From the NCBI GenBank assembly GCA_964458565.1, contig CAYWJO010000008.1:1-64000 (forward strand): a DNA stretch of 64,000 bases, written 5' to 3'. The notes beneath the pieces were generated by a model. The model saw only the letters and a program-made list of their open reading frames with translations, did not search any database and was not told where the DNA came from. Both the position numbers and the translations under genes were made by a program. Position 1 is the stretch's first letter; the number at the start of each line of letters is the position of its first letter. This stretch comes from an uncultured archaeon. Lineage in GTDB: Archaea > Asgardarchaeota > Thorarchaeia > Thorarchaeales > Thorarchaeaceae. Of the stretch, positions 1 to 64,000 are shown piece after piece.

Positions 1-331
1 CGGGTGTGATGACTCTAACGACTTCTCTTCGGACTAATCCCTTGGCTTCAGATGCATCTTCTACTTGGTCTGCGATTGCTACTGTATGTCCAGCTTCTAG
101 TAATCTTGCTATATAACTCTCTACTGCATGATACGGCACTCCGCACATTGGCCATTTATCAACTCCCTCCCCTCTTGAAGTTAATACTATATCCAACACC
201 CTACTCGCAGTAACAGCATCATCATTGAACATCTCGTAGAAGTCACCAAGTCTGAAGAGTAGTATATAGTCTTTGTAATCTTTCTTCAGCTCGAGATACT
301 GTCTTTTCATTGGTGTTGTTTTCTTGACCAT
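1..331 (-). CDS. mutS: DNA mismatch repair protein MutS, N-terminal part (runs off window)
   Basis: Manual translation from ATG at 331: [39 protein letters not shown], matching the MutS domain I TPM..QY and GDFYE motifs. Not in the ORF track. Confidence 0.92.
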
Positions 332-421
332 TTTCTCTCCGACTCTGGATTCTATTGAGAGCTTCCGACTAATAATCACACCGCATCTTCACGAACAATG
401 CCTGCTGAGATTATTATTAGT

Positions 422-2167
422 CTATGCTGATACGCGAGTCGAATCTATCTTGACCTTCTTTTCAAGATGGTCTCGATACCTATCTGGGACCGGATAGTTA
501 TGGAATGAATGGGCATACCATTCGTTCATCATCTTCTCTAGTTCTTTATTCATCCTATCCCAAAGCGCATCATCAAGCTCTGGATGTATTGTCCAGACTT
601 TCCCTGTGGGTGTCCTTCCAATTTTGCCTTTCTTAGCAACTTGCTCTCCACCTTTCACAGTCATATATGCTTGACCAAATACTTTGATTATTTTCTCAGG
701 GTCATCAGCAAGATTTCCTTTTGTCGGGTCATAATCGTAAACAGTAACATCTGCATCCGCGCCGACTCCCAGGTGACCCTTTACATCATGCATGCCAAGG
801 ATTTTTGCAGGTCCTGCTCTTGTCGTGATGGCGATTTCGTAAAGGCTCCATTCCCTTTCAATTTCAGCTAGTGTTGATCTCTCTGTTGCAAATTTGTGAA
901 CCTTTTCCAACCAGATGTCTCGCTGTTTCTTGCTCATCAACCAAGAAATGACTAGTGGATATTTTGTGAATGGTCCTGCATTGGGATGATCCGTAGTCAT
1001 GATCACACGCCATACATCTTTGATATTCAATGCAAATTCAAGCGGTATAGTCCATTGTACTGCATTCGCTGGTGATTTGGGGTCAAAAAAGTAGGGTACA
1101 ACTCCTGCACCACCTGGCATCTCTACATCAACGCAGATATTTCCCCACTTGTTCTTCGTCATTTGATAAAGGCTGAACTGGAACGGTCCATCTCCTGTCA
1201 TCGTCGTTGCTGGTCCAAAAGTTATCTGACCTAGATCCACAGTAAAATGGTCATTCTTGTTCATATACTCAGCGAACTTGAGCCCTCCTGATGAAACCCA
1301 TTTCCAATCGGGTTTGGCTTTTTCATCTTCGAAAATATCTAGACTCTCAAATGACATATGTGTCAGATGACAAACATGCTTGCGACCATTATGTCCTCTG
1401 ATATCCTTTATCGCTTCCATATGCTCGATTGTAGTTTCAACGTTTCCAACCTTTCCAAGATTCAGGGGATGCAAATGCATCATGTGAGGTAATCCTAGAG
1501 ACTCAGTGGCTTGGCACAGCCCTCTGATTATCTCTCTTGGAGTAATACCCCAATCTGGTACTTCTGTATCAAGCTCACGAATATTCCTACCATGAGCCCA
1601 AGCATAAGTGCCTCCCGGACATACAACCTTTACACCGAGACCGCCAACCTTTCGAAGAATCCATGCAATGTATCCTGCAAGACCGCTGAGATCATTGTCC
1701 TTCACATAATTGAATGTAATCATGCTATTGCAGAACAATGGAAGAAGAGCGTTATCCAGACAGGGAACATCTTCTAACTCCTCCCAGCTACCCAGTGCTT
1801 TGAGTGCAGGAAGAGCCGGCTCAACAACTGTTGTATATCCCATCTCTGAGTATCGATATCCAATGACATAAGAATTTGGCATTGTATATCCCACACCCCC
1901 TCGAGTCGTCTTGGTTTTAGGTACCGGATCCTTACGATGGTCTTCGGGACACATTGCCCTTCCAAAGCCAAGTTTGCTTCCTACAATATGCGAGTGCATA
2001 TCAACACCACCCGCCATGACCATGCGACCTTTAACATCAATCTCCTTGGCATTATCACCTGTTTTCTCCACTATTTTTCCATTGGAGATGGCGATATCCA
2101 TTATCTCTCCGTCTATCTTATGCATAGGATCATAGACTCGACAATTCTTCAGGAGTATATCACTCAC
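422..2167 (-). CDS. fwdA: Formylmethanofuran dehydrogenase subunit A (amidohydrolase)
   Basis: GGVDMHSH, KVVCPGG, HLHPLNLG, TTDHPNAGPF motifs; operon with fwdB/fwdD/ftr. Confidence 0.95.
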   Translation of the reverse strand: MSDILLKNCRVYDPMHKIDGEIMDIAISNGKIVEKTGDNAKEIDVKGRMVMAGGVDMHSHIVGSKLGFGRAMCPEDHRKDPVPKTKTTRGGVGYTMPNSYVIGYRYSEMGYTTVVEPALPALKALGSWEELEDVPCLDNALLPLFCNSMITFNYVKDNDLSGLAGYIAWILRKVGGLGVKVVCPGGTYAWAHGRNIRELDTEVPDWGITPREIIRGLCQATESLGLPHMMHLHPLNLGKVGNVETTIEHMEAIKDIRGHNGRKHVCHLTHMSFESLDIFEDEKAKPDWKWVSSGGLKFAEYMNKNDHFTVDLGQITFGPATTMTGDGPFQFSLYQMTKNKWGNICVDVEMPGGAGVVPYFFDPKSPANAVQWTIPLEFALNIKDVWRVIMTTDHPNAGPFTKYPLVISWLMSKKQRDIWLEKVHKFATERSTLAEIEREWSLYEIAITTRAGPAKILGMHDVKGHLGVGADADVTVYDYDPTKGNLADDPEKIIKVFGQAYMTVKGGEQVAKKGKIGRTPTGKVWTIHPELDDALWDRMNKELEKMMNEWYAHSFHNYPVPDRYRDHLEKKVKIDSTRVSA

Positions 2168-2169
2168 TT

Positions 2170-3453
2170 TTAACCAACCTCCTTCTCAAGAGCTTTATAG
2201 ATCATCTTCAAAATATCCCGATCTGGCAAAAAACCTTCAGGTGGGTCAACTACTTTCCTTAGATACATTGGGAGACCATCCATTCTCTGAGCTGCACCAT
2301 CACTCTCGATTCCCGATAGAGTTGTGGGAATATTAATTTCAGCTATGAGTGAAGTCATATTTTGTTTTGGATCAATGTTGATGACTGGGATGGATGCCAT
2401 ACGTTGAATAGCTCTACGTGGAAAGTGGGCTGCTGGATCTGCAGCGATGTTGAGTAAAAGGTCCGCTTCTTGGTTTACTAACATGTCTACAGCTGTATAC
2501 TCTCCAGGTTGATATCTTGGATATCCTCTTGCGTAGTCCACGGCATATGGATATCCTGTCTGCCATGTTGATGTCTTGTTGGCACCTGCAACATTATAAT
2601 GCCCTCTCATCGGCATCATGTTCCATTTTGTAAAAGAATTCAGATCTTGAACCAATCTGATTGCAGCATCAATGTTTCTGAATCGCCCTCTTGATTGTGT
2701 CAGACCAAGACCAAAGAAGAGTATCCCATACTTTGCGGATTTCATTTCCTCAACTAGCTTTGCAAGTTTTGCTAACGGAACACCTCCAACCTCTTCAACC
2801 TCAAGTTGATGTCCTCTTGCTAAGGCTCTGAGTGTTCCAAGAATTTCTAGATCACTACCTGGCTCGATCTTCATGAATTCATCTGCAATTCCTGCTGAGA
2901 TTGTCTTTCTGATATCTACAACGGTAATCTTCCGGTCTCCCTTAGGGTCTTTGATATACGCACCAGGAGCTCGAACATATCTACTAATATGTCTCGGGTG
3001 GGCAAATTGAGGATTTGATCCCCAATAGATAATGTAGTCTGCTCTATTCCTCACTTCAGCAAGAGATCCAGCTGCTTCACCAGATTCCTGAACTCCCAAT
3101 ATTGTTGGACCATGACAGACTGAGGATGTATTGTCAACAACACCCCCCAGCAGCTCTGCGATTTTGTATGCTTCTCTGTGTGCATCATTTTCTGTTGAAC
3201 TCAATCCATAAATTAATGGTCGCTTGGCGGATGCGAGTAATTTTACCGCTTTCTGAATAGCCTCTTCTAGAGAGACCTCGGTCTTGTTTACTGTAGGTTT
3301 GAATATTCTGTCCTCAGTATGACTTAGGAATTTGGCTTTGCTAATGGCACAGCCATTATTGTTATTGATGATTTTCCCATCTTCCACCTCTATCTCAAGA
3401 TCATCACACATACATCCACAGAACGGACAAACAATATGTTCAAACACAGCCAT
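2170..3453 (-). CDS. fwdB: Formylmethanofuran dehydrogenase subunit B (Mo/W-bis-PGD)
   Basis: CPFCGCMCDD Fe-S motif, DNTSSVCHGP metal-ligand Cys, HPRH, PMRGHYNV. Confidence 0.95.
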   Translation of the reverse strand: MAVFEHIVCPFCGCMCDDLEIEVEDGKIINNNNGCAISKAKFLSHTEDRIFKPTVNKTEVSLEEAIQKAVKLLASAKRPLIYGLSSTENDAHREAYKIAELLGGVVDNTSSVCHGPTILGVQESGEAAGSLAEVRNRADYIIYWGSNPQFAHPRHISRYVRAPGAYIKDPKGDRKITVVDIRKTISAGIADEFMKIEPGSDLEILGTLRALARGHQLEVEEVGGVPLAKLAKLVEEMKSAKYGILFFGLGLTQSRGRFRNIDAAIRLVQDLNSFTKWNMMPMRGHYNVAGANKTSTWQTGYPYAVDYARGYPRYQPGEYTAVDMLVNQEADLLLNIAADPAAHFPRRAIQRMASIPVINIDPKQNMTSLIAEINIPTTLSGIESDGAAQRMDGLPMYLRKVVDPPEGFLPDRDILKMIYKALEKEVG

Positions 3454-3861
3454 CTATTTTCCCTCCACTATTTGATTCAATACTTCTTTTACTGTTGGAA
3501 CCGATTTTCCTTTTGCGGGAAATAATATCGCTGGAATTCCTTTGAATTCAGGCATTCCAGTTTCCAACGTATCGGAATTAGTAACTGCGTTTGCATATGG
3601 TCCAGCGGGAATGAATACAATCCCCGGCTCAGCTCTTCTGTCTAGTTTTCCAAATACAATCACACTAGCAACTTCAGTTTCAATTTTGATTGGTTCACCA
3701 TCTTCTATGCCTAATGCTTCCATTGTGCTATTGTCCATTTCACAAATTGCGACTGCATCGAAGTAATCCTTTGTCAATTTTCCGATTTCCATTCCACGAC
3801 CCTGCTTGAGAGTACGTCCAGATATTAGTAAAACCTTAACTCCTACAGAACTCAACTTCAC
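3454..3861 (-). CDS. fwdD: Formylmethanofuran dehydrogenase subunit D
   Basis: ISGRTLKQG, GIVFIPAGPYAN, TGMPEFKGI motifs. Confidence 0.92.
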   Translation of the reverse strand: MKLSSVGVKVLLISGRTLKQGRGMEIGKLTKDYFDAVAICEMDNSTMEALGIEDGEPIKIETEVASVIVFGKLDRRAEPGIVFIPAGPYANAVTNSDTLETGMPEFKGIPAILFPAKGKSVPTVKEVLNQIVEGK

Positions 3862-3865
3862 TCAC

Positions 3866-4768
3866 CTACTTGAACAAATCATGGAGATGTATCTGGAATT
3901 TGCCCAGATTTCCACCATAATTTCCTGCAGTCATCTTCACGATTCCTGGATGTTTACATACTTCCTCAATTGCTACTTTTGTGGCTTTTGCGACTGCTTC
4001 CTCTGTAAGACCATTGATCACAATTTCTTGTACAAATTCTGAACCTCTTGGCACAAGAGTATCAGGTACAATGGCACGAAGAGATGGACAGAATTTTTCA
4101 TTGGTTGACGCAAAAAGCACCTTGTATTTTGAAGACGGTTTCGAACCAGAACCCACAAGTCCACCTGGGAATGGTGTATACGCACCTTCTACCTTCTCAA
4201 TTGCAGCCACTGCAGCTATTCCACTTTCCATTCCGCTTTTTACATCCTCACAGCAATATATTATGTTGCCGCCAGCAACACCTTTGACCCTTCCAAATTC
4301 GTTCTGACAAACAAATGTACCGCTCATCCGCGGTATCAACCATAGAACGCGTCCATTAATTGGACCTTTCTTTGTTTGGAATCCGTCACCAAATAGTGAT
4401 AGTTTCTTACCAATTTCATAAGTTTCCTTTGGATTCGGGGTCGCATCGTAAGCACATGCTGTAGGACTTGTCATGACACATTGTCCAATACGAGCAAGTA
4501 ACTGTGGTTCGACATTCTTACTGCTACCCACGGCGAAGATTACACTAACGCCGGGTCGTCCGTCGGGAGTTTCTTCTGGAGTGAGAATTCGCTCAATTCC
4601 AGCTTCCGCGGGTGCCATTATTACAGAAGTCCCAAATCCTGTAGTTTCCAATGCAGTGATTCGTGCCCACTCTTCACTATATGCAGTGATAATTGTGCGG
4701 TTCATGTGCATTGAGAATGCTTCAGCGAATGTGTCTTCGATAGGTACGCCGTTAATTTCCAATCTCAT
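3866..4768 (-). CDS. ftr: Formylmethanofuran:H4MPT N-formyltransferase
   Basis: NGVPIEDTFAEAF, ETPDGRPG, RIGQCVMT, AGNYGGNLG motifs. Confidence 0.96.
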   Translation of the reverse strand: MRLEINGVPIEDTFAEAFSMHMNRTIITAYSEEWARITALETTGFGTSVIMAPAEAGIERILTPEETPDGRPGVSVIFAVGSSKNVEPQLLARIGQCVMTSPTACAYDATPNPKETYEIGKKLSLFGDGFQTKKGPINGRVLWLIPRMSGTFVCQNEFGRVKGVAGGNIIYCCEDVKSGMESGIAAVAAIEKVEGAYTPFPGGLVGSGSKPSSKYKVLFASTNEKFCPSLRAIVPDTLVPRGSEFVQEIVINGLTEEAVAKATKVAIEEVCKHPGIVKMTAGNYGGNLGKFQIHLHDLFK

Positions 4769-4856
4769 ACACCACTCTTAGTTTCTCGAGAGATTTCGTC
4801 CCATTTAAAAACACCGTATTTTGTAAATAGGATAATCGAAAGAGAAAAATGGTCAA

Positions 4857-4864
4857 TTTATAAG
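4857..4864 (+). promoter_or_regulatory. Possible archaeal TATA box for fwdC-mch
   Basis: TTTATAAG about 37 nt upstream of the fwdC ATG in the divergent ftr/fwdC spacer. Confidence 0.3.
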
Positions 4865-4900
4865 ACCGATTGATATACCGCACATGCAAAGGGGAGCAAG

Positions 4901-5755
4901 ATGCCTGTCACTCTCAAACTAATAAAAAACCCGGAAATCCCAATTGAAGCAGATAGTATAACCCCAACTCATTTTGCTAGTAAAACAAATACGCATATTG
5001 GTGCGTTACCTATTCTTCAAGGAAATCAATCTATGAAACTTTCTGATTTTTTTAGCATCAGTGGTGGTGCTGGTGAAACTGCAGATGACACCGAGATCAT
5101 AATTACTGGTGATCTTCGAAAGGTCAAGATGATTGGCAAAGGGATGAATGGTGGTAAAATCATCATTGAAGGAGATGCTGGAATGCATCTTGGTTCAGAG
5201 ATGATTGCTGGTAGAATTCATGTCAAAGGCTCGGTGGGAGCTTGGACTGGAGCTGAGATGGAGGGCGGCAATATTCAAATTGAAGGTGATGCTACTGACT
5301 TTCTTTGTGCTGGTTATCAGGGCAGTAAAGATGGCATGAAGGGTGGTAGAGTCTATGTAGCTGGTGATGTTGGTCGTGAGATGGCCTCCCATATGCGTAA
5401 GGGTTTCATCGCAGTCAAAGGTAACGTGGGTGAACATGCAGCCGTACGAATGATGGGTGGAACAATTATTGTTGTAGGAAATATCTCGGGACGCTTAGGT
5501 TTTGAAGCAACAAAGGGTATGATTCTTTGTTTGGGAAAAATAGAAACCCTACTTCCTACGTACAAATTCAGTGGGACTTCGGAGAGAGAGTTTACAAATT
5601 ACTACCTAACTTATCTAAAGGACCGTAGACCTGATTTTCTTAGTGATGATATAGGCTACACTGAAAAATGGGTTAAATTCATGGGAGATTTAGCTGAGGG
5701 TGATCCCAAAGAGGAGATTTACGTTCTAGCGAAAAACAACGAACATTTACTCTAG
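4901..5755 (+). CDS. fwdC: Formylmethanofuran dehydrogenase subunit C
   Basis: GxGMxGG / MxGG beta-solenoid repeats; pathway context. Confidence 0.93.
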   Translation: MPVTLKLIKNPEIPIEADSITPTHFASKTNTHIGALPILQGNQSMKLSDFFSISGGAGETADDTEIIITGDLRKVKMIGKGMNGGKIIIEGDAGMHLGSEMIAGRIHVKGSVGAWTGAEMEGGNIQIEGDATDFLCAGYQGSKDGMKGGRVYVAGDVGREMASHMRKGFIAVKGNVGEHAAVRMMGGTIIVVGNISGRLGFEATKGMILCLGKIETLLPTYKFSGTSEREFTNYYLTYLKDRRPDFLSDDIGYTEKWVKFMGDLAEGDPKEEIYVLAKNNEHLL

Positions 5756-5761
5756 AGGTGA

Positions 5762-6736
5762 ATGAAAATGGGAATAAGCGTGAATGAGAAAGCGTTTGAT
5801 ATTATAAAAGAGATGATGGATAAGAAAGAAGATCTGAACTGTGCTGTTTCTGAACTCAGCAATGGAACCACTCTAATTGACGCTGGAATCAATGTTCCTG
5901 GCGGAATCGAAGCTGGGCGTCTTGTCAGTGAAATCTGTCTTGGTGGTTACGGTACAGTGCGAATTAGCAGTATGCATATTGGTGATTTGACCTTTCCCGC
6001 GGTGATAGTTAGTACTGACCAACCTGCGATAGCTACATTGGGATCGCAATATGCTGGATGGATCATCCAACAAGAAAAGGGTGAGGAGAAGTACTTCGCT
6101 ATGGGTTCAGGACCAGCAAGAGCGTCCGCGGCAGTTGAAAAGAAACTCTATGCCGAGCTTGATTACAAGGATGAAGCGAAAGTTGGAGTTATTGTACTTG
6201 AAACTCGCACACCCCCTCTAGAGTTTGTCACTGAATTCATTGCTGAAAAATGCGGCATATCAACTTCTGATTTATACTGTGTTCTCGCTCCTACTGCATG
6301 TATTGTAGGTTCTGTTCAGATCTCTGCAAGGATTGTTGAGGTTGGTATTCATAAACTGCATGAGTTAGGATTTGACCCAAAGAAGATCAGGGCAGGTCAT
6401 GGCGTTGCACCTATTGCTCCTGTTGGTAAGAGTGATAATCGCGCTATGGGCATGACAAATGACTGTATTCTCTATGCAGGTCGTACATTCTATTTCATTA
6501 GACCTGAAGAAGGAGATGACCTTGCAGCACTTACTGAAAAGGCACCATCATCTGCTTCAAAGCAATATGGTCAGCCATTCTACAAACTCTTCAAGAGTGT
6601 GGAATTTGATTTCTACAAGGTAGATCCTCATCTATTTGCACCTGCTGAGATAACAATCAATGACGTCGTGAATGGGAAGACATTCAAGGCTGGTGCACTC
6701 AACCCCGACGTACTAAAAGAATCCTTTGGGATGTAA
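5762..6736 (+). CDS. mch: Methenyl-H4MPT cyclohydrolase
   Basis: LGSQYAGW, AMGSGPARA, GSVQISAR, DFYKVDPHLFAPA motifs. Confidence 0.96.
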   Translation: MKMGISVNEKAFDIIKEMMDKKEDLNCAVSELSNGTTLIDAGINVPGGIEAGRLVSEICLGGYGTVRISSMHIGDLTFPAVIVSTDQPAIATLGSQYAGWIIQQEKGEEKYFAMGSGPARASAAVEKKLYAELDYKDEAKVGVIVLETRTPPLEFVTEFIAEKCGISTSDLYCVLAPTACIVGSVQISARIVEVGIHKLHELGFDPKKIRAGHGVAPIAPVGKSDNRAMGMTNDCILYAGRTFYFIRPEEGDDLAALTEKAPSSASKQYGQPFYKLFKSVEFDFYKVDPHLFAPAEITINDVVNGKTFKAGALNPDVLKESFGM

Positions 6737-6760
6737 TACTACTTACAAAAAGAAGAATGT

Positions 6761-6793
6761 ATCACCTGACTGAAGTTCTCTTCAGCAGGTGAT
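6761..6793. terminator. Hairpin between convergent mch and mtd
   Basis: ATCACCTG-a-CTGAAG ttct CTTCAG-CAGGTGAT inverted repeat. Confidence 0.55.
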
Positions 6794-6811
6794 TACGTTA
6801 ATTTTCCTAGT

Positions 6812-7675
6812 CTATTGTGGTTTATCAAGAAGTTTTTTCTTCCGTTGAATCTTACCGGATGAAGAATGTGATGTGCGTAAAACGGTGTTATTCCCCTTTT
6901 CGATTTCACGGGCTTCATCAGCTAAAGATGTTGCTGCTCTTAGAACTTCATGGGCAGCTGATACCATTGGTATGTACTTGTCCGGATTTTGTTCCTTGAA
7001 GCATGCTGTAGTGGTTATATCAGCAACAATCTCAGCCATTTTCAATGATGCAAAAGCTTTCGAATATGCGTATGGATTCTCAAAACCAGCTGCTTCTAGC
7101 GCTTGTTCAGGTTTTAGAGTAATTTTCGGTAAATCAGGCAACTTTCCTGACTTGACCCCATCAATCAACTTCTCTATTTCTAGCTGAATGAACCTCAATA
7201 CTCCTGTACAAGAGAGTAATTTGATAAGTTCAGCATTGAACAACGCCATCTCTGTGGGATCTAGAAATTCCTTCCTTGCTCCAATCATAGGGTCCATTGG
7301 AAGAACAATGAATCCCGTACTATCAGGAACTGATGGTACCGACTTTCCCTCCTCGTTCTTAGCATAGAATGCTTTCTTGGATGGTTGGTCTGAAATTGAA
7401 AGAATAGGGATTCCTTTTTCCATGATAATCTCTCTAGCTTTTGTAGGACCTTTCAGAGCCGCATTAGGACTAACGATAACAACCAAGTTTGGATTCATCT
7501 CGGTCATTTTAGTTGCTACTTCTATACAAGGCTCTTCGTCTAGTGTTGCACCTGACGTAACTGTTCTAATGTCAATGTCCTTTCTTTCTGCTCGTTCATC
7601 AAGAAGAAGATCAAGAAGTGGTGCAGCTCCAATCGCTCCTAGTTTTAATATTCCAACTCGTTTGATATCTGACAG
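6812..7675 (-). CDS. mtd: F420-dependent methylene-H4MPT dehydrogenase (extended to a CTG start; the track begins at 7507)
   Basis: SPNAALKGP, DPMIGARKEFLDPTEMALFN; the upstream in-frame stretch RVGILKLGAIGAAPLLDLLLDERAER is the conserved Mtd N-terminus; AGGAGG lies 8 nt before CTG at 7675. Confidence 0.93.
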   Translation of the reverse strand: MSDIKRVGILKLGAIGAAPLLDLLLDERAERKDIDIRTVTSGATLDEEPCIEVATKMTEMNPNLVVIVSPNAALKGPTKAREIIMEKGIPILSISDQPSKKAFYAKNEEGKSVPSVPDSTGFIVLPMDPMIGARKEFLDPTEMALFNAELIKLLSCTGVLRFIQLEIEKLIDGVKSGKLPDLPKITLKPEQALEAAGFENPYAYSKAFASLKMAEIVADITTTACFKEQNPDKYIPMVSAAHEVLRAATSLADEAREIEKGNNTVLRTSHSSSGKIQRKKKLLDKPQ

Positions 7676-7780
7676 TTTGGTTTCCTCCTAAATTGCAGTA
7701 CGCACTAGTTGTTTCATAAAACCGTTGTGGTTTCTTTTCGATAGGCAATTGGTGTCGTGGGTCATTAGTTATTGAGGTTA

Positions 7781-8075
7781 TCACTTCTTCTTCAAAATGA
7801 TCACAACGATGACTATCAGAACCACTCCAGCACATCCGATTAGCAAAATCAAATTATCTGGAATAAAGACGCCATTTGAGTTTGTGTTTCCTGAAGTTGT
7901 GGGTTCTTGACCAGTAGACGCAGATGATAAACTACGAGAAGATAGAATCGATGGTATTATTCGACTTTCAATATCAAAGCTAGCGTATTTCAGAGTTAAT
8001 TTTGCAGTTTCTATGATAGCGGTTTCATTATTGCTATGATACCAGTCAACAGAGGTTGCAATGCCTGTGGCTTTA
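7781..8075 (-). pseudogene. Remnant of the 3' end of a membrane-anchored surface protein gene
   Basis: Minus frame reads SSASTGQEPTTSGNTNSNGVFIPDNLILLIGCAGVVLIVIVVIILKKK-stop (linker + TM + basic tail), preceded by an in-frame TAG; no signal peptide or upstream body. Confidence 0.5.
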
Positions 8076-8088
8076 TGTGAGTATGAAT

Positions 8089-9972
8089 TTACAGTTGTAG
8101 AATGAAGGTATATTGCTCATCTTCCATGCTTAATTTACTTTGGATTAATTTGCCAGTTTTATGTATGAAATTGACCATTGGTATATTCTTTGGATGGACA
8201 TACGCAATGAACGCATCAACACCCTTACTTTTTGCAATCCTCATTAAATGACTAAGCATGAACGTACCGATTCCAATATTTTGGTAATCATCCTGAACGA
8301 GAAGTGCGAACTCTGCTTGGTTTACTTGTCGATGCAATAGATATCTTCCTGCTGCTATCACTCTCTCACAGTCCGAATCATTTTCTTTTATGACTGCAAC
8401 AAGAGAGATGTCTGACTCTTGATCCACCGCATAGAATTCTTGTAAGGTCTGTCTCCTCAATGACCTTAGAGGTGTTAGAAACCTGAAGAAAATGGATTCC
8501 TCTCCTAGTTCATAGAACAGATGCTTGATTTTATCCGAATCATCTGGGCGAATCAATCTAAATTGAACATCTATCATTCCCACTTCACATTCAAATGTAT
8601 CACTAACCTCATACTCAATTGGGAAGTAGGTTCCTCTTGCAAATGGTACTTGGTCTTCAAAGATGTATCTCATTGTCTTCGCAGCTTCAAGTAGTGAATC
8701 TCTCCAATCAGGATGTGCAACAGCTATCAAAGACAGAACTCGCTCGCGTATACTTCTCCCTCTAAGAGCAGCAAATCCATATTCAGTGACAACTACATCG
8801 ACATCGCCTCGTGTAGTAACAACACCTGCTCCTTCACTCAGACGCGGGACGATTCTCGATACAGTTCCTCCCAGCGCAGTTGATTTCAGACATATGATTG
8901 ACTTGCCTCCTTCTGAATGCGAAGCTCCACGAATGAAGTCAACCATGCCGCCAATTCCCGAGTAGAATTCATGCCCGATTGAATCTGCGCACACTTGTCC
9001 AGTAAGATCAATTTCTAGAGCTGAGTTAACAGCTACCATTTTCTTATTTTGAGCAATCACTCTTGGGTCATTCACATATGCTGTTTCCCTGAAATCAAAG
9101 GTTGGATTGTTGTGGACATAATCATAGAGCTTCTTAGTGCCAATTGCAAAACTCGCAGTTACTTTATCATGATTGATACTCTTTTTCCTATTTGTAACAA
9201 CTCCGAGTTCCAATAGGTCTATAATATTATCACTGAACATCTCAGTATGTACCCCAAGATCTTTTAGTTTAGAGGTAACCAATTCGTTAGTCACAGATTG
9301 TGCTAATGTACCAATCCCAATTTCGATTGTAGATTCATTTTCAATTAATCTCGCAGCGTATTTTCCAATTTGAGATGTCCGTTCGCTGATTTCTGGACAA
9401 CAAAATTCTGTCAAGGGTTCTGTGAATGGAACTAAACAATCGATATCTCTGATATTGATGTATGTTTCTCCATGCGTGACAGGCATTCTCTCGTTAACTT
9501 GAGCAATAACAAGATCTGCATTTTCAGCACCTGTTTTTGTTATGTCAACTGATATACCATATGAACAATAGCCATGCTCGTCAGGTGGGCTGACTTGGAT
9601 GAGTGCTACGTCTAGAGGTATTCTTCTCGTTCTGATAAAACCAGGAATGTCGGATAATGGTGCTGGAGTATAATCTGCTCGTCCTTCTGATACTGCATCT
9701 CGGATATTATCTGATACGAAAAATGTATTGTGTCTAAATTGATTCTGAAATTTTATATCCGAAGTTGGGTTATCTCCTAGTGTTAAAAGATGCACTATCT
9801 CGTTATCTGACATAAGATGTGCTTTATTGACAAGTTCTTGAACCAGATGATTTGGCACACCACAACCTGTACCGATCAGGATTCGTGTGCCACGTTTTAT
9901 TTTCTTAATTGCACCTGAGGCTGACACTATCTTGTCTTTGTATTTCTGAATCCAATCTGCCTCGTTAGCCAT
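8089..9972 (-). CDS. Acetyl-CoA hydrolase / class I CoA-transferase fused to a C-terminal GNAT domain
   Basis: VSPPDEHGYCSYG, LGVHTEMFSD (catalytic Glu), SGIGGMVDFIRGA; C-terminal AEFALLVQDDYQNIGIGT GNAT motif A. Confidence 0.9.
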   Translation of the reverse strand: MANEADWIQKYKDKIVSASGAIKKIKRGTRILIGTGCGVPNHLVQELVNKAHLMSDNEIVHLLTLGDNPTSDIKFQNQFRHNTFFVSDNIRDAVSEGRADYTPAPLSDIPGFIRTRRIPLDVALIQVSPPDEHGYCSYGISVDITKTGAENADLVIAQVNERMPVTHGETYINIRDIDCLVPFTEPLTEFCCPEISERTSQIGKYAARLIENESTIEIGIGTLAQSVTNELVTSKLKDLGVHTEMFSDNIIDLLELGVVTNRKKSINHDKVTASFAIGTKKLYDYVHNNPTFDFRETAYVNDPRVIAQNKKMVAVNSALEIDLTGQVCADSIGHEFYSGIGGMVDFIRGASHSEGGKSIICLKSTALGGTVSRIVPRLSEGAGVVTTRGDVDVVVTEYGFAALRGRSIRERVLSLIAVAHPDWRDSLLEAAKTMRYIFEDQVPFARGTYFPIEYEVSDTFECEVGMIDVQFRLIRPDDSDKIKHLFYELGEESIFFRFLTPLRSLRRQTLQEFYAVDQESDISLVAVIKENDSDCERVIAAGRYLLHRQVNQAEFALLVQDDYQNIGIGTFMLSHLMRIAKSKGVDAFIAYVHPKNIPMVNFIHKTGKLIQSKLSMEDEQYTFILQL

Positions 9973-10034
9973 TGGTTCTTCCTCAGTGTAAACTATCTGG
10001 TTCTATAATTGACATATAGACATTTCGAATCTCA

Positions 10035-10844
10035 TCACGGACTTTTCCCAAGTAATTTCAACAGGGTTGCTTCACTCGTAAGGCCAAGCTTCTCAACAAT
10101 TTCTTCAGCCGCTTTCATTGCAGGGGATTCAGCTGGAATCTCCATGAGGGACTTACCGAGATAATTTGCCATAGCTAATTCATCATCATTGGGAATCATT
10201 CCAACAAGAGTAAGTCCTTCTTCAGCAAACTTGGATTCTAACTCCGCCTTCATTCCCTCTGGAAAACGGTTCCCGATGATGACTATTTTCTTGAAAGTGA
10301 TATGAACTTCTTTAGCTAGGTCTCTTATTCGAAGTGCAGCTTCAAATGCTGCCCTTGACGGATCGACAACAATGATGAGTACATCTACGTTTCTATCAGT
10401 TCTCCGACTAAGATGTTCCAAACCTGCGCTCATGTCTAGAATAGTGAATTCATAATTTGAACTAAGTGTATCGATGATCTGCGTTAAGAGTCGATTCACG
10501 TAGCAATAACAACCCTCTCCTTCAGTTCTACCCATTGCTAGAAAATCGAATCTATCTCCTTCAAGAAGTGCTTCGTAAATCTCACCTTCGAGAACATCCT
10601 GTTTGGTGACCGATTGCGCTATTGTGCCTTCATCGATACTCTTTCTCAACTGAGAAGCAATTTTTCCCACTGAGGTCTGAACATCTAATCCTAGAGCTCG
10701 AGGGAGGTTCATTACAGGATCGGCATCAACTACAAAGATACTTCTCTTTGTTGCTTCTGCAACTACCCTTGTAATCAGTGCTGCAATGGTTGTTTTACCA
10801 ACACCGCCTTTCCCTGAAACGGAAACGACTAATCTTTCTCTCAT
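10035..10844 (-). CDS. cooC: CODH/ACS nickel-insertion ATPase (CooC/AcsF)
   Basis: SGKGGVGKTT, GEGCYC, DMSAGLEHLSR; downstream of cdhE. Confidence 0.9.
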   Translation of the reverse strand: MRERLVVSVSGKGGVGKTTIAALITRVVAEATKRSIFVVDADPVMNLPRALGLDVQTSVGKIASQLRKSIDEGTIAQSVTKQDVLEGEIYEALLEGDRFDFLAMGRTEGEGCYCYVNRLLTQIIDTLSSNYEFTILDMSAGLEHLSRRTDRNVDVLIIVVDPSRAAFEAALRIRDLAKEVHITFKKIVIIGNRFPEGMKAELESKFAEEGLTLVGMIPNDDELAMANYLGKSLMEIPAESPAMKAAEEIVEKLGLTSEATLLKLLGKSP

Positions 10845-10896
10845 ACTGTTGTCACCTATGACTTATGCAAGAAAAAAAGAGTCGGTGATTTCTCAT

Positions 10897-12312
10897 CTAC
10901 TCTTTTTTCCACATTTCCTGCTGGATGTATTTGGGAATTCCCGACGAATCTTTAGGTCCGACCTTTACAGTCCAACCTGTCGATTCCTCAGTTTCACCGC
11001 TGATTCTTGCAGCCATTCCTGGACTGATGAGGATCTTGTGATTTACTTTCTCTGCTACACCGTATTCCTCCATTGCTTCAGCTACAGTGTCGGCTGTAAG
11101 TTTTCTACCAGCTACTGCAGACTGTACACTCATTCCCTCAGTATCAACGACGAGCAACCAAGCAGCTACATTTCCTTGTTTGATATCGCTCTCAACTGTG
11201 AAGTATGTCAAAGCAAAATTCGTTGTATACATGACTGGTGAATCTGGACCTGGATTCCCAAATTCCATCAATCCGGATTCAACTGCAACAGGCTTGACTG
11301 GGTCTGTATAGAGGTTACTCCTCAGAAAGGTCAATGGTAGATTTGTCCACATATCTAGACTATGAAGAATTACGATATCTGCGTACCTGACAATCATAGC
11401 TGCGGCTGTAATCACTTCATTCCACTTCGTTAATTCAGGAGCTTCTCCATCTCGATGATCTGCCCAAACTGATAGTGGTGTTACAAGTAGTGGGTAACCT
11501 AGTATATCGTTCTCCATATTGATTGCTGAACGTCTCAACTGTGTAAAGTTGTCAACTGTTGTACCAAGAAGAGAACCTGAAATTGTACCTGGATCAAGGA
11601 TTAACTCTTCTAATCCCATAGCTCTAAGGGTGTTTGCAAGAGTAGATAGGTTCTCTAAACTACCTGGAGCATAAGCAACAAGGGGGAGATTGTGTTTTAT
11701 AGCAATTTCACCAACTTCTGTCCATGTATCCATTGTAGCAGCGTAAAGCAATGGTCGATGTTTTGCGATTGCGTTTGCACCAGCAGCTAACATCGCTGGA
11801 TCCAGCGAACAGAGAATGATTGGCCAGCTCGATATCTCTGCAATCTTCTTTGCCGCCTTAGCGAATGTTTGAGGATCTTTTGATACTCCACGTAAGGCAA
11901 TCCCATCTAGCTTCAAATCCATGCCAATGTACATGTAGGTCCATTCCTCAATTTCCTTAACTCTCTTAGTGAGAGCTTCAGTGTCCATATTATCAGCTAC
12001 ATCTATGAAAAATGAGGTGGGGTCCAAGTATCTAAGGTCATGTCTATAGAGTACGAGTTTAGCTCCTATTGCAGCTGCTTTTTCTCCTGTACCAACTACT
12101 ATCTCTCTGACTGAAGGTGTAACAAGTACTTTCAATTTCTCTAGCTTTTTAGCATACTTTGCTTCTTTGAAAAGCGGAGTACATGCCTGTAACTTGACTG
12201 TGTATTCTGCCATTTTTGTAGCAAATGCCATGCAATTGGCTTCTCCACATTCTTTGCAGTTAGTACCTGGTAAGAGTGGATATATCTCGAGTGGACCTGG
12301 AAGATTGACCAT
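10897..12312 (-). CDS. cdhE: ACDS gamma subunit (corrinoid Fe-S protein, large)
   Basis: LPGTNCKECGEANCMAFA Fe-S motif, TTNFALTYFTVESD. Confidence 0.95.
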   Translation of the reverse strand: MVNLPGPLEIYPLLPGTNCKECGEANCMAFATKMAEYTVKLQACTPLFKEAKYAKKLEKLKVLVTPSVREIVVGTGEKAAAIGAKLVLYRHDLRYLDPTSFFIDVADNMDTEALTKRVKEIEEWTYMYIGMDLKLDGIALRGVSKDPQTFAKAAKKIAEISSWPIILCSLDPAMLAAGANAIAKHRPLLYAATMDTWTEVGEIAIKHNLPLVAYAPGSLENLSTLANTLRAMGLEELILDPGTISGSLLGTTVDNFTQLRRSAINMENDILGYPLLVTPLSVWADHRDGEAPELTKWNEVITAAAMIVRYADIVILHSLDMWTNLPLTFLRSNLYTDPVKPVAVESGLMEFGNPGPDSPVMYTTNFALTYFTVESDIKQGNVAAWLLVVDTEGMSVQSAVAGRKLTADTVAEAMEEYGVAEKVNHKILISPGMAARISGETEESTGWTVKVGPKDSSGIPKYIQQEMWKKE

Positions 12313-13505
12313 TATACTCCCTCCGGAATTGTCATTTTAGTCCAATCAACATAATCCTCTGGCTTTACATCACGTCTCTCTTTCATCCAATCTATGAGGT
12401 CATGCACTGTTTTGATAGCTGCGGGATGCATCATCATGAAGATGTCAGTTCCAGCTAACATCAATGTAAGTGCAGTAACGCTCTCCCAAATAGGACCTCG
12501 TAACTCTCTTGGCCCAAGAGCAGGATCTTTCAGCCATGCTTCTCTGGCAGCCCAAGCATTGGTAGTCCCTGAGCTAATTGGATAATTGAGTTCCGTATCT
12601 CCTAACAAACCAGCCAAACGCATTCTCTGCATTATCGTAAATGCGTACTCTAGACCATAACCAAGGGCTGCTGTTGTAGGGTCGATTATGATCTGACGCG
12701 GTTCCAGAAAGTCTAACAGCCGTCGATTAAGCTCCTTCTGTTGGTTGATATCGATAGATGTCCAGGAGAGTACAATTTGGTCGTGCTTCTTTGCAGCTTC
12801 TGCAATTGGTTCCCATACATCAACTGTCGCTGAGCATAGAAGAGTTCGTTCACCTTCACACACCTCAGCTGCTTTCGCTAAAACGGGACCATCTTTTGCA
12901 GGGTCTCCAGCAGAGCCAATGAGAATTGGCACCTTGACAGCTTGAAGAACTTCTTCAATGACTTTAGCAGCATCATTTGGTGACGTGTCACCAAGCTGTC
13001 TATCAGTACTGATAAGATGCAAGGTAATGATATCGGCACCGAACTTGTCAACAGATAGCTTTGCCCATGCAGCAGGATCATCAAGAACTTCCTTATAATG
13101 AGTCTTGACTACACTTGCGAGTGAGATGGGCATGTCGAAGACATCGGCCGCAACTACAGGTATGTGTTTTGGAGGAGCTTGGAATAGATCCCATGCAGGT
13201 GCAGTGTGTCCTCCAACTGTTATAGTGTTACCTCTTGTACCGCCTTGTCCCTTCGTTGCGCCAAGTGTTATTTCTTGAATACTAGACGTATATTCACCCA
13301 AGGGTTTAGTAAACGACGCTGGAATTAATGACTTAGGCATGGATAGAGCAGCTGCAGCTTGTGATTTAGCCATCTGTTGAACCATTGGTCGCAATGCTAA
13401 TTTTAACTCATCCAGTTCTATTGTCACATTCTCTAGAACTAGTTCAGCAAAATCGCCGAACAAGTCGTCCAATGATGAAGTGCCACTATCTTTTTTCTCA
13501 GTCAT
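12312..13505 (-). CDS. cdhD: ACDS delta subunit (corrinoid Fe-S protein, small)
   Basis: DINQQKELN, DPTTAALGYGLEY, NAWAAREAW, MMMHP. Confidence 0.95.
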   Translation of the reverse strand: MTEKKDSGTSSLDDLFGDFAELVLENVTIELDELKLALRPMVQQMAKSQAAAALSMPKSLIPASFTKPLGEYTSSIQEITLGATKGQGGTRGNTITVGGHTAPAWDLFQAPPKHIPVVAADVFDMPISLASVVKTHYKEVLDDPAAWAKLSVDKFGADIITLHLISTDRQLGDTSPNDAAKVIEEVLQAVKVPILIGSAGDPAKDGPVLAKAAEVCEGERTLLCSATVDVWEPIAEAAKKHDQIVLSWTSIDINQQKELNRRLLDFLEPRQIIIDPTTAALGYGLEYAFTIMQRMRLAGLLGDTELNYPISSGTTNAWAAREAWLKDPALGPRELRGPIWESVTALTLMLAGTDIFMMMHPAAIKTVHDLIDWMKERRDVKPEDYVDWTKMTIPEGV

Positions 13506-14905
13506 TTCTTTTTGTCACCTTTCCCTGTTTTCCGGATGATGACCCTGTCAGCGTAGATCTTTGCATTCTTGAATATAATTTCAAGCCCGCCACCGACTCC
13601 GCCTACAAAGGCTGTCATTTCTCCAGGGACTGCAACATAATCCGAGTCTCCTGAAACAGTGTCTAAAGCAACATCTTCCTCTTCGACTTCAACCCATCTC
13701 TCAACAACAGGATGATTCTTCTCTTTGAGGAATGCTTTCAGATCCGGAATCGTCATTGCATCTTCTTCAGTTGGTATTTTGTCACGAACTTCCTCTGGAA
13801 TATAGTCATAGACTCGTTTCTTGATGTTGTCCGGTATCCAGACTATTCTATCCCAACCACCATCTACTTGAAGGAACTTGGGTGAACGCATATACTCTAT
13901 AGAAAGTCCATGGAATCCAGGTACTTGACGACCTCCTGCTGTAGAGTCAGCCATGCTTGAGAATTGAAGTCCATTTACTGTTTCTCCCTTGAAATCTCTA
14001 TGAACAATTCCAAGTCCATCCACCTCAGGAATTACGAAAGCAATGGCTTCAAAACAACCACAACTTGTATGTGGTCTCTCAAATGCACTATAGAGAACTA
14101 CAGACGCGACCTTACCGAGAGACTTCTCGACATAAGCCTGATTTACTCCAGTGTACTCTCCCTTGAAATCGTCAATTGTATCACCTTTTGAAATCTCATA
14201 GAGCGGACCTTTGGGATCAACTCGTGCAGCGGCTCGTCCGTCAAACCAGCTGATTGCACCGCAATTTGCATATCTCTGAGGAGTAATTGTACAGACGTGG
14301 GTTGGCGCAAATGATTGACAGAGCGAGCATCCATAGAATGTATCTACGTCAGCATCACTAAGCCCTCTAGCGCGCTCATCACGTGCATTGTACCGATTAA
14401 TTGCTTCGTCATATCTTACTTCAATCTCTTTTGGATCGGTAATGAATGTCACCTGTATCTCTTCAATGATATTCATCTCACTCTTAAAGAGTCGAATCAA
14501 AACTTTACCTAGATATTCCAAGGAATTGAAACCCTTTTCAAATGATTTCTTACTCAGCCGCATCCATATATCATACCGCTGATTAAGATGCATCATTCCC
14601 TCGACGAAATTCACGTATTCGTGGATTCGTCTTTCGATAACTCCCTCAAGGTCCGGTTCAACTTCAGCCCCAGCAACCTCGATAAAGATGCCGAATGGGT
14701 GAAAACTTCCTTCTTCCATATCTTTCAAATCAGGTCCTATAATGACTACTTTCTCATCTTCTATAGAACCTTTATCTCGCGCAAGTGCGAGTTCGAATTT
14801 CTTCTCTATTTTGGGTCCGCCAAGTTCGACGAACATATCCTTACCACGCACTCTCTCTCCTTCATATACTACACCAATGTCTACTGGAACGTCTTCAAAT
14901 GACAT
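13502..14905 (-). CDS. cdhC: ACDS beta subunit (acetyl-CoA synthase)
   Basis: FYGCSLCQSFAPTHVC, PHTSCGCFE A-cluster motifs. Confidence 0.96.
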   Translation of the reverse strand: MSFEDVPVDIGVVYEGERVRGKDMFVELGGPKIEKKFELALARDKGSIEDEKVVIIGPDLKDMEEGSFHPFGIFIEVAGAEVEPDLEGVIERRIHEYVNFVEGMMHLNQRYDIWMRLSKKSFEKGFNSLEYLGKVLIRLFKSEMNIIEEIQVTFITDPKEIEVRYDEAINRYNARDERARGLSDADVDTFYGCSLCQSFAPTHVCTITPQRYANCGAISWFDGRAAARVDPKGPLYEISKGDTIDDFKGEYTGVNQAYVEKSLGKVASVVLYSAFERPHTSCGCFEAIAFVIPEVDGLGIVHRDFKGETVNGLQFSSMADSTAGGRQVPGFHGLSIEYMRSPKFLQVDGGWDRIVWIPDNIKKRVYDYIPEEVRDKIPTEEDAMTIPDLKAFLKEKNHPVVERWVEVEEEDVALDTVSGDSDYVAVPGEMTAFVGGVGGGLEIIFKNAKIYADRVIIRKTGKGDKKK

Positions 14906-14906
14906 C

Positions 14907-15452
14907 TTATTTACCTCCTTTTACGAGTTCTACGATTTCGTCTAGGATTTCGTGCCACTGCTTCTCTTTCATATTCGGGAAGGACCATTTTGCATGAGGC
15001 TGGAAGTATCTCCCCAGAGCAATTGGGGTGATTTGGGTTGCAAAATTCATGACAGCTGATAATAGAGTCCACTGCATATAGTATGTAATTCCGTAGATCA
15101 TTATCATATCATGAGGTCCCTTTCCGTGAGGTCCTTTCCAATCTGGATCTTGCAGGTAATAGGCTAATTCCATTGCCCCCATGGATTTTGCACCCACAAA
15201 GCCCTTTTCGATGAATGCTTTGATTGCACCACCTGTGGCAACAATCGGAATATTACCTGCTTCAGATAGGGCGATCGCATAATCGATCATGTCACCCTTC
15301 CCATGTTGCATACCAACTGCGTCATGTCCTACAATCAAGAGTGGTTTCTTTGCCAATTTCAAGTCTCTTTTCAGCATATCCGCTTTTGTCAATGACTTCG
15401 CACTATCTGGACCACAAATCTCTCCTGTCTGCCAGGGTACTGCTCGCATCAT
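14907..15452 (-). CDS. cdhB: ACDS epsilon subunit
   Basis: AKKPLLIVG, DPDWKG, FQPHAKWSFPN; lies between cdhA and cdhC. Confidence 0.9.
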   Translation of the reverse strand: MMRAVPWQTGEICGPDSAKSLTKADMLKRDLKLAKKPLLIVGHDAVGMQHGKGDMIDYAIALSEAGNIPIVATGGAIKAFIEKGFVGAKSMGAMELAYYLQDPDWKGPHGKGPHDMIMIYGITYYMQWTLLSAVMNFATQITPIALGRYFQPHAKWSFPNMKEKQWHEILDEIVELVKGGK

Positions 15453-15455
15453 TTA

Positions 15456-17798
15456 TTATACACCTCCCCCATAGACCTGCTCTTTCAGAAGCGTTGGATC
15501 GGGAATTTGTTTCTCTTTCCACTTGTTCTCCTTCATTTGAGCTAGGATTTTATCCTTGAGTGTGATTGGAATATCTGTATCACGTCTTATATATCTCCAA
15601 ACATCATCTGGGAAGAACCCATAGGACGTTTCATGGATATCTATGTAGTGACTGAGCTTTATCGAGCGTCCTTTACCAGTATCGTTTGGTCTGATGCATA
15701 GTTTGGCTGTCATGACATTAGCTTCAGCAACTGTTTCAGCTGCATAGAACAAATGCTCAGGAGCTGGTGCAATTTGAACCCTGTCCCCTGTTCTTGCATC
15801 ATAGACCATCCAGTCACGATCTTGATCAGCTCTACCTAAGAGCATTCTACGATATTTTGAACCATGTGGACCTACAATGACAGGAACACCTAATCGCCAG
15901 AAACCTGCTGCTATTGACGCAGCCTTCTGTGAAAATGCACCCCAAGATATTCCCACAGCACCTACTCTGTTATGGATGTAGTCTGCAATCTCTGCATAAT
16001 TACCTCTTAGGTTCCTTTTTGCGAATATAGCGGCAATCTTTATTGCAGCTCCCGCGATGTGTGGGTTTGAAACACAAGATCCAACATTCAATACACATCC
16101 CGCATCGAATGCGCCATCACGGCGTTCATAAATTGTTTGACCGTTCTCATCAAGAACATGTCCAGCTGAAATTGCTGCGCATCCTGATGTGACTATTATG
16201 AATCTGCGTTTAGCAAATTCTTCTGCCATGTCGTGAACATCCTTTCCTCCACCTGGGTAATTTGCACATCCTACATGAGCAATCACTCCAGGAATCTCAC
16301 CAAATACTATTGGTTGACCTACACGTCGAATTTCAATATCCTGAATTGCTCCTCTCCCTGTTCTTACCATATAGGTTTCTTTCTTACAGTCTTCCTGAGC
16401 CGCTACAACCATCCAGCTATGAAGATCGTATTCATTGGGGCAAGCAGACTCACATCGTGCACAACCTATACAATTTTGGTATAGATCACGAAGTGGTTCA
16501 AAATTTCCAACCTGTGCTGCGAGTACAGCTTCTTGAATAGGTTGGTCATTAGGACAGGCTCTCACACATTCCATACATTTCTTACATTCCGCAGCCATCT
16601 TCTGTATCTGCTTCTTACTTGGGAAGTATTTCTTCTTGCGTCTTATTGGCTTGATTGCAAGAGCAACTTTGGTTGCTACTTCACCAACTTTATGATGATC
16701 CGGAATATACGCACCAGGAATCTTTCCTGAAACCAAGTCTTCTACGATGGAATCCACTGAATCATCAGACCTATCTGGGAGTCCCATAACGGCTTTGTCA
16801 CTGGTTGATATAACAGGGGCTCCAACTTTTTGAGCTTCCTGGACAACATCTGTTCTAACACACTGTTCATCTACAACAATGAGGTCCGCACTGCCAGCTC
16901 GAATGAACCTAAGCTGCCAGGAGATTGGTCCGACAACCTTTGCCTTTGGGTCTCTTCGAGTGATGTCCCATGCAGTACAACACATTCCTCCAACTTCCAC
17001 TTCTTCATGTAGTCTTTTCTCAGTAATGTAATCTGTAATCGAGGCAGCTGGGACAATATTGTGTCCAATTGTTAGAATGATTGCTTTATTTGTGTCCATC
17101 ATTCCAATTCCAGATTGAACAAGAGGTGCCTCTGGATCTGCTTGTGGGAACCCGAGCGTTGAAATTTGAACTAGATCTGCAATTTCCATACTCACTTGAT
17201 CAATCATTCCGACATGGAACACCTTACTCTCAAAGTCCAACCAACTCCCTTCTTGACCTGTGTGAATAGCGGAGAGTGTATGTGCTAATTGGGTTTCGCA
17301 GTAATCGAGAATAATGCTTGCATCCTCTAAAGTACGAGGCCGCATCCCTGTTACTAATCGACTTACTGGTGCATGAATCTCTGTTCCTGGTCCTACTTTG
17401 AGTTGCTCTCGTGGTCCAAATTCTTCAATTAGATGATCCACTAGATGTCTTGCATGAGCCAAATGTGCAGCATTTCCGATATTTGCTGCAGCTAGTACAA
17501 TCCTCGCTTGCTGACCCTTCATGTCTAAACCACATGCACCTCTCTTATCTCGTGATAAGTCACATTTTCCCATTGTGCATAAACAACAGACTTGACAATA
17601 GGGCATGTATGAGGGCTGATACCGGGTTAGAAGTTTGTGATCCCAAGATCTCAAAGTTGTTGGGCCAGGCTTCGGAGTTGGACCCATTGGCTCGTCCCAT
17701 TCATCATCGATAATTTCACCAATCCTGACTTCTAGACCTTTGAAGTGGCCTAGACTAGTTTCAGCGTCATCAGCTTTGATGTAAGCTTTCTTTTTCAT
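15456..17798 (-). CDS. cdhA: ACDS alpha subunit (CO dehydrogenase); likely start ATG 17798 (track gives 17858)
   Basis: CQVCCLCTMGKC, GGMCCTA, DEQCVRTD, two ferredoxin-like motifs, VGSCVSN. Confidence 0.96.
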   Translation of the reverse strand: MKKKAYIKADDAETSLGHFKGLEVRIGEIIDDEWDEPMGPTPKPGPTTLRSWDHKLLTRYQPSYMPYCQVCCLCTMGKCDLSRDKRGACGLDMKGQQARIVLAAANIGNAAHLAHARHLVDHLIEEFGPREQLKVGPGTEIHAPVSRLVTGMRPRTLEDASIILDYCETQLAHTLSAIHTGQEGSWLDFESKVFHVGMIDQVSMEIADLVQISTLGFPQADPEAPLVQSGIGMMDTNKAIILTIGHNIVPAASITDYITEKRLHEEVEVGGMCCTAWDITRRDPKAKVVGPISWQLRFIRAGSADLIVVDEQCVRTDVVQEAQKVGAPVISTSDKAVMGLPDRSDDSVDSIVEDLVSGKIPGAYIPDHHKVGEVATKVALAIKPIRRKKKYFPSKKQIQKMAAECKKCMECVRACPNDQPIQEAVLAAQVGNFEPLRDLYQNCIGCARCESACPNEYDLHSWMVVAAQEDCKKETYMVRTGRGAIQDIEIRRVGQPIVFGEIPGVIAHVGCANYPGGGKDVHDMAEEFAKRRFIIVTSGCAAISAGHVLDENGQTIYERRDGAFDAGCVLNVGSCVSNPHIAGAAIKIAAIFAKRNLRGNYAEIADYIHNRVGAVGISWGAFSQKAASIAAGFWRLGVPVIVGPHGSKYRRMLLGRADQDRDWMVYDARTGDRVQIAPAPEHLFYAAETVAEANVMTAKLCIRPNDTGKGRSIKLSHYIDIHETSYGFFPDDVWRYIRRDTDIPITLKDKILAQMKENKWKEKQIPDPTLLKEQVYGGGV

Positions 17799-17842
17799 GG
17801 CTTGCTCAGTCCTAAGACGTAATGTTTTTCGAGTTTCGTGAG

Positions 17843-17879
17843 CACATAAAAGTGTCACGTATTGACCACACTTTTTGTG
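17843..17879. promoter_or_regulatory. Imperfect inverted repeat upstream of cdhA
   Basis: CACATAAAAGTGTCA cgtat TGACCACACTTTTTGTG. Confidence 0.4.
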
Positions 17880-17979
17880 AATATGTTCATAAACAATCGT
17901 GCAGTGCTAGCCGCGTGCTAGTTTCGCGATACTTCTAGTTTCCGGTCAAGTTTTTCAAAATGTTGTCTATATGTTGGAC

Positions 17980-18783
17980 TTATGTTACATCTTGTGTTTC
18001 TGAAACAAGTCGTTCTTTGATATCAAATATAGCTCTCATCCCTGGTGAATCTGGATTCATATCTAGAGGAGCCATTCCTCTTCTATCTGCTTCCTTTATC
18101 TCGCGATCAAGAGGTACATTGCCAAGAAGGGGAATTCCTTCATTCTTGATAGCTTCCCGAATCATCTCTTCATCTTCCAGTCCATCAACTTTATTTCCAA
18201 CCGCATATATTCGGCCGATATCTATGTCTGAAGCTAGGTCCTTGATTTTTCCAAGAATCTGTAATGCGCGTCGACTAGGCTCAGTAACTACAATTAGTGC
18301 ATCCATTCCTTTAGTTGTTCCTCTTCCCAGATTTTCAACACCCGCATCCATGTCCATTACAAAAGCTTCGTCTGTTCCAAGAACAAGATGACGCATCAAT
18401 GTCTTCAGAAGAGTTGCGGATGGACACATGCATCCTGAACCTCCAATTTCAACAGTGCCTGCTACCAACAAACTAACATTATCTGGTCCCTGTATTGCGA
18501 ATTTCTCAGCAAGATCATCAACGCGCGGATTAAGTTTGAAGAATCCACTTAGCGATTCAGCTCCTTGAATCTTGAGACGTTCATCAATCAATGCTTCATT
18601 CTGTGTGAGTGGAATGATTTTCTTCGCCACATCGACCGGTATACCCAATGCAGACCATAAAGTATAGCTTGGATCTGCATCTACTGCAAGTATCCTCAAG
18701 CCATCTCTTCCAAGTAATCTTGCTAGAGTTCCTGCAATTGTTGTTTTACCAACTCCACCTTTTCCTGCTACTGCGACCTTCAA
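17980..18783 (-). CDS. cooC: Second CooC-type nickel-insertion ATPase; likely start TTG 18783 (track gives 18834)
   Basis: AGKGGVGKTT, GSGCMCP, DMDAGVENLGRG; AGGAG upstream of the TTG. Confidence 0.88.
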   Translation of the reverse strand: MKVAVAGKGGVGKTTIAGTLARLLGRDGLRILAVDADPSYTLWSALGIPVDVAKKIIPLTQNEALIDERLKIQGAESLSGFFKLNPRVDDLAEKFAIQGPDNVSLLVAGTVEIGGSGCMCPSATLLKTLMRHLVLGTDEAFVMDMDAGVENLGRGTTKGMDALIVVTEPSRRALQILGKIKDLASDIDIGRIYAVGNKVDGLEDEEMIREAIKNEGIPLLGNVPLDREIKEADRRGMAPLDMNPDSPGMRAIFDIKERLVSETQDVT

Positions 18784-18802
18784 ATTTCTGTATTCTCCTG
18801 GA

Positions 18803-20029
18803 TTATTTTTTAACAAGTTCATGAATTTTTCCAAGTACTTTATCTATCGTCAACACTTCAGCATTCCATGTAACTAACTCATACTTCTTCAGGTCAATCC
18901 TTATCATTGTGCTTGCTCCGGAAATTATTGGATCAGTTGTATGGATGGAAATATCCGCAATACTGTCAGTGAGACCTCCTGATCGGCCGATGTATACAAT
19001 CTTCGATTTTCTTAAAGCTTTAGCAGCTCTCCCTGGGATTTCTGAAAAAACATCATCACCAACAATCAGTGCCGTGTCGAACTCACCATTAGCTATCTTT
19101 GTCAGAATGGACTGCTGGGAATCCTGTTTCTTGGTTTCTTGAAGAGCGCCCATAATATTGCTTTCGGGAAACATTGGTAGTGCATAGGCTTCTTTACCAT
19201 CATTCTTCAGGACTTCAATCAGATTTAGGAGTGCCGAAAGATTCTCCTCTGCATTCCCTGAATTTACGAGGCCACTTCCATAGAAGATGACAGTGCAATC
19301 TGATTTCTTGAATGCTCTGACAAGGCCTAGGATTTCAACAGCAGGAATCCCAAACAAAGGTTCAGTAATTGAAGATGTCCCTTTCAATTCTGACGCTAGC
19401 GCTTTCAATAAATCAACATCTTGACCAATTGGTATTTTGAACCTATGATTTGCCATTTTCATGGTTTCTGTTTCACGAACATCTACAACCCCAATTGTTC
19501 TACTCTCAACGCCTTCGGGTAGTTTATCTCCAATTGGTAAGACAGCAAACCTACTAGGATGACGATGTAGACTTTCAGCTGGATTACATCCCCAATATAT
19601 TATAAACTCACCATTGTTACGAATATAATCTAAATCAATAGCGAGAGTCATGGAATGTAATTCGTGGCTCATAGATTGATACGCACTCAGACTTGCCAGT
19701 GTGTTGAAATGAGCATTGAGTTCTTCTGCTAATAATTGTCCATGCTTGATACTCTCATTAGAAGCTGTGGTCCAGCCGTATACGAGTATATTTTCTCCCT
19801 CTGAAAGGACTCTAGCAGTTTCTTTAATTGCATCCTCAATTGGTATTCGTTTTTCTTCTCCATTGCGACGGACTATTCCTGTTTCTGCTTCACTAGCTGC
19901 AGATGTTAGATGAGCATGACCCAATTTGCATACACCTAACGAGGAAACTTCATTCTTCTCAATCGTCGCTGAAACATCATTGCAAAGAAGAGAACATCCG
20001 TTACAAACAAAATCTTTCACGAGTAACAC
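18803..20029 (-). CDS. Degenerate FwdB-like protein (lacks the metal-ligating Cys motif)
   Basis: CNGCSLLCND, IIYWGCNPAESLHRHPSRF, VVDVRETET align with FwdB, but DNTSSVCHGP is replaced by NTLASLSAYQ and RGHYNV by FPESNI. Confidence 0.8.
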   Translation of the reverse strand: MLLVKDFVCNGCSLLCNDVSATIEKNEVSSLGVCKLGHAHLTSAASEAETGIVRRNGEEKRIPIEDAIKETARVLSEGENILVYGWTTASNESIKHGQLLAEELNAHFNTLASLSAYQSMSHELHSMTLAIDLDYIRNNGEFIIYWGCNPAESLHRHPSRFAVLPIGDKLPEGVESRTIGVVDVRETETMKMANHRFKIPIGQDVDLLKALASELKGTSSITEPLFGIPAVEILGLVRAFKKSDCTVIFYGSGLVNSGNAEENLSALLNLIEVLKNDGKEAYALPMFPESNIMGALQETKKQDSQQSILTKIANGEFDTALIVGDDVFSEIPGRAAKALRKSKIVYIGRSGGLTDSIADISIHTTDPIISGASTMIRIDLKKYELVTWNAEVLTIDKVLGKIHELVKK

Positions 20030-20488
20030 CTACCAAATTTCAATCGCGTCCGTACAACAGTATTGTTCACATACTCTACAGTTCATGCGATCCGGAGGAA
20101 ATCTACGACACTTCTCTAGATTGATAATCTTCGAAATCCCATTCTCAACTCTAAATACAGTTGCATCACTCTTTGCAGCTTTACCAATTCCTGTACCTGG
20201 TTCTAATGCAACATCAACTGGACAGACCACTACACAATTTCCGCAGCCTGTACATTTTGATTCATCAAGCTTCACACCAGTTTCTGCCGCCGATTGTAGT
20301 GGTGCGACCAGCTCTCTAATTCTCTCTAAGTTCTTCTCAAATCCTGCCTCCAACAAGGGTGGACAATCATCTGGACTGATAGTCCCTAGAGCAAGATGTG
20401 TGGCAAATGCCATACAAGTTTTTGGTTCACACATTCGGCAATTCGTTTTGGGGAGTAAGTTATATAGCTCCATTGGATTCAGCTTCAA
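20030..20488 (-). CDS. fwdG: FwdG-like ferredoxin with an N-terminal Fe-S domain
   Basis: LPKTNCRMC..CMAFA domain, then CTGCGNCVVVCPV..GIGK..FRVENG, typical of FwdG. Confidence 0.75.
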   Translation of the reverse strand: MKLNPMELYNLLPKTNCRMCEPKTCMAFATHLALGTISPDDCPPLLEAGFEKNLERIRELVAPLQSAAETGVKLDESKCTGCGNCVVVCPVDVALEPGTGIGKAAKSDATVFRVENGISKIINLEKCRRFPPDRMNCRVCEQYCCTDAIEIW

Positions 20489-20568
20489 GGTGTCATGTCT
20501 CCGTTTGGTGACGCTGTCATATGCACCACGAATAAGTTTGAAATTTGTTTAAATCCAAAAGGATTATC

Positions 20569-20596
20569 GTTATAGGTTATATGTTATAGGTTATAT
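20569..20596. repeat. Perfect 14-bp tandem repeat (4 x GTTATA[G/T]) in the divergent fwdG/hdrA spacer
   Basis: GTTATAGGTTATAT-GTTATAGGTTATAT. Confidence 0.8.
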
Positions 20597-20611
20597 TACA
20601 CAGATTTCAAA

Positions 20612-23092
20612 ATGAACAAAGAGTCATTGACTATTGAAGGAGTCAATCACGTGAGCCGCGATAAGAAAAAGAAAGCAGACGAACATAAGAAAGACAAAGT
20701 AGCAGTCTTCCTTTGTCGATGCGGCTCGAACATTGCTGAACCTTTAGATGTTGAGGCTTTAAGAGAACGTTATGAAGAACGGGGTATTCCCTTAGTCGAA
20801 GTTGACGACCATTTGTGTTCAGAACAAGGAGTCTCCGATTTCATTGATCGAATTCGTTCAAGTGGTTCTGAGAAGATTGTTGTAGCAGGTTGTTCACCTA
20901 ATCTACATCGAGAATTATTCGCTGATGCAGTCAAAGAGGCTGGAATTGATCCAGGTCACCTTCACATGGCAAATATTCGAGAACAATGTGGGTGGGTACA
21001 TTATGATGATAGAGATGCGGCTACAAAGAAAGCTGCTGCAATCATAGATACAGGACTGGAAGCGGTGATGGGTTCACAACCTATACCAACATACGAACTA
21101 CCTGTAACACAACGGGCACTAGTGGTTGGTGGTGGAGTTGCTGGATTAACTGCAGCGCTGGAACTTGCAGATTCTGGTGTTGAAACTGTTATCGTTGAGA
21201 AGAAGGGTTTTCTTGGAGGTCATATGGCAAAATGGGACAAACTCTTCCCGACATTCGACTGTAGTATATGTATACTAGGTCCGATGATGGCACGTGCTGC
21301 AAGGCATCCAAATATTGAGATCATGACTCTTTCTACAGTGACTGAAGTTAGAGGTACTGTGGGTCGGTACATTGTAAAGATATTCAAAAACGCAAGATAT
21401 GTAGACATTGAAACATGTACAGGATGCAACAAATGTATCGAGGTATGTCCAGTTGATGTTGCGGATGAGTATAATTATGGACTTGGCACCCGAAAGGCAA
21501 TGGTGCGCCCACTAACAGATTCAGTACCCATTGCACCATATATCGATACAGAGCATTGCATTGGATGCCAATCTTGTTTGGGTGTATGCGAACCTCAATC
21601 TTTGAGGTACACTCAAGATGATGAAATTCTAACTCTCGAGTTTGGAGCGGTTATACTAGCGACTGGATTAGAACCATTTGATGCGACCGTAGTTGAGGAA
21701 TTTGGGTATGGTGAGAATCCTGATGTTATTACTTCTGTTGAGCTTGAGCGACTGATGAATCCTAATGGGCCTAGTGGTGGACAGCTTATTCGTCCTTCTG
21801 ATGGGACAACTCCGAAAAGAATCGCATTCCAAGCATGTGTAGGGAGTCGATCCCATCGTTATGAACGGCCTTACTGTAGCAGGACTTGTTGTACAGCTGC
21901 AATCAAGGAACTCATTCAGATAAAACAGCAGATTCCTGATTGCGAAGCATATTTCTTTTACACAGATCTGAGAACCTTTGGAAAAGGTCAGGAAGAATTG
22001 TATGTACGAGCGGGAGATGAATATGGAATAAACTTCGTAAGAGGTACGATTGGTGAAGCATTTCATAATCCCTTAAGTGGTAGGACTCGAATTCTCGCAG
22101 AAGATACACTCATTCAGAAAATGCTTGATTTTGAAGTTGATCTCCTTGTCTTAATGGTTGGAATGGATCCAGCTCCAGATAATATCGAACTCTCACGATT
22201 ATTTAAAAACCCATTAGATGAAAATGGTTTCTTCCTAGAATTGCATCCCAAATTAGGTCCTAGTAGTACTTCTTCTAAGGGAGTATTCCTCGCAGGGGTT
22301 GCTCAGGGTCCTAAGGATGTTGCTGATAGTGTAGCTCACGCTGGGTTAGCTGCTTCAAAAGTGAAAACACTGCTAGCTACAGGTCAGGTCATCACCGAAG
22401 CCTGTGTTCCTTCATTTGATAAGGAGCTCTGTATGAGTTGCAGATTATGTGAGCAAACCTGTACGCCAAAAGCAATCAAGTTCAATGATGAAAATGTTCC
22501 TGAGATTGATCTTCTTGCATGTCGTGCGTGTGGTGCATGTGTAGCAGCTTGTCCTTCAGGTGCATTAGATCTTCCATGTCTTACGAATGAGCAGTTACTT
22601 GCTGCAACCAAGGCAGCTGTTACATTCAACCAAAATCGGCCTGCGATTGTTGGGTATCTATGCCGATGGTGCGCATATTTGGCAGCCGATAGAGCGGGTA
22701 TTTCACGTTACAAATATCCCCCGAATGTCATCCCAATTCAAGTACCATGCACAGGACGTCTAAATGCGGACACGTTACTTTCAGCATTTGCTGAAGGCGC
22801 TGATGGAGTAGCGGTGATGGGATGTCACATTCAAGATTGCCATTATCGATCAGGAGCTAGATATGCACACGATCGAACAGACAAGATTCGAAATGTAATC
22901 GAAGCCGCTGGAATTGATAGTCGCAGATTGTATTTTGGTAGTGTTTCAGCATCTGAAGCCGACTCTTTCGCTGATCAGATTACTGAGTTTGTTAATCATA
23001 TTATTCAGATTGGGCCTCTCGGACGTGAACTTTTGCAAACAGGAGCGAAGAAGGGCCGAATCCAAGACGCCAAGGAAACATCTGGAGGATAA
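20612..23092 (+). CDS. hdrA: Heterodisulfide reductase subunit A fused to MvhD
   Basis: VFLCRCGSNI, NIREQCGWVH, GGGVAG, DKLFPTFDCSIC, CVGSR..YCSRTCC; C-terminal MvhD motifs CRWCAY..PCTGR..GCHIQDCHY. Confidence 0.95.
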   Translation: MNKESLTIEGVNHVSRDKKKKADEHKKDKVAVFLCRCGSNIAEPLDVEALRERYEERGIPLVEVDDHLCSEQGVSDFIDRIRSSGSEKIVVAGCSPNLHRELFADAVKEAGIDPGHLHMANIREQCGWVHYDDRDAATKKAAAIIDTGLEAVMGSQPIPTYELPVTQRALVVGGGVAGLTAALELADSGVETVIVEKKGFLGGHMAKWDKLFPTFDCSICILGPMMARAARHPNIEIMTLSTVTEVRGTVGRYIVKIFKNARYVDIETCTGCNKCIEVCPVDVADEYNYGLGTRKAMVRPLTDSVPIAPYIDTEHCIGCQSCLGVCEPQSLRYTQDDEILTLEFGAVILATGLEPFDATVVEEFGYGENPDVITSVELERLMNPNGPSGGQLIRPSDGTTPKRIAFQACVGSRSHRYERPYCSRTCCTAAIKELIQIKQQIPDCEAYFFYTDLRTFGKGQEELYVRAGDEYGINFVRGTIGEAFHNPLSGRTRILAEDTLIQKMLDFEVDLLVLMVGMDPAPDNIELSRLFKNPLDENGFFLELHPKLGPSSTSSKGVFLAGVAQGPKDVADSVAHAGLAASKVKTLLATGQVITEACVPSFDKELCMSCRLCEQTCTPKAIKFNDENVPEIDLLACRACGACVAACPSGALDLPCLTNEQLLAATKAAVTFNQNRPAIVGYLCRWCAYLAADRAGISRYKYPPNVIPIQVPCTGRLNADTLLSAFAEGADGVAVMGCHIQDCHYRSGARYAHDRTDKIRNVIEAAGIDSRRLYFGSVSASEADSFADQITEFVNHIIQIGPLGRELLQTGAKKGRIQDAKETSGG

Positions 23093-23097
23093 AGAAA

Positions 23098-24450
23098 TTG
23101 GATCGACTCGGTGTTATGGTTGGCGAGAAACCCACAGTTGAAATGGAAGTAATCGATGGTAAGATTCGGTTTGTGTGGAAGACATCTCTCTTAAAGAAGG
23201 TACTTGATCACGAAATTTCTAAATGTGTTGGATGCAGCCTTTGTCAAATCTGTCCTTGGGATGCAATAACTTTAGGACCAATCAAAGAGACAGCTTCCGG
23301 ATTAATTGAAGGTGCTCCATTAGTCAACGTTGATCCTGAACTCTGTACCTTTTGTGGTCTATGTGACTCTGCATGTATTTTTCGCGCTTTCCAAGCTGAA
23401 TATGAAGGAGAAGATGTTGTCCGAGTTTACAACAGGATTTCAGGTACACACAAGATAGACGAGGAAAAATGCAAGCCCTGTCTATTGTGTTCCAAGGTAT
23501 GTCCTACTGAAGCTCTCAGCGTTGATATCTCTGTTTCTCAGAAAGAGGATTTGGTCACCTATAGCGGCGAAGAAGCAGCAACGGGTACAATAAAAATCGA
23601 TGAGAACAAATGTTCGTATTGCGGTCTCTGCGAATTACTATGTCCCAATATCATTAAGATTTACTGGGAAGATTCTTCAGAACCACCTGATTTCAAACCA
23701 GCCGTTGCAATTCGAGTTGATAATGAAAAATGCGACTATTGTGGCCTTTGTGCGAATCTATGTCCTGATGAAGCTATTGAGGTCGAATGTCTCTCCTCGA
23801 CTCCAAGAGAAATCAAGGACCCGGAAATCTCAGGTAACCTTCATCATGATGATGATCTATGTGTGAAATGCGGTCTTTGCGCGCAGGTGTGTCCTTATGA
23901 TGCCTTGGAAGTGGAAAAACCATTTCAAGGAAAAGTGGAGATTGTACAACTTGACAAATGTGATCCCACAGGTTGTAACAACTGCTTCAACATCTGCCCA
24001 GTTAAGGCAATCTATCCAACTGGAACTGCTGATAAGATAGCTATCCTTGATGACCATTGTCTCTATTGTGGGGCTTGTGAACATTCATGTCCCTATGATG
24101 TTCTCAAAGTATCAAGAGAGGGTTATCTTGTTGAGGAACTAGAGAATGCAAGAGAATGGGAAAAATCAAGAAAGCATATTTATGATGCTCTCATTGGGAA
24201 AGCACCTCCAGAGAGTGGGATGTTCGAGAGAAACATAGTTGTGAAACCCTCTGTGAGAATGCAGGAGACCACTGAGTCCAACACAGCATGGAACTTGACG
24301 GATGGTGAGCGAGTCAAGGCAATGAAAGCTGCACAACGTATTCGCGATCTCATGAAGAATGAGAAGCGGCTTTATCTTCAATTTGAACGTGGGAAGACTG
24401 ACACCCTAATTGAACGTGTTAAAGATCAACAAGACTCTGAATCGAAGTGA
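23098..24450 (+). CDS. fwdF: FwdF-like polyferredoxin (8 4Fe-4S motifs)
   Basis: Eight CxxCxxC-type motifs counted; directly after hdrA-mvhD. Confidence 0.8.
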   Translation: MDRLGVMVGEKPTVEMEVIDGKIRFVWKTSLLKKVLDHEISKCVGCSLCQICPWDAITLGPIKETASGLIEGAPLVNVDPELCTFCGLCDSACIFRAFQAEYEGEDVVRVYNRISGTHKIDEEKCKPCLLCSKVCPTEALSVDISVSQKEDLVTYSGEEAATGTIKIDENKCSYCGLCELLCPNIIKIYWEDSSEPPDFKPAVAIRVDNEKCDYCGLCANLCPDEAIEVECLSSTPREIKDPEISGNLHHDDDLCVKCGLCAQVCPYDALEVEKPFQGKVEIVQLDKCDPTGCNNCFNICPVKAIYPTGTADKIAILDDHCLYCGACEHSCPYDVLKVSREGYLVEELENAREWEKSRKHIYDALIGKAPPESGMFERNIVVKPSVRMQETTESNTAWNLTDGERVKAMKAAQRIRDLMKNEKRLYLQFERGKTDTLIERVKDQQDSESK

Positions 24451-24814
24451 TTTCATCATCACTCTTTTTTATGGTGACCTTTATACCATGCATCTGTAGT
24501 GGTGCTTTGCCTTCTGGGATTGGTACTAATGCCATAGCCCACGGACCGTGAACCATAACTGCAGTTTCAATAGGTACTTTCGCATCTCCAATTGCTCGGA
24601 CAATCACACGTGTTTTATCAGCTGTAATTTCAACAGTCATGTCATCTTTGAGACCCAATCTCTTCAAATCAGCAGTATTCAATTTAACCAATGCAGTTGT
24701 TTTCTTGTAATCTTCAGAATGTTTATTCCCTACTGACTCAATATCCGATTCGAATGATCGAGCGATTACTAGCTTAGCTTCCAGATGAGGAAAGAGAAAA
24801 TCTCCAAGAGCCAT
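24419..24814 (-). CDS. Second, divergent FwdD-like protein (molybdopterin-dinucleotide-binding fold)
   Basis: LNTADLKRLGL..V.I.., MVHGPWAMALV..PLQMHGI resemble FwdD (FIPAGPYAN..PEFKGI). Confidence 0.7.
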   Translation of the reverse strand: MALGDFLFPHLEAKLVIARSFESDIESVGNKHSEDYKKTTALVKLNTADLKRLGLKDDMTVEITADKTRVIVRAIGDAKVPIETAVMVHGPWAMALVPIPEGKAPLQMHGIKVTIKKSDDEITSIQSLVDL

Positions 24815-25060
24815 ATCTTACTCTCCAATTCAATTAGTATTTCTGACGTTGTGAAACCTGTTAATTACTCTTCTATTAAGGAGGAATTCACAGACTGGGT
24901 CACACAAACTTTTCTATTAACGATATTTCTTAAAGAATAACTCTTCGTATGATATTAACAAGATTCAATACCTTGTTAATACAACTAAATGTAGTTCTCA
25001 TTAGGAGGAAACGATATGGTGTTTCTCGGTAAAGTTCGCAACATTCAGTTGAAATCCCGC
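24566..25060. repeat. Copy 1 of a diverged ~0.5 kb direct repeat (5' part of fwdD2, spacer, start of beta-helix gene)
   Basis: Shares e.g. ATATCCGATTCGAATGATC, TTACTAGCTTAGCTTC, AAGATTCAATACCTTGTT and TGTAGTTCTCATTAGGAGGA with 27878-28370. Confidence 0.85.
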
Positions 25061-27838
25061 ATGTGTGTCTTATTATTTCTGATCTCACTGATAATTCTAC
25101 CACTCACATATTCAGGACTAGCGCACAGCAAATCTCAGTTGGTTTCAGTTGTAAAAGATAATTATTTTACACTTGCAGGTCATATTTCACATGGTGTGGT
25201 AAAAATTGATGGCGATGCTGACTTTATCAGTCAGGCTTGGCCTGGGTCTGGGATTGAGGGTGCCCCCTATAGGATAGAGAATCTCAACATTACAAATACC
25301 GGTAGTGACCATTGCATAGACATTCGCAACACTCGTGCTTATGTTTTAATCAAAAATTGTACCCTTTATGGTAATTCTATGGATGGGATTTATCTCAATA
25401 ATGCATCAAATGTGATCATCGAAGAATCAGATTTCATTAACTCCCCATATGGAATTTTAATGGTGGATTCCTCTCACAATCAGGTATCCCGCTGCAACAT
25501 CACAAATTGTGGCAGTGGAATCGTAATTAATACATCAACGGACAATTTGGTTGTTAATAACACAATTTCTGTGGTTGGCTGGCGTGGCATATTTCTTGAG
25601 CATTCGGATAGAAATATAGTATCTTTGAATAATTTGAGTGGTGGATTCCATGGCGTGTATCTTTCCTACTCGGATTCAAATATTATATCTAATAACACTT
25701 GTCAATCGAATGGTAGGGAAGCTATCTACCTTACCCAGGGCTACAATATTACAGTTTCAGGTAACATCTGCGAGGGAGATCCGTATTATTTCACTGCATC
25801 TGTCTGGAATGGAGATTCCATTTATCTATATGAAAATGCATTCACAGGGAACGGGATTAAAATCGAAGGATATTCACTTGATATTCATGCCACAGGCAAC
25901 ACAATAAATGGACAACCTATTGTATTTCTATCTGGTGTGGATGGATCTGATTTCTCAGGACTTGCCGGTCAGATAATACTTCTCCATTGCAATAATATAA
26001 CCGTAAGAAATCAAGTTATAACAAATGTTGGATATGGCATCCAAATAGTATATTGTGAAAGCATTTTATTGAAAGATAGTATAATTGCTGATTCTAGTTG
26101 GGATGCAATTAGGATTTTATCATCGCCCTTCACAACGATTCGAAATGTAACATGTTATGGAAATGTGCATTATGGCTTCTATGTTTATTATAGTCCAAGT
26201 TGTATCATTGAGGAGAGTATTTGCTACGATAATGGATATGATAGCATCTACATCGAACATTCTGATTATTCTTCGATAGAGGATAATCTGTGTTATAGCA
26301 ATGGGCAATCGGGGATTTATCTACTTCAATCTAATTATATTGTGGTTACAAATAACAATTGTACAGATACAAATTACGGCATCTACATGATACAAAATAG
26401 GGGTTGCAATATCTCCTCAAATATGCTTGCAGATGACGAAGTTGGCATCCACATGGTTTCATCTGATAGGAATTCGATCTATATGAACAACCTGAGTAAT
26501 TACGTGACAGAAGGAATTTTACTATACAACTCTCAGATGAATATTATATCAAATAACACTCTTACTGGAAACTATGGCGATGTTGGACTATATGTTTGGG
26601 CTGGGTCCTCGGATAATAGCATTGCAAATAATACCATCCAAGAGAATAATATTGGTTTACATATTGAGGAAAACTCTATCAATAACTTAGTTTACTGGAA
26701 TCAATTTATTGATAATGCGTTGTATCAGGTTGGTGATGATGGGAATTATTCCGCAATTCATAACAACTACTACTCAGATTATTTGGGTGCTGATTCGAAC
26801 TCTGATGGGATTGGAGATGAACCTTATCCGATAAATGGCACCGCTGACAATGATGATCCCTATCCTCTGATGTCACCTACATTCTCTCCTGTTGTCAATC
26901 ATTGGACTACACCACCTAGTGATCAAACACTTGAATATGGTTTGGATTTTGAGTATCAGGTGGAACAGTCCGGAGAAACTATAGTAGCGGCTCTAATAAA
27001 TGACACAACCCACTTTTCCATAGATTTGACTCTGACCATTCGAAACACAACAAATCTGGTTGTAGGTCTCTATCCTCTAGCAGTACGAGCACGAAACATT
27101 CATGGATATTATCTTTTAGGAATATTCACGCTCAATGTTTCAGATACTACAGCTCCATCCTGGATTAATTTCCCATCAACTCTAGTTCGAGAGTACAATG
27201 AACTCTTTTATTACCAGATACAAGCGACTGACTTATCCGGAATCGACCACTATGAGTTAATTGCTGATGAAGCATTCTACATGAATTGGGCTGGGAATAT
27301 AAGTCAGAACAGTTGGTTACCTGTTGGAGAATATATGTTCGAAGTCAGAGTATTTGACATCTACGACAACTATGCATCAGGAATTTTCACTTTGTCAATT
27401 GTTGACACTATTCTGCCTTTTATCGATAATTATGGTGATGACAGATTCTTCTACTCAAATCATCCCGAAGAAGTAGAATGGCTCGTCATAGAAGACAATC
27501 TAATTAGCTATGAAATTCTCATTGATGGGGTTCTGGTTTCATCTGGCAATGAGACTGATAATTTCAATCAGATCAAATACCTAATTTCTGGATTGGGTGT
27601 GGGTGTGTTTAATTTCACCCTTATAGTAACTGATACAGGGGGTAATACAGTTTCAAGTACTGTTATAGTGACAGTAGCTGAACAACCGATAAGCACTTCC
27701 ACAACAACCACACACACACCTACGACAACTCCTGTTTTTGGTCCAGGTCCGGATGTATTGAGCATTATGATTATGGTTCTCGGGGTGGTTATTGTAATCG
27801 CAGTAATAATTGTGGCAGTGCGTCGAGGAAGATCATAG
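25016..27838 (+). CDS. Cell-surface protein with parallel beta-helix (NosD/CASH-type) repeats, Ig-like domains and C-terminal TM anchor
   Basis: Signal-like N-terminus, many GIxLxxSxxNxIxxN repeats, DSNSDGIGDEPY, Thr-rich linker, TM helix, RRGRS tail. Confidence 0.85.
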   Translation: MVFLGKVRNIQLKSRMCVLLFLISLIILPLTYSGLAHSKSQLVSVVKDNYFTLAGHISHGVVKIDGDADFISQAWPGSGIEGAPYRIENLNITNTGSDHCIDIRNTRAYVLIKNCTLYGNSMDGIYLNNASNVIIEESDFINSPYGILMVDSSHNQVSRCNITNCGSGIVINTSTDNLVVNNTISVVGWRGIFLEHSDRNIVSLNNLSGGFHGVYLSYSDSNIISNNTCQSNGREAIYLTQGYNITVSGNICEGDPYYFTASVWNGDSIYLYENAFTGNGIKIEGYSLDIHATGNTINGQPIVFLSGVDGSDFSGLAGQIILLHCNNITVRNQVITNVGYGIQIVYCESILLKDSIIADSSWDAIRILSSPFTTIRNVTCYGNVHYGFYVYYSPSCIIEESICYDNGYDSIYIEHSDYSSIEDNLCYSNGQSGIYLLQSNYIVVTNNNCTDTNYGIYMIQNRGCNISSNMLADDEVGIHMVSSDRNSIYMNNLSNYVTEGILLYNSQMNIISNNTLTGNYGDVGLYVWAGSSDNSIANNTIQENNIGLHIEENSINNLVYWNQFIDNALYQVGDDGNYSAIHNNYYSDYLGADSNSDGIGDEPYPINGTADNDDPYPLMSPTFSPVVNHWTTPPSDQTLEYGLDFEYQVEQSGETIVAALINDTTHFSIDLTLTIRNTTNLVVGLYPLAVRARNIHGYYLLGIFTLNVSDTTAPSWINFPSTLVREYNELFYYQIQATDLSGIDHYELIADEAFYMNWAGNISQNSWLPVGEYMFEVRVFDIYDNYASGIFTLSIVDTILPFIDNYGDDRFFYSNHPEEVEWLVIEDNLISYEILIDGVLVSSGNETDNFNQIKYLISGLGVGVFNFTLIVTDTGGNTVSSTVIVTVAEQPISTSTTTTHTPTTTPVFGPGPDVLSIMIMVLGVVIVIAVIIVAVRRGRS

Positions 27839-28126
27839 ATTGCGAATCATAATTGGAGTTACAAGATTGTGCACATCTTCAATGGGTACCTTAGTATCTC
27901 CAATTACTCTAACAATCACTTTTGTTTCATCAGCTGTTATTTCAATAGTCATGTCATCTTTGGGTCCCAATCTCTTCAAATCAGCTGTATTCAATTTGAT
28001 CAATGTAGTTGTTTTCCTGTAATCCTTAGAGAATTTATCTCCTACAGATTCGATATCCGATTCGAATGATCTAGCAATTACTAGCTTAGCTTCTAGATGA
28101 GGAAAGATAAAGTCTCCAAGAGCTAT
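27833..28126 (-). pseudogene. Truncated duplicate of the fwdD-like gene at 24419-24814
   Basis: Reads (I)ALGDFIFPHLEAKLVIARSFESDIESVGDKFSKDYRKTTTLIKLNTADLKRLGP; start ATG changed to ATA; similarity ends near 27878. Confidence 0.85.
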
Positions 28127-28370
28127 GTTGTAATCTCCAACTCAGTTAGTTTGTTTTGGCTGGTTTGAATCTCGTTAATTATTCTTCTATTTGGGATTAT
28201 TTTACAAATGAGGTTTTACAATCTATTAGTAAGTAGTCTTAAAGAATTAATATTCGTATAAATTTAGCAAGATTCAATACCTTGTTTATACAATTGAATG
28301 TAGTTCTCATTAGGAGGAGACGATATGGTATCTATTAGTTGGCTTTGGATAGGTTAGTTGAAACACCGAA
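27878..28370. repeat. Copy 2 of the ~0.5 kb direct repeat
   Basis: See copy 1; includes a decayed gene start AGGAGGAGACGAT-ATG at 28325 that stops after 10 codons. Confidence 0.85.
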
Positions 28371-28494
28371 TAAGGAGTCGAAACAATTGATACCTTTCTT
28401 CTACCTCTTGAATGGAACACCAAAAGAAATCAAACATCATCCAAATAATTGGTATTGATGGATTCAATTTACTAAATCAAGTAAAGTGGTTGAT

Positions 28495-29568
28495 ATGAAA
28501 AGGAATAGAGCAGTAATTTTGATAGGTATCATTGTTATCGCAACCTTCTCTGTCTTTATAATTCTCCGCTCGGTACGACAACGTCATGATCCAATTTTAA
28601 TAAACGGGAACTAGGATTTTGTATCTCAAGGGTGGCCAGGAGCAGGCACTCCTTCAAACCCATATGTAATCTCAGGTTTGCAAATTGCGGCAGGTCTTCC
28701 ATATTGGGTTGATAACACGCAATATTTCGAATTTGCTGAAGCTAGTATAATCATAGGCAACACAACTTCACATTTTGTCATCTCTAATTGTTACTTTGAG
28801 GGTGCGACAGGTGTCAAGCTTGATAATGTTGTTAATGGGAAAATTGAGTATTGTGAATCATATCAAGGTCTTCGTGCTAGTGGGATTAGAGCATACAATG
28901 TCCGTGACTGCATATTCAGCAATAATGTTTTAGCGAATTACAAAGATTACGGAGTATATTTGGTTAACGGAAACAATAATACAATCATGAGTAACACGAT
29001 TTACTTTGATCTACAAGATTCAATTCAAAGCAGGACCAAAGCTGGTATATACCTTGAGGAAGAGTTATTGGTTAATTGCAGATCCAATGTAATTCGAAAT
29101 TGCAGGAAAGGGATCGAGCTAGTACAATGCTCAGGAGGTGTGCATAACCATTGGGTTTCTGAAAATGAGGTTGAAAGTTGTTCTGACTATGGTTTCTCTT
29201 TACAAGGTTGTAGTAATCTACCATTAGTGCAGAATAGTATCAACAACTGCTCGAGGGGTGTTGAAATATACGAATGTATCGCATTGAATTTCAGTAGCAA
29301 CTCTGTTTCCTACAATACAGTCTGCGGTATTTGGGTGAAATCAGGTAGTAATGGATGCCTCTTGTACGATAACGACATCAACAATAATGGATGGTCTGGA
29401 ATTACGTTCGAGTTAACAGAAAATTGTATAGCTATGAACAATGTTATCAATGATAATTTGGGCTGGGGGATTATAATCAATTCTTCGAATTCCACGACAC
29501 TCACGGACAACACATTTAGTGGAAACACTTCGGGTGATGTAGGTTATGATGTACCATTGATCCCATAG
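28495..29568 (+). pseudogene. Beta-helix (NosD-type) secreted protein interrupted by an in-frame TAG at 28612-28614
   Basis: MKRNRAVILIGIIVIATFSVFIILRSVRQRHDPILINGN*DFVSQGWPGAGTPSNPYVISGLQI continues in frame into track ORF 28678-29568; similar to HGVVKIDGDADFISQAWPGSG of the upstream paralog. Confidence 0.75.
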
Positions 29569-29619
29569 CATAATAGGTGGGTTTCTTAAATTATGCCTAA
29601 GTATTGATTATAAACCTCA

Positions 29620-29639
29620 TAGTTGCATTATTGCAACTA
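29620..29639. promoter_or_regulatory. Palindromic operator-like site
   Basis: TAGTTGCA-TTAT-TGCAACTA, perfect 8-bp arms, about 105 nt upstream of ORF 29744. Confidence 0.55.
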
Positions 29640-29743
29640 ACATAATCACTCCGTTTCATCTCTCCTAAGATAAGGTCGCTCGGGTCAGAACACCATATGA
29701 GTATCTTTTTGTAATCATTTGTCAAACGTGGACTACTTATTCG

Positions 29744-30541
29744 GTGAATGAAATGAGGATTGGTACTGTCTATGGTGATGTTTTTGCGGAACGAGTAATT
29801 GGGAACCTAATCAATTTCCGTACTTTCTGTCAGGGATGCGAACCAACATGTTCAGAGTGTAGAACGGGATACGGTTCATACGTAGGAGATGTAATCGGAA
29901 TCTATCAAGTTGACCCTCCAATGCCAACGATGATTGAAGACCCCACGGAAGTCATCAAGAATCTACAACTAGGTGAATGTGATGTTCTACTACTCGTAGC
30001 AATCCATCATGATCTTCTAGCATCAGCAGATATTCTTGTAAAAGAGACAGGTGCAAAAGCAGTGATTGTACCAATCGAGGATCCTTCATGGGTTCCACCA
30101 GGTCTTCGAAGTCAAGTGAAAGAAACCCTTGACAGTATCGGTGTAGAATCAGCCTTTCCAAAGCCCTTCTGCACACTCGAACCTGGAGAAGGAGCTATCA
30201 TCGACCAGTTCATTGAGCGTTATAAAATCGGGCGACCTATTCACTATGTAGATATGACCGGTGATACAATCACAGAGATTGGTCCAAAACGTTCTGCTCC
30301 TTGTGGATGTAGCTGGTATGTCAGCCAAAAGGTTCGTGGAAAATCAATCAAAGACACAGATTTTCTGTTTGACACAATCGCTAAGGCACACCATTCATAT
30401 CCATGCACAGCATCAATGGCTAAGGATCGTGAAGTAGGAGATGCCCTACTTCATATAGCAGGATATAATGCAAGATATGCAGTGTGTGAAGCTACAGGTA
30501 TTGATGATTGCCGAATGTCAACTGAGAAAAATGAACATTAA
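29744..30541 (+). CDS. DUF166-like Cys-containing protein
   Basis: FCQGCEPTCSECR, PKPFCTL, RSAPCGCSW, HHSYPCTASM..D..LH.AG motifs (family recalled from memory). Confidence 0.7.
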   Translation: MNEMRIGTVYGDVFAERVIGNLINFRTFCQGCEPTCSECRTGYGSYVGDVIGIYQVDPPMPTMIEDPTEVIKNLQLGECDVLLLVAIHHDLLASADILVKETGAKAVIVPIEDPSWVPPGLRSQVKETLDSIGVESAFPKPFCTLEPGEGAIIDQFIERYKIGRPIHYVDMTGDTITEIGPKRSAPCGCSWYVSQKVRGKSIKDTDFLFDTIAKAHHSYPCTASMAKDREVGDALLHIAGYNARYAVCEATGIDDCRMSTEKNEH

Positions 30542-30595
30542 ACATCCATAGGGTAACATTGATAGATGTTAATTTGGATTTGAATGTGATTTACT

Positions 30596-31243
30596 ATGGC
30601 GGATGAAATTCTGGAATATTGGATGAGTCTCGCTCGAGAAGTTGCGAATAAATACAATATAGAGCAATTTGATACGAGTAGTGAGATGTGGAGTTGGGAA
30701 AATTTCGGCGATGACATTAAATCATTGAAGAACAAGTTCGGTGTAGGGAGTGATTATGTTGACCTTCTTGGAATGCGTGTTGATTTCGAGACCGGGAAAA
30801 CACTTGACACAATAACCGGGAAGGAGTTTCGTATAAGCAAAATAGTTCCACATCTGTATTACTACAGCAAAGCTAAGGATGAAGGATATGGTGATGAATG
30901 GGTCAAGTTCAATTCATTAAGAGGCTCTTGGGCTTGTAGATATTCTTTCGATGAGGAAAACGTTGATGCTTTGACCAAGGTGTTTGTCAGTAAGAGAGAT
31001 GTTCTGTTTGAAACATTGGAGAAGTTTGGTGGGAATAAAGTTGACTATGGAGATTACGCCTACGAACTCTCTGTTCTACCTATGGTTAAAGTCCTATTAG
31101 TCTTTGAAGAAGAGGATGAGGAATTTCCTGCAAGTGTGAGGCTACTCTATGATAAGAATTCAATTTTTTATCTTCCTCACGAGATGCTTGGAGAAATTAG
31201 CTGGCTTCTCACAAGCCGTGTGATGATGCTTGCATCACGATAG
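30596..31243 (+). CDS. DUF3786-like protein
   Basis: WVKFNSLRG, VLPMVKVLLVFEEEDEEFPASVRLLYD..YLPHE pattern. Confidence 0.7.
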   Translation: MADEILEYWMSLAREVANKYNIEQFDTSSEMWSWENFGDDIKSLKNKFGVGSDYVDLLGMRVDFETGKTLDTITGKEFRISKIVPHLYYYSKAKDEGYGDEWVKFNSLRGSWACRYSFDEENVDALTKVFVSKRDVLFETLEKFGGNKVDYGDYAYELSVLPMVKVLLVFEEEDEEFPASVRLLYDKNSIFYLPHEMLGEISWLLTSRVMMLASR

Positions 31244-31368
31244 CAAGAAGTAATTGAAATATGTCTGATTTCAAACTGAAACCTATGTACCCATTTTGCT
31301 TAACGAACATCTAGAGTGCACCTTAGGCGGAAACAATAAATAATCGCTAAGTGAGGGCTCAGAAGTCT

Positions 31369-31405
31369 GAAATGTGGATGTAGTAAAGAATTTACATCCT
31401 ATTTC
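31369..31405. promoter_or_regulatory. Inverted repeat upstream of the Gfo/Idh/MocA gene
   Basis: GAAATGT-GGATGTA gtaaagaatt TACATCC-TATTTC. Confidence 0.35.
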
Positions 31406-31438
31406 ATATTCGAATCAATATTGAGGAAATGAAGAAAA

Positions 31439-32497
31439 ATGACAGAGAAAGTCTTGAAAACGGTCTGTGCCGGAGTTGGTTTTGTTGGTGGTTCTGCTCA
31501 TGTCCCTTCATTCCGTAGGGTGCCCAACTCTCAACTATATGGTCTCTTAGCGAGGAAAGGTAGAGACAGTGAGAAGTTTGCATTGGAATGGAAGGAAAAG
31601 ATGGAGAAGAAAGACAATTTCGATCTTAAGATTTATTATGATTGGAGTGATGTCTGCAAGGATCCCGAGGTTGATGCAGTCTGTGTAGCGACACCGACAC
31701 CATTCCATTATCCAATGGGTAAGGAAGCGCTTGAAGGTGGAAAGCATGTCTATCTCGAGATGCCCATAGCTCCTAAGCTGAAGGATGCTGAAGAGCTGGG
31801 TAAGCTCGCAGAGAAACAGGGCGTGGTGCTCATGCCGATCTTGAATTTCAGACGATGTCCCGGGTACGTAAAGGCCAAAGAGCTAGTTGATACTGGTGCG
31901 ATAGGCAAACCCATAGCCATCACATTTAGAGAGTTTATTGCTGCGGAGGATTTAGCCGAACAGTGGCCCTTAAGTGGTTGGGCTTGGGATATCGACAAAG
32001 CTGGAGGATATCCAGATTACACATTATCAGTCTGGAGTCTTGATATGCTACAATGGTTCTTTAACAGCCCCATCGAAAATGTGCAGTGGGCTGCAAACTA
32101 TGTGCCTATTGAAGGGATTGATGATTTCAAGGGTTATCAAACTGTAGGAGCACTCAAGTTCGCCAATGGTTTAGTTGGCACAGCAATGCTAGGATCAAGT
32201 GTAGCAAAAGGTCTAGATCTCAGCAGGTTCGAGATATTTGGGAACAACGGCAAGACCATTCTTGTTGATTGGATTCCAAGTAAAAACCGAGAGGTCTTCG
32301 ATGTCACTCTGTTCGGAAAAGATGGTGACGATGAGAACTGGCAGGTTGAAGGAAAAGGTCCACGTATTTGGGGTCACAGACAGATGATCGCTCACTTTGT
32401 GCAAGCATGTGTTGGCAATGAGAAACCAGAGTATGACTACATGGCTGCAATCAATGCCCAGAAGTGGGCAAACAAAATAGTTACAGACCTTATTTAG
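31439..32497 (+). CDS. Gfo/Idh/MocA family oxidoreductase
   Basis: AGVGFVG Rossmann motif, VDAVCVATPTPFH, GKHVYLEMP. Confidence 0.85.
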   Translation: MTEKVLKTVCAGVGFVGGSAHVPSFRRVPNSQLYGLLARKGRDSEKFALEWKEKMEKKDNFDLKIYYDWSDVCKDPEVDAVCVATPTPFHYPMGKEALEGGKHVYLEMPIAPKLKDAEELGKLAEKQGVVLMPILNFRRCPGYVKAKELVDTGAIGKPIAITFREFIAAEDLAEQWPLSGWAWDIDKAGGYPDYTLSVWSLDMLQWFFNSPIENVQWAANYVPIEGIDDFKGYQTVGALKFANGLVGTAMLGSSVAKGLDLSRFEIFGNNGKTILVDWIPSKNREVFDVTLFGKDGDDENWQVEGKGPRIWGHRQMIAHFVQACVGNEKPEYDYMAAINAQKWANKIVTDLI

Positions 32498-32515
32498 TTC
32501 ATGATCCTATAATGT

Positions 32516-32562
32516 TGAAGATGAGGGAGTCATATTCCCTCTCTTCATGTTATTTTTTTTTT
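32516..32562 (+). terminator. Hairpin plus T-tract terminator
   Basis: TGAAGATGAGGGA..TCCCTCTCTTCA followed by T10 after the gene stop. Confidence 0.65.
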
Positions 32563-32632
32563 AATTTCAGATTGAGAATTTCTCTCTATTACGTTGATAA
32601 GTTCCTTAATATCGTACTGAACTTACTATTTC

Positions 32633-33775
32633 TTGATTCATATGAAGCGACGAACATCTATCTTACTTCTCGGTATTTTGGTCCTCTGTTCGTTTACTAT
32701 CATGCTGCCATCGCAAGCAATGGATATAGCAGAAGATGTAGATGTCCTCATACTTGTAGCTACTGGATTTGGTTGGGACTATTTCGAAGCTCGTCCTTAT
32801 TTCGAATCATGGGGTGCAAATGTAAAAGTTGTGTCTCATACTCTTGATTATTTTGTTCGAGCTTGTACCACCCCTGGGGACGCAAATCTCACCTCTGACT
32901 ATTTAACAAGTGAGCTCAATGAGTCTTTGTTGAGTCAGTTTGATTGCCTCTATATTCCAAGCGGAGGTCATTGGAATGGTTTGATTTCTAGTTCAACCGT
33001 TCTCAATTGGATTTCAACAGCCTATGAGCTAGGATTGGTCATTGGAACGCAATGTATTGGTAACAGGGTTCTCTCTCATGCAAATAATATTGTGAATGGA
33101 AGTATGGTTGCATATTATAGTATGACGAATCTTGAGATGCAGAATGAAGGAGCAACAGTTGTAGCCGCAAGGGTTGTATCAGACAATAGACTTGTTACAG
33201 GCGGAACCGGCTCTGGATATCCTGAAGGATACGAAGGTGCACCGACATATGAACTATGCAGTATGATGATTAAGGAAGTTCTGGGGATTTCGCCGATATC
33301 TGAAAAAACCATCAGTCCTAGTTTGGGAACAAATATATCAGATTTTTCACTCCAGATTTCAGTAGAGAATATCACTGAATCTTTTCCAATTATCAATAAG
33401 ACTGAAATATTCGAGATCAATGCGCTCTTATATGAAGATGTTTCAAGAAACGAACTAATCGAAATCGAACTAGATGAAGATTCGGGGATATACTCAACTG
33501 CATTTTCAAATCTAACAATTGGTACCTACTGCATCGATGTCACGATTCGCTATACCAACAACATGTTTATGGTTTATCGTGAAGTGGTTTCTTTTGATGT
33601 ACTTGAGTATCTTCCTTCAAGCACGATTCCTACGTCATCAACTACTACAAACGCTACGCCTTCTTCATCGTCTACACCTGTCACTCCATATCCCGACCTA
33701 TTAGTACCAGTACTTGCAATCTCAGGTCTAATTGTAGTTGTTGTGATTCTAGTTGTAGCGAAGAAAAGGATGTAA
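32633..33775 (+). CDS. Secreted, membrane-anchored DJ-1/PfpI family protein
   Basis: Signal peptide; FDCLYIPSGG, IGTQCIG nucleophile elbow, VVSDNRLVTG; Ser/Thr linker, TM helix, KKRM. Confidence 0.8.
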   Translation: MIHMKRRTSILLLGILVLCSFTIMLPSQAMDIAEDVDVLILVATGFGWDYFEARPYFESWGANVKVVSHTLDYFVRACTTPGDANLTSDYLTSELNESLLSQFDCLYIPSGGHWNGLISSSTVLNWISTAYELGLVIGTQCIGNRVLSHANNIVNGSMVAYYSMTNLEMQNEGATVVAARVVSDNRLVTGGTGSGYPEGYEGAPTYELCSMMIKEVLGISPISEKTISPSLGTNISDFSLQISVENITESFPIINKTEIFEINALLYEDVSRNELIEIELDEDSGIYSTAFSNLTIGTYCIDVTIRYTNNMFMVYREVVSFDVLEYLPSSTIPTSSTTTNATPSSSSTPVTPYPDLLVPVLAISGLIVVVVILVVAKKRM

Positions 33776-33869
33776 TGTGATTTAACTTGGTAAGAAATGC
33801 TTGAGAACAATATGGAAAGGACTTATCACTCAGACGATTCGTAAAGAATTAGCTGAGTGATATTGTCCA

Positions 33870-35051
33870 ATGATTTCTGAAAGTTATGACGTCGTTATCG
33901 TTGGAGGTGGACCAGCTGGATCAACTGCAGCTCGTGTTATAGCTGAGAATGGACTTAGTTGTCTCATTCTTGATAGACGTAGAAAAATTGGTATACCGGT
34001 CCAATGCGGAGAATTTCTTCCAACGCCTCGAGAGATGGTATCTCTCTTTCCGAATTCACCCCGAGCACAAAGATTGGTTGATATTCCTAAACATTTGATT
34101 AGGAACAAGTGTGATACCCTTTCATTAGTGTCTCCACGAGAAAAAGAATATGCTTTCAGTATGGAATTCAATGTCATCTCTAGAGACCTATTTGACTTTC
34201 ATCTATCAAATCAAGCTACACAGAAAGGAGCGACACTACTGCTTGAAGCTAATGTGCTTGGGATTCATCAAAAACACTTTGTTGTTTATCGACACCATGG
34301 AGAGACCAAGAAGGTTAAAGCAAAAACAATCATCGGAGCAGATGGACCAAATTCCGTGATTGCTCAATGTATAGGCAGTCGCTACCGAGACCCGCTACGA
34401 GATATGAGTTATTCACTTCAATATGTGATGGAAGGAATTAGTTGCGATTCTGATAGATGCACTATGTTCTTTGGCTCCAATGTTGCACCTGGTGGTTACA
34501 TGTGGATTATTCCTCAAAGTGATTCGAGAGCGAATGTTGGATTTGGTATACGCAGGAAATATGGGACCTCATTGAATCTTCGTGGTATGTTGAACCGCTT
34601 TCTTAAATCAAGGGCAAATCTGAGAAACGGTCAGATTATTCAAAGGGTTGGAGCATTGATTCCTGTGGGTGGACCTAAAAGAACAGTCCATGGCGAGCAT
34701 GTCATTCTCTTAGGAGATGCTGCTGGTCATGTTATGTCAACCAATGGTGGTGGAATTCCGACTGCATTAATTGGGGGTGAAATAGCGGGTGAAACCGTGG
34801 TGGCTGATTCTAAATCAGGTCACTCACTCAAGCAATATGAACAAGCGTGGAGATCCGAAATCGGTAGCGAGCTTTATAGATCACTTGCTATGTTGAGAGT
34901 AGCAGACATCGTAATGAATTCTGACGCACTGACAGAAATTGGAATGCACCTTGCTGGTTCTCGATATCTTGAGGATGTAATCCGCTGTCGTTATCCAAAA
35001 CCACTCGAAGTTCCAGGTCGTTTGTTGGAGTACTTCCTCACTAGAATATAA
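33870..35051 (+). CDS. Geranylgeranyl reductase family flavoprotein
   Basis: GGGPAG, PVQCGE, GADG, PGGYMWIIP, LLGDAAG..NGGGI. Confidence 0.9.
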   Translation: MISESYDVVIVGGGPAGSTAARVIAENGLSCLILDRRRKIGIPVQCGEFLPTPREMVSLFPNSPRAQRLVDIPKHLIRNKCDTLSLVSPREKEYAFSMEFNVISRDLFDFHLSNQATQKGATLLLEANVLGIHQKHFVVYRHHGETKKVKAKTIIGADGPNSVIAQCIGSRYRDPLRDMSYSLQYVMEGISCDSDRCTMFFGSNVAPGGYMWIIPQSDSRANVGFGIRRKYGTSLNLRGMLNRFLKSRANLRNGQIIQRVGALIPVGGPKRTVHGEHVILLGDAAGHVMSTNGGGIPTALIGGEIAGETVVADSKSGHSLKQYEQAWRSEIGSELYRSLAMLRVADIVMNSDALTEIGMHLAGSRYLEDVIRCRYPKPLEVPGRLLEYFLTRI

Positions 35052-36101
35052 TCAGTGCGTACGTATCGATATGAAATCGGCTAAATTCTGAAGTAACACC
35101 TTATTTATTAGCTCAACATTCTGTAGAGCGTTTTTAGCGGCATCAATATACGATTCAGTCTTTTTGATTGCTTTTTGAACTGATTTTGAACTATCTATCA
35201 ATTCAAGGATCGTATCGATTCTTCCGTCTTCTAGCTCCATAATGCATTTCTTGCGGCTTTCAGGAGATGCTGTATCTAGTGCTAGAACCATTACGTAATT
35301 TGTTCTTTTTCTTAGAATATCTGCTAATACCGGTTTTCCTAATTCTTCTTGACTAGCAGTAATATCCAATGTATCATCTCTGATTTGAAAAGCAATACCT
35401 ATGTTTCCTGCATATTCTTCTAATGCTCGGATTTGTTCATCTGTGGCTGAGCCAACTATTGCTCCTACCTTTACCGCTCCTTTCATAAATGATGCCGTCT
35501 TCTGTTCTACCATCCTGAGATATTCTTCTTTTCCGTAAGTACCAAGAGGTTGTGTAGAGAGTAAGATATCATTGGCTTCCCCTTCGCACATTGATATTCC
35601 AAGTGATGCTAGGCTTCTCAAACTATTTGGATCTGAATCTTGTGCAATCATTTTGACCGCATGGGCAACAAGAAGGTCTCCAGCAAGAACTGCCATCCTT
35701 GATCCGTATTTCTTATGTGCTGAACTTACTCCTCTTCTTAGAGTATCATCATCAATGACGTCATCATGAAGAAGACTTGCTGTTTGAACTAGTTCGATTG
35801 CCACTGCGTAAGGAAGAATTCGTTCAATGCTCCCTCCCACTGCCTCACAAGAAAGCATACAGAGTAAGGATCTCAGTCGCTTCCCACCCGCTCTGAGAAG
35901 ATGCATTGCAGTTTCATAAAGTACCTTTGGCTCTCCCATATTGTTGGCCATAAAAGACTCAATTTCAGCCTCAATAAGTGCCATTCTCTTGGATAATTCT
36001 TGGTTTCTTAGAAAAGGCTTCGAGATTTCATCAGTGGAAAATTCAACACCTTCAACAGACTTCTCTTGATTTTCGCCGTTGATGGTAGTTCTATCGTGCA
36101 T
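35052..36101 (-). CDS. trans-polyprenyl diphosphate synthase (likely long-chain); start near 36101 (track gives 36185)
   Basis: GGKRLR, ASLLHDDVIDDDTLRRG (FARM), KTA, FQIRDDTLD (SARM). Confidence 0.9.
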   Translation of the reverse strand: MHDRTTINGENQEKSVEGVEFSTDEISKPFLRNQELSKRMALIEAEIESFMANNMGEPKVLYETAMHLLRAGGKRLRSLLCMLSCEAVGGSIERILPYAVAIELVQTASLLHDDVIDDDTLRRGVSSAHKKYGSRMAVLAGDLLVAHAVKMIAQDSDPNSLRSLASLGISMCEGEANDILLSTQPLGTYGKEEYLRMVEQKTASFMKGAVKVGAIVGSATDEQIRALEEYAGNIGIAFQIRDDTLDITASQEELGKPVLADILRKRTNYVMVLALDTASPESRKKCIMELEDGRIDTILELIDSSKSVQKAIKKTESYIDAAKNALQNVELINKVLLQNLADFISIRTH

Positions 36102-36239
36102 TTTTGCATGACCCAATCCAATCTGATGATTACACATTGAAAGTATGAACCATATAAAAACAGTTAGTTGAAGTCTATCCTGCAATGATAGCTAGGAATC
36201 CTTTTGTACAAGGAGCGTTTCTCGGGTTTACGAGGAGAA

Positions 36240-37322
36240 ATGAATTCGACAGAAGAGAAACGGAATGTTTCAAAAATAAAAGCGTGGCTTCAGGAAGTAA
36301 AATTAGGAATCCTTCCTGCATCAACTGTACCAATCTTTACAGGCACTGCAGTAGCATATGGAATATACGGTGTCTTCTATTGGGATTTGTTTATCACAAC
36401 TCTCATCGCTGGGATTTTTCTCCATTGGGGTGCTGATGTCGCCAATGATTATTTTGACCATACAGAGGAGCAAACTGGAAGTGATGATATCAATGTGGAA
36501 TTCATCCGTCCATATAGTGGTGGGAGTAGAACCATTCAACAAGGACTTTTGACTCCCAAAGAGGTCGCTATAGGCTCAGTAGTCTGCTATCTCATTGCTG
36601 CAATTGTTGGTTTCTATGTTGTTTTCCGCGTTGGTTGGGTTGTTCTTGCATTTGGTCTCATTGGAGCATTTTTCGGTCTCGTATATTCTCTGCCTCCAAT
36701 CAGACTTGTTAAACGAGGTATTGGAGAACTAGTGATTGGAATAGTCTTTGGAGTTCTCATGGTTGTTGGGGCTTTCTATGTGCAGGTTCAGATCCCGATA
36801 GCTTTGACCTGGCCTTTGGTGATTCCATTTGACCAGTTCTATGAACCTTTCTTCATGTCAATTCCCATCTCAATTCTGATTGCATTAGTCTTGTATATCA
36901 ATGAGTTTCCTGATTACGTTGCAGACCGGGATGCAAACAAGCGTACCTTTGTTGTTCGTCTTGGACGCAAAAACGCTGCGAAAGGGTATACATTGCTCTT
37001 GTCAGCTGTCTATGTAGGAATCGTTTTGATGGTACTCTTGAATCTTATTCGAATCGAGGCACTTCTTGCTCTAGGCACATTGCCGCTCGCAGCACTTGGC
37101 ATAGTGACCACACTACGACATTATGATGAGAGTAAGAAATTAGGTCCTGCGAATTGGGCAACAATTGTTGGACATCTCTTCACAGGAATCTTCTTGACAG
37201 TTGGTTATGTATTCCATGGTTTAGCAGTAGCATTGGAAATTACGCTTATAGTTGGAATTGTCCTATTTGCATTTGTTTCCTTAATGGCATGGAAATTGGG
37301 TACTCCTTCAAAGGGCTCCTAA
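36240..37322 (+). CDS. menA: MenA-type UbiA-family prenyltransferase; likely start ATG 36240
   Basis: ANDYFDH..DD, YSGGSRTIQQG, NEFPDYVADRDANKRTFVVRLG; multiple TM helices; GAGGAG before the ATG. Confidence 0.75.
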   Translation: MNSTEEKRNVSKIKAWLQEVKLGILPASTVPIFTGTAVAYGIYGVFYWDLFITTLIAGIFLHWGADVANDYFDHTEEQTGSDDINVEFIRPYSGGSRTIQQGLLTPKEVAIGSVVCYLIAAIVGFYVVFRVGWVVLAFGLIGAFFGLVYSLPPIRLVKRGIGELVIGIVFGVLMVVGAFYVQVQIPIALTWPLVIPFDQFYEPFFMSIPISILIALVLYINEFPDYVADRDANKRTFVVRLGRKNAAKGYTLLLSAVYVGIVLMVLLNLIRIEALLALGTLPLAALGIVTTLRHYDESKKLGPANWATIVGHLFTGIFLTVGYVFHGLAVALEITLIVGIVLFAFVSLMAWKLGTPSKGS

Positions 37323-38542
37323 TTGTAGGTCTCTTCGAGTCCTTCCCACTCGAGACCCATTGCCTTAGCAACAAGAACAGCTAGGTCTATCGAGATTCTA
37401 TCTGAGCCAGCTTCTGGTAGTTGTCCTTTCATGAACTCGACACATGAGGGGCATCCTGATACGACATAATCTGCATTGGTTCTCTCGATATCATCGACTT
37501 TGAGTCTGTTGATATTGACTGCAAACTCATTGTCAATTGCCCGAAGAACTCCTCCTGAACCACAGCAATAGCAATTATTCTTGTTATGTGGTAGTTCTTC
37601 AAATTCTACGCCAGGGAGATATTCAATCACCTTTCTTGGCTCTTCAAAGAATCCTGAGTTACGACCTGCATCACATCCATCATGATAAGTGATTTTCATA
37701 TCAAGTGGAGTATTCAATTCTAGCTTGTTCTGATCAAGTAGGTCCTGATAGAACTGATAACCGTACAGAATTTCAAAATCGTGCTCAATTCCAAGTAATG
37801 AATGATATTCATGAGCCCACATCTTGTAACAACCTGGGCAATTTGTTACTATTTTTTCGACACCGAGTTTCTTGAATGCATCAATGTTATGCTGAGCAAA
37901 AGATTTCGCAGTTTCGAAATCACCAGTCATGATAACAGGAGCTCCGCAACACCACTCATCTTCTCCGAGCATTGTGAACTCTACATCTGCTTTATCCAGA
38001 ATTAGTGAAGTTGCAATTGTTGCTTGAATTGGTACGCCTTTGAATGATGATGCACATCCTACAAAGAAACCTATCTTAGATTCTTGATTCAATTTATCCA
38101 ACAACGCCTCCTCATCTGGATGCCAATAGGACCATCCTTCAACCCTATCCATCTGTGGTTGGCCATTGATATTGAAATCTTTCAACATGGTTTCACGAGT
38201 CATATTGAGTGCTTCTGGCCAAAGCCCTTTTTTGAGAAAATCAGCTCTAAGGCATTGATATACTTCCACAAAGGGGATGTCTACCTGACATATCTCTTCA
38301 CAGCCTCCACAGAGCGTACAACCGAAAATAGCATCTCTTAGTCCAATCAAACCCTCTGAAGGTCTAATTCTACCCTCCATCAAAGCTTTGGCAAGAACCA
38401 TCTTTCCCTTACCCGAATAACTGTCAAGTCGTTTCACTTTGTATGTAGGACAAGCACCATTACCAATCTGGCAGTAACTGCATTGTGCACATTGGTATGG
38501 AGTCTGTTGCAGTCCGTGCTGTTCAAGTGTGGGGAATTTCAT
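37319..38542 (-). CDS. GlcF/HdrD-like Fe-S protein (2 x 4Fe-4S plus two CCG domains); track start 38557
   Basis: CAQCSYC..CP, CTLCGGCEEIC, EWCCG, TNCPGC, YHDGC, CCGSGG, GCPSC. Confidence 0.9.
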   Translation of the reverse strand: MKFPTLEQHGLQQTPYQCAQCSYCQIGNGACPTYKVKRLDSYSGKGKMVLAKALMEGRIRPSEGLIGLRDAIFGCTLCGGCEEICQVDIPFVEVYQCLRADFLKKGLWPEALNMTRETMLKDFNINGQPQMDRVEGWSYWHPDEEALLDKLNQESKIGFFVGCASSFKGVPIQATIATSLILDKADVEFTMLGEDEWCCGAPVIMTGDFETAKSFAQHNIDAFKKLGVEKIVTNCPGCYKMWAHEYHSLLGIEHDFEILYGYQFYQDLLDQNKLELNTPLDMKITYHDGCDAGRNSGFFEEPRKVIEYLPGVEFEELPHNKNNCYCCGSGGVLRAIDNEFAVNINRLKVDDIERTNADYVVSGCPSCVEFMKGQLPEAGSDRISIDLAVLVAKAMGLEWEGLEETYN

Positions 38543-38720
38543 CCTATATCGCTCCAAATGTAGTCAAGTGATAATCTTTCTGGCGGAAATCGGACACAAA
38601 TACTTTTGGTCGTAGCAAGCTGCTGAGCGAAAATCAAATCAGTTCGCTAGCTTTTTATGTTGCCAGATTTCACAAGTGACTCACAAAGCAGCTCCACATT
38701 GAGCTACGGAGAGCGTTCTC

Positions 38721-40655
38721 ATGGGCTTGAAAGTGAAGTACGTGGAACAACTAAAAGAAATATTTGAGGATCGTCTCATTACTGCAAAGCACGAACTTCT
38801 CCTCCAAGGGATTGACGTGGGCACACTTCCAAAACAGGTTGGATGGCTCATGAATCCAAATCCAGATGCTGTGGTACAACCGATATCCCCTGAGGAAATT
38901 CAATCTCTATACAAGTTCGCCAATGAGACAAAGACCCCAATTGTACCTAGAGGGGCAGGGACATCAGGTTACGGGGGTGCGATTCCACGTAAAGGTGGAA
39001 TAGTTGTTGATATTCGTCGAATGGACAAAATCCTTGAAATCGACAAAGAGAATATGACTGTAACAGTGGAGCCAGGAATCACTTGGTCTAATCTACAGTT
39101 CGAACTAAGTCAACACGATCTTGATGTGCCATGTTATCCATCCTCCGGTCTCTCAGCAACAATCAGTGGATGGGTCGCTCAAGGTGGAGACGGTATCGGG
39201 TCTCTTAAGTATGGAAAAGTCAATGATATAGTTGAAGAGTTGCAGGTCGTTCTTCCTGATGGTAGAATAGTCACAACGAAAGATAACGACCTCTTCTGTG
39301 ACACCGAAGGAATTTTGGGAATCATCACAAAGATCACGCTTAAGATAAAACCACTCAGACCAATTCATCCTATTGTTGTCAGCTTTCCTGAGAACTACCA
39401 ACTAGTATTCGCTATTGAGCACATCTTAGAAGAAGGTCCATTACCCTACACAATGAAATTCAAGGAATCCAAATACATTGACTTGAAGAAGAGAGCTTGG
39501 GATAGCGATGAGCCCTTCCCATTCCCCGTACATCATGGTGTCTTGATGGTCGCCTATGAGGGTGATGATATAGAAGAAGGCTTTCGAGTTGTTGAAGCGG
39601 TCACAGAGAAATTTCAGGGGACCGTCTATGACCAGCATGTTGCTGACCATGAATGGGAAGAGAGATTCTACCCGATGAAGATAAAGAAACTTGGTCCTAC
39701 CCTTGTTGTTGGCCAAGCATTTGCACCACTTGAAACTCTTGAGGCGCTCCTTGATGATTTCCATTGGGAACAAGCTTCAGCAGAAGCAGGTATGGATGGT
39801 TGGGTGACGACGAAAAATGGTGTGACCCTCATGGGTTATTTCCTTGAAGATGAACGTCGAAGATTATTCATGCTCTCCTGGTCTCAAAGCTTCCTCATCT
39901 GGAAGCTCGCGCAAAGGCATGGTGGTCACCCTCACAGCACAGGCATATGGTTTGCCAACTATGCACCGCAGTACTTTGGAAAACGGAGACTCGCTAGGAT
40001 TCGTGCTGCGAAGACTGAACTTGACTCGAAGAACGTATCGAACCCTGGTAAGATATTCGCTTACTGGTTACCCTGGATGCTTCGAATTGGGAAGTATTTC
40101 ATGTGGATTACTTTCGACATGATGCGAAATGGATTCGGTAGAAGCGCACCCCCCTATCTTCGATTGTTGCAGAATATGCCTCCAATCAAATGGATTCTCC
40201 GATGGGGTAGGGCACACAGTCCTTGGCCGCTTCAGTATGGTCTAGGTTGTTGCATGGTAGAAGGTGCTGCCGCAGTTGCTTCAAGATGGGACTTCGAACG
40301 TTTCGGAATGCTACCACTCTTCGCACCAAGGCAGACCGATGTGTTATGGATTTCTGGATCCCTTACAAAGAAGATGGCAAAGCGTCTCAGAAGAATCTAT
40401 GAACAGATGCCTGAACCCAAGTTCGTTATTGCTTATGGCCAATGTGCTGCGAGTGGCGGCATGTTTTGGGATGGCTACAGTCTCATTTCACCACCTGACT
40501 CAGTTGTACCTGTAGATGTTTACGTACCTGGATGTCCACCAAAACCATCCGATCTCATGCGAGCACACATTATTCTACAGAACAAGATTCGCGCTGGTAC
40601 AACTCACTGGCAACAAAACTATGAGAATCAAGATGCTATGGGATTCTGGAAATAG
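38721..40655 (+). CDS. FAD-linked oxidoreductase (GlcD/VAO family) fused to a C-terminal NuoB-like domain
   Basis: PRGAGTSGYGG, TISGW, TEGILGIIT, NPGK; then GLGCCMVE..DFERFG..PRQTD..YEQMPEPKFVIAYGQCAASGG..VDVYVPGCPP in one frame. Confidence 0.9.
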   Translation: MGLKVKYVEQLKEIFEDRLITAKHELLLQGIDVGTLPKQVGWLMNPNPDAVVQPISPEEIQSLYKFANETKTPIVPRGAGTSGYGGAIPRKGGIVVDIRRMDKILEIDKENMTVTVEPGITWSNLQFELSQHDLDVPCYPSSGLSATISGWVAQGGDGIGSLKYGKVNDIVEELQVVLPDGRIVTTKDNDLFCDTEGILGIITKITLKIKPLRPIHPIVVSFPENYQLVFAIEHILEEGPLPYTMKFKESKYIDLKKRAWDSDEPFPFPVHHGVLMVAYEGDDIEEGFRVVEAVTEKFQGTVYDQHVADHEWEERFYPMKIKKLGPTLVVGQAFAPLETLEALLDDFHWEQASAEAGMDGWVTTKNGVTLMGYFLEDERRRLFMLSWSQSFLIWKLAQRHGGHPHSTGIWFANYAPQYFGKRRLARIRAAKTELDSKNVSNPGKIFAYWLPWMLRIGKYFMWITFDMMRNGFGRSAPPYLRLLQNMPPIKWILRWGRAHSPWPLQYGLGCCMVEGAAAVASRWDFERFGMLPLFAPRQTDVLWISGSLTKKMAKRLRRIYEQMPEPKFVIAYGQCAASGGMFWDGYSLISPPDSVVPVDVYVPGCPPKPSDLMRAHIILQNKIRAGTTHWQQNYENQDAMGFWK

Positions 40656-40925
40656 ACGTATGAACTTCGATACTACTCAGTCAAGCAAGAGATTAGGAAT
40701 TTGAGAGTTATACTACTATTACCTGAGATGATTATCGGATTAAATAAATGGTAACTTCTCCCTCGTAGGATAGATATCTGGATGTTCAAAATCAAGCATT
40801 TTTTGGTTTTCAAGTTTCAAAATACATACTCAACTATCGTTAAAACTGATTCAGAACGAACAAGTATATATGGCCATAATTGCCGATGCTTTAAACACCT
40901 TCCAGAAGAATGGAGCTAAAAACAA

Positions 40926-42305
40926 ATGGTTCGATATACTGACAATCCAACAGTCAATAAGCGGCTGGTTGCAGGTTACTACCTGTTCCTCTGCTTAGTT
41001 GGGTTCACCATTCTTCTAGGACCAACTGGTTCCGGAATCCCAATCACTCTGGTTGGCGATGACGGAAGATACGAGCACCAGCTCGCGTATCCGGGAATGG
41101 GTACGGACTCAGCTTCCTGTGGCGCTACAGACTGTCATGATGACCAGTGGGACTACTGGAATCATACCAGCCACGCAAATGACCTGATGTTCAATGGTAC
41201 ACATGTGTCACTTGGACATGGTTGGAGAGATCTTGCATCCTTCAACTCGTCATGTGCATGGTGTCATGCAACAGGCATAGACAATGAAACCTGGACTGAA
41301 GTAGGTGTCGGTTGTCTTGCTTGTCATGATGGTACATCACCCTATCTATCATATGATGGTGAAGTATGTGGAGATTGCCACAATCCAGAACATCACGAAA
41401 CTGCAACCTCATATCCTGATTGGGAGGCATCAGTCCATGCTGATTCAATGACGGATCTAAGAACAAGTGATCATGCCAGTTCATCATGTATGCACTGTCA
41501 GGCCACTGAATCTTTCATCCATCAACAGAATCCCGGAGACCTAGCTAGCTTTGTCAACACAACATTTGATGTTGATGGCGACTATACATCGATTTCTTGT
41601 CCAGCGTGTCACTCTGTACACTCAAACTGGTCAATGGTAGAAGGCAATGGTCTGCTTCGTGCAAACGATGCAACAGAGCTTTGTTCTCTCTGCCATGTTG
41701 GAGATCATCACCCACAGTACCAAGTGTGGGAAGGTGGTCCTCACGATTTAGCAGGTGTTGAGTGTATTAGCTGTCATGGCTATCAGCTTATTTGGTCATC
41801 CCATGGTGGATGGACCCCAGTCACTAACCACACATTTGCTCTCAATGCGACAGCAGCTTGTGGTCAGGATGGCTGCCATGAAGGTGATAGAGCCGATTGG
41901 GCAATTACCATGATGGAAGCACGCGCTGACGCGTACACAGCTCTAACTGGAGAAATCGAAGACGAAGCTACAAGTTTAGCAGCTTTAGTCGATGCGTACA
42001 ATGTAACCACTGGTGCCAACTACTCGCTTTCAGCTGATGTCTATGAAGCTATTGACGCAGCTGAACTGCAGGTTGACATCTACAATGCTGACAAATCCAT
42101 GGGCATGCATGATGGTGCTGAAACATTCACTACCCTCAATGCTGTCTTTGCTGATTTACTCAATGCAAAAGCCATGTTCTATAAGCTGTCATCGACAGCA
42201 GCTCCTACTGGAGCATCTATGGACATGATTATTATCATTGGTGGTGCAGCAGGTGGTCTTGTACTTGGTTTGGTTCTAGGAGTATTGGTCGGACGACGTA
42301 GATAA
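40926..42305 (+). CDS. Membrane-anchored multiheme cytochrome c (6 CxxCH, 2 Cx4CH, 1 CxxCQ)
   Basis: CGATDCH, CAWCH, CLACH, CGDCH, CMHCQ, CPACH, CSLCH, CISCH, CGQDGCH; helical C-domain with DKSMGMHD; N- and C-terminal hydrophobic helices. Confidence 0.9.
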   Translation: MVRYTDNPTVNKRLVAGYYLFLCLVGFTILLGPTGSGIPITLVGDDGRYEHQLAYPGMGTDSASCGATDCHDDQWDYWNHTSHANDLMFNGTHVSLGHGWRDLASFNSSCAWCHATGIDNETWTEVGVGCLACHDGTSPYLSYDGEVCGDCHNPEHHETATSYPDWEASVHADSMTDLRTSDHASSSCMHCQATESFIHQQNPGDLASFVNTTFDVDGDYTSISCPACHSVHSNWSMVEGNGLLRANDATELCSLCHVGDHHPQYQVWEGGPHDLAGVECISCHGYQLIWSSHGGWTPVTNHTFALNATAACGQDGCHEGDRADWAITMMEARADAYTALTGEIEDEATSLAALVDAYNVTTGANYSLSADVYEAIDAAELQVDIYNADKSMGMHDGAETFTTLNAVFADLLNAKAMFYKLSSTAAPTGASMDMIIIIGGAAGGLVLGLVLGVLVGRRR

Positions 42306-42331
42306 TACGAAATGGAGAAACCACGGATGGG

Positions 42332-42370
42332 AACGGATGTAAATCATCCGTTTACCTCCTATTTTTTTTC
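42332..42370 (+). terminator. Hairpin plus T-tract after the multiheme cytochrome gene
   Basis: AACGGATG taaat CATCCGTT then T8. Confidence 0.6.
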
Positions 42371-42490
42371 CATTAGGCCTTCCACTTGGAACTAGGCACT
42401 CTCTTTTTACCATTCTGATCTATTCTATGAACATCCATATGATGTACGTTCATAACTCATGATTTCACAATTTAAGGAGTATATTGACAA

Positions 42491-44659
42491 ATGAGCAAGA
42501 GACACGCAATGGTCGCACTAATACTGGCACTCTTTATGACCAGTATCGGAAGTGCAGGAGTACAAAACACTGGAATTAAGGTCTCGATGATTGACAATTC
42601 CAAATCTCCACTCTTAAGTCAAACAGTCGCGAATGTAAGCAATTACCGCGATTATGCATTATCAACAAGTAGTCTATTACTGAGATACCTATTTGCTTCG
42701 AGTGATGGATTTGTGTATCACTTTAGTGATTTCAATTGGAGTCAGTTTAGTGGATTGCAGCTCTTAAGTAATTACTATTGGAGCATAGCAGGTCTTCAAA
42801 GAATATATAATATAACATCCAATTCCACTTTAATTCCAATAATCAGTAAAGCCGCAAATATGATGGTGCAGCTCTTTAAGGATCCTGACTATCCTGGTTA
42901 TTACGTCAATCTTTACGATGAATTGAGGATAAGTGAATCAAAGAGAGCTGGTATTCAAGCTTATGCCTACTGGGCTTTGGATATTGCTGAATCTTTGAAT
43001 AGTTCTCTTGATTTTTCAGCTGAGAAGCAATGGGCTATTGATTGTTTAACACAGATGCTTTATGATCCGATTTATGGTGGATTCTATTTCTATACTGCTC
43101 GCAATGGCTCATTAGATCTTACACCTAATCCAGAAGATGTGTATCCTCATGATGGAAAGCGTCTGGATCATATGGCATTAGGTGCTTCAGTTCTTTATGA
43201 TGCAGGTGCTGAAACAGGTAATTCGACCTACATTCAAATCGCAGATAGAGCGATGTCCTTTATGATGAAGAATATGAGGTCATGGAACCAGTCATATTAT
43301 TTCGGATTGAAATTAGCCACAGCAAGAAACGGTAGTGTTGCTAATATCCCTAGCTACGAGCGTTCAGCGGAATCAGTTCAATCTGACATCAATGCGATTG
43401 CTTTGAGAACTTTTGTAAAAGCCTATACAGATACAGGTAATTCATCCTATTTGAATTTCGCAATGGACACTAGAAATGCTTTGCTTCGTTTTAGCTGGGA
43501 CCAATTATATGGTGGTTGGTTTGCAGAAACGCTATCAGGAGAGCCCTATGACCCAGTATTCGATGAGGATGTCAGATACTACAAATATGCTGAGGTTCAA
43601 TTTCAAGCAGTAATGGCATTAGGATCTATATACGAAATTACGAAAGAATACGACAATATTCAGCTGATATTCGATACCCTAGAAATTTCAACAAAGATGT
43701 GGGATTATCCGATAGGAGGATTTGTACAGAATACTAATCGCAATGGTGAGTTTCTCAATGTTGAGTGGCAAATTCATTTGACCGCAATTCAGAATCAAGC
43801 AATATTGGCATTTGAGCGTATTTGGAGTTATGGACTTCCTGTTGTTTCATATGTGCAGGTTGCTCCAACTAATCCTCGCCCTGAAGATGAGGTGTTCATC
43901 TCCACAATCGCCTTGGATGACGATGGAATTGATATAGTGATGGTGAATTATACAGTGACCGTAGGTTCAACTGACACAGATGTATCGGTATCTCTTCTGC
44001 CAAATCCCGAGGTGGGCGGCGTCTATAATACCTCTATCGGAACTCTACCTGATGCTGCGAATGTTAATTTCTTTATCATTGCTAATGATACCATAGGAAA
44101 TCAGTTTGTTGCAGGAATCTATCATTTTGCCGTTCGTGCTGACATATGGGAACCTGTCGTTCACTATCGTACCGTTTATCCTAGTGCAAATCCTCAACCA
44201 GGTGAGACAGTCATTGTTGAGATTGGAACCTATGAATTTCCTACTCATTGTGGAATTACATGTTGTACACTCTACTGGCGTCTTAATGAGGGGGAATTTA
44301 CTGCTATGAACATGACAGCAGTAGGTATTGATGAGGACTATATTGTATGGCAATGTGTCCTTGGAGTCTTCAACGTTGGTGATGAGATTTCTTTGTACTG
44401 CATCGCAGAGGATGAAGATGGAAATGTTGGACAGAGCCGGTATGCAACAATCAAAATACAGAGTCCAGTTTCAACTGTTACTCCTGTGGGATTGTATCAA
44501 TTTGCCATGATTGTTGGATTAGCTGCTGCCCCAGCGGGATATGTTGGTTACAAATACCTTGGTCGGAAACGAGTGATGGGTGAAGAGCGTAGGCTCAAAA
44601 AGGAGGCTAAAAAGAGAGCAAGACGGAAACGTAGTGCTCGATCTAGATCCAGAGATTAA
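42491..44659 (+). CDS. Secreted, membrane-anchored protein with probable (alpha/alpha)6 toroid and Ig-like domains
   Basis: Signal peptide; repeated [YW]DxxxGG[FW] turns (YDPIYGGF, WDQLYGGW, WDYPIGGF); C-terminal TM helix and very basic tail. Confidence 0.55.
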   Translation: MSKRHAMVALILALFMTSIGSAGVQNTGIKVSMIDNSKSPLLSQTVANVSNYRDYALSTSSLLLRYLFASSDGFVYHFSDFNWSQFSGLQLLSNYYWSIAGLQRIYNITSNSTLIPIISKAANMMVQLFKDPDYPGYYVNLYDELRISESKRAGIQAYAYWALDIAESLNSSLDFSAEKQWAIDCLTQMLYDPIYGGFYFYTARNGSLDLTPNPEDVYPHDGKRLDHMALGASVLYDAGAETGNSTYIQIADRAMSFMMKNMRSWNQSYYFGLKLATARNGSVANIPSYERSAESVQSDINAIALRTFVKAYTDTGNSSYLNFAMDTRNALLRFSWDQLYGGWFAETLSGEPYDPVFDEDVRYYKYAEVQFQAVMALGSIYEITKEYDNIQLIFDTLEISTKMWDYPIGGFVQNTNRNGEFLNVEWQIHLTAIQNQAILAFERIWSYGLPVVSYVQVAPTNPRPEDEVFISTIALDDDGIDIVMVNYTVTVGSTDTDVSVSLLPNPEVGGVYNTSIGTLPDAANVNFFIIANDTIGNQFVAGIYHFAVRADIWEPVVHYRTVYPSANPQPGETVIVEIGTYEFPTHCGITCCTLYWRLNEGEFTAMNMTAVGIDEDYIVWQCVLGVFNVGDEISLYCIAEDEDGNVGQSRYATIKIQSPVSTVTPVGLYQFAMIVGLAAAPAGYVGYKYLGRKRVMGEERRLKKEAKKRARRKRSARSRSRD

Positions 44660-44677
44660 TGGTTGGAGGTAAAAATT

Positions 44678-47092
44678 ATGTTTGACTTCGGAACAATATT
44701 CTTAGTGATTTCAGTGATACTGGCAATGATTGATGTATTCATCTTAGTCATTGGACCAAAAATACTGTCTGAGGAGGATTCAGATAGATACTCATTCCTC
44801 TTCTCAGGAGGCGCATTTCTCGCTACTGTCGGTGCATTTCTCTTCATGGCTGTACTGATTTTCACGAATGATATCTCATACCAGTATGTGGTTCAGACAA
44901 CAAAGAGTACAGCACCATTATTGCTGAAGCTATCTGCCCTTTGGGCTGGACAAGCTGGATCCCTACTCTTTTGGGCATTTCTAGCTTTTACACTCTACTT
45001 TGGGTTTAGGTACCTTATCCGCGGATATGAAGATGATATCATAGTATATCGTGCTTCTGCGATTATGGGAGTTTCCTCAATTCTGATTGTCATTAACGCT
45101 ATCATCTCATCTCCATTCGCACCGTATCAGGGACCTGATATCTCAGATGGATATGGTCTCAACCCTCTCCTATCAACTATCTTGAATGTCATTCATCCTC
45201 CGATTGTGTTTATTGCATACGCTCTTCTAATGGTGCCATTTGCCATTAAGCTCGCAGGTTTTACAGTAAGATCCGAAGAGCGACGGGATGAACCAATTCC
45301 AATCGTTGAGAGATATGCTTCATTCACAACTTCCTTTGCTTGGCTTATGCTTTCTTTAGGCATTGTCATTGGAGCCTACTGGGCATACAGCACACTTGGT
45401 TGGGGTGGTTACTGGGGGTGGGACCCCGTCGAAACTTCGTCGTTGATTCCTTGGTTGCTCCTTACAGGCTTTTATCATGCAAAAGCGATTTTCAAGGATA
45501 ATGATGTTCTTAGGGATTCTTTTCTTGTTTTCTCGTACATAACGGTATTATTCGCCACATGGGTCACTCGAAGTGGAGTTCTCACTTCAGTTCATGGATT
45601 TACAATAACGGTTGTAAGCTGGACAATGTTTCTTACTCTGCTCGGGAATTTCATTTTCAGTATCTTACTTATTACACATGCAGGACTCAAAGATATGTCA
45701 GATGATGAGGAAGAGAGTGGGTGGCCAAGTATTTTCTCACTTCAAGATCTAAGGAAGTTTTCTATTTTCATTGCACTTATTGGTATACTTGTTGTCTCGT
45801 TTACTTCGTTTGCTGGAGTTGCTATGCCTGCTGCTATCAATATTGGTACTGCGATTTTCGATCCTACTAATCTAGAGAACAATATGGTTGGAATAAACAT
45901 AGAATTCTTCTGGTTGGGTTTCTATATTGCATCCTTCTTCCTCTTTGTTTCTGCATTCTATTGTATGAGGAATACTGCTATTTCAGCTCGAACAAAAAGT
46001 GTGATAGCACTAATTCTCATCGTTATTGGAGCAATTATCGGACTGTTCTCTTATGCTTATCCGGATTCATTACTCCCCACAAACTCGCTGATAGCAAACA
46101 TGCTTGTTCCCCTAGCGATTGGAGCAATAGTCTATCTAGGGGTTACATTTGTCCGATATATGGCTGGTAGAGAATCAGGTGCATTTACAATGCGTCAAAT
46201 GGGTAGACTAATGTTACATCTAGGTCTAGTGATGCTTCTACTTGGTGTATTCATGAGTTCGAATATTGAGTACCAATCCAGACAAGACTTCATAAGAAAT
46301 ATTCCGCAAGAGATTGCTCCGGGGCTAGAGTTACGAGTCAGTGGTATTCAACTGTCTGAAGATGGTTTGACGCTTTATGTTGCAATTCAATTATTCCAGG
46401 ATAACATGTCTATAGGAGTTGGTGTCGCATCACTCACGTTATTTCCTGGGTATGAAAACCCCGTTTCAAACGTGTATATACATTCAACAGCTGGACAAGA
46501 TATCTTCATTGCTATTGCAGCGTACTCTGGGTCCACAGGGAATATGGTAACACTTCAGACCAAGGTCCTTCCATTGATATCATTTGTATGGCTAGGTATC
46601 TTCTTCATGATTATGGCTATACTCCCATCTTTCGTCATGGAAGCATCCGGATTGTTCAAGGCAGTCAAGCGAAAACATGCACACCTTTATGGTGAGGAGG
46701 AAGAGGAGGCTATCGAGACAGATATGCTGCATCATCTGGAAATGCTACTGAAATCTGAGGTTCCTGCGGAATTAATCCGAAGTCTCAGCATGACTCCACT
46801 ATTACTCACACAAGGTAGGTACTCGGAAGCAGAGTTGGAGCTTAGAACAGTAACTGAACTCTATCCCGGTTATATGAGAGCTTGGTATCTCTTTGGTGCA
46901 GTATTAAATATCCAAAGGAAATATGCTGAGGCTGAAGCTGCATTCAGACGAACTGTGGAACTTGATTCCGAATTCGGTGAAGCATGGTACATACTTGGCA
47001 ATACCCTGAGAAATTTGGGTAAGGATGAAGATGCAGATGAGGCATTTCAACAAGCTAAGGTATTAGGATACAATCCTCGTTCCGAAGAGTGA
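44678..47092 (+). CDS. ccmF: Cytochrome c heme lyase CcmF with C-terminal TPR extension; likely start ATG 44678
   Basis: WAGQAGSLLFW, GLNPLL..IHPP, WAYSTLGWGGYWGWDPVE, TRSG..SVHGF; TPR repeats AWYLFG..AEAAFRR, AWYILG..ADEAFQQA. Confidence 0.92.
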   Translation: MFDFGTIFLVISVILAMIDVFILVIGPKILSEEDSDRYSFLFSGGAFLATVGAFLFMAVLIFTNDISYQYVVQTTKSTAPLLLKLSALWAGQAGSLLFWAFLAFTLYFGFRYLIRGYEDDIIVYRASAIMGVSSILIVINAIISSPFAPYQGPDISDGYGLNPLLSTILNVIHPPIVFIAYALLMVPFAIKLAGFTVRSEERRDEPIPIVERYASFTTSFAWLMLSLGIVIGAYWAYSTLGWGGYWGWDPVETSSLIPWLLLTGFYHAKAIFKDNDVLRDSFLVFSYITVLFATWVTRSGVLTSVHGFTITVVSWTMFLTLLGNFIFSILLITHAGLKDMSDDEEESGWPSIFSLQDLRKFSIFIALIGILVVSFTSFAGVAMPAAINIGTAIFDPTNLENNMVGINIEFFWLGFYIASFFLFVSAFYCMRNTAISARTKSVIALILIVIGAIIGLFSYAYPDSLLPTNSLIANMLVPLAIGAIVYLGVTFVRYMAGRESGAFTMRQMGRLMLHLGLVMLLLGVFMSSNIEYQSRQDFIRNIPQEIAPGLELRVSGIQLSEDGLTLYVAIQLFQDNMSIGVGVASLTLFPGYENPVSNVYIHSTAGQDIFIAIAAYSGSTGNMVTLQTKVLPLISFVWLGIFFMIMAILPSFVMEASGLFKAVKRKHAHLYGEEEEEAIETDMLHHLEMLLKSEVPAELIRSLSMTPLLLTQGRYSEAELELRTVTELYPGYMRAWYLFGAVLNIQRKYAEAEAAFRRTVELDSEFGEAWYILGNTLRNLGKDEDADEAFQQAKVLGYNPRSEE

Positions 47093-47105
47093 TTTGCTAA
47101 GACAG

Positions 47106-47137
47106 AGCAACCATCACAGGTCATCTTGTTGGTTGCT
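47106..47137 (+). terminator. Possible hairpin after ccmF
   Basis: AGCAACCA ... TGGTTGCT inverted repeat. Confidence 0.35.
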
Positions 47138-47276
47138 TCTGCTAGTATTATTTACATGATGGAACTGATTCAAGATAAAAAGGATACAGAGTGTAAAGAC
47201 CAACATCTTTATGGGTATGATTTAGTGGCAGAATGAACATTATTGCTGCCTGTGATAGCGCTCAAATTGAAATCAT

Positions 47277-47915
47277 TTGGTGAGATTTGCTTTGGTTCGA
47301 GTCATTGGAATATCAGGAACACACCGAAGTGGAGGAAATACAACAGTCCTAGTTGAGGAAGCATTGAAAGCTTCTTCGGAATTGGGTGCTGAAACTGCAC
47401 TTATCGAACTCTGTGGACTTAAGTTGGTTCCCTGTAAACACTGTGGAGAATGTACAAAGTTACGTAGCTGTAACCAGGACGATGATCTGAATCGAGTTGT
47501 TGACACTATGCATGCTGCTGACGCAATAATATTGGGGGCTCCTGTTCACTTTGGTTCAGTTCCTGCACCCATGAAGAACCTAATAGACCGCGGTGGTCGT
47601 TTTGCAGATTTTGCTGGTAAGGTTGGCGCAGCACTCGTAGTCAGCCGAAGATCCGGAATAGACATGACCCTTTCACAACTTCACTTTTTCCTATTGGTCA
47701 AGGAGATGATTGTTCCAGGTATCCCTTCATGGCCTATCGGATTTGCTCTTAATCCTGGGGATATTCGAGCAGACACTGAAGCAATGGCAGCAGCAAGAAC
47801 TCTTGGATATCGCGTTACAGTACTCACTCAGTATTTGAAAGAAAAGCCACTTCCTTGGACAAATGGCATCCCGGTTACAAAGGATTCGAAGAAATTTGGT
47901 GATGAGTGGAAATAG
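47277..47915 (+). CDS. Iron-sulfur flavoprotein (Isf / flavodoxin-fold family)
   Basis: GISGTHRSGGNT, CKHCGECTKLRSC, ADAIILGAPVHFG. Confidence 0.85.
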   Translation: MVRFALVRVIGISGTHRSGGNTTVLVEEALKASSELGAETALIELCGLKLVPCKHCGECTKLRSCNQDDDLNRVVDTMHAADAIILGAPVHFGSVPAPMKNLIDRGGRFADFAGKVGAALVVSRRSGIDMTLSQLHFFLLVKEMIVPGIPSWPIGFALNPGDIRADTEAMAAARTLGYRVTVLTQYLKEKPLPWTNGIPVTKDSKKFGDEWK

Positions 47916-47926
47916 GTTCCTGCTCT

Positions 47927-48301
47927 TCAAGTTTCATATTTACTTGGACACTGAACAAGCACTTGATTTGCTCTTATGGTACTTGGAGCTTGATATGTCC
48001 CAATAGCGACAATATCTTGATCATCTTGCATTGCCGGAACTTCCCCTGTAAGTATCACAAGAAGTGTATGATTAACTCCATAAATTGTGAATGTCGTATT
48101 TGATGTACTTGTGTCAAGTGAACCTGCCAGATACTTTCCTTTTATCTGAACAGAGTATCCGTCATATAGTTCGGGGTTTTCAACCACTCTGTCAACACTG
48201 AGGTATGGATCTACAAAGGAGTTCAACATTACAACCGCTACAATTCCAATAGTTGCAATCAAGATGACTGAAACTGCAATTGCGGTGTGTTTCTTCTTCA
48301 A
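47927..48301 (-). CDS. ccmE: Heme chaperone CcmE (CxxxY variant)
   Basis: N-terminal TM helix, OB-fold-like body, C-terminal VQCPSKY. Confidence 0.88.
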   Translation of the reverse strand: MKKKHTAIAVSVILIATIGIVAVVMLNSFVDPYLSVDRVVENPELYDGYSVQIKGKYLAGSLDTSTSNTTFTIYGVNHTLLVILTGEVPAMQDDQDIVAIGTYQAPSTIRANQVLVQCPSKYET

Positions 48302-48306
48302 TTATC

Positions 48307-48444
48307 TTATTCCTCCTCTTCGGTAGTTATGATTGTCTTGAGTGCTTTGTCAATTCGTTCCATCTTGAGGTAAAGCCAAAGCAAGAATACAAACATTCCT
48401 CCCCAGAGGATAGTTGCTACTGTGAATAATTCAGCTTGTTGCAT
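48307..48444 (-). CDS. ccmD: CcmD-like small membrane protein (45 aa; not in ORF track)
   Basis: MQQAELFTVATILWGGMFVFLLWLYLKMERIDKALKTIITTEEEE; one TM helix plus charged tail; AGGAG upstream; between ccmC and ccmE. Confidence 0.75.
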   Translation of the reverse strand: MQQAELFTVATILWGGMFVFLLWLYLKMERIDKALKTIITTEEEE

Positions 48445-48448
48445 TATA

Positions 48449-49117
48449 CTAACTCCTTGTCATTCTGTACTTCATTAGTTTTTCTTCTGCAGAATCCACC
48501 AGGTATGTCAAATCCAGCAGTAGAATATAGAGAAGTCCTATTGCTATCATACTAAACATGAGGGTGATTCCGTGTTCCATTCCCATCTGCAGACCACTTC
48601 CAGTGATGACTTGAGGATGAAGTGTATCCCAGATCTGTATTGAGAAATAACTGAGGATAACAGCTGGAAATGCAATTACTCCAAAAATGGATCCGAATTG
48701 AGCTTGCATTTCTCTGTCATCAACAGATGATCTATAGACTAAAAGACATGCATAGGCTATCCACAGAATCAATGTAGTTGTCTCTCTAGGGTCCCAATTC
48801 CACGGTGTTCCCCAAGTGGCGTTTGCCCACATCATGCCACTAAGTAGTGTAATTGTAGTGAACGCTAAACCGATTTTGATTGAAGCTGCAGAGATTACAT
48901 CATACTTCAAATTACCTTTCCATAGATAAATGACTGAGCATACCAGAGTTACTCCAAATGCCGCATAGGAAACCAGTGCTGGAGCAACATGTTGGAAAAA
49001 GATCCTGATAAGTTCTTCAAGCTCTTTCTCAGGAGGGGCGAATATCCAAGTTGTCCAGAGATAGATCACGCAGAATATTCCGACAATCTCCATGAATATG
49101 AGCCTTTTTGTCAACAC
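48449..49117 (-). CDS. ccmC: Heme exporter / WWD-domain protein CcmC
   Basis: RIFFQHV, WANATWGTPWNWDPRET, WDTLHP. Confidence 0.93.
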   Translation of the reverse strand: MLTKRLIFMEIVGIFCVIYLWTTWIFAPPEKELEELIRIFFQHVAPALVSYAAFGVTLVCSVIYLWKGNLKYDVISAASIKIGLAFTTITLLSGMMWANATWGTPWNWDPRETTTLILWIAYACLLVYRSSVDDREMQAQFGSIFGVIAFPAVILSYFSIQIWDTLHPQVITGSGLQMGMEHGITLMFSMIAIGLLYILLLDLTYLVDSAEEKLMKYRMTRS

Positions 49118-49183
49118 TTGAGATTCCTCTCGAATGGCTGTTCTGAAATCTTTCGGAATATGAAGGTTACGTTATAGTAAATT

Positions 49184-49894
49184 TCAAGGTGAAAGAGCAT
49201 AGCTAAATACTCCTGCTGATAGCGTTATCATTGCAACTAAATGTGCTAGTAAAGCTACAAATAGTAACGAGACAGTGAGTCCTGCGGCAATTACAACAAC
49301 CGTTCCGGTGGCCATCACTCGCGTTATTTCAATAAGTAGTATCAACCCTGAGGTTGCTGTTGGGAAATACACTAGAGGGAAGATGGTAGCTTTCGATTCT
49401 GAGGGCATCGTTAATGCAGAAGCCATGGAACCAACCGCAGCCAAGTCAAGTGTTCCAATAATAAGAGTTGCAACGACAAGGAGTGGTTCTTCACCAAACA
49501 TCGTGAATCCAAAGAGTACCTGGATTACAGGAATTATGAAAATCTCTACCAATGACATCAAAACGAACCCGTAGATCACTTTTCCTATATAGACTGACCA
49601 AGCTGGAATTGGTGCAACTGAGAGACCTCGAAGTGTTCCTGATTCTGATTCTGCGAGGAAGATTGGAGCAAATCCAAACATTCCTGTAAAGAAAACAATA
49701 ACCCAGATGAGTGCAGCTCCAATTGCCGCCTCTCCTCCTAAATCTTCAACAAGAGCAGAGGGAAGTGCAAATGAGAAAGCTAGTCCTGCAATCAAGGCAA
49801 AAAGGAGCATGGAGAAGATCTCAAACTTCTTCCTCACCTGACTCAGAATGTCCTTCTTTGCTATCTTGAGAGCTGCATGAAATCCTGACGCCAT
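49184..49894 (-). CDS. ccmB: CcmB ABC permease
   Basis: Six TM helices, ESESGTLRGL..P motif, between ccmA and ccmC. Confidence 0.85.
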   Translation of the reverse strand: MASGFHAALKIAKKDILSQVRKKFEIFSMLLFALIAGLAFSFALPSALVEDLGGEAAIGAALIWVIVFFTGMFGFAPIFLAESESGTLRGLSVAPIPAWSVYIGKVIYGFVLMSLVEIFIIPVIQVLFGFTMFGEEPLLVVATLIIGTLDLAAVGSMASALTMPSESKATIFPLVYFPTATSGLILLIEITRVMATGTVVVIAAGLTVSLLFVALLAHLVAMITLSAGVFSYALSP

Positions 49895-49904
49895 TTATTT
49901 CACC

Positions 49905-50594
49905 TCAAAGTACTCCATCAAACTCCGATGCTGGACCAGAACTGAGAACCTCTCCCTTTCTCAGAGTGACATAGTCATCACATAACTCAACCCCTAACTG
50001 GAGATTGTGAGTGGTCAGAATTACTGTGCGAGATTTTCGTATCTCTCCCAGATATTCTTTGAATACTTCAGTTGTGTCCCGGTCAAGGCCTGAAAATGGC
50101 TCATCTAGAAGAAGTAATTCAGGTTCGTGTAATAACGATCTAACGATGTCAAATCGTTTTCGAAGACCAGTTGAAAGAATTTTGACAGGTTCGTGTAACC
50201 AGCTTTTGACTCCGAAAATTTCAGTAAGTTTTGTGGAGTTCACGTTGAGTATTTCTTTACTTAGTCCATATAGTCCAGCATAGAATTCCAAGTTTTCATA
50301 TCCCGATAATTCTCCGTAGAGGAGATCCTTGTCTCCTACTATCCCAATGCGCTCACAAACCTCTATCGACTCTTCAATGGGATCGTACCCTAGAACACGT
50401 ATTTTGCCACCATGAGGACGAAGGAGTGTCGAAATGATTCGCATCAGAGTTGTTTTACCTGCACCGTTGGCACCGAAGAGACCGTGGATTCCATTTACAG
50501 GAAATTTGATGTCTACATTCTTTAGGGCTACTCTGTATCCATATCTCCTAGTAAGTTTGGTTGTTTCGATAGCCTCACTTGACAAATGACTCAC
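49905..50594 (-). CDS. ccmA: CcmA ABC ATPase
   Basis: GANGAGKTT, LSTG, LLLLDEP, TTH; first gene of ccmABCDE. Confidence 0.85.
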   Translation of the reverse strand: MSHLSSEAIETTKLTRRYGYRVALKNVDIKFPVNGIHGLFGANGAGKTTLMRIISTLLRPHGGKIRVLGYDPIEESIEVCERIGIVGDKDLLYGELSGYENLEFYAGLYGLSKEILNVNSTKLTEIFGVKSWLHEPVKILSTGLRKRFDIVRSLLHEPELLLLDEPFSGLDRDTTEVFKEYLGEIRKSRTVILTTHNLQLGVELCDDYVTLRKGEVLSSGPASEFDGVL

Positions 50595-50652
50595 CTATTC
50601 TCTCATCTCTTGATGCCGTGGTAATCCAGCTACATTGAAGAATGTTGTTCTC

Positions 50653-52383
50653 CTAATGGAATATCTTCCTGAACAGACGCATGAATGGTCCGCCCATTGT
50701 CAGAGTAAATGGCATTGGTACATAGTTTGCTACTTCAACCACTGCTGTGCCTGCAATCAACCCAATGATAACAGCCTGGAAAACTGTCCAGAGGTCTTTT
50801 ATCATTAGCCAGCTAACAAATCCTGCTAATAGATCAGGTACAATGAGTCCTGCTACCCATAATCCGATAGGTGCAGCAATCGCGGCCCCAATTAGTATCA
50901 AGAGATTCATTCTCAGTGAAAGACGCATCGGTCCAGGAAATACCGCATGTGGATTCAGCTTACCCTTTGGGTCAGTCTTCTTCTTTAATTCCGCCATCTG
51001 AGCATACCGGTCCTCTCCAAAGTATCTCCGTGAATGTGATACGTTCCACATTCCAATTGAATACGGACGTCCACCATTCTTGAGACCAATATCAATGAAG
51101 TCCAATGATCTATACCATCCCATCAGGAAGGATATTTTCTTACGTTCATCATCTAGGAACCAGCAAAGAACAGCCACTTGTTTATCGATGTTGACAGCTC
51201 CTTCAGCTGCAAATCTTTCACCCTTGAAATGTTTCTCAATTTGTTCCAAGAAGAGATCCATCTGGTCCAGAGGAACATACACTTCGGATGGTGCAACACT
51301 TGGTCCAAGCCTTTTCACTCGCATTGGATAAAACCTTTCAGCCCATTCATGATGGGCGATCTCATCAGATTCGATAGTACCTCCATGGTAACTGACTATC
51401 TTCTTGAAATCCTCCACATCTTGAGTGATTTGCTCGTCGATATCTTCGTATGTACATGAGATTACCCAGGGGCCGGTGGTATCTGGAGCAAGTCCTAACT
51501 CTGCCAGCATTCCGTAGAAAACATCAGTGACAAAGTGAAGATAGAATGGGTTGGTGGTTTCCTTGATGTGCATACAAGCTGCAAGCATCGATTCCTTGTC
51601 CTGAAATGATGCAGCTAGAGGTTTTACTGTCCTTAGTGGAATAATCTTCAAAACAACTTTGGTAATTATACCCAAAGATCCGTTACTATCAATGAAGAGA
51701 TCTGTCAGGTTGAATTTCTTTTCAATTTCAGGAGACCAGTAGTATGTGTCATTTCCTGGAAAGTATGTATATTCCTTCTTGATGAGATTATCTACAAGTC
51801 CTTCGGGAGCATCTGCAGTTCTTATGATTTCTCCATTTGGTAACACGATTTCTAGGTCAACAACTTGTTGTTCAACACCACCATATTTCGTGCTACCTAT
51901 TCCAGTGCCACCTGCAGCTACCCAACCTCCAACAGTTGAAGCTGGTGCACTAGATGGATATGCACATAGAGTTAGGCTTTGTTCCTCAAGAGCTTCTAGT
52001 AGAGTGCTCCAAATTATTCCTGCTCCAACTTCGATTGTCATATTGTTCCTATCGATACTGTGGATTTCATTCATTCGTGTTGTTTCCACAATTAATCCGC
52101 CTACCGTGGGAATGGCACCTCCATAACCTGACGTACCATGACCCCTAGGAACGATAGGAATCTTATTGGCAAGACAATATTGAATCAGTTTTGAAACGAC
52201 TTCCGAGGATGTAGGTTGAGCAACTCCATCAGCTTCTGTGTAGAGCAAATCATTGACAATACCTGGAAGTGAGGCTATGTCATGGGAGTATAATTTCCTC
52301 ATGTAATCGTCAGCTGAGAAGAAGTCTTCACCAACGATATCAGCAATATCTTGTTTTTGATTGTCCTTGAGCATTGTATTCAC
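50653..52383 (-). CDS. FAD-linked oxidoreductase (GlcD-like) with C-terminal TM helices
   Basis: PRGHGTSGYGG, STVGGW, SNGSLGIIT, DPKGKLNP; hydrophobic C-terminal ~85 aa. Confidence 0.88.
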   Translation of the reverse strand: MNTMLKDNQKQDIADIVGEDFFSADDYMRKLYSHDIASLPGIVNDLLYTEADGVAQPTSSEVVSKLIQYCLANKIPIVPRGHGTSGYGGAIPTVGGLIVETTRMNEIHSIDRNNMTIEVGAGIIWSTLLEALEEQSLTLCAYPSSAPASTVGGWVAAGGTGIGSTKYGGVEQQVVDLEIVLPNGEIIRTADAPEGLVDNLIKKEYTYFPGNDTYYWSPEIEKKFNLTDLFIDSNGSLGIITKVVLKIIPLRTVKPLAASFQDKESMLAACMHIKETTNPFYLHFVTDVFYGMLAELGLAPDTTGPWVISCTYEDIDEQITQDVEDFKKIVSYHGGTIESDEIAHHEWAERFYPMRVKRLGPSVAPSEVYVPLDQMDLFLEQIEKHFKGERFAAEGAVNIDKQVAVLCWFLDDERKKISFLMGWYRSLDFIDIGLKNGGRPYSIGMWNVSHSRRYFGEDRYAQMAELKKKTDPKGKLNPHAVFPGPMRLSLRMNLLILIGAAIAAPIGLWVAGLIVPDLLAGFVSWLMIKDLWTVFQAVIIGLIAGTAVVEVANYVPMPFTLTMGGPFMRLFRKIFH

Positions 52384-53567
52384 TACTCCAATCCTAATGC
52401 TTCGGTAACAATTTCTGAGAGATCTTTGAAGACAATCTCTGATTCCATACTTTCAAGACCATCGTTGAATGACATTGTGCAAGACGGGCATTCGCTTGCT
52501 AGGAATTCCGCCCCGGTCTTCTCTGCAGCTTTTAGTCGTCTTTGAGAGATTCTAATAGACATAAGCGGATTTGTACCTTTGAGTAGTCCGCCACCACCAC
52601 AGCAATCTGCTTTATTCCGATTGTGCTTCAACTCCTTCAATTCCAGTCCAGGAATTGCTTTGAGAACTTCACGAGCGGGATCGTAGATATTCTGATGGCG
52701 ACCCAGTTCACATGGGTCATGCCATGCCACCTTGTGATTATAGGGTTTCGTAAACTTGATTTTTCCTTCCTGTATCTTCTTCAAAATAAATTGTGAGAAA
52801 CTAAGAAATTCGAATCCTTCAATTGCTGCGTGTCCTAGAAGATGTTCATATTCTTCGGAAAATGCTCGGTGACAACCTGGACAATTGAATACTACTGTCT
52901 TTACTCCAAGTTTTCTTAGCTTTGAGAGATGGTGCTCTGCTGTTTCTCTTGCTTTTTCAAATTCACCCGCAACAAAGTACGGATTCCCACAGCAATATTC
53001 TTCCTCTCCTAAAATTGTGAAGTCAAGTCCAAGATGGTTGAATATTTTGATTGTGTTTTCTCCCAGCTTTGCCAAAGTTCCCTTGAATGAGATATTGCAA
53101 CCAGCAAAATACGCTACTTCTGCTTCGACATCAATTCTGTCCTCAACAAGATCATCAATCATGTCAGTCCAGATAGTACGGTCAGATTGGTCAAGATCCA
53201 TTATGTTGTGGCTATTCTCAATCGATTGGTCCAAGAATTTCACAGTCTCTGGCCATTCATCTAGATTACCTATTTCATTTCGAATAAGTTGCCAGAATCT
53301 CAGTAGGGGTATGTTTGTCTGACAAATATCTTGACATGCTCCACATAATGTACATTTGAAAATACGGTCTGCGAAATCAGCGGGAATTGGTTTTCCTTCC
53401 TTTATGAGGGATTTCAGTTGATATAACTTCCCTCGCGGTGATTGAGAGTCCCATAAAGTGTCTAAGTATGCTGGGCAGACAAAGGTGCAATATCCACATC
53501 TTGCACATACTGTGGGCTCGATGTCTAGGGTTTCCTTTTTCAGTGCTTCAAAGAGATCGTTTCCCAT
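52383..53567 (-). CDS. GlcF/HdrD-like CCG Fe-S protein
   Basis: CARCGYCTFVCP, CTLCGACQDIC, YCCG, NCPGC, HDPC, CCGGGG, ECPSC. Confidence 0.9.
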   Translation of the reverse strand: MGNDLFEALKKETLDIEPTVCARCGYCTFVCPAYLDTLWDSQSPRGKLYQLKSLIKEGKPIPADFADRIFKCTLCGACQDICQTNIPLLRFWQLIRNEIGNLDEWPETVKFLDQSIENSHNIMDLDQSDRTIWTDMIDDLVEDRIDVEAEVAYFAGCNISFKGTLAKLGENTIKIFNHLGLDFTILGEEEYCCGNPYFVAGEFEKARETAEHHLSKLRKLGVKTVVFNCPGCHRAFSEEYEHLLGHAAIEGFEFLSFSQFILKKIQEGKIKFTKPYNHKVAWHDPCELGRHQNIYDPAREVLKAIPGLELKELKHNRNKADCCGGGGLLKGTNPLMSIRISQRRLKAAEKTGAEFLASECPSCTMSFNDGLESMESEIVFKDLSEIVTEALGLE

Positions 53568-53588
53568 TTTGTTCTCCTCTTAATTTCT

Positions 53589-54092
53589 TCATGGCCAAGG
53601 TAGACCTATCCAATGGAGTAATGGGTCCAGAATAGATTCTCCATAAACAGCAACACCACCCAAAGCTCCCAGGAAGACCATAAGCATCCCGCCGATGATG
53701 GCTACAATGCCATAGGTTAAGAATGATACTCTGCCAACCCAGATACGGTCTCCGACTTTGGCACGTACGACTACAAGAAATATGTAAAGCTCTGTTGCGA
53801 TGACTGACCAGAGAATCTTGAATCTCATAATTGGATCCGCAATAAGAATATCAACAGGCCAAGCTGGTTCCATAAATCCAGTTACCATTCCTGCAATTAG
53901 ACCAATGAGTCCTATTATATTACCCCAGAAAATGAAGATGTCTAGCTCATGGAATATCTTTGCCATTCTTGTGCCGGGTGTTCGAATCGCTTCGCGGTAC
54001 ATCAATCGAAGCAACAAATTAATCATGACCACAACTGCAACTGCTGCAAGAATTCCTGTATGGAAGTGGACAAATGTTGGATGAATTGCCAT
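53589..54092 (-). CDS. DUF2231-like 4-TM membrane protein; likely start ATG 54092
   Basis: MAIHPTFVHFH, AGMVTGF, GALGGVAVYG pattern; AGGAGG upstream. Confidence 0.65.
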   Translation of the reverse strand: MAIHPTFVHFHTGILAAVAVVVMINLLLRLMYREAIRTPGTRMAKIFHELDIFIFWGNIIGLIGLIAGMVTGFMEPAWPVDILIADPIMRFKILWSVIATELYIFLVVVRAKVGDRIWVGRVSFLTYGIVAIIGGMLMVFLGALGGVAVYGESILDPLLHWIGLPWP

Positions 54093-54094
54093 TA

Positions 54095-54688
54095 TTATGC
54101 CCTCCTGATGATATAGATTGCTAATATGATCATTATAATCCCAACAAGCGGTATCAGTATAAACATCATTGTGTACCAAATGCTGATGAGTTCAGCAGGA
54201 TCAACTGGTTCAGTAGGTGTGAATCCAGTTGTTGCTCCTTCAACATCAACTTCGATATCAACACTATTCGCGTTTGGATATTCTCCACCGACCCAAATTC
54301 TAAGAGTATACTGTCCTCCTACTAAAGGTGTCACTTCTATTTCTACAGAAATTTCGCCTTCTGCAGAATTTGTGTCACCAGCACCATTGTCATGGACCAC
54401 TTGTGTGGAATAATCAAACATATCGTTGTCAACAGTACTCCAAGATTTTTCTATACGCAAGAGAATGGCGCCTCCAGTGGCATCTATGGTTACTGTGAAT
54501 GGTTCATCAACTGAAGCCGCCACAGTCCCTGTAACATCTGTGTTGATATTGATTGATGCAGCATTATCATGGCATCCTCCACACTCAGCTGTTTGGGTCA
54601 AAGTTGCTGAAACTATATTCGCTCCAGCGGTAACAATAAGAATTGTGCTTAGGAAACCAAAAATAAGAATCATATGGGTTCTCTTCAT
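54095..54688 (-). CDS. Monoheme c-type cytochrome with beta-sandwich domain and C-terminal TM anchor; likely start ATG 54688
   Basis: Signal peptide, CGGCH just after it, C-terminal TM helix plus RRA; GGTGA upstream. Confidence 0.7.
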   Translation of the reverse strand: MKRTHMILIFGFLSTILIVTAGANIVSATLTQTAECGGCHDNAASININTDVTGTVAASVDEPFTVTIDATGGAILLRIEKSWSTVDNDMFDYSTQVVHDNGAGDTNSAEGEISVEIEVTPLVGGQYTLRIWVGGEYPNANSVDIEVDVEGATTGFTPTEPVDPAELISIWYTMMFILIPLVGIIMIILAIYIIRRA

Positions 54689-54915
54689 TGTTTCACCGTA
54701 TCCGCATTTTCCATTCAAATTTTACAATTTGAATTTCGATTTGAAACCAAATGAATGATATATGAGCATATCGGAATATTCCTTATTCTCTCACACTGTA
54801 TAAACAGTTACACTTGGAAGCCAATTAACGTATAAATGGTTTCGAGATATAATTAGCTGATGGAATTAGCTATCCTCTTCTATATATTTTGAATAAGAAT
54901 TTAATCAAATGATTA

Positions 54916-56640
54916 CTATTTGTTCCAAATTCGACCCATTAGACGTAAAAATGGTAGAGCTAATGAAAAAGCCAAATTCAGTGTCATTAAGTGAGCCATA
55001 ATGTAACCCAAGATACCTCCCCCGATACTGCCAAGAATAAAAACTGGTATTGGAAAATTTGGTAATATAGGATTCATTAAGAATTCAGTAAGCCAACTCA
55101 ATCCTAGTAAAGGTGGACCAAATAGAGCTGCAATCAAAAATACGATTGCTCCTGCGATAAATCCAGCTGCTTGTGTCTTCCTACCTGGAATAACTCTTCC
55201 ACCAAAGACTTTCATTGGATTCATTAGATTATTGGGATCTACTTTCTGTTTCAAACTTCGGAGTGCATAGTATAGATCTTTGCCAAAGAAATCTTCTGAA
55301 TATTTGGCATTCCACAATCCTATTGCATATGGCTTACCGCCATAGCGTACAGCTCTGGATGTAATCTCGAAAGGTCGATACCATCCAGCTAGGTATGAAT
55401 ACTTGTTTCGCTCATCATCAAGGACCCATGCAAGAAAACCAGTGAAACCATCTTTGCTAATGGTACCTTCCACTGCGAATTTTTCCCACTCGATTGAACT
55501 TGATATTTCCATATAGAACTCATTTAGATTCTCAAGTGGAATCAGTACTTCAGATGGTACAATGCTGGGACCATATCTCTTTATTCGAAGTGGAAAAAGC
55601 CTTTCTCTCCAATAATAGCTAGCCCGTTCTTCACTTAATATGATTCCTCCTGTTTCTTTCAGAATTATATCAATGAATTCTAAGCTATCATCATTTTCGT
55701 AAATCGTATTCATCAAAGCTCCAGTCAGAATAAACTCGTTCATTTCAGAATCGTACCCAATGAGTGCTTTGAGTTTTGATGTATAATTATCAGCAAGAAA
55801 GCGAAGATTGAATGGTTTTGCTTTTTCTAGAATCAATATTGCTGCTTTCATCAGAGTCTCCATGTCATGGAATGCACAAGCAAAGGGTCTCAGCTGCAGC
55901 ATGGGTACTATCTTGAGAGTAGCTTTTGTGATAAAACCAATCGTTCCATATGTTGCTACTACTGCTTCGAGGAGGTTATCATGTGGAAAATTTTCTTCTA
56001 ACCAACTACATTCATTCTCATCTAACGGATCGTTTTCTAACACCAATTTTCCTATTCGAACTATTTTGCCATTGGCTAGCACGACCTCGAGACCAAGAAT
56101 CTGATCTGCAATTTCACCAAACATAGCAGAGCCAATTCCAATACCTCCACTAGCTATGAATCCTCCAACAGTTGCAGCAGTTGCACTTGATGGATAAACA
56201 GGAAGTGTTGATCCCAGCTTTTCTAAAAACATCAATAGTTCTCTGTATATTATACCTCCCTCTACTGTCACAGTAAGTCCAAAATTATCAAGGTGTAATA
56301 TCGTTGACATTCGATTGAAATTCACGCATATTCCAGCCTTAGCAGGAATTGCACCTCCCCATCCCGAAGTCCCGCTGCCTCTTGGTACTAAGGGCATCTT
56401 TTTTTCATTCGCGTACAACACAAGCCTCCGAAGAGATTCCACCGTTCTTGGCTGAGCGATTAGATCAAATTTTTTTCTAATTATCTGCTCGGTCAGACTT
56501 GGTAAACTAGCTACATCGTTTTCGTATGCAACGCAAGACTCTCTAATGGTTGAAACTCCATCAGCTCCAACAATGTCTTCTATATGTTGGATCTCCGTGC
56601 TATCTAAATTGACCACTACTCCTTTTCCTCCTTGAGACAC
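54916..56640 (-). CDS. FAD-linked oxidoreductase (GlcD-like) with C-terminal TM helices
   Basis: PRGSGTSGWGG, ATVGGF, TYGTIGFIT, DPNNLMNP; hydrophobic tail. Confidence 0.88.
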   Translation of the reverse strand: MSQGGKGVVVNLDSTEIQHIEDIVGADGVSTIRESCVAYENDVASLPSLTEQIIRKKFDLIAQPRTVESLRRLVLYANEKKMPLVPRGSGTSGWGGAIPAKAGICVNFNRMSTILHLDNFGLTVTVEGGIIYRELLMFLEKLGSTLPVYPSSATAATVGGFIASGGIGIGSAMFGEIADQILGLEVVLANGKIVRIGKLVLENDPLDENECSWLEENFPHDNLLEAVVATYGTIGFITKATLKIVPMLQLRPFACAFHDMETLMKAAILILEKAKPFNLRFLADNYTSKLKALIGYDSEMNEFILTGALMNTIYENDDSLEFIDIILKETGGIILSEERASYYWRERLFPLRIKRYGPSIVPSEVLIPLENLNEFYMEISSSIEWEKFAVEGTISKDGFTGFLAWVLDDERNKYSYLAGWYRPFEITSRAVRYGGKPYAIGLWNAKYSEDFFGKDLYYALRSLKQKVDPNNLMNPMKVFGGRVIPGRKTQAAGFIAGAIVFLIAALFGPPLLGLSWLTEFLMNPILPNFPIPVFILGSIGGGILGYIMAHLMTLNLAFSLALPFLRLMGRIWNK

Positions 56641-57836
56641 TTAGCAACAAGCTCAGCTAAATCCAACCTGTCTATTGAATAATTGATTGAATTGAATGCG
56701 ATATCGAATGCAATCTTGCATCTTGGACACTCAGTCACAAGGAGTGTAGCAGGAGTTACAGATACCTCTCTACATCTTCTCTCTGCAATTCTTGAAGCCA
56801 TTAGTGGGTCTACGCTACTCAAGAGGGCATGGTTTCCACAGCACTTTGTTTCCTTCTCTGAAGCCAACATTTCAACATTGTATACTCCCGGGATTCTTTC
56901 GATAACATCTCTTGGTTCTCGCGTAATCCCTAGTCTTCTGGCGGAAACACAAGGATCATGAAATGTTGCTGTAATCATTGGCTGTTCTTCATATTCAAGT
57001 CTGCCCTCTGCATTCAACCTGTGTATGAATTGTGAAGTAGTTAAAAGTTCAAATTCCTTAGCAATCGATACTCCAAGAAATTCTCTATAAACGGTCCGCC
57101 AGGTATTGATACAAGAAGGACAACTAAACACAATGGTGTTAACACCCAAATCTCTCATTAAGTCAGTATTCTTATTTGCTAATTCAGGAGCACTTTCGTA
57201 GTCTCCTGTCCATAATAAAGGAGCTCCACAGCAAACTTCCTGCTCTCCTAAAAGAGTAAAGTCAACATCAGCGTGCTGCATGATTTTTACCATTGATCGC
57301 GGTATTCCTTGCACCTGTGCCTTCATAGTAGCGTTGCATCCTGCAAAATATGCAACACTCGCATTTCTCCTGATATGGGGATTCACCATGTCTTCAATAC
57401 CTTCTGCCCATATCATACGATTACCTGGTCCCATCCAAAACGGGTCTCCGTATTTCAACATGGAGTCCCGAATTGCCTGAATTGGTGCTGGTAAGAGTCC
57501 TGCTTTAGCCGCTTCAGCTCTGGTGAGTTCCCAGAATCGATCTAATTGTATAGACGTTGTACAAACTGATGAGCAATGTTCACAAAGACTGCAAAGGAAA
57601 ATCTTTCTTGCAAATTCTTCATCAAAGTCTGCTTTACCTTCGAAAATTGATTTCATTACGGAAAGCTTACCTCGAGGACCGTATTGCTCCCATTCCATTT
57701 CATTGAACACTGGACAAACCATTGTGCAATTTCCGCATGAAGCACATACATAGGGTTCTGCCTTCTGTCCCTTCATTCGAAGTGCTTCAAAGTCAGTCAT
57801 GGAATAGTCCTCGGAGTCATTTGCTACTTTTTTCAC
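56616..57836 (-). CDS. GlcF/HdrD-like CCG Fe-S protein
   Basis: CASCGNCTMVCP, CSLCEHCSSVC, VCCG, SCPSC, HDPC, KCCG, ECPRC. Confidence 0.9.
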   Translation of the reverse strand: MKKVANDSEDYSMTDFEALRMKGQKAEPYVCASCGNCTMVCPVFNEMEWEQYGPRGKLSVMKSIFEGKADFDEEFARKIFLCSLCEHCSSVCTTSIQLDRFWELTRAEAAKAGLLPAPIQAIRDSMLKYGDPFWMGPGNRMIWAEGIEDMVNPHIRRNASVAYFAGCNATMKAQVQGIPRSMVKIMQHADVDFTLLGEQEVCCGAPLLWTGDYESAPELANKNTDLMRDLGVNTIVFSCPSCINTWRTVYREFLGVSIAKEFELLTTSQFIHRLNAEGRLEYEEQPMITATFHDPCVSARRLGITREPRDVIERIPGVYNVEMLASEKETKCCGNHALLSSVDPLMASRIAERRCREVSVTPATLLVTECPRCKIAFDIAFNSINYSIDRLDLAELVAKCLKEEKE

Positions 57837-57857
57837 AGGGAGCTTAAAGAAGTCTTG

Positions 57858-57879
57858 GGAGTGCCTGTTATGGCACTCC
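57858..57879. terminator. GC-rich intergenic hairpin
   Basis: GGAGTGCC tgttat GGCACTCC between co-oriented genes. Confidence 0.45.
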
Positions 57880-57893
57880 TCGTTTCAGAATGA

Positions 57894-59222
57894 TTATGTG
57901 AAGTCTTCTGTCATCTCTTTTGCACATGCAATACCGGATCTAGATGCAGCTTCCATTGAGGCATAATAGATTCCGCAATTTGCATGTGAACCGGCAACAT
58001 ATAGGCCTTCAACGCCAGTTCTGTTTGTTTTCAGCCGGTCTCCTAAAATACCTGGGGGTTGAGCTAATAGTGATCTCCATATCTTCCAACTCTTCTTCCA
58101 TGTGACCTTGTCCTGAACACCTGGTATCAGTTCCTTTAGTTCATCAAGGATTGCAGATGTTGCTTCTTCGTCGCTCATTTTGAGAAGCTCCTTGTCGATA
58201 CTAGTAACTGTCAAGAGTGACTCTCCGATAGGTGCTAAGACTCCTGAAACTCTTTTCGCCTCAGCAATGATATTAATTTTCTTTCCAGGAACAAATCCAC
58301 CTACGTTGAAGTCAAGGACACGAGATGAGAGTCCGAAATATGCGACAGTCGAAGGTACATATGAAAACTTCTTACATGCATTAGTAAAATCACTGGGTAA
58401 TTTGTTCATATTCACAAGGTTTGGAAGTAAATCAATTGGAGTTGTGATTACAGCAATGTCAGTTTCAACGGTATAATCAACACCGTCCTGTTCATATTCC
58501 ACTGCATGTACCTTATTATCTTCAATCACTACTTGCTTTACGGTACAATTGACTTTTGGTTCAACAGCAAAGTTACGTGCTTGTAGCATGAGTGTATAGG
58601 GAACACTACCAAGACCGCCTCTTTCTGGATACATTGCAACGAATCCATCTTCATACGCAAAACGCATTTTCTCTGATTGGAGGTATTGTCCTGCTGAAAC
58701 CTCCTGTGGTGTCATAAATGTGGTGGTACGAATTAGTGGGTCATAGAAATCATTGAGAATCTCTTCAGACATCTTATCCTCAGCATATTCAGCGAATGTC
58801 ACATTGTCAAGTTGTGCGAATTCCTCATCAGGTCTCCGAATGTTATCCTGAACAATAGTCCCTAGTTTAGCTCTATCGCCTCGATCCAAGAGACCAAACC
58901 TTGCTAAGTCTGTAACTGACTGACGCATGACATATCTCTCGCCACCTTTCAGCCAAACTGCTCCTTCACCAACTGTTGTCATTCGAATCCCGCTTCTTTC
59001 AAGAATCGGTATAAGGGACTTGAAGCCACCTACGAAGAAGTGAAGACCTTGATCAAAGACATAACCAGACTCAGTGTATGAACGAGCCCTTCCTCCAACA
59101 GTTTTTTCTTTTTCTAGAATTGTACATCGTGCTTTCAAACCTTTCAGTTCAAGGGCGCAACTGAATCCTGCGATTCCAGCTCCCACAATGATGACTTTCG
59201 TTCCTCTTTTCTTTTCACTCAT
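57894..59222 (-). CDS. FAD-dependent oxidoreductase of the amine oxidase / phytoene desaturase / protoporphyrinogen oxidase superfamily
   Basis: VGAGIAG, GGRARS..GYVFDQGLHFF, GLYVAGS..ASMEAASRSG. Confidence 0.82.
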   Translation of the reverse strand: MSEKKRGTKVIIVGAGIAGFSCALELKGLKARCTILEKEKTVGGRARSYTESGYVFDQGLHFFVGGFKSLIPILERSGIRMTTVGEGAVWLKGGERYVMRQSVTDLARFGLLDRGDRAKLGTIVQDNIRRPDEEFAQLDNVTFAEYAEDKMSEEILNDFYDPLIRTTTFMTPQEVSAGQYLQSEKMRFAYEDGFVAMYPERGGLGSVPYTLMLQARNFAVEPKVNCTVKQVVIEDNKVHAVEYEQDGVDYTVETDIAVITTPIDLLPNLVNMNKLPSDFTNACKKFSYVPSTVAYFGLSSRVLDFNVGGFVPGKKINIIAEAKRVSGVLAPIGESLLTVTSIDKELLKMSDEEATSAILDELKELIPGVQDKVTWKKSWKIWRSLLAQPPGILGDRLKTNRTGVEGLYVAGSHANCGIYYASMEAASRSGIACAKEMTEDFT

Positions 59223-59226
59223 TTTC

Positions 59227-60351
59227 TTATTCCTCCACTACAGATGACCTTGCTAGGTCTAGAATCAATTCATCCAACTGAATAACTTCAATATCGAAAT
59301 CTCGTGCGTTATAACTCAAATTCTTGAAACAAGATATACAGGTTGTAATGAGACCATCCGCACCAGTATCAACAGCTTCTTGGACACGCTTCTTACCAAC
59401 TGCCTCAGCGAGATCGGGATCTAGAACTGCGAGAAAACCTCCACAACAATTGGAATTCTCATGATTTCCAGCCATTTCTCTTAATTCAATACCTGGAATT
59501 CCACGAATAATCTCTCGGGGTGCTTCATAGATACCAAGAGCACGACCAAGATGACAACTATCATGAAATGTATACACTCCCTCCAAGCTCTTGAACGTTA
59601 GAACACCATTCCGAACCATATCTGCTATGTACTCAACGGTATGATGTACTTCAATATCGAACTCAGGGATAAGACGTTTGTAATGCTCTGCAAGTGTTCC
59701 GAAACATCCACCACAACCTGTGACAATGTGGTCCACTCCTGCTTTTTTGAAGGCATCATAATTCTTTTGGGCAATCTCCTTGAATCCTTTATCATCACCA
59801 GCCCAATAATTCATTAGCCCACAGCAGACTTCACTTGGTATATATCCTGCATTTATCTTCAATTTCTCCATCAGGTCTACAACCATCTCAGATTGATCTG
59901 GGAAATAATATGAACCCATACACCCACTGAAGATCGCAGTGTTGGATTCAGGTGGCAGTTCTAAGTCCTCGGCCCAGACATCTCGGTCTTCGCCCTCGAA
60001 TCCAATAAAAGGCGTTCCCTCTTGCTTTACCCAGGCCAATACTTGGATGAGCGAGTCTGACATCTTACCACCACTATTGAGTAGTGATGCTTTTGCGTCA
60101 TGCCAAATGTCAGTGACAGGCACATTTGCAGGACAGACTGCCTCACACATTCGACAATCTGCACAGTATAGTCGATTCAGTAGTTCTTGTGGTGGATTCC
60201 ACATCTTCTCTCGATAAGCTCTAAGAGCTCGTATTTTTCCTCCTGGACTGTCTAATTCCGAACCAAGTTGTTGATACATGGGACAGAAGTCTCGACAGTA
60301 ATTGCAAGAGCCACAATGTCGTAGTAGTTTATCATCTATGTCAATCTTCAC
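59227..60351 (-). CDS. GlcF/HdrD-like CCG Fe-S protein
   Basis: CGSCNYCRDFCP, CADCRMCEAVCP, VCCG, GCGGC, HDSC, NCCGG, TCISC. Confidence 0.9.
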   Translation of the reverse strand: MKIDIDDKLLRHCGSCNYCRDFCPMYQQLGSELDSPGGKIRALRAYREKMWNPPQELLNRLYCADCRMCEAVCPANVPVTDIWHDAKASLLNSGGKMSDSLIQVLAWVKQEGTPFIGFEGEDRDVWAEDLELPPESNTAIFSGCMGSYYFPDQSEMVVDLMEKLKINAGYIPSEVCCGLMNYWAGDDKGFKEIAQKNYDAFKKAGVDHIVTGCGGCFGTLAEHYKRLIPEFDIEVHHTVEYIADMVRNGVLTFKSLEGVYTFHDSCHLGRALGIYEAPREIIRGIPGIELREMAGNHENSNCCGGFLAVLDPDLAEAVGKKRVQEAVDTGADGLITTCISCFKNLSYNARDFDIEVIQLDELILDLARSSVVEE

Positions 60352-60358
60352 TTCTGAA

Positions 60359-61882
60359 TCACGCTCCTATGAACTTCGAGAGCCATCTAAACTTAGTGGC
60401 AAGTTGGAAAAGGATATCGATTCGACCATATGATGTCAAACATGATGTAATCCTATCAGGATTCATGATGTTAAGAGGATCCCATTCCTCTTTCGCCCTC
60501 TTGATTTCTTCGTATTTTATCGGATATGCTCTCTTCATATAGATGCTATTTTGTAAACCAATGGTATATGGTGCTCCACCATGACTAATGGACTTCTTCA
60601 CCATTTTGTGAAGAACTCCCTTACTGGCGATAAATTTCAGATAATGATCTGGATTTATCATAGCAAACAATTCAATACGCATGAACTCTTGCGTTCCCAA
60701 CATACCGTACCAGAGGGCAGGTACTTTGTGTGAAACTCTGTAGTCTTCGTATTTCTTTAATAAATCGTATACAGATTCTAGCGGAACCCAGAGTTCTTGA
60801 AACATGAGTGTTTCGCAGTGTTCCTTTGGATTAAATTCTGAATCATGTCTTAGTTCCCACTCTTTATCTGAAAACTCTTCACCTAAGAATTCTCCTCCAT
60901 GACCCGTAGTTGCTGCTTCAAGTTCAAATTTACTAGTGGGATCGAAATTTTGCAGTATAGCATCTGAAGAATAGGTTACAGTCAGGACAAAGTTTCCTTT
61001 CTCCAAAGGATTGCTATACTTCTGCAGTTCCTTGTCTGCAATCTTCAAGAAGATTGGTTTGTATGCCATTTTGGTAATTTCTCGCACAGCAAGGCAGAGA
61101 TGCTCTAATCTTTTGAATCCGTACGAGTAGGTTTCGTAATTCTCAGGTTGCTTGTGTACCTTAAGAGTGACCTCTGTAATAACACCAAGTATTCCATAAG
61201 ACCCGCAAATAATTCCAGCTTCTTCTCCTGTAAGTGTCATCATTTCACCATCAGGTTTGACAACTTTGAGTTCAAGAATGTGGTCCTCGAGTATGCCATA
61301 GAATGGAGTACCAATCCCCGCACGTCCACCACACCCAATCCAACCGCCAATGACTGCAGATTTAGCGCTGGTTGGATAGATGCCAAAGGTTAATCCCTTT
61401 TTTACAAGTTGTTTTTCAAGAGCATCGAAAGTGACGCCTGGTTCAACTGTTACATATTCTTGGTCTTCGTTTATTTCCAGAATATGATTCATGAGTTTTA
61501 TATCCAATGAGATACCACCTCGTGTTGGACTTGATGAGCCCAAACAACTCGAAGCGCCGCCTCTTGGAATCACTGGCACCTTAGATGCATTGGCAATCCT
61601 CAATACGCTCTGTACTTCTTCAACTGAAGTAACTCGAACAACATAATCCACAAGGCTTTTTCTCTTCCATCGATAATGGAACTGTGGTAGTGACGCCGGA
61701 TCACCACTATACACGATTCTCTCAAGTTCCATATCTGAAGCACGACTTTCCCCCACAACAGCTATAAGCTGATTTAGTATTGGGTCAACATCTTGTCCTT
61801 CTTCAGGAATAGGCTCCATCTTTTTTCCAGTTTCTTCATCAGCAGGAGATACCTCAGTTTCTACTTTGTCTTCGCTTCCCAT
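60359..61882 (-). CDS. FAD-linked oxidoreductase (GlcD-like); likely start ATG 61882 (track gives 61930)
   Basis: PRGGASSCLG, AVIGGW, GSYGILGVIT, DPLNIMNP. Confidence 0.88.
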   Translation of the reverse strand: MGSEDKVETEVSPADEETGKKMEPIPEEGQDVDPILNQLIAVVGESRASDMELERIVYSGDPASLPQFHYRWKRKSLVDYVVRVTSVEEVQSVLRIANASKVPVIPRGGASSCLGSSSPTRGGISLDIKLMNHILEINEDQEYVTVEPGVTFDALEKQLVKKGLTFGIYPTSAKSAVIGGWIGCGGRAGIGTPFYGILEDHILELKVVKPDGEMMTLTGEEAGIICGSYGILGVITEVTLKVHKQPENYETYSYGFKRLEHLCLAVREITKMAYKPIFLKIADKELQKYSNPLEKGNFVLTVTYSSDAILQNFDPTSKFELEAATTGHGGEFLGEEFSDKEWELRHDSEFNPKEHCETLMFQELWVPLESVYDLLKKYEDYRVSHKVPALWYGMLGTQEFMRIELFAMINPDHYLKFIASKGVLHKMVKKSISHGGAPYTIGLQNSIYMKRAYPIKYEEIKRAKEEWDPLNIMNPDRITSCLTSYGRIDILFQLATKFRWLSKFIGA

Positions 61883-61886
61883 ATCA

Positions 61887-63095
61887 TCACATCCTAAATA
61901 ACACACCGAGATAAACCCCAGTAAATCCAAGTAATGTCCAAAGAATAACAGCAGGAAGTCCTAGATTACATGTCTTCCATCCACCAAGATGTGTAAGGAA
62001 TGCAAGTGTGCCAAGAATCATGCTAGTAATTCCAATCCAAATATGCCAACAATGTATGAAAGTTAACATATTTGTAAGGTCGAATAGATACTGCGGGTTC
62101 ATATTGTTCCATGTTGATGGTCCTTCGAGTAAGAGAAATAGGACATTAATTGATGTGAGGATATATGCCAGACTGAGCATGATTCCATGTCCTCTAGTGA
62201 ATCGCTCCTCATCATAATATTCTAAGGCTGTACCAATGTATGCTAACACCAACGCAGGTAATCCCAAATACCATCCATAATGTAATTGTGGAATCTCAAT
62301 AGGTTCCACTGGGATGAATCCTGCAACATATGAGTTCACACCTGATTCAGTTTCTAGTCCATCAATATCAGACGCGATCACCTTGTAAAGTACTTCAGTA
62401 CCATAAACTTGAGCTGGAATATCGCCATCATAATAATATGAAGACACTTCAGTCATAGTGACGTTATTCCATGATGTCCCATTATTGATTGAGTATGAAA
62501 GAATGACTTCATCAATATCTGCGGTTGATTGCAAGGTGGCATTTATTGTAACATCTTCATTTGCTGGAGGATACTCAGAACTCTGACCAATACTTGTAAA
62601 GATAGGTCCTTCTCCAGAAGCAGCAACGGTGACAGTTACACTCACTTGATCATTATTTTGTGAACTACCAACTGCAAAAAGAGTTAGAGTATATTCTCCT
62701 GGAAACGCAGGAGCAGTTATGGTATATGAGATGGTCATTGCACCAGATGCTGGGTTATCATCACCCTCCCCATTATCGTAAACTCCACCCTGTGCATTCT
62801 CAGGGGATATATCGAAATTGGTATTATCGTCAACATCTCCTGGGAATTTAGCATAGAGATACGATAATGAACCTCCACCGGTTATATCTACATCCAACTG
62901 AAATTCTTGACCAGTTTCTGTTGATATAGATGATGGTGCACTTATCGAGATTGTTCCTGTATTATTGTGGCATGAAGCACAGTTAATATCATAGGTACTG
63001 TTTGCTCCAACAAATCCTATTGATACAACAATAACCGCGACTAAACACGATGCAATAAGGATGCCAATTTTTGTGTTCCTTTTCAACTGAGTCAC
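61887..63095 (-). CDS. Monoheme cytochrome c + Ig-like domains fused to a His-containing 4-TM (cytochrome b-like) domain
   Basis: Signal/TM, CASCH, beta-rich domains, then TM helices flanked by LHYG, GHGIM, IHCWHIW, THLG. Confidence 0.65.
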   Translation of the reverse strand: MTQLKRNTKIGILIASCLVAVIVVSIGFVGANSTYDINCASCHNNTGTISISAPSSISTETGQEFQLDVDITGGGSLSYLYAKFPGDVDDNTNFDISPENAQGGVYDNGEGDDNPASGAMTISYTITAPAFPGEYTLTLFAVGSSQNNDQVSVTVTVAASGEGPIFTSIGQSSEYPPANEDVTINATLQSTADIDEVILSYSINNGTSWNNVTMTEVSSYYYDGDIPAQVYGTEVLYKVIASDIDGLETESGVNSYVAGFIPVEPIEIPQLHYGWYLGLPALVLAYIGTALEYYDEERFTRGHGIMLSLAYILTSINVLFLLLEGPSTWNNMNPQYLFDLTNMLTFIHCWHIWIGITSMILGTLAFLTHLGGWKTCNLGLPAVILWTLLGFTGVYLGVLFRM

Positions 63096-63318
63096 CTTTT
63101 AGGGAGAAGTCCATCTGAATCTGGTTTCATGTCCGCTCTAATCGGGTCTTAAAGCTTTACGGTCATAACTGAATAATGAGAAAATCATCCAATATTAGGT
63201 TACAATACGTATTCAACTCTGAACCATGAATGACCAACTGTAATTCTATATGTATGACTTATCAGAATCGGCAATACTTATCTCTAGGAATGTTACACGC
63301 TGCAAGTGGCGAAAATAA

Positions 63319-63864
63319 ATGAAACTGCGAGAAGATACTGATCAGTACTGCCTGCTGTGGGTTGGAGTACTTATCCTTGCAACTTACTATTTCAATTTCC
63401 TGTTTCTTTTTAGTATAGGATCGGCGGACTTTACACCATTCGTCACATTATCATTACCTCTTCTCGGAATACCCCTCGTACTTATCTCGACATTCATGGG
63501 ATACTTACGTCCTGAGAGAGGGAAAGCAAAACCGAATGCATTAGCACTCTCTGTCGTTTTTTCGCTTTTCTACATGCTCTCCTGCATATTTGCATATGAT
63601 TTATTCAATGCTTGGAATTTCTCGAATTTCATAGAGAGTATGGGCTTTGCATCTTGGGGTATCGGTTCTGCAATCCTAACAGCTGGTGGCCTATCAATTA
63701 TGCAATCTTTTGAAGACAGCGTAGAGGGAGACATTCTTGATCTTAGTAAACTACACTATCCTCCTGGTGAGATTCCAGAACCAGAATCAGAGAATAGTGC
63801 TCAACCTGAAATAGCAGAACCTGATGTACCTGAAGCGAAAGAAGAGCCAATCCCTGAAGAATAG
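63319..63864 (+). CDS. Hypothetical 4-TM membrane protein with acidic Pro/Glu tail
   Basis: Four hydrophobic segments, EIPEPESE..EEPIPEE tail. Confidence 0.6.
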   Translation: MKLREDTDQYCLLWVGVLILATYYFNFLFLFSIGSADFTPFVTLSLPLLGIPLVLISTFMGYLRPERGKAKPNALALSVVFSLFYMLSCIFAYDLFNAWNFSNFIESMGFASWGIGSAILTAGGLSIMQSFEDSVEGDILDLSKLHYPPGEIPEPESENSAQPEIAEPDVPEAKEEPIPEE

Positions 63865-63892
63865 AATTAGTCCTTCAGGGTTGATTGCTCTT

Positions 63893-64000
63893 TTATTCAA
63901 CCATCCATGCTAGTACAGAAAATGCTAGAAGCAACCCAAATGCTATCCATGCAAAAAGGATTATACCCGCACCTGGAGTGAAGAATATGATATCCATATA
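63893..64000 (-). CDS. 3' end of a membrane protein entering from beyond the window
   Basis: Open minus frame YMDIIFFTPGAGIILFAWIAFGLLLAFSVLAWMVE-stop. Confidence 0.35.
   Translation of the reverse strand, partial: YMDIIFFTPGAGIILFAWIAFGLLLAFSVLAWMVE

Follow-up and report, generated by a model that had tools for sequence, protein, structure and literature searches.

A probable respiratory gene island of Thorarchaeia composed of a widespread core layer and a patchy cytochrome block

Asgard archaea of the Thor group are commonly regarded as fermenters or acetogens, and a run of flavoprotein, Fe–S protein, membrane protein and cytochrome genes in one of their genomes raises the question of whether some of them also respire across the cell surface. 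These genes were located in the Thorarchaeaceae metagenome-assembled genome (MAG) GCA_964458565.1, on contig CAYWJO010000008.1, positions 1–64,000 of which made up the window analyzed here. A sequence-only reading had listed carrier genes, FAD/CCG pairs, a NuoB fusion, cytochromes, His-bearing membrane domains and a Ccm system at 33870–63095, taking them for an electron-transfer assembly not known as a described unit: every gene class of this list was present and intact, and a literature search found no paper on the island as a unit. The co-inherited unit was upheld by the analysis, while the standing of the NuoB fusion, the single-layer island, the Wood-Ljungdahl link, the substrate oxidation and the quinone were corrected. 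On balance, we favor a reading of these genes as a respiratory island conserved in Thorarchaeia and built of a core and an accessory layer; some members of the Thor group can probably exchange respiratory electrons with the cell exterior.

What had been taken for a single assembly consisted of two separable layers, of which only a 22-kb cytochrome block was patchy. The core layer was composed of a MenA-like prenyltransferase, a prenyl synthase, a GGR-family flavoprotein, an HdrD-like Fe–S protein and a flavoprotein–NuoB fusion, and these genes were found in most Thor genera, with or without cytochromes. Its carrier genes encoded (i) the GGR-family flavoprotein, a prenyl-chain reductase (33870..35051, + strand; GGR_cat Pfam domain; 242.6 bits against the GG-red-SF subfamily model, cut-off 158.8), whose gene adjoined the prenyl synthase gene in relatives; (ii) the polyprenyl diphosphate synthase (35052..36185, − strand; PF00348, E 5e-63), which had Ala and Ser at 5 and 4 positions ahead of the first DDxxD, and because these residues are small its product chain is predicted to be longer than C20; and (iii) the MenA-like UbiA-family prenyltransferase for carrier head-group prenylation (36204..37322, + strand; PF01040; NDxxD and DxxxD motifs), present in 15 of 17 genera, whose top NCBIfam models were all 1,4-dihydroxy-2-naphthoate prenyltransferases, each with a score below the model cut-off. 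The quinone chain proposed earlier held for its prenyl-carrier genes but not for ring synthesis, as a search for the menaquinone ring pathway found no MqnA/D in the genome and no MenB above its cut-off; the carrier genes would serve the synthesis of a prenylated, menaquinone-like membrane carrier, and we infer quinone use from them.

The VAO-type flavoprotein of the core layer was fused to NuoB (38721..40655, + strand; FAD_binding_4, FAD-oxidase_C and Oxidored_q6): it was about 74% identical across nearly all Thor genera, and its C-terminal NuoB domain scored 187 bits against the NuoB subfamily model (cut-off 116). Its divergent partner was the HdrD-like Fe–S protein CCG_a (37319..38557, − strand; Fer4_8 plus two CCG domains), with 68–72% identity and the same divergent position in relatives. 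This fusion is no orphan: a nuo operon was found at contig positions 64543–76129, its first gene about 540 bases beyond the window end, which encoded NuoA, J, K, C, D, H and I plus four antiporter-like subunits and contained no NuoB gene. The genome had one NuoD, devoid of NiFe cysteines, and three Oxidored_q6 matches, two of them on other contigs. Judged by these gene complements, FAD-NuoB is the only candidate B subunit for the single complex I-like pump of the genome, and its covalent fusion provides genetic evidence for the flavoprotein sitting on the pump. A 3TM membrane protein (63319..63864, + strand), the usual downstream neighbor of FAD-nuoB, led into nuoA; it was placed by position and 36–41% identity, being found directly after FAD-NuoB in genomes G044, G085, G048 and G007.

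The accessory layer was the 22-kb block, present in 5 of 17 genera, which in this genome sits as an insertion between FAD-nuoB and nuoA. Its contents were an operon of 10 genes in strict order, a surface cytochrome resembling OcwA, the conserved surface partner of this cytochrome, and a Ccm system of archaeal type. Besides FAD-NuoB with CCG_a, three more FAD_binding_4/FAD-oxidase_C flavoproteins of the island each adjoined an Fe–S protein with two [4Fe-4S] and two CCG motifs, giving four pairs in all. Three modules were recognized: (i) FAD_b, a VAO-type flavoprotein with two C-terminal membrane helices (50653..52383, − strand; Pfam; hydrophobic segments 496–544) and no DGN/GEHG metal site, the HdrD/EtfD-like CCG_b (52383..53567, − strand; Fer4 plus two CCG domains; closest solved structure EtfD, 9ojn, E 9.5e-30), the DUF2231-family membrane protein 5TM_b (53589..54092, − strand) and cyt1_b (54095..54718, − strand), an exported monoheme cytochrome c on a beta-sandwich with CGGCH after an N-terminal hydrophobic segment, a C-terminal transmembrane anchor and a position conserved in relatives; (ii) the VAO-type FAD_c with C-terminal membrane helices (54916..56640, − strand; transmembrane segments 494–565) and the HdrD-like CCG_c (56616..57836, − strand), both assigned by Pfam; and (iii) the HdrD-like CCG_d (59227..60351, − strand) and the VAO-type FAD_d (60359..61930, − strand; no transmembrane segment found), likewise assigned by Pfam, plus cyt1-4TM_d (61887..63095, − strand), in which a monoheme c site (CASCH, with Cx2-5CH at this site in relatives) was followed by two Ig-like domains and a 4-helix membrane domain. 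Between CCG_c and CCG_d lay AmOx (57894..59222, − strand; PF01593), a phytoene-desaturase/HpnE-like flavoprotein with plant phytoene desaturase 5mog as its top PDB match (E 8e-12); its orthologues (74–83% identical) were restricted to the five island genera, and homologues of 38–39% identity adjoined MenA-like genes in another Asgard family.

The two membrane proteins are candidate heme b carriers. 5TM_b had invariant H4, H9, H11 and H48, its relatives carried PF09990, and its AF2 model showed helices only (pLDDT 82) and gave no significant match in a fold search; a longer 5TM_b ORF starting at 54179 was not conserved. cyt1-4TM_d belonged to a family of 135 Thorarchaeota "hypothetical proteins", its AF2 model displayed two beta-sandwiches and four helices, and its invariant histidines (H272, H303, H348, H351 and H369) were placed at both membrane faces, the pattern expected for two b hemes. 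All three modules look like split versions of EtfD/HdrDE, composed of a cytoplasmic flavoprotein, an HdrD-like Fe–S protein and an invariant-His membrane protein, and two of the three add an outward-facing monoheme cytochrome c. Substrate oxidation, ascribed to the flavoproteins before, is putative, as they had no 2-hydroxyacid dehydrogenase metal site, unlike the enzymes they most resemble.

The surface cytochrome MHC8 (40926..42305, + strand), of the OcwA/NrfA family, was the only ORF of the genome with at least three CxxCH; it carried nine heme-type sites (six CxxCH, two Cx4CH and CMHCQ) and hydrophobic anchors at both the N- and C-terminus. All these sites were invariant in relatives, the odd site CMHCQ corresponding to CMHCM there. 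Its closest solved structure was OcwA (6I5B; profile E 1.7e-17), after which the profile matched NrfA, octaheme nitrite reductases and MccA, and its C-terminal helical region was that of the Cytochrom_C552 family; MHC8 contained no CxxCK site, and NrfH/NrfBCD-type partners were absent. Its conserved surface partner (42491..44659, + strand) displayed a signal, an (alpha/alpha)6-barrel-like domain, beta-sandwiches and a C-terminal anchor, and it came next after the cytochrome in 26 of 33 loci, one of them from Heimdallarchaeota. Matches of this partner were weak and limited to the GlcNAc 2-epimerase/GH88 clan, with the Heimdall homologue above the Pfam cut-off, and searches against PDB and Atlas returned no match.

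The Ccm system was composed of (i) the heme lyase CcmF (44663..47092, + strand; Cytochrom_C_asm, CcmF_C and TPR families; WGGYWGW motif) with a C-terminal TPR tail unmatched in relatives beyond about residue 690; (ii) CcmE of archaeal type (47927..48301, − strand; PF03100), with the C-terminal CxxxY variant CPSKY; (iii) a CcmD-like 45-aa membrane peptide (48307..48444, − strand), an open frame with one hydrophobic helix between ccmC and ccmE assigned by position alone; (iv) CcmC (48449..49117, − strand; PF01578, E 5.7e-31; WGTPWNW motif); (v) CcmB (49184..49894, − strand; PF03379); and (vi) the ABC ATPase CcmA (49905..50594, − strand; PF00005), with 57–66% identity and the same place in relatives. 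An FMN reductase/iron–sulfur-flavoprotein-like gene (47277..47915, + strand; PF03358, E 2.5e-28; N-terminal Cys cluster) was located between ccmF and ccmE, as in 10 of 33 loci. The Ccm, cyt1-4TM, 5TM_b and MenA-like genes were each single copy and all on the island contig. For heme synthesis, a search of island-bearing genomes found neither AhbA/B nor ferrochelatase, nor any AhbD above its cut-off.

The order of the 10 genes was identical across genera g1, g3, g6, g8 and g12, and the block was contiguous with nuo and carrier genes in genomes G048, G085 and G044. Among 87 genomes, MHC8 was present in 34, cyt1-4TM in 39 and CcmC in 40 (confined to the five genera that had the cytochromes); 31 genomes had all three and 42 none, and within one genus these numbers were 14 and 9. 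A chance neighborhood or a chimeric or contaminant contig, to which the 5.2% contamination estimate of the MAG might point, is highly improbable: it is contradicted by this recurrence in five genera and co-variation, the window had even GC throughout, the contig carried Thor-like Wood-Ljungdahl genes (CdhC 81–85% identical to Thorarchaeota relatives), and the island recurred on long contigs and on the closed, complete Thorarchaeota chromosome CP070761.1. By synteny and co-variation, the genes constituted one co-inherited unit of cytoplasmic flavin/Fe–S proteins, conserved-His membrane proteins, outward-facing cytochromes c and a maturation system. The Wood-Ljungdahl cluster, to which the sequence-only reading had tied the island, is an incidental neighbor: CdhC was 590 kb from the island in the complete relative and on separate contigs in others.

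In the favored reading, Fe–S clusters, membrane hemes, monoheme cytochromes and the nine-site cytochrome would carry electrons between flavins in the cytoplasm and the cell surface, with the membrane heme step being direct or by way of the prenylated carrier; the nine-site cytochrome would be the point of electron exchange with an acceptor beyond the membrane, and the Ccm system of the block would mature the cytochromes. Outward flow is favored, with respiration using an acceptor that is external or can be reached at the surface. No direction is fixed by the sequences themselves, and the surface cytochromes might conversely be fed by reduced minerals, by humics or by a partner cell and pass electrons into the flavin/Fe–S modules and the pump for Wood-Ljungdahl CO2 reduction, given the complete H4MPT Wood-Ljungdahl gene set of the genome, the mostly acetogenic treatment of the group in the literature and the reversibility of OcwA-type cytochromes across a wide potential range (PMC6703420); such reversal is unlikely, since the island is optional whereas every member of the family has the Wood-Ljungdahl genes, with no linkage to the island, and since typical extracellular donors could drive low-potential CO2 reduction only by reverse electron transport via a single pump.

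To a like degree improbable is a nine-site cytochrome acting as an enzyme for a soluble substrate (nitrite, hydroxylamine, or sulfur/selenium oxyanions), the block then being a conventional system for anaerobic respiration or detoxification and not one for extracellular electron transfer: the matches to NrfA, octaheme nitrite reductases and MccA behind OcwA, the helical C-terminal region shared with that family and the slow reduction of nitrite and hydroxylamine by OcwA (PMC6703420) are all in keeping with it, but there was no CxxCK site, the non-canonical site was CxxCQ or CxxCM, the protein was anchored at both ends beside a large surface partner, and the NrfH/NrfBCD-type partners were missing. 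Slightly less probable again, the flavoprotein/CCG pairs and AmOx might act in the synthesis or modification of the prenylated carrier, on its head group or its side chain, leaving only the cytochromes and Ccm respiratory. Asgard family f16 had a six-gene run of FAD_b-like, CCG_b-like, AmOx, MenA-like, GGR and prenyl synthase genes with no cytochromes, which fits a biosynthetic or carrier-linked role equally with a respiratory one, AmOx resembles isoprenoid desaturases, the flavoproteins were devoid of the hydroxyacid dehydrogenase site, and no known ring pathway was found in the genome; three to five paralogous pairs, each beside a heme-type membrane protein and an exported cytochrome, are, however, unlike a biosynthetic pathway, one flavoprotein was fused to NuoB of the pump, and EtfD, the closest solved CCG relative, is an electron wire.

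The two-layered respiratory island was compared with known systems. EtfD passes FAD-derived electrons through CCG and 4Fe-4S clusters to heme b and menaquinone (PMC13083937). Mycobacterial EtfD (PDB 9OJN) and Methanosarcina HdrDE shared with the Thor modules a soluble part of two 4Fe-4S motifs and two CCG domains and a proposed flavin-to-membrane-heme b wiring, but the Thor Fe–S part, membrane part and flavoprotein were separate genes, the membrane parts were a DUF2231-family protein and a cytochrome c-fused 4-helix domain instead of a NarI-like five-helix domain, the flavin donor was a VAO-type protein instead of ETF, and heterodisulfide chemistry is not implied. According to the summary in bioRxiv 10.1101/2022.08.18.504445, Methanomassiliicoccales have an Fpo-like complex with HdrD and Ca. 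Methanomethylicia a hypothesized Fpo-HdrD-GlcD complex; these resemble the Thor arrangement in a NuoEFG-less 11-subunit pump with an HdrD-like protein and a GlcD-like flavoprotein and differ from it in that Thorarchaeia have the flavoprotein covalently fused to NuoB and carrier-synthesis genes adjoining the pump, with no McrA/Mcr in this Thorarchaeota MAG.

The Ccm system resembled the archaeal variant of System I (Allen et al. 2006, as cited in PMC4429474) in having CcmABC(D)EF, a CxxxY CcmE and no CcmH seen, and it differed in the TPR tail of CcmF (in this genome), the FMN-reductase-like gene within the ccm cluster and a host lineage reported without heme-handling proteins (PMC7997004). OcwA of Thermincola potens (PDB 6I5B; PMC6703420), a nine-heme terminal reductase at the cell surface, shared with MHC8 about nine heme sites, a C-terminal helical region of the NrfA type and a location predicted to be on the surface, while MHC8 was distinguished by its archaeal host, anchoring helices at both termini, two Cx4CH sites, one site with Gln (Met in relatives) for His, and the adjoining large (alpha/alpha)6-type surface partner and CcmF of its own. 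Extracellular electron transfer by surface multiheme cytochromes is known in ANME-2, Methanoperedens and Ferroglobus/Geoglobus (PMC9012536, PMC4429474), archaea that likewise combine the H4MPT pathway and membrane carriers with Ccm and multiheme cytochromes at the surface; these have very large S-layer-linked cytochromes and electron entry by Rnf, Fqo or cytochrome b systems, whereas the Thor island combined an OcwA/NrfA-like cytochrome of nine sites with a putative entry by flavoprotein, HdrD-like protein, heme b and monoheme c.

The island at 33870-63095 was composed of a core layer and a 22-kb accessory block, and the gene inventory of the sequence-only reading was borne out by a six-frame ORF listing plus family searches. 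The family searches placed three carrier genes at its left end: a GGR-family reductase (33870-35051, plus strand), a polyprenyl synthase (35052-36185, minus strand), and a MenA-like UbiA prenyltransferase (36204-37322, plus strand). Next to them were CCG_a, an HdrD-like protein that combines two 4Fe-4S motifs with a pair of CCG domains (37319-38557, minus strand), and FAD-NuoB, in which a VAO-type flavoprotein is joined to a NuoB domain (38721-40655, plus strand). The accessory block contained the multihaem cytochrome MHC8 (40926-42305, plus strand), an exported surface partner of 722 aa (42491-44659, plus strand), CcmF with a TPR tail (44663-47092, plus strand), an FMN-reductase-like protein (47277-47915, plus strand), ccmE, ccmD, ccmC, ccmB, and ccmA (47927-50594, minus strand), and a tightly packed ten-gene run (50653-63095, minus strand). 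By rising coordinate, this run comprised the flavoprotein FAD_b, its HdrD-like Fe-S partner CCG_b, the 167-aa membrane protein 5TM_b (53589-54092), the monohaem protein cyt1_b (54095-54718), FAD_c, CCG_c, the phytoene-desaturase/HpnE-like flavoprotein AmOx (57894-59222), CCG_d, FAD_d, and cyt1-4TM_d (61887-63095; 402 aa, in which a monohaem site is joined to two Ig-like domains and a four-helix membrane part); transcription ran in the opposite direction, with cyt1-4TM_d first and FAD_b last. A repeat search across 33-64 kb found neither flanking repeats nor a mobile-element signature, and a promoter/terminator scan, made with bacterial models inapplicable to archaea, performed no better than on shuffles.

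Relatives from four genera shared the gene order prenyl synthase, MenA-like gene, CCG_a (divergent), FAD-NuoB, a small 3-TM gene, and nuoA onwards. The counterpart of the 3-TM gene was located at 63319-63864, and thus the 22-kb stretch 40926-63095 split FAD-nuoB from the rest of the operon. The accessory block sat downstream of the last nuo gene in the relative G048 and upstream of CCG_a in the relative G085; these differing positions indicate that the block relocates as one piece while the core stays in place. FAD-NuoB orthologues (about 74% identical) were present in nearly all genera of the class, cytochrome-free ones included, and the MenA-like gene was present in 15 of 17 genera.

The accessory markers MHC8, cyt1-4TM_d, and CcmC were detected in 34, 39, and 40 of the 87 genomes surveyed, respectively, all limited to the same five genera. 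All three occurred together in 31/87 genomes and none in 42/87, so the proposal that these genes form one assembly held up, the block being both conserved and co-inherited; the remaining 14 genomes with mixed markers were mostly fragmented MAGs. Genus g6 included 14 genomes with all three markers and nine with none. Because related genomes do not count as independent samples, Fisher values over the 87 genomes overstate the association; even so, the strict gene order and the contrast within g6 point to a single functional unit. The ccm genes, cyt1-4TM_d, 5TM_b, and the MenA-like gene were each single copy in this genome, on this contig. Many relatives carried a further module missing from the window, namely a short 4-helix protein resembling the C-terminal domain of cyt1-4TM_d, an FAD_d-like flavoprotein (35%), and a CCG protein (26-28%), as in G044 (L068:7455-10533), G085 (L071:16556-19690), and G005 (L015:3775-6453).

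The contig was a genuine Thorarchaeia contig, since homologues of two island proteins nearly all carried Thorarchaeota labels, CdhC of the same contig was 81-85% identical to that of MHC8-bearing Thorarchaeota relatives, and GC was even along the window. The MHC8-bearing relatives were public Candidatus Thorarchaeota MAGs, including SMTZ1-45 and the closed chromosome CP070761.1. A methanotroph or methanogen host was rejected, as no McrA was found in the 3.73-Mb, 93%-complete genome. The first 25 kb of the window carried the H4MPT-type Wood-Ljungdahl set of archaea, with Fwd, Ftr, Mch, Mtd, and CdhABCDE as well as an HdrA-MvhD fusion. A functional tie of the island to this cluster, also put forward in the sequence-only reading, was not borne out and was rejected, because the two were unlinked in relatives. 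Between them lay the HdrA-MvhD fusion plus a polyferredoxin (20612-24450) and then two NosD-like beta-helix surface proteins (25016-29568); neither set of neighbours was found in the island flanks of relatives.

The contig extended to 102 kb, past the window end, and its stretch 64543-76129 encoded NuoA, J, K, C, D, H, and I plus four antiporter-like subunits, with no NuoB among these genes and no NuoE, F, or G in the nuo locus. The genome had a single NuoD and three NuoB-family matches, two of them on other contigs. The NuoB fusion belongs to this pump just outside the window, giving an 11-subunit, NuoEFG-less enzyme of Fpo/NDH-1 type with the fusion at 38721-40655 as its B subunit. Assignment of the pump as a group 4 membrane-bound NiFe hydrogenase was rejected: the NuoD-like subunit read GPQHVAAHG near its N terminus and had neither the terminal CxxC pairs nor any nickel-binding cysteines.

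All four island flavoproteins had the VAO-type FAD_binding_4 and FAD-oxidase_C domains (Pfam), with LctD and D-LDH as best PDB matches. The His/His/Glu metal site was lacking in all four, DGN, EHG, and HxxDGNxH being absent: all shared GGxP(Y/H) at the metal-binding GEHG position, and GEHGIG of D-LDH aligned with GRPYSIG. Their scores fell far below every curated GlcD, D-LDH, and YdiJ model (134-148 bits against a cut-off of 568 for the GlcD equivalog), and by sequence they are a separate clade of the VAO family. Flavoprotein/CCG pairs of the same kind, also without the metal site, were encoded elsewhere in the genome at C4:43289-46986, C56:10151-12758, and C36:15138-18006, giving a genome total of seven pairs. 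The four island CCG proteins each had Fer4_8 plus two CCG domains (Pfam) and two CCG motifs, i.e., the HdrD/EtfD layout, and were closest to mycobacterial EtfD.

The membrane proteins adjoining the CCG proteins, possible counterparts of the haem b subunit of NarI/HdrE type, carried invariant histidines; they belonged to DUF2231 and to an unnamed family, and had no significant fold match. The 4-helix domain of cyt1-4TM_d was much better conserved than the outer Ig-like domains and had five invariant histidines near both membrane faces; its AF2 model showed two beta-sandwiches followed by four long helices, and the whole-protein model gave fold matches only to tandem Ig/FN3. 5TM_b was a DUF2231-family protein with four invariant histidines, an assignment that came as an ESM Atlas lead (0.87) and was later backed by precomputed Pfam and NCBI names of relatives; no published function was found for the family, and Foldseek returned no significant match for the model (best STEAP2, E 0.18). 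The complex prediction for CCG_b plus 5TM_b scored 0.00 and weighed neither for nor against contact. From the histidine patterns we infer that 5TM_b and the 4-helix domain of cyt1-4TM_d bind haem b.

MHC8 was the only ORF in the genome with at least three CxxCH. It had nine sites, comprising six CxxCH, two Cx4CH, and one CMHCQ (41487-41501), and hydrophobic anchors at both ends, from which haem attachment and a surface location are predicted. The odd site read CMHCM in 6/6 aligned relatives, with both cysteines and the Met-His between them invariant. The adjacent surface partner resembles an exported (alpha/alpha)6-barrel from the GlcNAc 2-epimerase/GH88 clan and additionally had beta-sandwich domains, a C-terminal anchor, a strongly basic tail, and 14 N-glycosylation sequons; it gave no match in the PDB sequence search and no usable match in ESM Atlas. 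A further surface protein was encoded outside the window at C6:53124-56936 (minus strand): this 1271-aa ORF had a signal-like segment, a CGGCH domain sharing 36% identity with cyt1_b, about 12 Ig/HYR-like repeats, and a C-terminal anchor, which makes it the fourth c-type cytochrome candidate.

CcmA, B, C, E, and F were all present (Pfam) and contiguous (44663-50594), and CcmE ended in CPSKY, the archaeal CxxxY form that replaces HxxxY. A search confined to the island gave no CcmH-family match apart from a weak TPR hit to the tail of CcmF; this tail (46700-47092, approximately residues 700-809) was unmatched by tblastn in all relatives examined, whose CcmF alignments stopped near residue 687-699. 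With one multihaem ORF and single-copy genes, the clients of Ccm are therefore essentially the island cytochromes plus the giant protein of C6. As for haem synthesis, siroheme decarboxylase AhbA/B (PF17805) and ferrochelatase (PF00762) were not found in this genome or G005, and AhbD had no match over cut-off; haem may come from uptake, from an unknown pathway, or from genes missed in 93%-complete MAGs.

The MenA-like protein had the Asp-rich motifs of UbiA, and its best models were all DHNA prenyltransferases, none over cut-off (133 against 264, and 74 against 102). The search for the menaquinone ring pathway used two markers in five genomes of the family, this one included, and found no PF02621 (MqnA/D, futalosine) and no MenB over cut-off. 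On this combination, the carrier would be best described as a prenylated, menaquinone-like molecule, and the small residues ahead of the first Asp-rich motif of the prenyl synthase suggest, given known chain-length control, a product longer than C20. A membrane-lipid role for the prenyl trio (GGPP synthase, DGGGP synthase, and lipid GGR) was rejected on two grounds: (i) the best models of the prenyltransferase were all MenA-type and (ii) the MenA-like gene was not found in 7/7 g4 genomes, the most complete at 96%, as would not be expected of an essential lipid enzyme. In G048 (L074:1943-3695), and also in G005, G007, and G044, two extra genes separated the MenA-like gene from CCG_a, one encoding a fusion of a DUF7530 membrane domain with a PNPOx-like domain and the other a further PNPOx-like protein; a match to either was nowhere found in G000, the genome studied here. 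PNPOx-fold proteins include F420H2-dependent quinone reductases, and those of the relatives may be another carrier-linked enzyme.

With the parts established, along with their conservation, co-inheritance, and predicted sidedness, each module would pass electrons from a cytoplasmic flavin to HdrD-like clusters and on to membrane haems, either directly or by a carrier pool that the pump also uses; the membrane haems would then reduce the outer-face monohaem cytochromes, and these the nine-site surface cytochrome, which would act on a reactant outside the membrane. Outward flow is favoured, and its reversal, with electrons drawn inward along the same parts, is considered unlikely. The MHC8 profile matched OcwA best in PDB (6I5B, E 1.7e-17), and OcwA of Thermincola is a nine-haem surface terminal reductase that reduces iron oxides, electrodes, and, slowly, nitrite and hydroxylamine (PMC6703420). 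NrfA (E 1.4e-11) and octahaem nitrite reductases followed OcwA, and the Cytochrom_C552 Pfam match reached 38.6 bits (cut-off 24.1), making MHC8 a putative member of the OcwA/NrfA superfamily by a similarity that included the C-terminal helical region. It is nevertheless improbable that MHC8 is a reductase of a soluble substrate, as these matches might also be read; the CxxCK catalytic motif of NrfA was absent from MHC8.

Under the remaining alternative, which appears distinctly improbable, the flavoprotein, CCG, and desaturase genes would tailor the carrier instead of feeding a respiratory chain. AmOx is the desaturase-like member of the ten-gene run, and its orthologues had the same distribution as the three accessory markers. 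Respiration by some Thorarchaeia to extracellular acceptors or partner cells is a tentative reading, quite possible though short of probable; it would involve a complex I carrying FAD-NuoB, a prenylated carrier of unknown route, and an undescribed transmembrane module in which a VAO-type flavoprotein and an HdrD-like Fe-S protein are combined with a membrane protein binding haem b and an outward-facing monohaem cytochrome.

As a feature, the island is real and conserved; its parts are of known kinds, and no description of their arrangement was found. Published Thorarchaeota metabolism covers fermentation, acetogenesis, and sulfur reduction, and Thorarchaeia are usually modelled as fermenters or acetogens, so that respiration of such a kind is unexpected in this lineage. 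Thor and related genomes have been reported without extracellular cytochromes or haem-handling proteins (PMC8072921, PMC7997004, and PMC9723726): one paper described a Thor MAG without extracellular cytochromes, and haem-handling proteins were assigned to all Asgard proteomes except Thor (PMC7997004). Helarchaeota have been reported without multihaem cytochromes, and a preprint on Asgard respiration treated complex I-like enzymes and cytochrome c for Heimdallarchaeia only. Full-text searches and targeted reading of open papers found neither c-type cytochromes nor Ccm genes nor the island described for Thorarchaeia; earlier mention in subscription papers is possible. A conserved cytochrome c chain with its own maturation, beside the only ion pump, would change the part assigned to these abundant sediment archaea in electron flow linked to iron, manganese, humics, or partner cells. 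If true, it would bear on models of an Asgard host handing electrons to a bacterial partner, giving a concrete genetic basis for the direct hand-off in syntrophy models of eukaryote origin. Three points are testable: the substrate of the complex I-fused flavoprotein class, the ring route of the quinone-like carrier, and the presence of cytochromes without the searched-for haem-synthesis genes.

Related arrangements were also present across Asgard archaea. OcwA-like cytochromes of the MHC8 type occurred in two further families, and in a Heimdallarchaeota MAG the cytochrome was again beside the surface partner and ccmF. Three of five genomes of family f16 (L088:624-8124, L089:6378-13890, and L091:770-8217) and one f10 genome had a six-gene run within about 2 kb after nuo antiporter genes, composed of FAD_b-like, CCG_b-like, AmOx-like, MenA-like, GGR, and prenyl synthase genes and no cytochromes; the grouping of a NuoEFG-less pump with a flavoprotein/HdrD-like pair and carrier genes thus predates the Thor cytochrome block and is more widespread. 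In EtfD, the electron wire between the FAD of ETF and menaquinone consists of two 4Fe-4S clusters, two clusters bound by CCG motifs, and a haem b domain of five helices, and the EtfD fold overlays on HdrDE (PMC13083937); the island would have the same elements, split among neighbouring genes. The pump plus a flavoprotein/HdrD-like pair recalls the Fpo-like-plus-HdrD enzyme of Methanomassiliicoccales and also the Fpo-HdrD-GlcD complex hypothesised for Ca. Methanomethylicia, as outlined in a preprint (bioRxiv 10.1101/2022.08.18.504445), and the Thor fusion provides genetic evidence for the placement of such a flavoprotein on the pump.

Follow-up and report, generated by a model that had tools for sequence, protein, structure and literature searches.

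A flavoprotein-NuoB fusion conserved across Thorarchaeia, a predicted NuoB subunit of a headless complex I-like pump

Complex I-type pumps are known with different input heads, among them NuoEFG, FpoF and ferredoxin adaptors, and with H+, sulfur or quinone chemistry at the terminal end, and in every such exchange that we know of, the part exchanged is a separate subunit. Headless complexes of 11 subunits, such as Fpo with FpoF and the cyanobacterial NDH-1 with ferredoxin, do without NuoEFG and keep a complex I-like membrane arm, and in the Fpo-like:HdrD system proposed for Methanomassiliicoccales an HdrD-type protein is implicated as the partner. The N-terminus of NuoB is thought to sit at the membrane side of the peripheral arm, remote from the usual electron entry at NuoI. 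Here we describe a locus in an uncultured archaeon of the Thorarchaeia that is like these headless systems on each of those points, with a complex I-like membrane arm, no NuoEFG and an HdrD-type protein as candidate partner, but in which the extra enzyme is carried covalently on NuoB instead of docking as a separate subunit at NuoI. Compared with Fpo, the module is a flavoprotein of the VAO fold and not FpoF, and the antiporter-like subunits number four. We refer throughout to the window, the whole stretch of 64,000 nucleotides that was analysed, in which the fusion gene is laid out as follows.

38721 to 40655, plus strand: FAD-NuoB fusion gene (P0001), an uninterrupted open reading frame of 644 amino acids holding flavoprotein, amphipathic linker and NuoB
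38862 to 40055, plus strand: VAO/GlcD-fold flavoprotein module, with FAD_binding_4 at residues 48-186 and FAD-oxidase_C at residues 218-445
40056 to 40187, plus strand: aromatic amphipathic linker, residues 446-489
40188 to 40604, plus strand: NuoB (N2-cluster) domain, residues 490-628
40248 to 40253, 40443 to 40445 and 40533 to 40535, plus strand: codons of the Cys ligands in the NuoB domain (Cys510 with Cys511, Cys575 and Cys605, respectively)

An earlier note on this DNA had read the frame as a complete FAD protein followed by an aromatic, amphipathic linker and, from about nucleotide 40188, a NuoB domain with all four Cys ligands, and this reading holds in full. The single frame carries three Pfam domains, FAD_binding_4 (E 3.7e-41), FAD-oxidase_C (E 6.8e-11) and Oxidored_q6 (PF01058, residues 511-615, E 5e-25, 88 bits against a cut-off of 27), and since the NCBIfam NuoB models match across residues 490-628 (NF005012 at 187.4 bits, cut-off 116; TIGR01957 at 177.9 bits, cut-off 142.7), the domain begins at about the nucleotide named. 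The ligand motifs GLGCC, GQC and GCPP, with cysteines at residues 510, 511, 575 and 605, are invariant in 46 full-length homologues, among which the NuoB domain is the best conserved region of the protein, with 55% invariant columns. Among solved relatives, the domain scores highest against NdhK (156 bits) and Nqo6 (151), followed by MbsJ (118), MbhJ (105) and HycG (89). The C-terminal 140 residues thus match the NuoB / Nqo6 / PSST (NDUFS7) / NdhK family at 151-156 bits, sharing its tandem-Cys, GxC and GCPP ligands along with the DFERFG, PRQxD and VPGCPP motifs; both the cluster motifs and the NuoB contact motifs are intact. The first two N2 cysteines are adjacent (CC), as in complex I and unlike the CxxC of hydrogenases, and the GCC motif likewise sets the domain apart from the three-Cys proximal cluster of the MBS type. 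The fused domain would bind a [4Fe-4S] cluster and assemble into the peripheral arm. What distinguishes the protein from an ordinary NuoB is the N-terminal addition of a 490-residue flavoprotein plus linker.

Aromatic residues make up 23% of the linker (residues 446-489) and 11% of the full protein. The linker has a hydrophobic moment of about 0.5, where the mean of the protein is 0.22; it contains no transmembrane segment and probably lies on the membrane surface. AlphaFold2 predicts residues 449-484 as a single long helix at low confidence (pLDDT 51-65). The flavin module itself is predicted well (pLDDT 85-98) and the whole chain reaches a pTM of 0.70, which does not fix how the flavin domain and NuoB are oriented to each other; because this inter-domain geometry is not confident, no FAD-to-cluster distance can be given.

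The flavin domain has the FAD_binding_4 plus FAD-oxidase_C fold of the subgroup that includes GlcD, D-lactate dehydrogenase and D-2-hydroxyglutarate dehydrogenase, and Foldseek places it nearest to D-lactate dehydrogenases, LctD and alkyl-DHAP synthase, with TM scores by target of about 0.85 (0.82-0.86 for the D-LDH and LctD structures). From the fold we infer a substrate dehydrogenase. The label of a GlcD/VAO-type protein, given in the earlier note, is right as to the VAO fold and overstated as to GlcD, since alignment with E. coli GlcD and YdiJ reveals that the catalytic His/His/Glu metal site of glycolate, D-lactate and D-2-hydroxyglutarate dehydrogenases (HxxDGNxH, GEHGxG) is absent from the fusion: the HAGDGNMH and GEHGIG of E. 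coli GlcD are replaced by GWVTTKNG and GGH-PHSTG, with a deletion of three residues. Neither motif occurs in any of 267 relatives; both are also missing in the relatives independently fused to Fer4+CCG modules (proteins of roughly 1000 amino acids), in those fused to NrfD in Hydrothermarchaeota, and in the paralogues within the window, which holds three paralogous flavoprotein/CCG pairs. Therefore it is unlikely that the enzyme acts on a simple 2-hydroxyacid by the known route. An unfused Thorarchaeota homologue (P0051, 498 aa) aligns to fusion residues 6-492 and bears the same amphipathic tail.

The fusion is not a peculiarity of the source genome. The same FAD-NuoB arrangement occurs in 59 of 87 Thorarchaeia genomes, spread over 12 genera, and full-length homologues that are 72-86% identical form about 45 clusters, all from Thorarchaeota. 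In an exhaustive search of 1.84 billion representatives the full architecture was confined to a single cluster at 50% identity, and hence no second, independent FAD-NuoB fusion was found there. Stand-alone NuoB proteins that are 63-68% identical to the fused domain do exist (P0269, P0270, P0271), but do not qualify as a pre-fusion state beside a flavoprotein gene, as their neighbours are an IS element or hypothetical genes; neither does a further stand-alone NuoB (P0207), which sits after nuoA with no flavoprotein gene beside it. No split flavoprotein/NuoB pair was seen together with a nuo operon in any of the 87 Thorarchaeia genomes. Public records annotate the fusion genes simply as NuoB. 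The earlier note knew of no described GlcD-NuoB fusion, and we too found no published description, including in the literature on Thorarchaeota and NuoB. A survey of archaeal fusions (PMC11237513) lists NuoB-C and B-C-D fusions and, in the passages retrieved, makes no mention of FAD-NuoB, nor is the fusion mentioned in the passages retrieved from a survey of Asgard complex I (10.1101/2024.07.04.601786). It is apparently an undescribed means of connecting another redox enzyme to a respiratory pump.

Where the fusion belongs becomes apparent just outside the window. The earlier note had observed that no other nuo or fpo gene lies within the window, which is literally true, with nuoA beginning at contig position 64543, only 543 bp past its end. 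The operon on this same contig comprises nuoA, J, K, C, D, H and I together with four antiporter-like genes, and when checked for a nuoB of its own it proved to have none. No match to NuoF (PF01512) was found in the operon or elsewhere in the 93%-complete genome, which bears out the suggestion of a headless complex I homologue; the NADH-oxidising module NuoE, F, G of respiratory complex I proper is missing. The genome has three Oxidored_q6 genes, two of which are the small subunits of group 3b and group 3c (Mvh) hydrogenases, leaving the fusion as the only non-hydrogenase member and NuoD, C, H and I with no other NuoB to pair with. A distance of 24 kb separates the fusion gene from nuoA in the source genome, and co-transcription with the operon is therefore not to be assumed there. 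In four other genera (G062, G009, G021, G018), however, it heads the nuo operon, followed by a gene that we call unk181 and then nuoA, and in at least 30 genomes it shares a strand with nuoD, which follows about 3.5 kb downstream. An ordinary nuoB is also placed with nuoC, D, H and I; the fusion gene differs in having shifted from the nuoK-nuoC interval to the head of the operon, or 24 kb away in the source genome. The outgroup genome G001 has the order nuoJ-K-B-C-D-H-I, with a separate nuoB of 152 amino acids that is 51% identical to the fused domain.

63319 to 63864, plus strand: unk181 (P0267), a membrane protein with at least three hydrophobic helices and an acidic tail

The product of unk181 matches no Pfam or NCBIfam family and the protein atlas was uninformative about it; it directly follows the fusion gene in the four genera (35-41% identity) and accompanies nuoA in the source genome, and is a probable accessory subunit.

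Across the 87 Thorarchaeia genomes, the fusion and the NuoD orthologue occur together in 56 and are both absent from 22. Of the nine discordant genomes, eight are 65-88% complete, and in the ninth (G046, 95% complete) the fusion gene is interrupted by a contig end. Some fusion-bearing genomes also hold small stand-alone NuoB-like genes, but these are of the CxxC type, adjoin a true [NiFe] large subunit as part of a genuine group 4 [NiFe] hydrogenase (motifs RICGIC, DPCYSC and CNGC), and were rejected as the operon's NuoB. Judged from gene content, the fusion protein is the NuoB subunit of a headless complex I-like pump, because the operon lacks nuoB, the other NuoB-like proteins are of the hydrogenase type, the fusion heads the operon in four genera and the outgroup has a separate nuoB. 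The earlier proposal of an input module docking on a headless complex I thus survives as to the complex and not as to the docking, the protein being the subunit itself.

The acceptor side of the pump departs from respiratory complex I. For the NuoD of the operon, the nearest relative is MbsL, at 204 bits. Mapping its residues by alignment to NdhH and MbsL and with the aid of published work on MBS, the membrane-bound sulfane-sulfur reductase of Pyrococcus furiosus (PDB 6U8Y; PMC7684303), we found that the equivalent of His38 (T. thermophilus numbering) is kept, within GPQHVAAHG, while Tyr87 is replaced by Met within ERLCM(P/L)E in five Thorarchaeial orthologues; the pair of quinone-headgroup residues that marks respiratory complex I proper is incomplete. 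Like MbsL, this NuoD has the Cys equivalent to MbsL C85 and no quinone-site Tyr; unlike MBS it retains the His38 equivalent and has lost the second Cys. The two systems differ further in that the fused NuoB has the tandem Cys of complex I, whereas the shortened CxxC loop of MbsJ leaves one Fe free, and in that the membrane arm here is of the NuoA/H/J/K/L/M/N type and not the Mrp type. Nor is the complex a group 4 hydrogenase: RLCM and DPY(V/P)G stand in NuoD in place of the [NiFe]-site motifs RxCGxC and DPCxxC, and other Thorarchaeia genomes encode, in a separate cluster, a genuine group 4 enzyme that has these two motifs. Neither MqnA/D (PF02621) nor a MenB scoring above its cut-off turned up when the source genome was searched for the menaquinone pathway; UbiE-type methyltransferase matches are present and too generic to interpret. 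Because NuoD is nearest to MbsL and has Met for the quinone-site Tyr, the pump may use something other than an ordinary quinone as its acceptor, and the quinone-reduction site that the earlier note had expected between NuoB and NuoD is doubtful on these grounds, as well as for want of a menaquinone ring pathway among the genes searched for.

On the other side of the fusion gene, as the earlier note had pointed out, lies a divergent gene for an Fe-S protein with CCG domains.

37319 to 38557, minus strand: HdrD/GlcF-like Fe-S protein of 412 amino acids, Pfam Fer4_8 and two CCG domains
38558 to 38720, no strand: divergent intergenic region of 163 bp between the CCG gene and the fusion gene
36204 to 37322, plus strand: MenA-like UbiA prenyltransferase (Pfam UbiA), adjoining the CCG gene

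The CCG protein has the HdrD/GlcF/GlpC-like arrangement, in which a pair of ferredoxin-type CxxCxxCxxxC motifs precedes two CCG domains, the same Fer4 plus double CCG organisation as GlcF or the C-terminus of YdiJ, and the cysteines of both parts are invariant in seven orthologues and paralogues. Its best NCBIfam matches, TfrB, LdhH, GlpC and TmcB, all fall under their cut-offs and no curated equivalog is passed; the best named match is TfrB of thiol:fumarate reductase. Orthologues adjoin the fusion gene in G009, G018 and G021, and are not adjacent to it in G062. When the flavin domain and the CCG protein were modelled as a complex, three runs scored ipSAE 0.86, 0.86 and 0.89 (best control 0.00), a mark that 58 of 80 solved complexes and 2 of 110 mismatched pairs attained. 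The runs share at least 95% of their contacts, the partner has a pLDDT of at least 89, and the modelled interface sets the ferredoxin-like part of the CCG protein (residues 18-93) against the FAD-binding domain. This result may mirror one-chain homologues, since fused flavin-Fer4+CCG forms exist, but the model makes the CCG protein a probable partner of the flavin module. The MenA-like protein matches DHNA polyprenyltransferases best (133 bits, under the 264 cut-off), has an orthologue near the CCG/fusion pair in G021 and G018 too, and possibly makes a membrane carrier for the complex.

Taken together, these observations lead us to prefer a model, to which we assign a probability of about 0.6, in which a flavin/HdrD-like module is tethered to a complex I-like pump as its substrate-specific electron input by way of the fused NuoB. 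The pump would consist of NuoA, J, K, C, D, H and I, four antiporter-like subunits and the fused NuoB, with no NuoEFG. The resident nuoB would have moved out of the nuoK-nuoC interval and been joined behind an existing membrane-surface flavoprotein of the VAO/D-lactate dehydrogenase fold, one that presumably works with the HdrD/GlcF-like protein and its two [4Fe-4S] clusters and two CCG domains. The amphipathic helix and the fusion would anchor this two-protein redox module at the base of the peripheral arm, where it would substitute for NuoEFG or FpoF. Electrons from a cytoplasmic substrate would enter at FAD, pass to the Fe-S clusters of the HdrD-like protein, and continue through the NuoI/NuoB cluster chain to a membrane-soluble acceptor in the NuoB/NuoD/NuoH pocket, and ions would be moved by the antiporter-like subunits. 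Counting against this model are the membrane-side position of the NuoB N-terminus, remote from NuoI, the missing metal site of the flavin domain, the Met for Tyr in NuoD and, in G062, a CCG gene that stands apart from the fusion gene.

The same assembly could instead run in reverse, with the flavoprotein/HdrD-like module as the electron output and the pump as a ferredoxin:X oxidoreductase, reduced ferredoxin passing electrons through NuoI, N2 and the HdrD-like protein/FAD to a cytoplasmic disulfide, oxo or enoyl compound, much as in the Fpo-like:HdrD system proposed for Methanomassiliicoccales. A NuoD that has no quinone-site Tyr and is nearest to MbsL, whose pump does not reduce quinone, would suit such a direction, as would the failure to find a menaquinone ring pathway in the genome, the HdrD architecture of a partner whose best named match is TfrB, and the thought that headless complexes elsewhere accept ferredoxin at NuoI; Hdr-type domains are also reported on MBH-like complexes in other Asgard lineages. 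Yet the characterised enzymes of the VAO/GlcD fold, and the Fer4+CCG-fused YdiJ, are dehydrogenases that feed membrane carriers, the MenA-like prenyltransferase is a conserved neighbour, and coupling to ion pumping is not evident once electrons exit at the NuoB/NuoD pocket, so that we hold reversed flow to be unlikely, though far from negligible.

Less probable again is that the fusion serves as a tether only, with no Fe-S wiring, the flavoprotein/HdrD-like pair being a self-sufficient substrate:carrier oxidoreductase at the mouth of the carrier pocket that passes reduced carrier locally, for example to reverse electron flow to ferredoxin driven by the proton-motive force. The unfused P0051 already has the amphipathic tail, the flavoprotein paralogues function without NuoB, and the linker is a long helix of low confidence that leaves domain orientation unfixed; but strict conservation of the fusion, a very conserved NuoB and the lack of a split pair with the operon in the genomes surveyed suggest more than loose co-localisation. 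As for a stand-alone enzyme outside the nuo complex, which the earlier note had offered in the form of a quinone-reducing dehydrogenase, or an artefact of assembly or gene calling, the distance of 24 kb and a window free of nuo genes could be cited in its favour. An identical unbroken frame in 59 genomes from many samples, the place at the head of the nuo operon in four other genera and an operon without any other NuoB contradict both, and we know of no function for NuoB without NuoD; we consider either highly improbable.

An entire flavoenzyme is here welded onto the N2 subunit across most of an Asgard class, and this offers a concrete, testable example of the recruitment of a redox module to a complex I-type pump. 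We suggest, tentatively and with more doubt than confidence, that the pocket of this pump has moved past ordinary quinone chemistry and that the flavoenzyme/HdrD-like module built into NuoB supplies its redox partner. If that is true, the complex would be either a new substrate-driven pump that needs neither NADH nor ferredoxin, or a pump driven by ferredoxin whose electrons end on a soluble acceptor in the cytoplasm. A substrate oxidoreductase would then be seen joined to the Q-module for the first time, and the MBH, MBS and complex I series would gain a branch among the archaea closest to eukaryotes. The finding bears on the long-debated Fpo-like:HdrD idea and on energy conservation in the poorly understood Asgard anaerobes, and metabolic reconstructions that score complex I as present and as dependent on ferredoxin or NADH would mislead for this Thorarchaeial lineage.

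The gene at 38721-40655 (+ strand) is real as the earlier note described it: a single open frame of 644 codons that joins a flavoprotein, an amphipathic linker and a NuoB domain in one chain, with the following Pfam matches along the protein:

Residues 48-186, FAD_binding_4 (E 3.7e-41)
Residues 218-445, FAD-oxidase_C
Residues 511-615, Oxidored_q6 (E 5e-25)

Residues 490-628 exceed the curated cut-offs of two NCBIfam NuoB subfamily models, and the NuoB part therefore starts near nucleotide 40188, where it had been placed before. The four cluster ligands already recognized (C510, C511, C575 and C605) are invariant across 46 full-length homologues; at 55% invariant columns, the NuoB domain is better conserved than any other part of the protein. 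Its nearest solved relatives are the complex I/NDH-1 subunits NdhK (156 bits) and Nqo6 (151), with MbsJ (118), MbhJ (105) and HycG (89) further away. The aromatic amphipathic linker is likewise borne out: aromatic residues make up 23% of segment 446-489, which is strongly amphipathic and lacks a transmembrane span, and residues 449-484 form one long helix of modest confidence in the AlphaFold2 model, which does not fix the inter-domain geometry (pTM 0.70).

Among 5.8 billion proteins, about 45 homologue clusters (644-667 residues) match over the full length at 72-86% identity; most members are annotated simply as 'NuoB', and the named ones all come from Thorarchaeota, plus one that carries a Hodarchaeota label. 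In an exhaustive search of 1.84 billion representatives, the whole architecture was confined to a single 50%-identity cluster. Six-frame searches of 87 species genomes of the class, with contig-truncated pieces counted as present, found the fusion in 59 genomes from 12 genera, and an assembly artefact as its origin is therefore excluded. One genome, G023, has the gene split over two overlapping frames (G023:C5:93253-95189; residues 1-433 and 430-644), a frameshift that is either real or an assembly error. A search of the literature found no description of an FAD-NuoB fusion.

The source genome (3.7 Mb, 93% complete) holds three Oxidored_q6 genes: the fusion and the small subunits of two hydrogenases.

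C1:193266-197232 (L014), four-gene, sulfhydrogenase-like group 3b hydrogenase
C22:7137-12660 (L015), Mvh-type hydrogenase adjoining MvhD, HdrA and an HdrB-like CCG gene

Just past the window's end, the window's own contig (C8, of which the window is 1-64000) carries NuoD, NuoH and four antiporter-like genes, in an operon ordered nuoA (from 64543 on the contig), J, K, C, D, H, I, M-like, L, M, N. The question of whether this operon keeps its own nuoB is thus settled: it has none. Nor was a NuoF homologue found anywhere in the genome, as expected of the headless complex I that had been proposed. In four other genera (genomes G062, G009, G021 and G018, of which G009 is assembled as a single 3.16-Mb contig), the fusion gene is followed by unk181, which encodes a small membrane protein of no known family, a gap of 0.5-1.2 kb, nuoA-J-K-C-D-H-I and four antiporter-like genes, and no separate nuoB is present in these operons. 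In at least 30 genomes the NuoD orthologue follows the fusion on the same strand, about 3.5 kb downstream. Across the 87 genomes the two occur together in 56 and are both missing in 22; eight of the nine discordant genomes are 65-88% complete, and in the last of them, G046 (95% complete), a contig end truncates the fusion gene. In an outgroup genome from another family, G001, the order is nuoJ-K-B-C-D-H-I with an ordinary nuoB of 152 aa, 51% identical to the fused domain. The small NuoB-like genes of some fusion-bearing genomes carry CNGC and adjoin a large subunit with both NiFe motifs (RICGIC and DPCYSC), which rules them out as the operon's NuoB; they belong to a separate group 4 hydrogenase. 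Our conclusion is that the complex I-like enzyme of Thorarchaeia has the fusion protein as its NuoB.

Some Thorarchaeia genomes, the window's not among them, also have a NuoB/C/D/H-like gene cluster that encodes a true group 4 hydrogenase and is distinct from the fusion-bearing complex; locus L020 (G003:C3:46000-62000) contains a compact one at 6513-9933, with both NiFe motifs in its large subunit. Stand-alone NuoB proteins that share 58-68% identity with the fused domain (L023:10001-10561, L022:1330-1911 and L027:812-1369) form its sister group in a quick tree; one is an orphan beside hypE, C, F and D, another neighbours an IS transposase, and the third is canonical, after nuoA.

In the window's genome only, a 23-kb block parts the fusion gene from unk181 (63319-63864) and nuoA:

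40926-47092, +, immediately downstream of the fusion gene: multihaem protein resembling cytochrome c552/NrfA (459 aa), 722-aa protein that fits no family, CcmF ending in TPR repeats
50653-52383, -, VAO-fold flavoprotein
52383-53567, -, HdrD-like Fer4 + 2xCCG protein
54916-56640, -, VAO-fold flavoprotein
56616-57836, -, HdrD-like Fer4 + 2xCCG protein
57894-59222, -, amine-oxidase-like flavoprotein
59227-60351, -, HdrD-like Fer4 + 2xCCG protein
60359-61930, -, VAO-fold flavoprotein

Machinery for c-type cytochromes is unusual in this group. Two of the three paralogous flavoproteins (within 50653-63095) have long hydrophobic C-terminal extensions.

The flavin module was labelled GlcD/VAO-type, and in fold this holds: Foldseek pairs it best with D-lactate dehydrogenase, LctD and alkyl-DHAP synthase (TM by target 0.82-0.86), and matches in sequence are mostly limited to the FAD-binding half. 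The label fails at the active site: aligned with E. coli GlcD and YdiJ, the module lacks their catalytic metal site, and where GlcD has HAGDGNMH and GEHGIG it reads GWVTTKNG and GGH-PHSTG, three residues having been deleted. The site is also missing in all 267 collected relatives and in the three window paralogues. Those relatives include proteins of about 1000 residues with the same flavin domain fused to a Fer4 + CCG module, and a Hydrothermarchaeota protein with it fused to NrfD; the module therefore belongs to a distinct subfamily, whose members recur in combination with electron-transfer or membrane modules. An unfused orthologue in Thorarchaeota genus g14 (498-503 residues, 55-57% identical) already has the aromatic amphipathic tail. 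The tail thus predates the fusion as part of the flavoprotein, which it probably keeps at the membrane surface.

The divergent CCG gene (37319-38557, - strand) encodes a protein built like HdrD, GlcF and GlpC, with two CCG domains and a pair of ferredoxin-type Cys motifs; its orthologues adjoin the fusion in G009, G018 and G021, and not in G062. Modelled with the flavin domain (residues 1-448), this protein reached ipSAE values of 0.86, 0.86 and 0.89 in three runs (best control 0.00), with at least 95% contact agreement and a partner pLDDT of at least 89; among solved complexes 58 of 80 attain that mark, and among mismatched pairs 2 of 110 do. The predicted interface sets the partner's ferredoxin-like part (residues 18-93) against the FAD-binding domain. 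The models support, rather than show, that the two bind, and because fused forms exist, the pass may reflect likeness to single-chain versions of the pair.

On the acceptor side, the quinone-reduction site that NuoB and NuoD were said to form is not safely assigned here. The operon NuoD (L013:4528-5667, equal to C8:66527-67666) is nearest to MbsL of the Pyrococcus sulfane-sulfur reductase MBS (204 bits, vs 177 for NdhH and 171 for Nqo4). By residue assignments from PMC7684303 and alignment to these three proteins, the His38 equivalent is kept (GPQHVAAHG), Met occupies the Tyr87 position in each of the five Thorarchaeial orthologues inspected (ERLCM(P/L)E), the Cys before it corresponds to MbsL C85, and the C-terminal NiFe Cys are lost. 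The shortened small-subunit loop of MBS gives a three-Cys catalytic cluster, whereas the fused NuoB has the tandem Cys of complex I, a combination that places the enzyme between MBS and complex I. The G001 NuoD (L021:6062-7150) keeps both MBS-type Cys, yet its partner NuoB is tandem-Cys. Beside the CCG gene, the genes at 33870-37322 form a trio: a MenA-like UbiA prenyltransferase, which two other genera also have close by, a polyprenyl synthase and a member of the geranylgeranyl-reductase family. The carrier may plausibly be prenylated; the genome yielded no MqnA/D and no MenB above the cut-off.

Of the input module on a headless complex I proposed earlier, the headless enzyme and its fused NuoB stand, and the input role is our preferred reading, at a probability of roughly 45%. 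Electrons would enter through the flavoprotein and its HdrD-like partner and pass along the Fe-S chain to N2. We prefer this because relatives of the VAO/GlcD fold are dehydrogenases that feed membrane carriers, because the window's paralogous flavoprotein/CCG pairs adjoin putative cytochrome c and membrane genes, and because the retained NuoI leaves that chain intact. The main rival is the reverse, favoured by NuoD's likeness to MbsL and by the lack of a quinone pathway: from ferredoxin through NuoI and N2 to the HdrD-like protein and FAD and on to a soluble acceptor, much as proposed for the Fpo-like complex and HdrD of Methanomassiliicoccales; we consider this direction rather unlikely. That the fusion is a mere tether, handing a reduced carrier to the pump, seems improbable.

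In print, the ideas that come nearest concern alternative heads for headless homologues of complex I, the Fpo-like:HdrD hypothesis and the Hdr-type domains reported on MBH-like complexes of other Asgard lineages. We take it as established by genomics that the flavoprotein is a permanent attachment of the N2 subunit in a headless pump of complex I-like type.

Follow-up and report, generated by a model that had tools for sequence, protein, structure and literature searches.

The window analysed here, a 64,000-nt stretch of DNA from an uncultured archaeon (GCA_964458565.1, CAYWJO010000008.1:1-64000), carries a Thorarchaeota (Asgard archaeon) gene run, labelled A to J, that encodes three cytoplasmic FAD-oxidase/CCG pairs (B/C, F/E, and J/I), two of which are joined to exported single-haem cytochrome c-like proteins and to His-bearing proteins or domains with four transmembrane helices (4-TM) (Table 1). 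The middle pair, E/F, lacks a dedicated 4-TM gene, a flavoprotein of amine-oxidase/HpnE-like type (D) sits between C and E, and ccmA, ccmB, ccmC, and ccmE lie directly after J. ORF and domain checks recovered all of the features that an initial annotation of positions 50,653 to 63,095 had described, except that the two FAD/CCG sets it had counted proved to be three pairs plus flavoprotein D.

Table 1. Genes of the run and of the adjoining island, with the evidence for each
Feature	Position	Strand	Evidence
A: exported mono-haem-c-like domain (CASCH, residues 39-43), Ig/CBM56-like beta-sandwich, C-terminal 4-TM His module	61887-63095	-	ORF, AlphaFold2, orthologs
B: VAO/GlcD-fold FAD-linked oxidase without TM tail	60359-61930	-	PF01565 4.5e-37, PF02913 2.1e-8
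C: HdrD-like protein, 2x[4Fe-4S] motifs and two CCG domains	59227-60351	-	PF02754 1.8e-32, two stretches
D: amine-oxidase/HpnE/phytoene-desaturase-like FAD protein	57894-59222	-	PF01593 4e-35
E: HdrD-like Fer4 + 2xCCG protein	56616-57836	-	Domain matches, Cys alignment
F: FAD-linked oxidase, C-terminal tail of ~90 aa with two TM helices	54916-56640	-	PF01565 6.3e-34, PF02913 2.1e-12
G: exported mono-haem-c-like beta-sandwich (CGGCH), Thr/Pro linker, C-terminal TM anchor	54095-54718	-	ORF, paralogy, alignment
H: 4-TM protein, probably a divergent DUF2231, 167 aa	53589-54092	-	AlphaFold2, conservation, ortholog PF09990 matches
I: HdrD-like Fer4 + 2xCCG protein	52383-53567	-	PF02754 5.4e-37, EtfD match, Cys motifs
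J: FAD-linked oxidase, two-helix TM tail, invariant C-terminal His	50653-52383	-	Domains, LctD/LDHD alignments, tail alignment
ccmA	49905-50594	-	Pfam ABC_tran
ccmB	49184-49894	-	Pfam CcmB
ccmC	48449-49117	-	Pfam Cytochrom_C_asm
ccmE, C-terminus ..QCPSKYET (CxxxY type)	47927-48301	-	Pfam CcmE
Neighbouring genes of the island, beyond the initially annotated positions: geranylgeranyl reductase, polyprenyl synthase, MenA-like prenyltransferase, fourth CCG protein, FAD-oxidase-NuoB fusion, NrfA-like multihaem cytochrome, 722-aa unknown protein, CcmF with TPR-like tail, FMN reductase	33870-47915	.	

The genes are closely spaced. B follows A after a gap of ~4 nt if the in-frame ATG at 61882 is its start, which is probably the case, and orthologs of B align from approximately residue 21-53; C follows B after 7 nt, the start of H lies 2 nt past the stop codon of G, I follows H after 21 nt, and J overlaps I by 1 nt. 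The CCG and FAD genes thus follow the cytochrome and membrane genes as tightly as the initial annotation had reported, but not in a common order, as the FAD gene precedes the CCG gene after A and the CCG gene precedes the FAD gene after H. The proposed division of the run into two operons is drawn at a single gap of ~200-230 nt (54719-54915). The gene order recurs in other archaea: A-B-C-D-E-F-G-H-I-J is kept in 12 Thorarchaeal genomes from at least five genera, and genes of the adjoining island are partly kept beside the cluster in other genomes.

FAD_binding_4 and FAD-oxidase_C domains were identified on B, F, and J, and Fer4 plus two CCG domains on C, E, and I. In each of the latter three, a pair of CX2CX2CX3C motifs accompanies two CCG domains of the pattern CX(n)CCGX(n)CXXC, and an alignment of the three paralogs with 11 orthologs shows no substitution at any of the 8 + 10 Cys that make up the cubane and CCG motifs. 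Protein I aligned to the EtfD chain of 9ojn over EtfD residues 406-724 with an E-value of 9.5e-30. The two-helix tail of F is kept in orthologs, and conservation along the run is highest in D (74-83% identity), whose match to HpnE (6e-33) is under the cut-off.

The two-protein core of FAD_binding_4/FAD-oxidase_C and Fer4/CCG proteins is shared with GlcDEF glycolate oxidase, Dld-II/LdhAB, and YdiJ-type enzymes, to which the Thorarchaeal modules add TM tails and the 4-TM and cytochrome c-like partners. In alignments to LctD (7qh2) and LDHD (8jdb), the metal-binding His/His/Glu of D-lactate/D-2-hydroxyglutarate-type enzymes is absent from J, where both motifs are replaced (AEGAVNIDKQ instead of HxGDGNxH, and GGRPYSIG instead of GEHGIG); for B and F, the paralog motif GG(A/K)PY(T/A)IG was the sole basis for calling the site lost. 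With the metal triad absent and the glcD equivalog scores of B, F, and J (134-148 bits) far under the cut-off of 567.9, we rejected a canonical 2-hydroxyacid dehydrogenase identity for these flavoproteins.

Protein A (402 aa) begins with a signal peptide, and its AlphaFold2 model (pLDDT 85.5) has four TM helices beside two beta-sandwich domains; G, whose likely start is at 54688, comprises a signal peptide and one beta-sandwich domain. As had been proposed, G is paralogous to the N-terminal part of A, with 30% identity over 156 residues (E 1e-15). Both have an N-terminal hydrophobic helix and an AxA-type site, followed within a few residues of the signal peptide by a single haem motif, C(x2-4)CH, in which both Cys and the His are invariant among 14 sequences of A, G, and a third paralog and the spacing differs among orthologs (CxxCH, Cx3CH, or Cx4CH). 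A second shared motif, the ‘VHDNG’ acidic loop, retains its two Asp and its Asn but not its His. No conserved Met or His that could act as a distal haem ligand was found in the haem-c-like domain of these 14 sequences, and several more distant relatives keep only ‘CH’ with the first Cys absent, and one distant relative has ‘CEDGH’. A weak match of A to ‘choice-of-anchor V’ (E 9.5e-6) was under the cut-off. One paralog of the domain heads a 1247-aa surface protein built of PKD repeats. From these motifs, we regard the N-terminal domain of A and G as predicted mono-haem c-type cytochromes.

The genomic setting includes the machinery for such proteins, with ccmF 3.6 kb beyond ccmABCE in the same island, which also holds the only clear case of a multihaem c gene in the genome by motif count. 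Among 61 genomes of the same family, taken as one sample, CcmC was present in 24 and the membrane domain of A in 23; 20 genomes had both and 34 had neither. Every genome positive for either falls within five of the 16 genera. The presence of the module tracks the Ccm system by genus.

The 4-TM module of A (residues ~268-402) belongs to a tiny family, with 56 clusters among 1.84 billion representatives. Across 50 representative clusters of this family, H303 and H351 are present in all 50 and H272 in 49, and the positive-inside rule puts H272 and H351 on the outer side of the membrane and H303 on the inner side; H369, likewise on the inner side, is an extra His of the Thorarchaeal fused clade. 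Within 57 orthologs of A, C39, C42, H43, H272, H303, H348, H351, and H369 are invariant. H begins MAIHPTFVHFH (AlphaFold2 pLDDT 88.9), with His4, His9, and His11 at the outer start of TM1 and His48 at the inner start of TM2, all kept in 52 orthologs, so that conservation of the membrane His, on which the initial annotation depended, was found in both units. No conserved pair of His on separate helices of the same face was found in H.

The initial annotation had interpreted A and the G/H pair as fused and split versions of one design, with A joining a cytochrome to a His-bearing 4-TM domain and G preceding a separate 4-TM protein. This arrangement is indeed present and extends to homology for the ectodomains, but not for the membrane units: BLASTP returned nothing between the 4-TM domain of A and H, hhalign gave a probability of 0.3%, and the His patterns differ (H272, H303, and H351, plus H348 and H369, in A; H4, H9, H11, and H48 in H). 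The true split counterpart of the A membrane domain occurs in other Asgard genomes as a stand-alone 4-TM gene, again with FAD-oxidase and CCG genes after it. In two other Asgard families, FAD-oxidase and CCG genes come after the A-type 4-TM gene at ten of ten loci, whether or not the ectodomain is present. Since stand-alone 4-TM paralogs pair with FAD-oxidase/CCG proteins in the absence of an ectodomain, the outer haem c would not be essential to the core module.

Pfam and PDB sequence searches returned no match for either 4-TM unit of the window, and structure searches with both returned only generic four-helix bundles. Neither unit has a sequence match to cytochrome b of the NarI/HdrE/DsrM type, which has 5-6 helices versus their four, nor a Pfam match to Reeler or b561 at E <= 10; a profile of the A membrane domain gave one chance row against the PDB, and the fold-search rows for this unit did not include b561. 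DUF420 was considered for the A domain and rejected, with an atlas score of only 0.83 and a genome-wide PF04238 search that misses gene A at E <= 1. H resembles DUF2231 (PF09990), an uncharacterised 4-TM family for which no function is known in the literature searched, in its four helices and HPxxVHF start, and 35 of its 52 orthologs match the model at E <= 0.01 (best 3.2e-7), and P0015, the best of the orthologs when scanned singly, exceeds the cut-off (27.3 versus 26.4 bits); the window copy of H fails to reach the model. The two 4-TM families of the module are undescribed, and a literature search found no paper that describes the module.

Cytoplasmic CCG/HdrD-like subunits combined with a membrane cytochrome b are known from HdrDE of Methanosarcina and from DsrMK, TmcABCD, and HmcABCDEF of sulfate reducers, and Tmc, Hmc, and DsrMKJOP also have a periplasmic cytochrome c. 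The comparison with HdrDE, Hmc, and Tmc drawn by the initial annotation is reasonable in general terms. TmcB, HmcF, and DsrK models match C, E, and I, all far under their curated cut-offs (TmcB 107 bits versus 735). Unlike Tmc, Hmc, and Dsr, the Thorarchaeal run contains no NarI-type cytochrome b, tetra- or multihaem c3, or DsrJOP-like genes, its predicted outer cytochrome is a mono-haem beta-sandwich, and a flavoprotein dehydrogenase is attached. Membership in Tmc or Hmc was rejected, given the one haem motif each in A and G and the absence of matches to cytochrome c3 and NarI-like models. Likeness is also found in EtfD (mycobacteria, PDB 9ojn) and its relative EMO (Syntrophus aciditrophicus), membrane flavoprotein:quinone oxidoreductases that combine HdrD-like Fe-S/CCG domains with haem b. 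Electrons in EtfD pass from FAD through CCG clusters and cubane clusters to a bis-His haem b and then to menaquinone (PMC13083937), and EMO has three haems b (bioRxiv 10.64898/2026.08.18.745454). The same succession of flavoprotein, CCG clusters, two cubane [4Fe-4S] clusters, and membrane haem b, the last of these a prediction, may exist here, with both CCG Cys sets kept in C, E, and I. The donor is ETF in EtfD/EMO and a VAO/GlcD-fold FAD oxidase in Thorarchaeota, a fused 5-TM NarI-like domain forms the membrane part in the former and a separate 4-TM protein of unrelated families in the latter, and the Thorarchaeal modules add a predicted exported haem c domain. The single haem of EtfD adjoins the inner Fe-S cluster (PMC13083937), whereas the conserved His pair of the A family is at the outer face.

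The module looks like a new route for electrons across the membrane in Asgard archaea. Drawing on domain content, Cys/His conservation, positive-inside topology, gene order, and co-occurrence, we give about even odds to a wire resembling those of EtfD, HdrDE, and Tmc but made of different parts, which would lead from FAD through Fe-S clusters and a membrane haem b to an outer haem c. The VAO/GlcD-fold flavoprotein (B, F, or J) would oxidise a cytoplasmic substrate other than a canonical 2-hydroxyacid and pass its electrons to the HdrD-like subunit (C, E, or I), with its two cubane [4Fe-4S] motifs and two CCG domains for non-cubane clusters. In two of the modules, this Fe-S subunit would dock on the His-bearing four-helix unit (the C-terminal domain of A, or H), which would hold haem b and pass electrons to the single outer-face haem c on the N-terminal domain of A or on anchored G, and from there to an outer acceptor, one candidate being the NrfA-like multihaem cytochrome whose gene lies 10 kb away. 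A second, inner haem would have no obvious sixth ligand because H303 is the only family-wide inner-face His of A. The outer-face His pair of the A family lies beyond the reach of one hop from a cytoplasmic Fe-S cluster, which runs against a wire.

The modules might instead be quinone- (or other lipid-carrier-) coupled dehydrogenases, an explanation that we consider rather unlikely, in which the 4-TM units are anchors with an inner-face carrier-reducing site, as in EtfD, GlpC, GlcF, and SdhE, and the outer haem c re-oxidises the carrier in a redox loop rather than a direct wire. Such a role is suggested by the MenA-like prenyltransferase (133 bits, its best matches all being MenA models), polyprenyl synthase, and geranylgeranyl/MenJ-like reductase that share the island and that in another genus (G167) are encoded inside the cluster, by the resemblance of D to HpnE/phytoene-desaturase, a class acting on isoprenoids, and by the 4-TM paralogs that have no ectodomain. 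A carrier site would also fit the single invariant His on the inner face of each unit (H303 in A, H48 in H), and quinone is reduced by the CCG proteins of the solved EtfD and EMO (PMC13083937; bioRxiv 10.64898/2026.08.18.745454). However, in this 93% complete genome searches for MqnA/D, MqnC, and MenD came back empty and MenB had only sub-threshold crotonase-type matches, the MenA-like gene is under every curated cut-off, and the best-conserved His pair of the A family faces outward.

Thiol/disulfide chemistry, with the HdrD-like subunits reducing a heterodisulfide-type or other thiol with flavoprotein electrons and the membrane and cytochrome proteins serving only to anchor or regulate, seems improbable. 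Genome studies propose a heterodisulfide-type role for GlcD-HdrD pairs of other archaea. Both CCG domains keep full CX(n)CCG...CXXC sets, as in the non-cubane clusters of HdrB, and HdrB and TfrB models are among the matches; but the strict linkage to His-bearing membrane units, exported C..CH domains, and Ccm would be left unexplained, and in the solved CCG enzymes that have membrane partners (EtfD and EMO) these clusters simply transfer electrons (PMC13083937; bioRxiv 10.64898/2026.08.18.745454).

Still less probable is a system free of haem, in which the C..CH domains serve for a disulfide or for some other metal, the membrane His are ligands of metal ions, and the task is biosynthetic or lipid-modifying. 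The ‘CH’ and ‘CEDGH’ relatives, the missing distal ligand, the dehydrogenase metal triad missing from the FAD oxidases, and the action on lipids of DprE1- and AGPS-type relatives of the FAD-oxidase fold would be consistent with this, whereas the invariance of both Cys and the His in all Thorarchaeal copies, the tight physical and genus-level linkage to a complete Ccm set, and the paralog heading the PKD-repeat surface protein argue against it. It is very improbable that H serves G by handling haem or assisting assembly, as an accessory of a reduced archaeal Ccm rather than as a redox subunit: the outer-face His cluster of H, its position 2 nt after G and near ccm, and weak matches (Foldseek rows to CcmC and CcsBA, E 0.6-1.3; Pfam Cytochrom_C_asm in one ortholog, E 0.028) point that way, but none of these similarities is significant, translational coupling ties H to the CCG and FAD genes on its other side, and the existence of the fused paralog A suggests that ectodomain and membrane unit are stable redox partners.

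The Asgard group is usually read as fermentative. Extending the transmembrane wire, we offer as a tentative and on balance doubtful possibility that some Thorarchaeota and two other Asgard families possess a lineage-specific respiratory or extracellular-electron-transfer apparatus, in which non-canonical VAO-type flavoenzymes would feed HdrD-like Fe-S proteins, two new haem-b four-helix families, and mono-haem beta-sandwich cytochromes c, and a parallel, paralogous flavoenzyme fused to NuoB would head a complex-I-like pump. If so, these Asgard archaea would be respirers or electron exporters, not pure fermenters. The NuoB fused to the FAD-oxidase is the only NuoB of the genome.

The minus-strand run in the window comprises 14 genes, A to J followed by ccmA, ccmB, ccmC and ccmE, and our verdict is that the cluster is a real, conserved and undescribed form of membrane redox complex. 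The initial annotation had described two redox modules here, each with a CCG protein and an FAD protein; each such pair is real, but the count was wrong, as there are three flavoprotein/CCG pairs (B/C, F/E and J/I), with a gap of ~200-230 nt between F and G. Names of homologs assign the organism to the Thorarchaeota, an Asgard lineage. The window DNA was found in salt-marsh metagenomes, and no RNA run was present among the sequencing runs listed as containing it.

Positions of the genes of the run, the adjoining island and related features (window coordinates unless another sequence is named).
Feature	Position	Strand	Description
nuo-like operon	contig C8 64543-76129 (locus L079 1544-13130)		beyond A
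181-aa membrane protein	63319-63864	+	upstream of A
A	61887-63095	-	ectodomain + 4-TM
B	60359-61930	-	FAD_binding_4 + FAD-oxidase_C
C	59227-60351	-	two-[4Fe-4S] ferredoxin part + two CCG domains
D	57894-59222	-	amine-oxidase/HpnE-like flavoprotein
E	56616-57836	-	two-[4Fe-4S] ferredoxin part + two CCG domains
F	54916-56640	-	FAD_binding_4 + FAD-oxidase_C
G	54095-54718	-	exported C..CH beta-sandwich protein
H	53589-54092	-	4-TM, probable divergent DUF2231
I	52383-53567	-	two-[4Fe-4S] ferredoxin part + two CCG domains
J	50653-52383	-	FAD_binding_4 + FAD-oxidase_C
ccmA, ccmB, ccmC, ccmE	47927-50594	-	directly after J
ccmE	47927-48301	-	ends in CxxxY
FMN reductase	beyond ccmE (lower coordinates)		
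CcmF	beyond ccmE		with TPR-like tail
722-aa protein	beyond ccmE		without assigned family
NrfA-like multihaem cytochrome	40926-42305	+	6 CxxCH + 2 Cx4CH
FAD oxidase-NuoB fusion	38721-40655	+	J-like FAD oxidase fused to NuoB
Fourth CCG protein	beyond ccmE		
Prenyl-lipid genes	33870-37322		geranylgeranyl/MenJ-like reductase, polyprenyl diphosphate synthase, MenA-like prenyltransferase
Third C..CH paralog	contig C6 ~53121-56864 (locus L080 5122-8865)	-	1247-aa PKD/Ig-repeat protein

When aligned with LctD and mouse LDHD, J carries AEGAVNIDKQ at the HxGDGNxH site and GGRPYSIG at the GEHGIG site, where its paralogs read GGKPYAIG and GGAPYTIG, and the flavoproteins reach about a quarter of the cut-off of the glcD equivalog model; judged by sequence, B, F and J are not ordinary lactate or glycolate dehydrogenases. 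Two-helix C-terminal tails are kept in F (window 54916-55190) and J (window 50653-50940), the second tail helix of J bearing an invariant Glu and the C-terminus of J being an invariant ..(K/R)I(F/W)H. The terminal His of J lies at the cytoplasmic face, the same face as His48 of H.

The annotation's paralogous secreted C..CH proteins in the two halves of the run were borne out: G is paralogous to A's N-terminal portion (30% identity, E 1e-15), each having a signal peptide, a few residues, a C(x2-4)CH motif and then a beta-sandwich. A's AlphaFold2 model (pLDDT 85.5 overall) has low confidence at the motif loop itself. Both Cys and the His of the motif are invariant in 57 A orthologs and in 14 sequences of A, G and a third paralog, with spacing that differs between orthologs (CxxCH, Cx3CH, Cx4CH); an acidic loop is likewise invariant (N88, D100 and D105 in G numbering), and no conserved Met or His was found as distal ligand in the 14-sequence alignment. 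The third paralog of the domain heads the 1247-aa PKD/Ig-repeat protein, which may be a cell-surface cytochrome. Five distant relatives of A (P0234, P0238, P0244, P0278 and P0282; ~290 aa, a single ectodomain plus 4-TM unit) retain 'CH' only, the first Cys being missing, and a sixth (P0260) has CEDGH at the motif; such variants may have a single thioether link or bind no haem. A homolog search with the ectodomain alignment recovered 5 close relatives only, and the 'choice-of-anchor V' model matched A alone, with a score under its cut-off. At their C-terminal end (window 54095-54250), G and its orthologs have a Thr/Pro-rich linker, one TM helix with a conserved Trp at its start, and then a basic RR/KR tail, an anchor resembling the sorting-signal type.

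The case for haem c on A and G is circumstantial but consistent: ccmABCE stand directly after J with ccmF 3.6 kb farther on, the genome's only clear multihaem cytochrome c gene sits in the same island, and CcmC and the membrane domain of A co-occur among 61 same-family genomes. In this one set of 61, both were present in 20 genomes, CcmC alone in 4, the A domain alone in 3 and neither in 34; all genomes with either one, single-positive genomes included, fall within 5 of 16 genera. The multihaem protein scored 38.6 bits against Cytochrom_C552 (NrfA-type; cut-off 24.1) and is conserved together with the 722-aa protein and CcmF in another genome, G167 (locus L076). The island showed no ccmD, ccmH or ccmI. 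With its C-terminal ..QCPSKYET, CcmE has CxxxY where the bacterial protein has HxxxY, and the CxxxY form is the archaeal variant of system I.

The initial annotation had also read the membrane parts as fused (A) and split (G plus H) forms of one design, and this did not hold: BLASTP found no similarity between the 4-TM domain of A and H, and profile-profile comparison gave a probability of 0.3%. The domain of A has four AlphaFold2 helices (274-294, 296-323, 343-370 and 376-399) and its family is very small, with 56 clusters in a set of 1.84 billion representative proteins. H also has four (pLDDT 88.9); PF09990 (DUF2231) is matched by 35 of 52 H orthologs and not by the copy in the window, which is probably a divergent DUF2231 protein. 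Conserved His residues are present in both units. Among 50 near-full representatives of the A family, H303 and H351 are present in 50/50, H272 in 49/50, H348 in 40/50 and H369 in 4/50; in H, conservation covers H4, H9 and H11 where TM1 begins (outer face) and H48 where TM2 begins (inner face), H160 not being conserved. Given the basic TM3-TM4 loop and the exported N-terminus, H272 and H351 lie at the outer face, with H303, and also H369 in the Thorarchaeal fused clade, at the inner face. The distribution of these His residues is compatible with one bis-His haem close to the outer face of A's domain; a second, inner haem is less certain.

Foldseek returned no row for H at E <= 0.001, the best being STEAP1/2/4, CcmC and CcsBA at E 0.2-1.3, and the wide VIA search gave generic bundles (Z <= 12.1) below the helical background. 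For A, Ig-like domains dominated both searches, the membrane part matching nothing beyond de novo bundles and subunits of oxidases, and PDB profile searches with H and A's membrane domain gave chance rows only. A b561/Reeler identity for A found no support in Pfam or PDB-profile searches, nor did a DUF420 identity for its membrane domain, the genome-wide PF04238 search having no match to A.

The gene order recurs in other genomes: tblastn maps show A to J in unchanged order in 12 Thorarchaeal genomes, which represent at least 5 genera, with ccm genes after J wherever the contig extends. Several genomes carry an extra module between J and ccmA, in which a 4-TM gene standing alone is joined by genes for a B-like FAD oxidase and a CCG protein; the 4-TM protein, the true split counterpart of A's membrane domain, is 34% identical to it and keeps H272, H303, H348 and H351. 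A-type 4-TM genes from two further Asgard families have one ectodomain or none; they are followed by FAD-oxidase and CCG genes at 10/10 loci examined, and often have ccm genes within 5 kb. This recurrence of the triad with or without an ectodomain indicates that the conserved unit is [4-TM His module]-[FAD oxidase]-[CCG protein], the ectodomain being optional. The G-H-I-J set with DUF2231 occurs in 14 of 43 same-family genomes, with one weak match among 157 other genomes of the phylum.

EtfD and EMO are the nearest systems of solved structure; in both, electrons pass from a flavoprotein through CCG clusters of an HdrD-like domain and two cubane clusters to a membrane haem b and menaquinone (PMC13083937; bioRxiv 10.64898/2026.08.18.745454). 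I aligns to EtfD (E 9.5e-30). By analogy, the FAD of B or J would give electrons to the CCG/cubane clusters of C or I, which would pass them to a haem b held by the 4-TM domain of A or by H, and on to an outer-face haem c (A's ectodomain, or G), with the NrfA-like or the PKD-repeat cytochrome as possible onward partners. We hold the chances for and against this whole wire to be evenly balanced. Its main rival, a carrier-coupled enzyme or redox loop, is favoured by the modules without an ectodomain and by the prenyltransferase genes in the island, and we regard it as rather improbable, though a serious contender. Thiol/disulfide chemistry, a role of H in haem handling, and a non-haem or biosynthetic function are minor alternatives.

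Known here from its genes, the cluster would work like EtfD/EMO, HdrDE or Tmc/Hmc, but its membrane subunits are different, its putative cytochrome is a mono-haem beta-sandwich, its donor flavoprotein has another fold than ETF, and its scores are far under the curated cut-offs. On these four counts it falls outside all of these systems, and the annotation's analogy to HdrDE and Hmc/Tmc-type conduits built from other families is reasonable as a general likeness. Searches of the literature on Thorarchaeota and Asgard cytochromes, multihaem proteins and extracellular electron transfer yielded nothing on this cluster, and a search for DUF2231 nothing relevant.

Beyond A lies a nuo-like operon in the order A-J-K-C-D-H-I-M-L-M-N, with two NuoM and without nuoB, and tblastn found no second NuoB besides the FAD-oxidase fusion in the 93% complete genome; this gene content suggests a complex-I-like pump with the fusion flavoenzyme as its electron-input head. 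Parts of this setting also accompany the cluster in other genera: in G134 the fusion and the fourth CCG protein adjoin it. The MenA-like prenyltransferase scored 133 bits, under the cut-off, and in G167 the cluster itself contains the corresponding GGR/IdsA/MenA-like trio (L076 16920-19890). Of the menaquinone head-group pathways, MqnA/D, MqnC and MenD had no match, and MenB sub-threshold matches only, in the 93% complete genome; taken with the prenyl genes, this may hint at a prenylated carrier not yet recognised.

No known group is more closely related to eukaryotes than the Asgard archaea, and reconstructions of Thorarchaeota usually show fermentative, acetogenic or mixotrophic organisms with little membrane redox chemistry. 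The island, conserved and limited to certain genera, puts the HdrD/EtfD/EMO-type electron wire in a new setting; its Ccm genes, NrfA-like protein, three or four flavin/Fe-S modules with their own membrane subunits, and NuoB-fusion complex-I-like operon together point to an undescribed respiratory option. The two small, tractable membrane families (the DUF2231 relative and the 56-cluster family) are candidate new haem-b or carrier-binding folds. The 181-aa membrane protein upstream of A carries an acidic tail and matches no family; in G134 a homolog with 37% identity stands after the FAD-oxidase-NuoB gene (L078 7509-8036).
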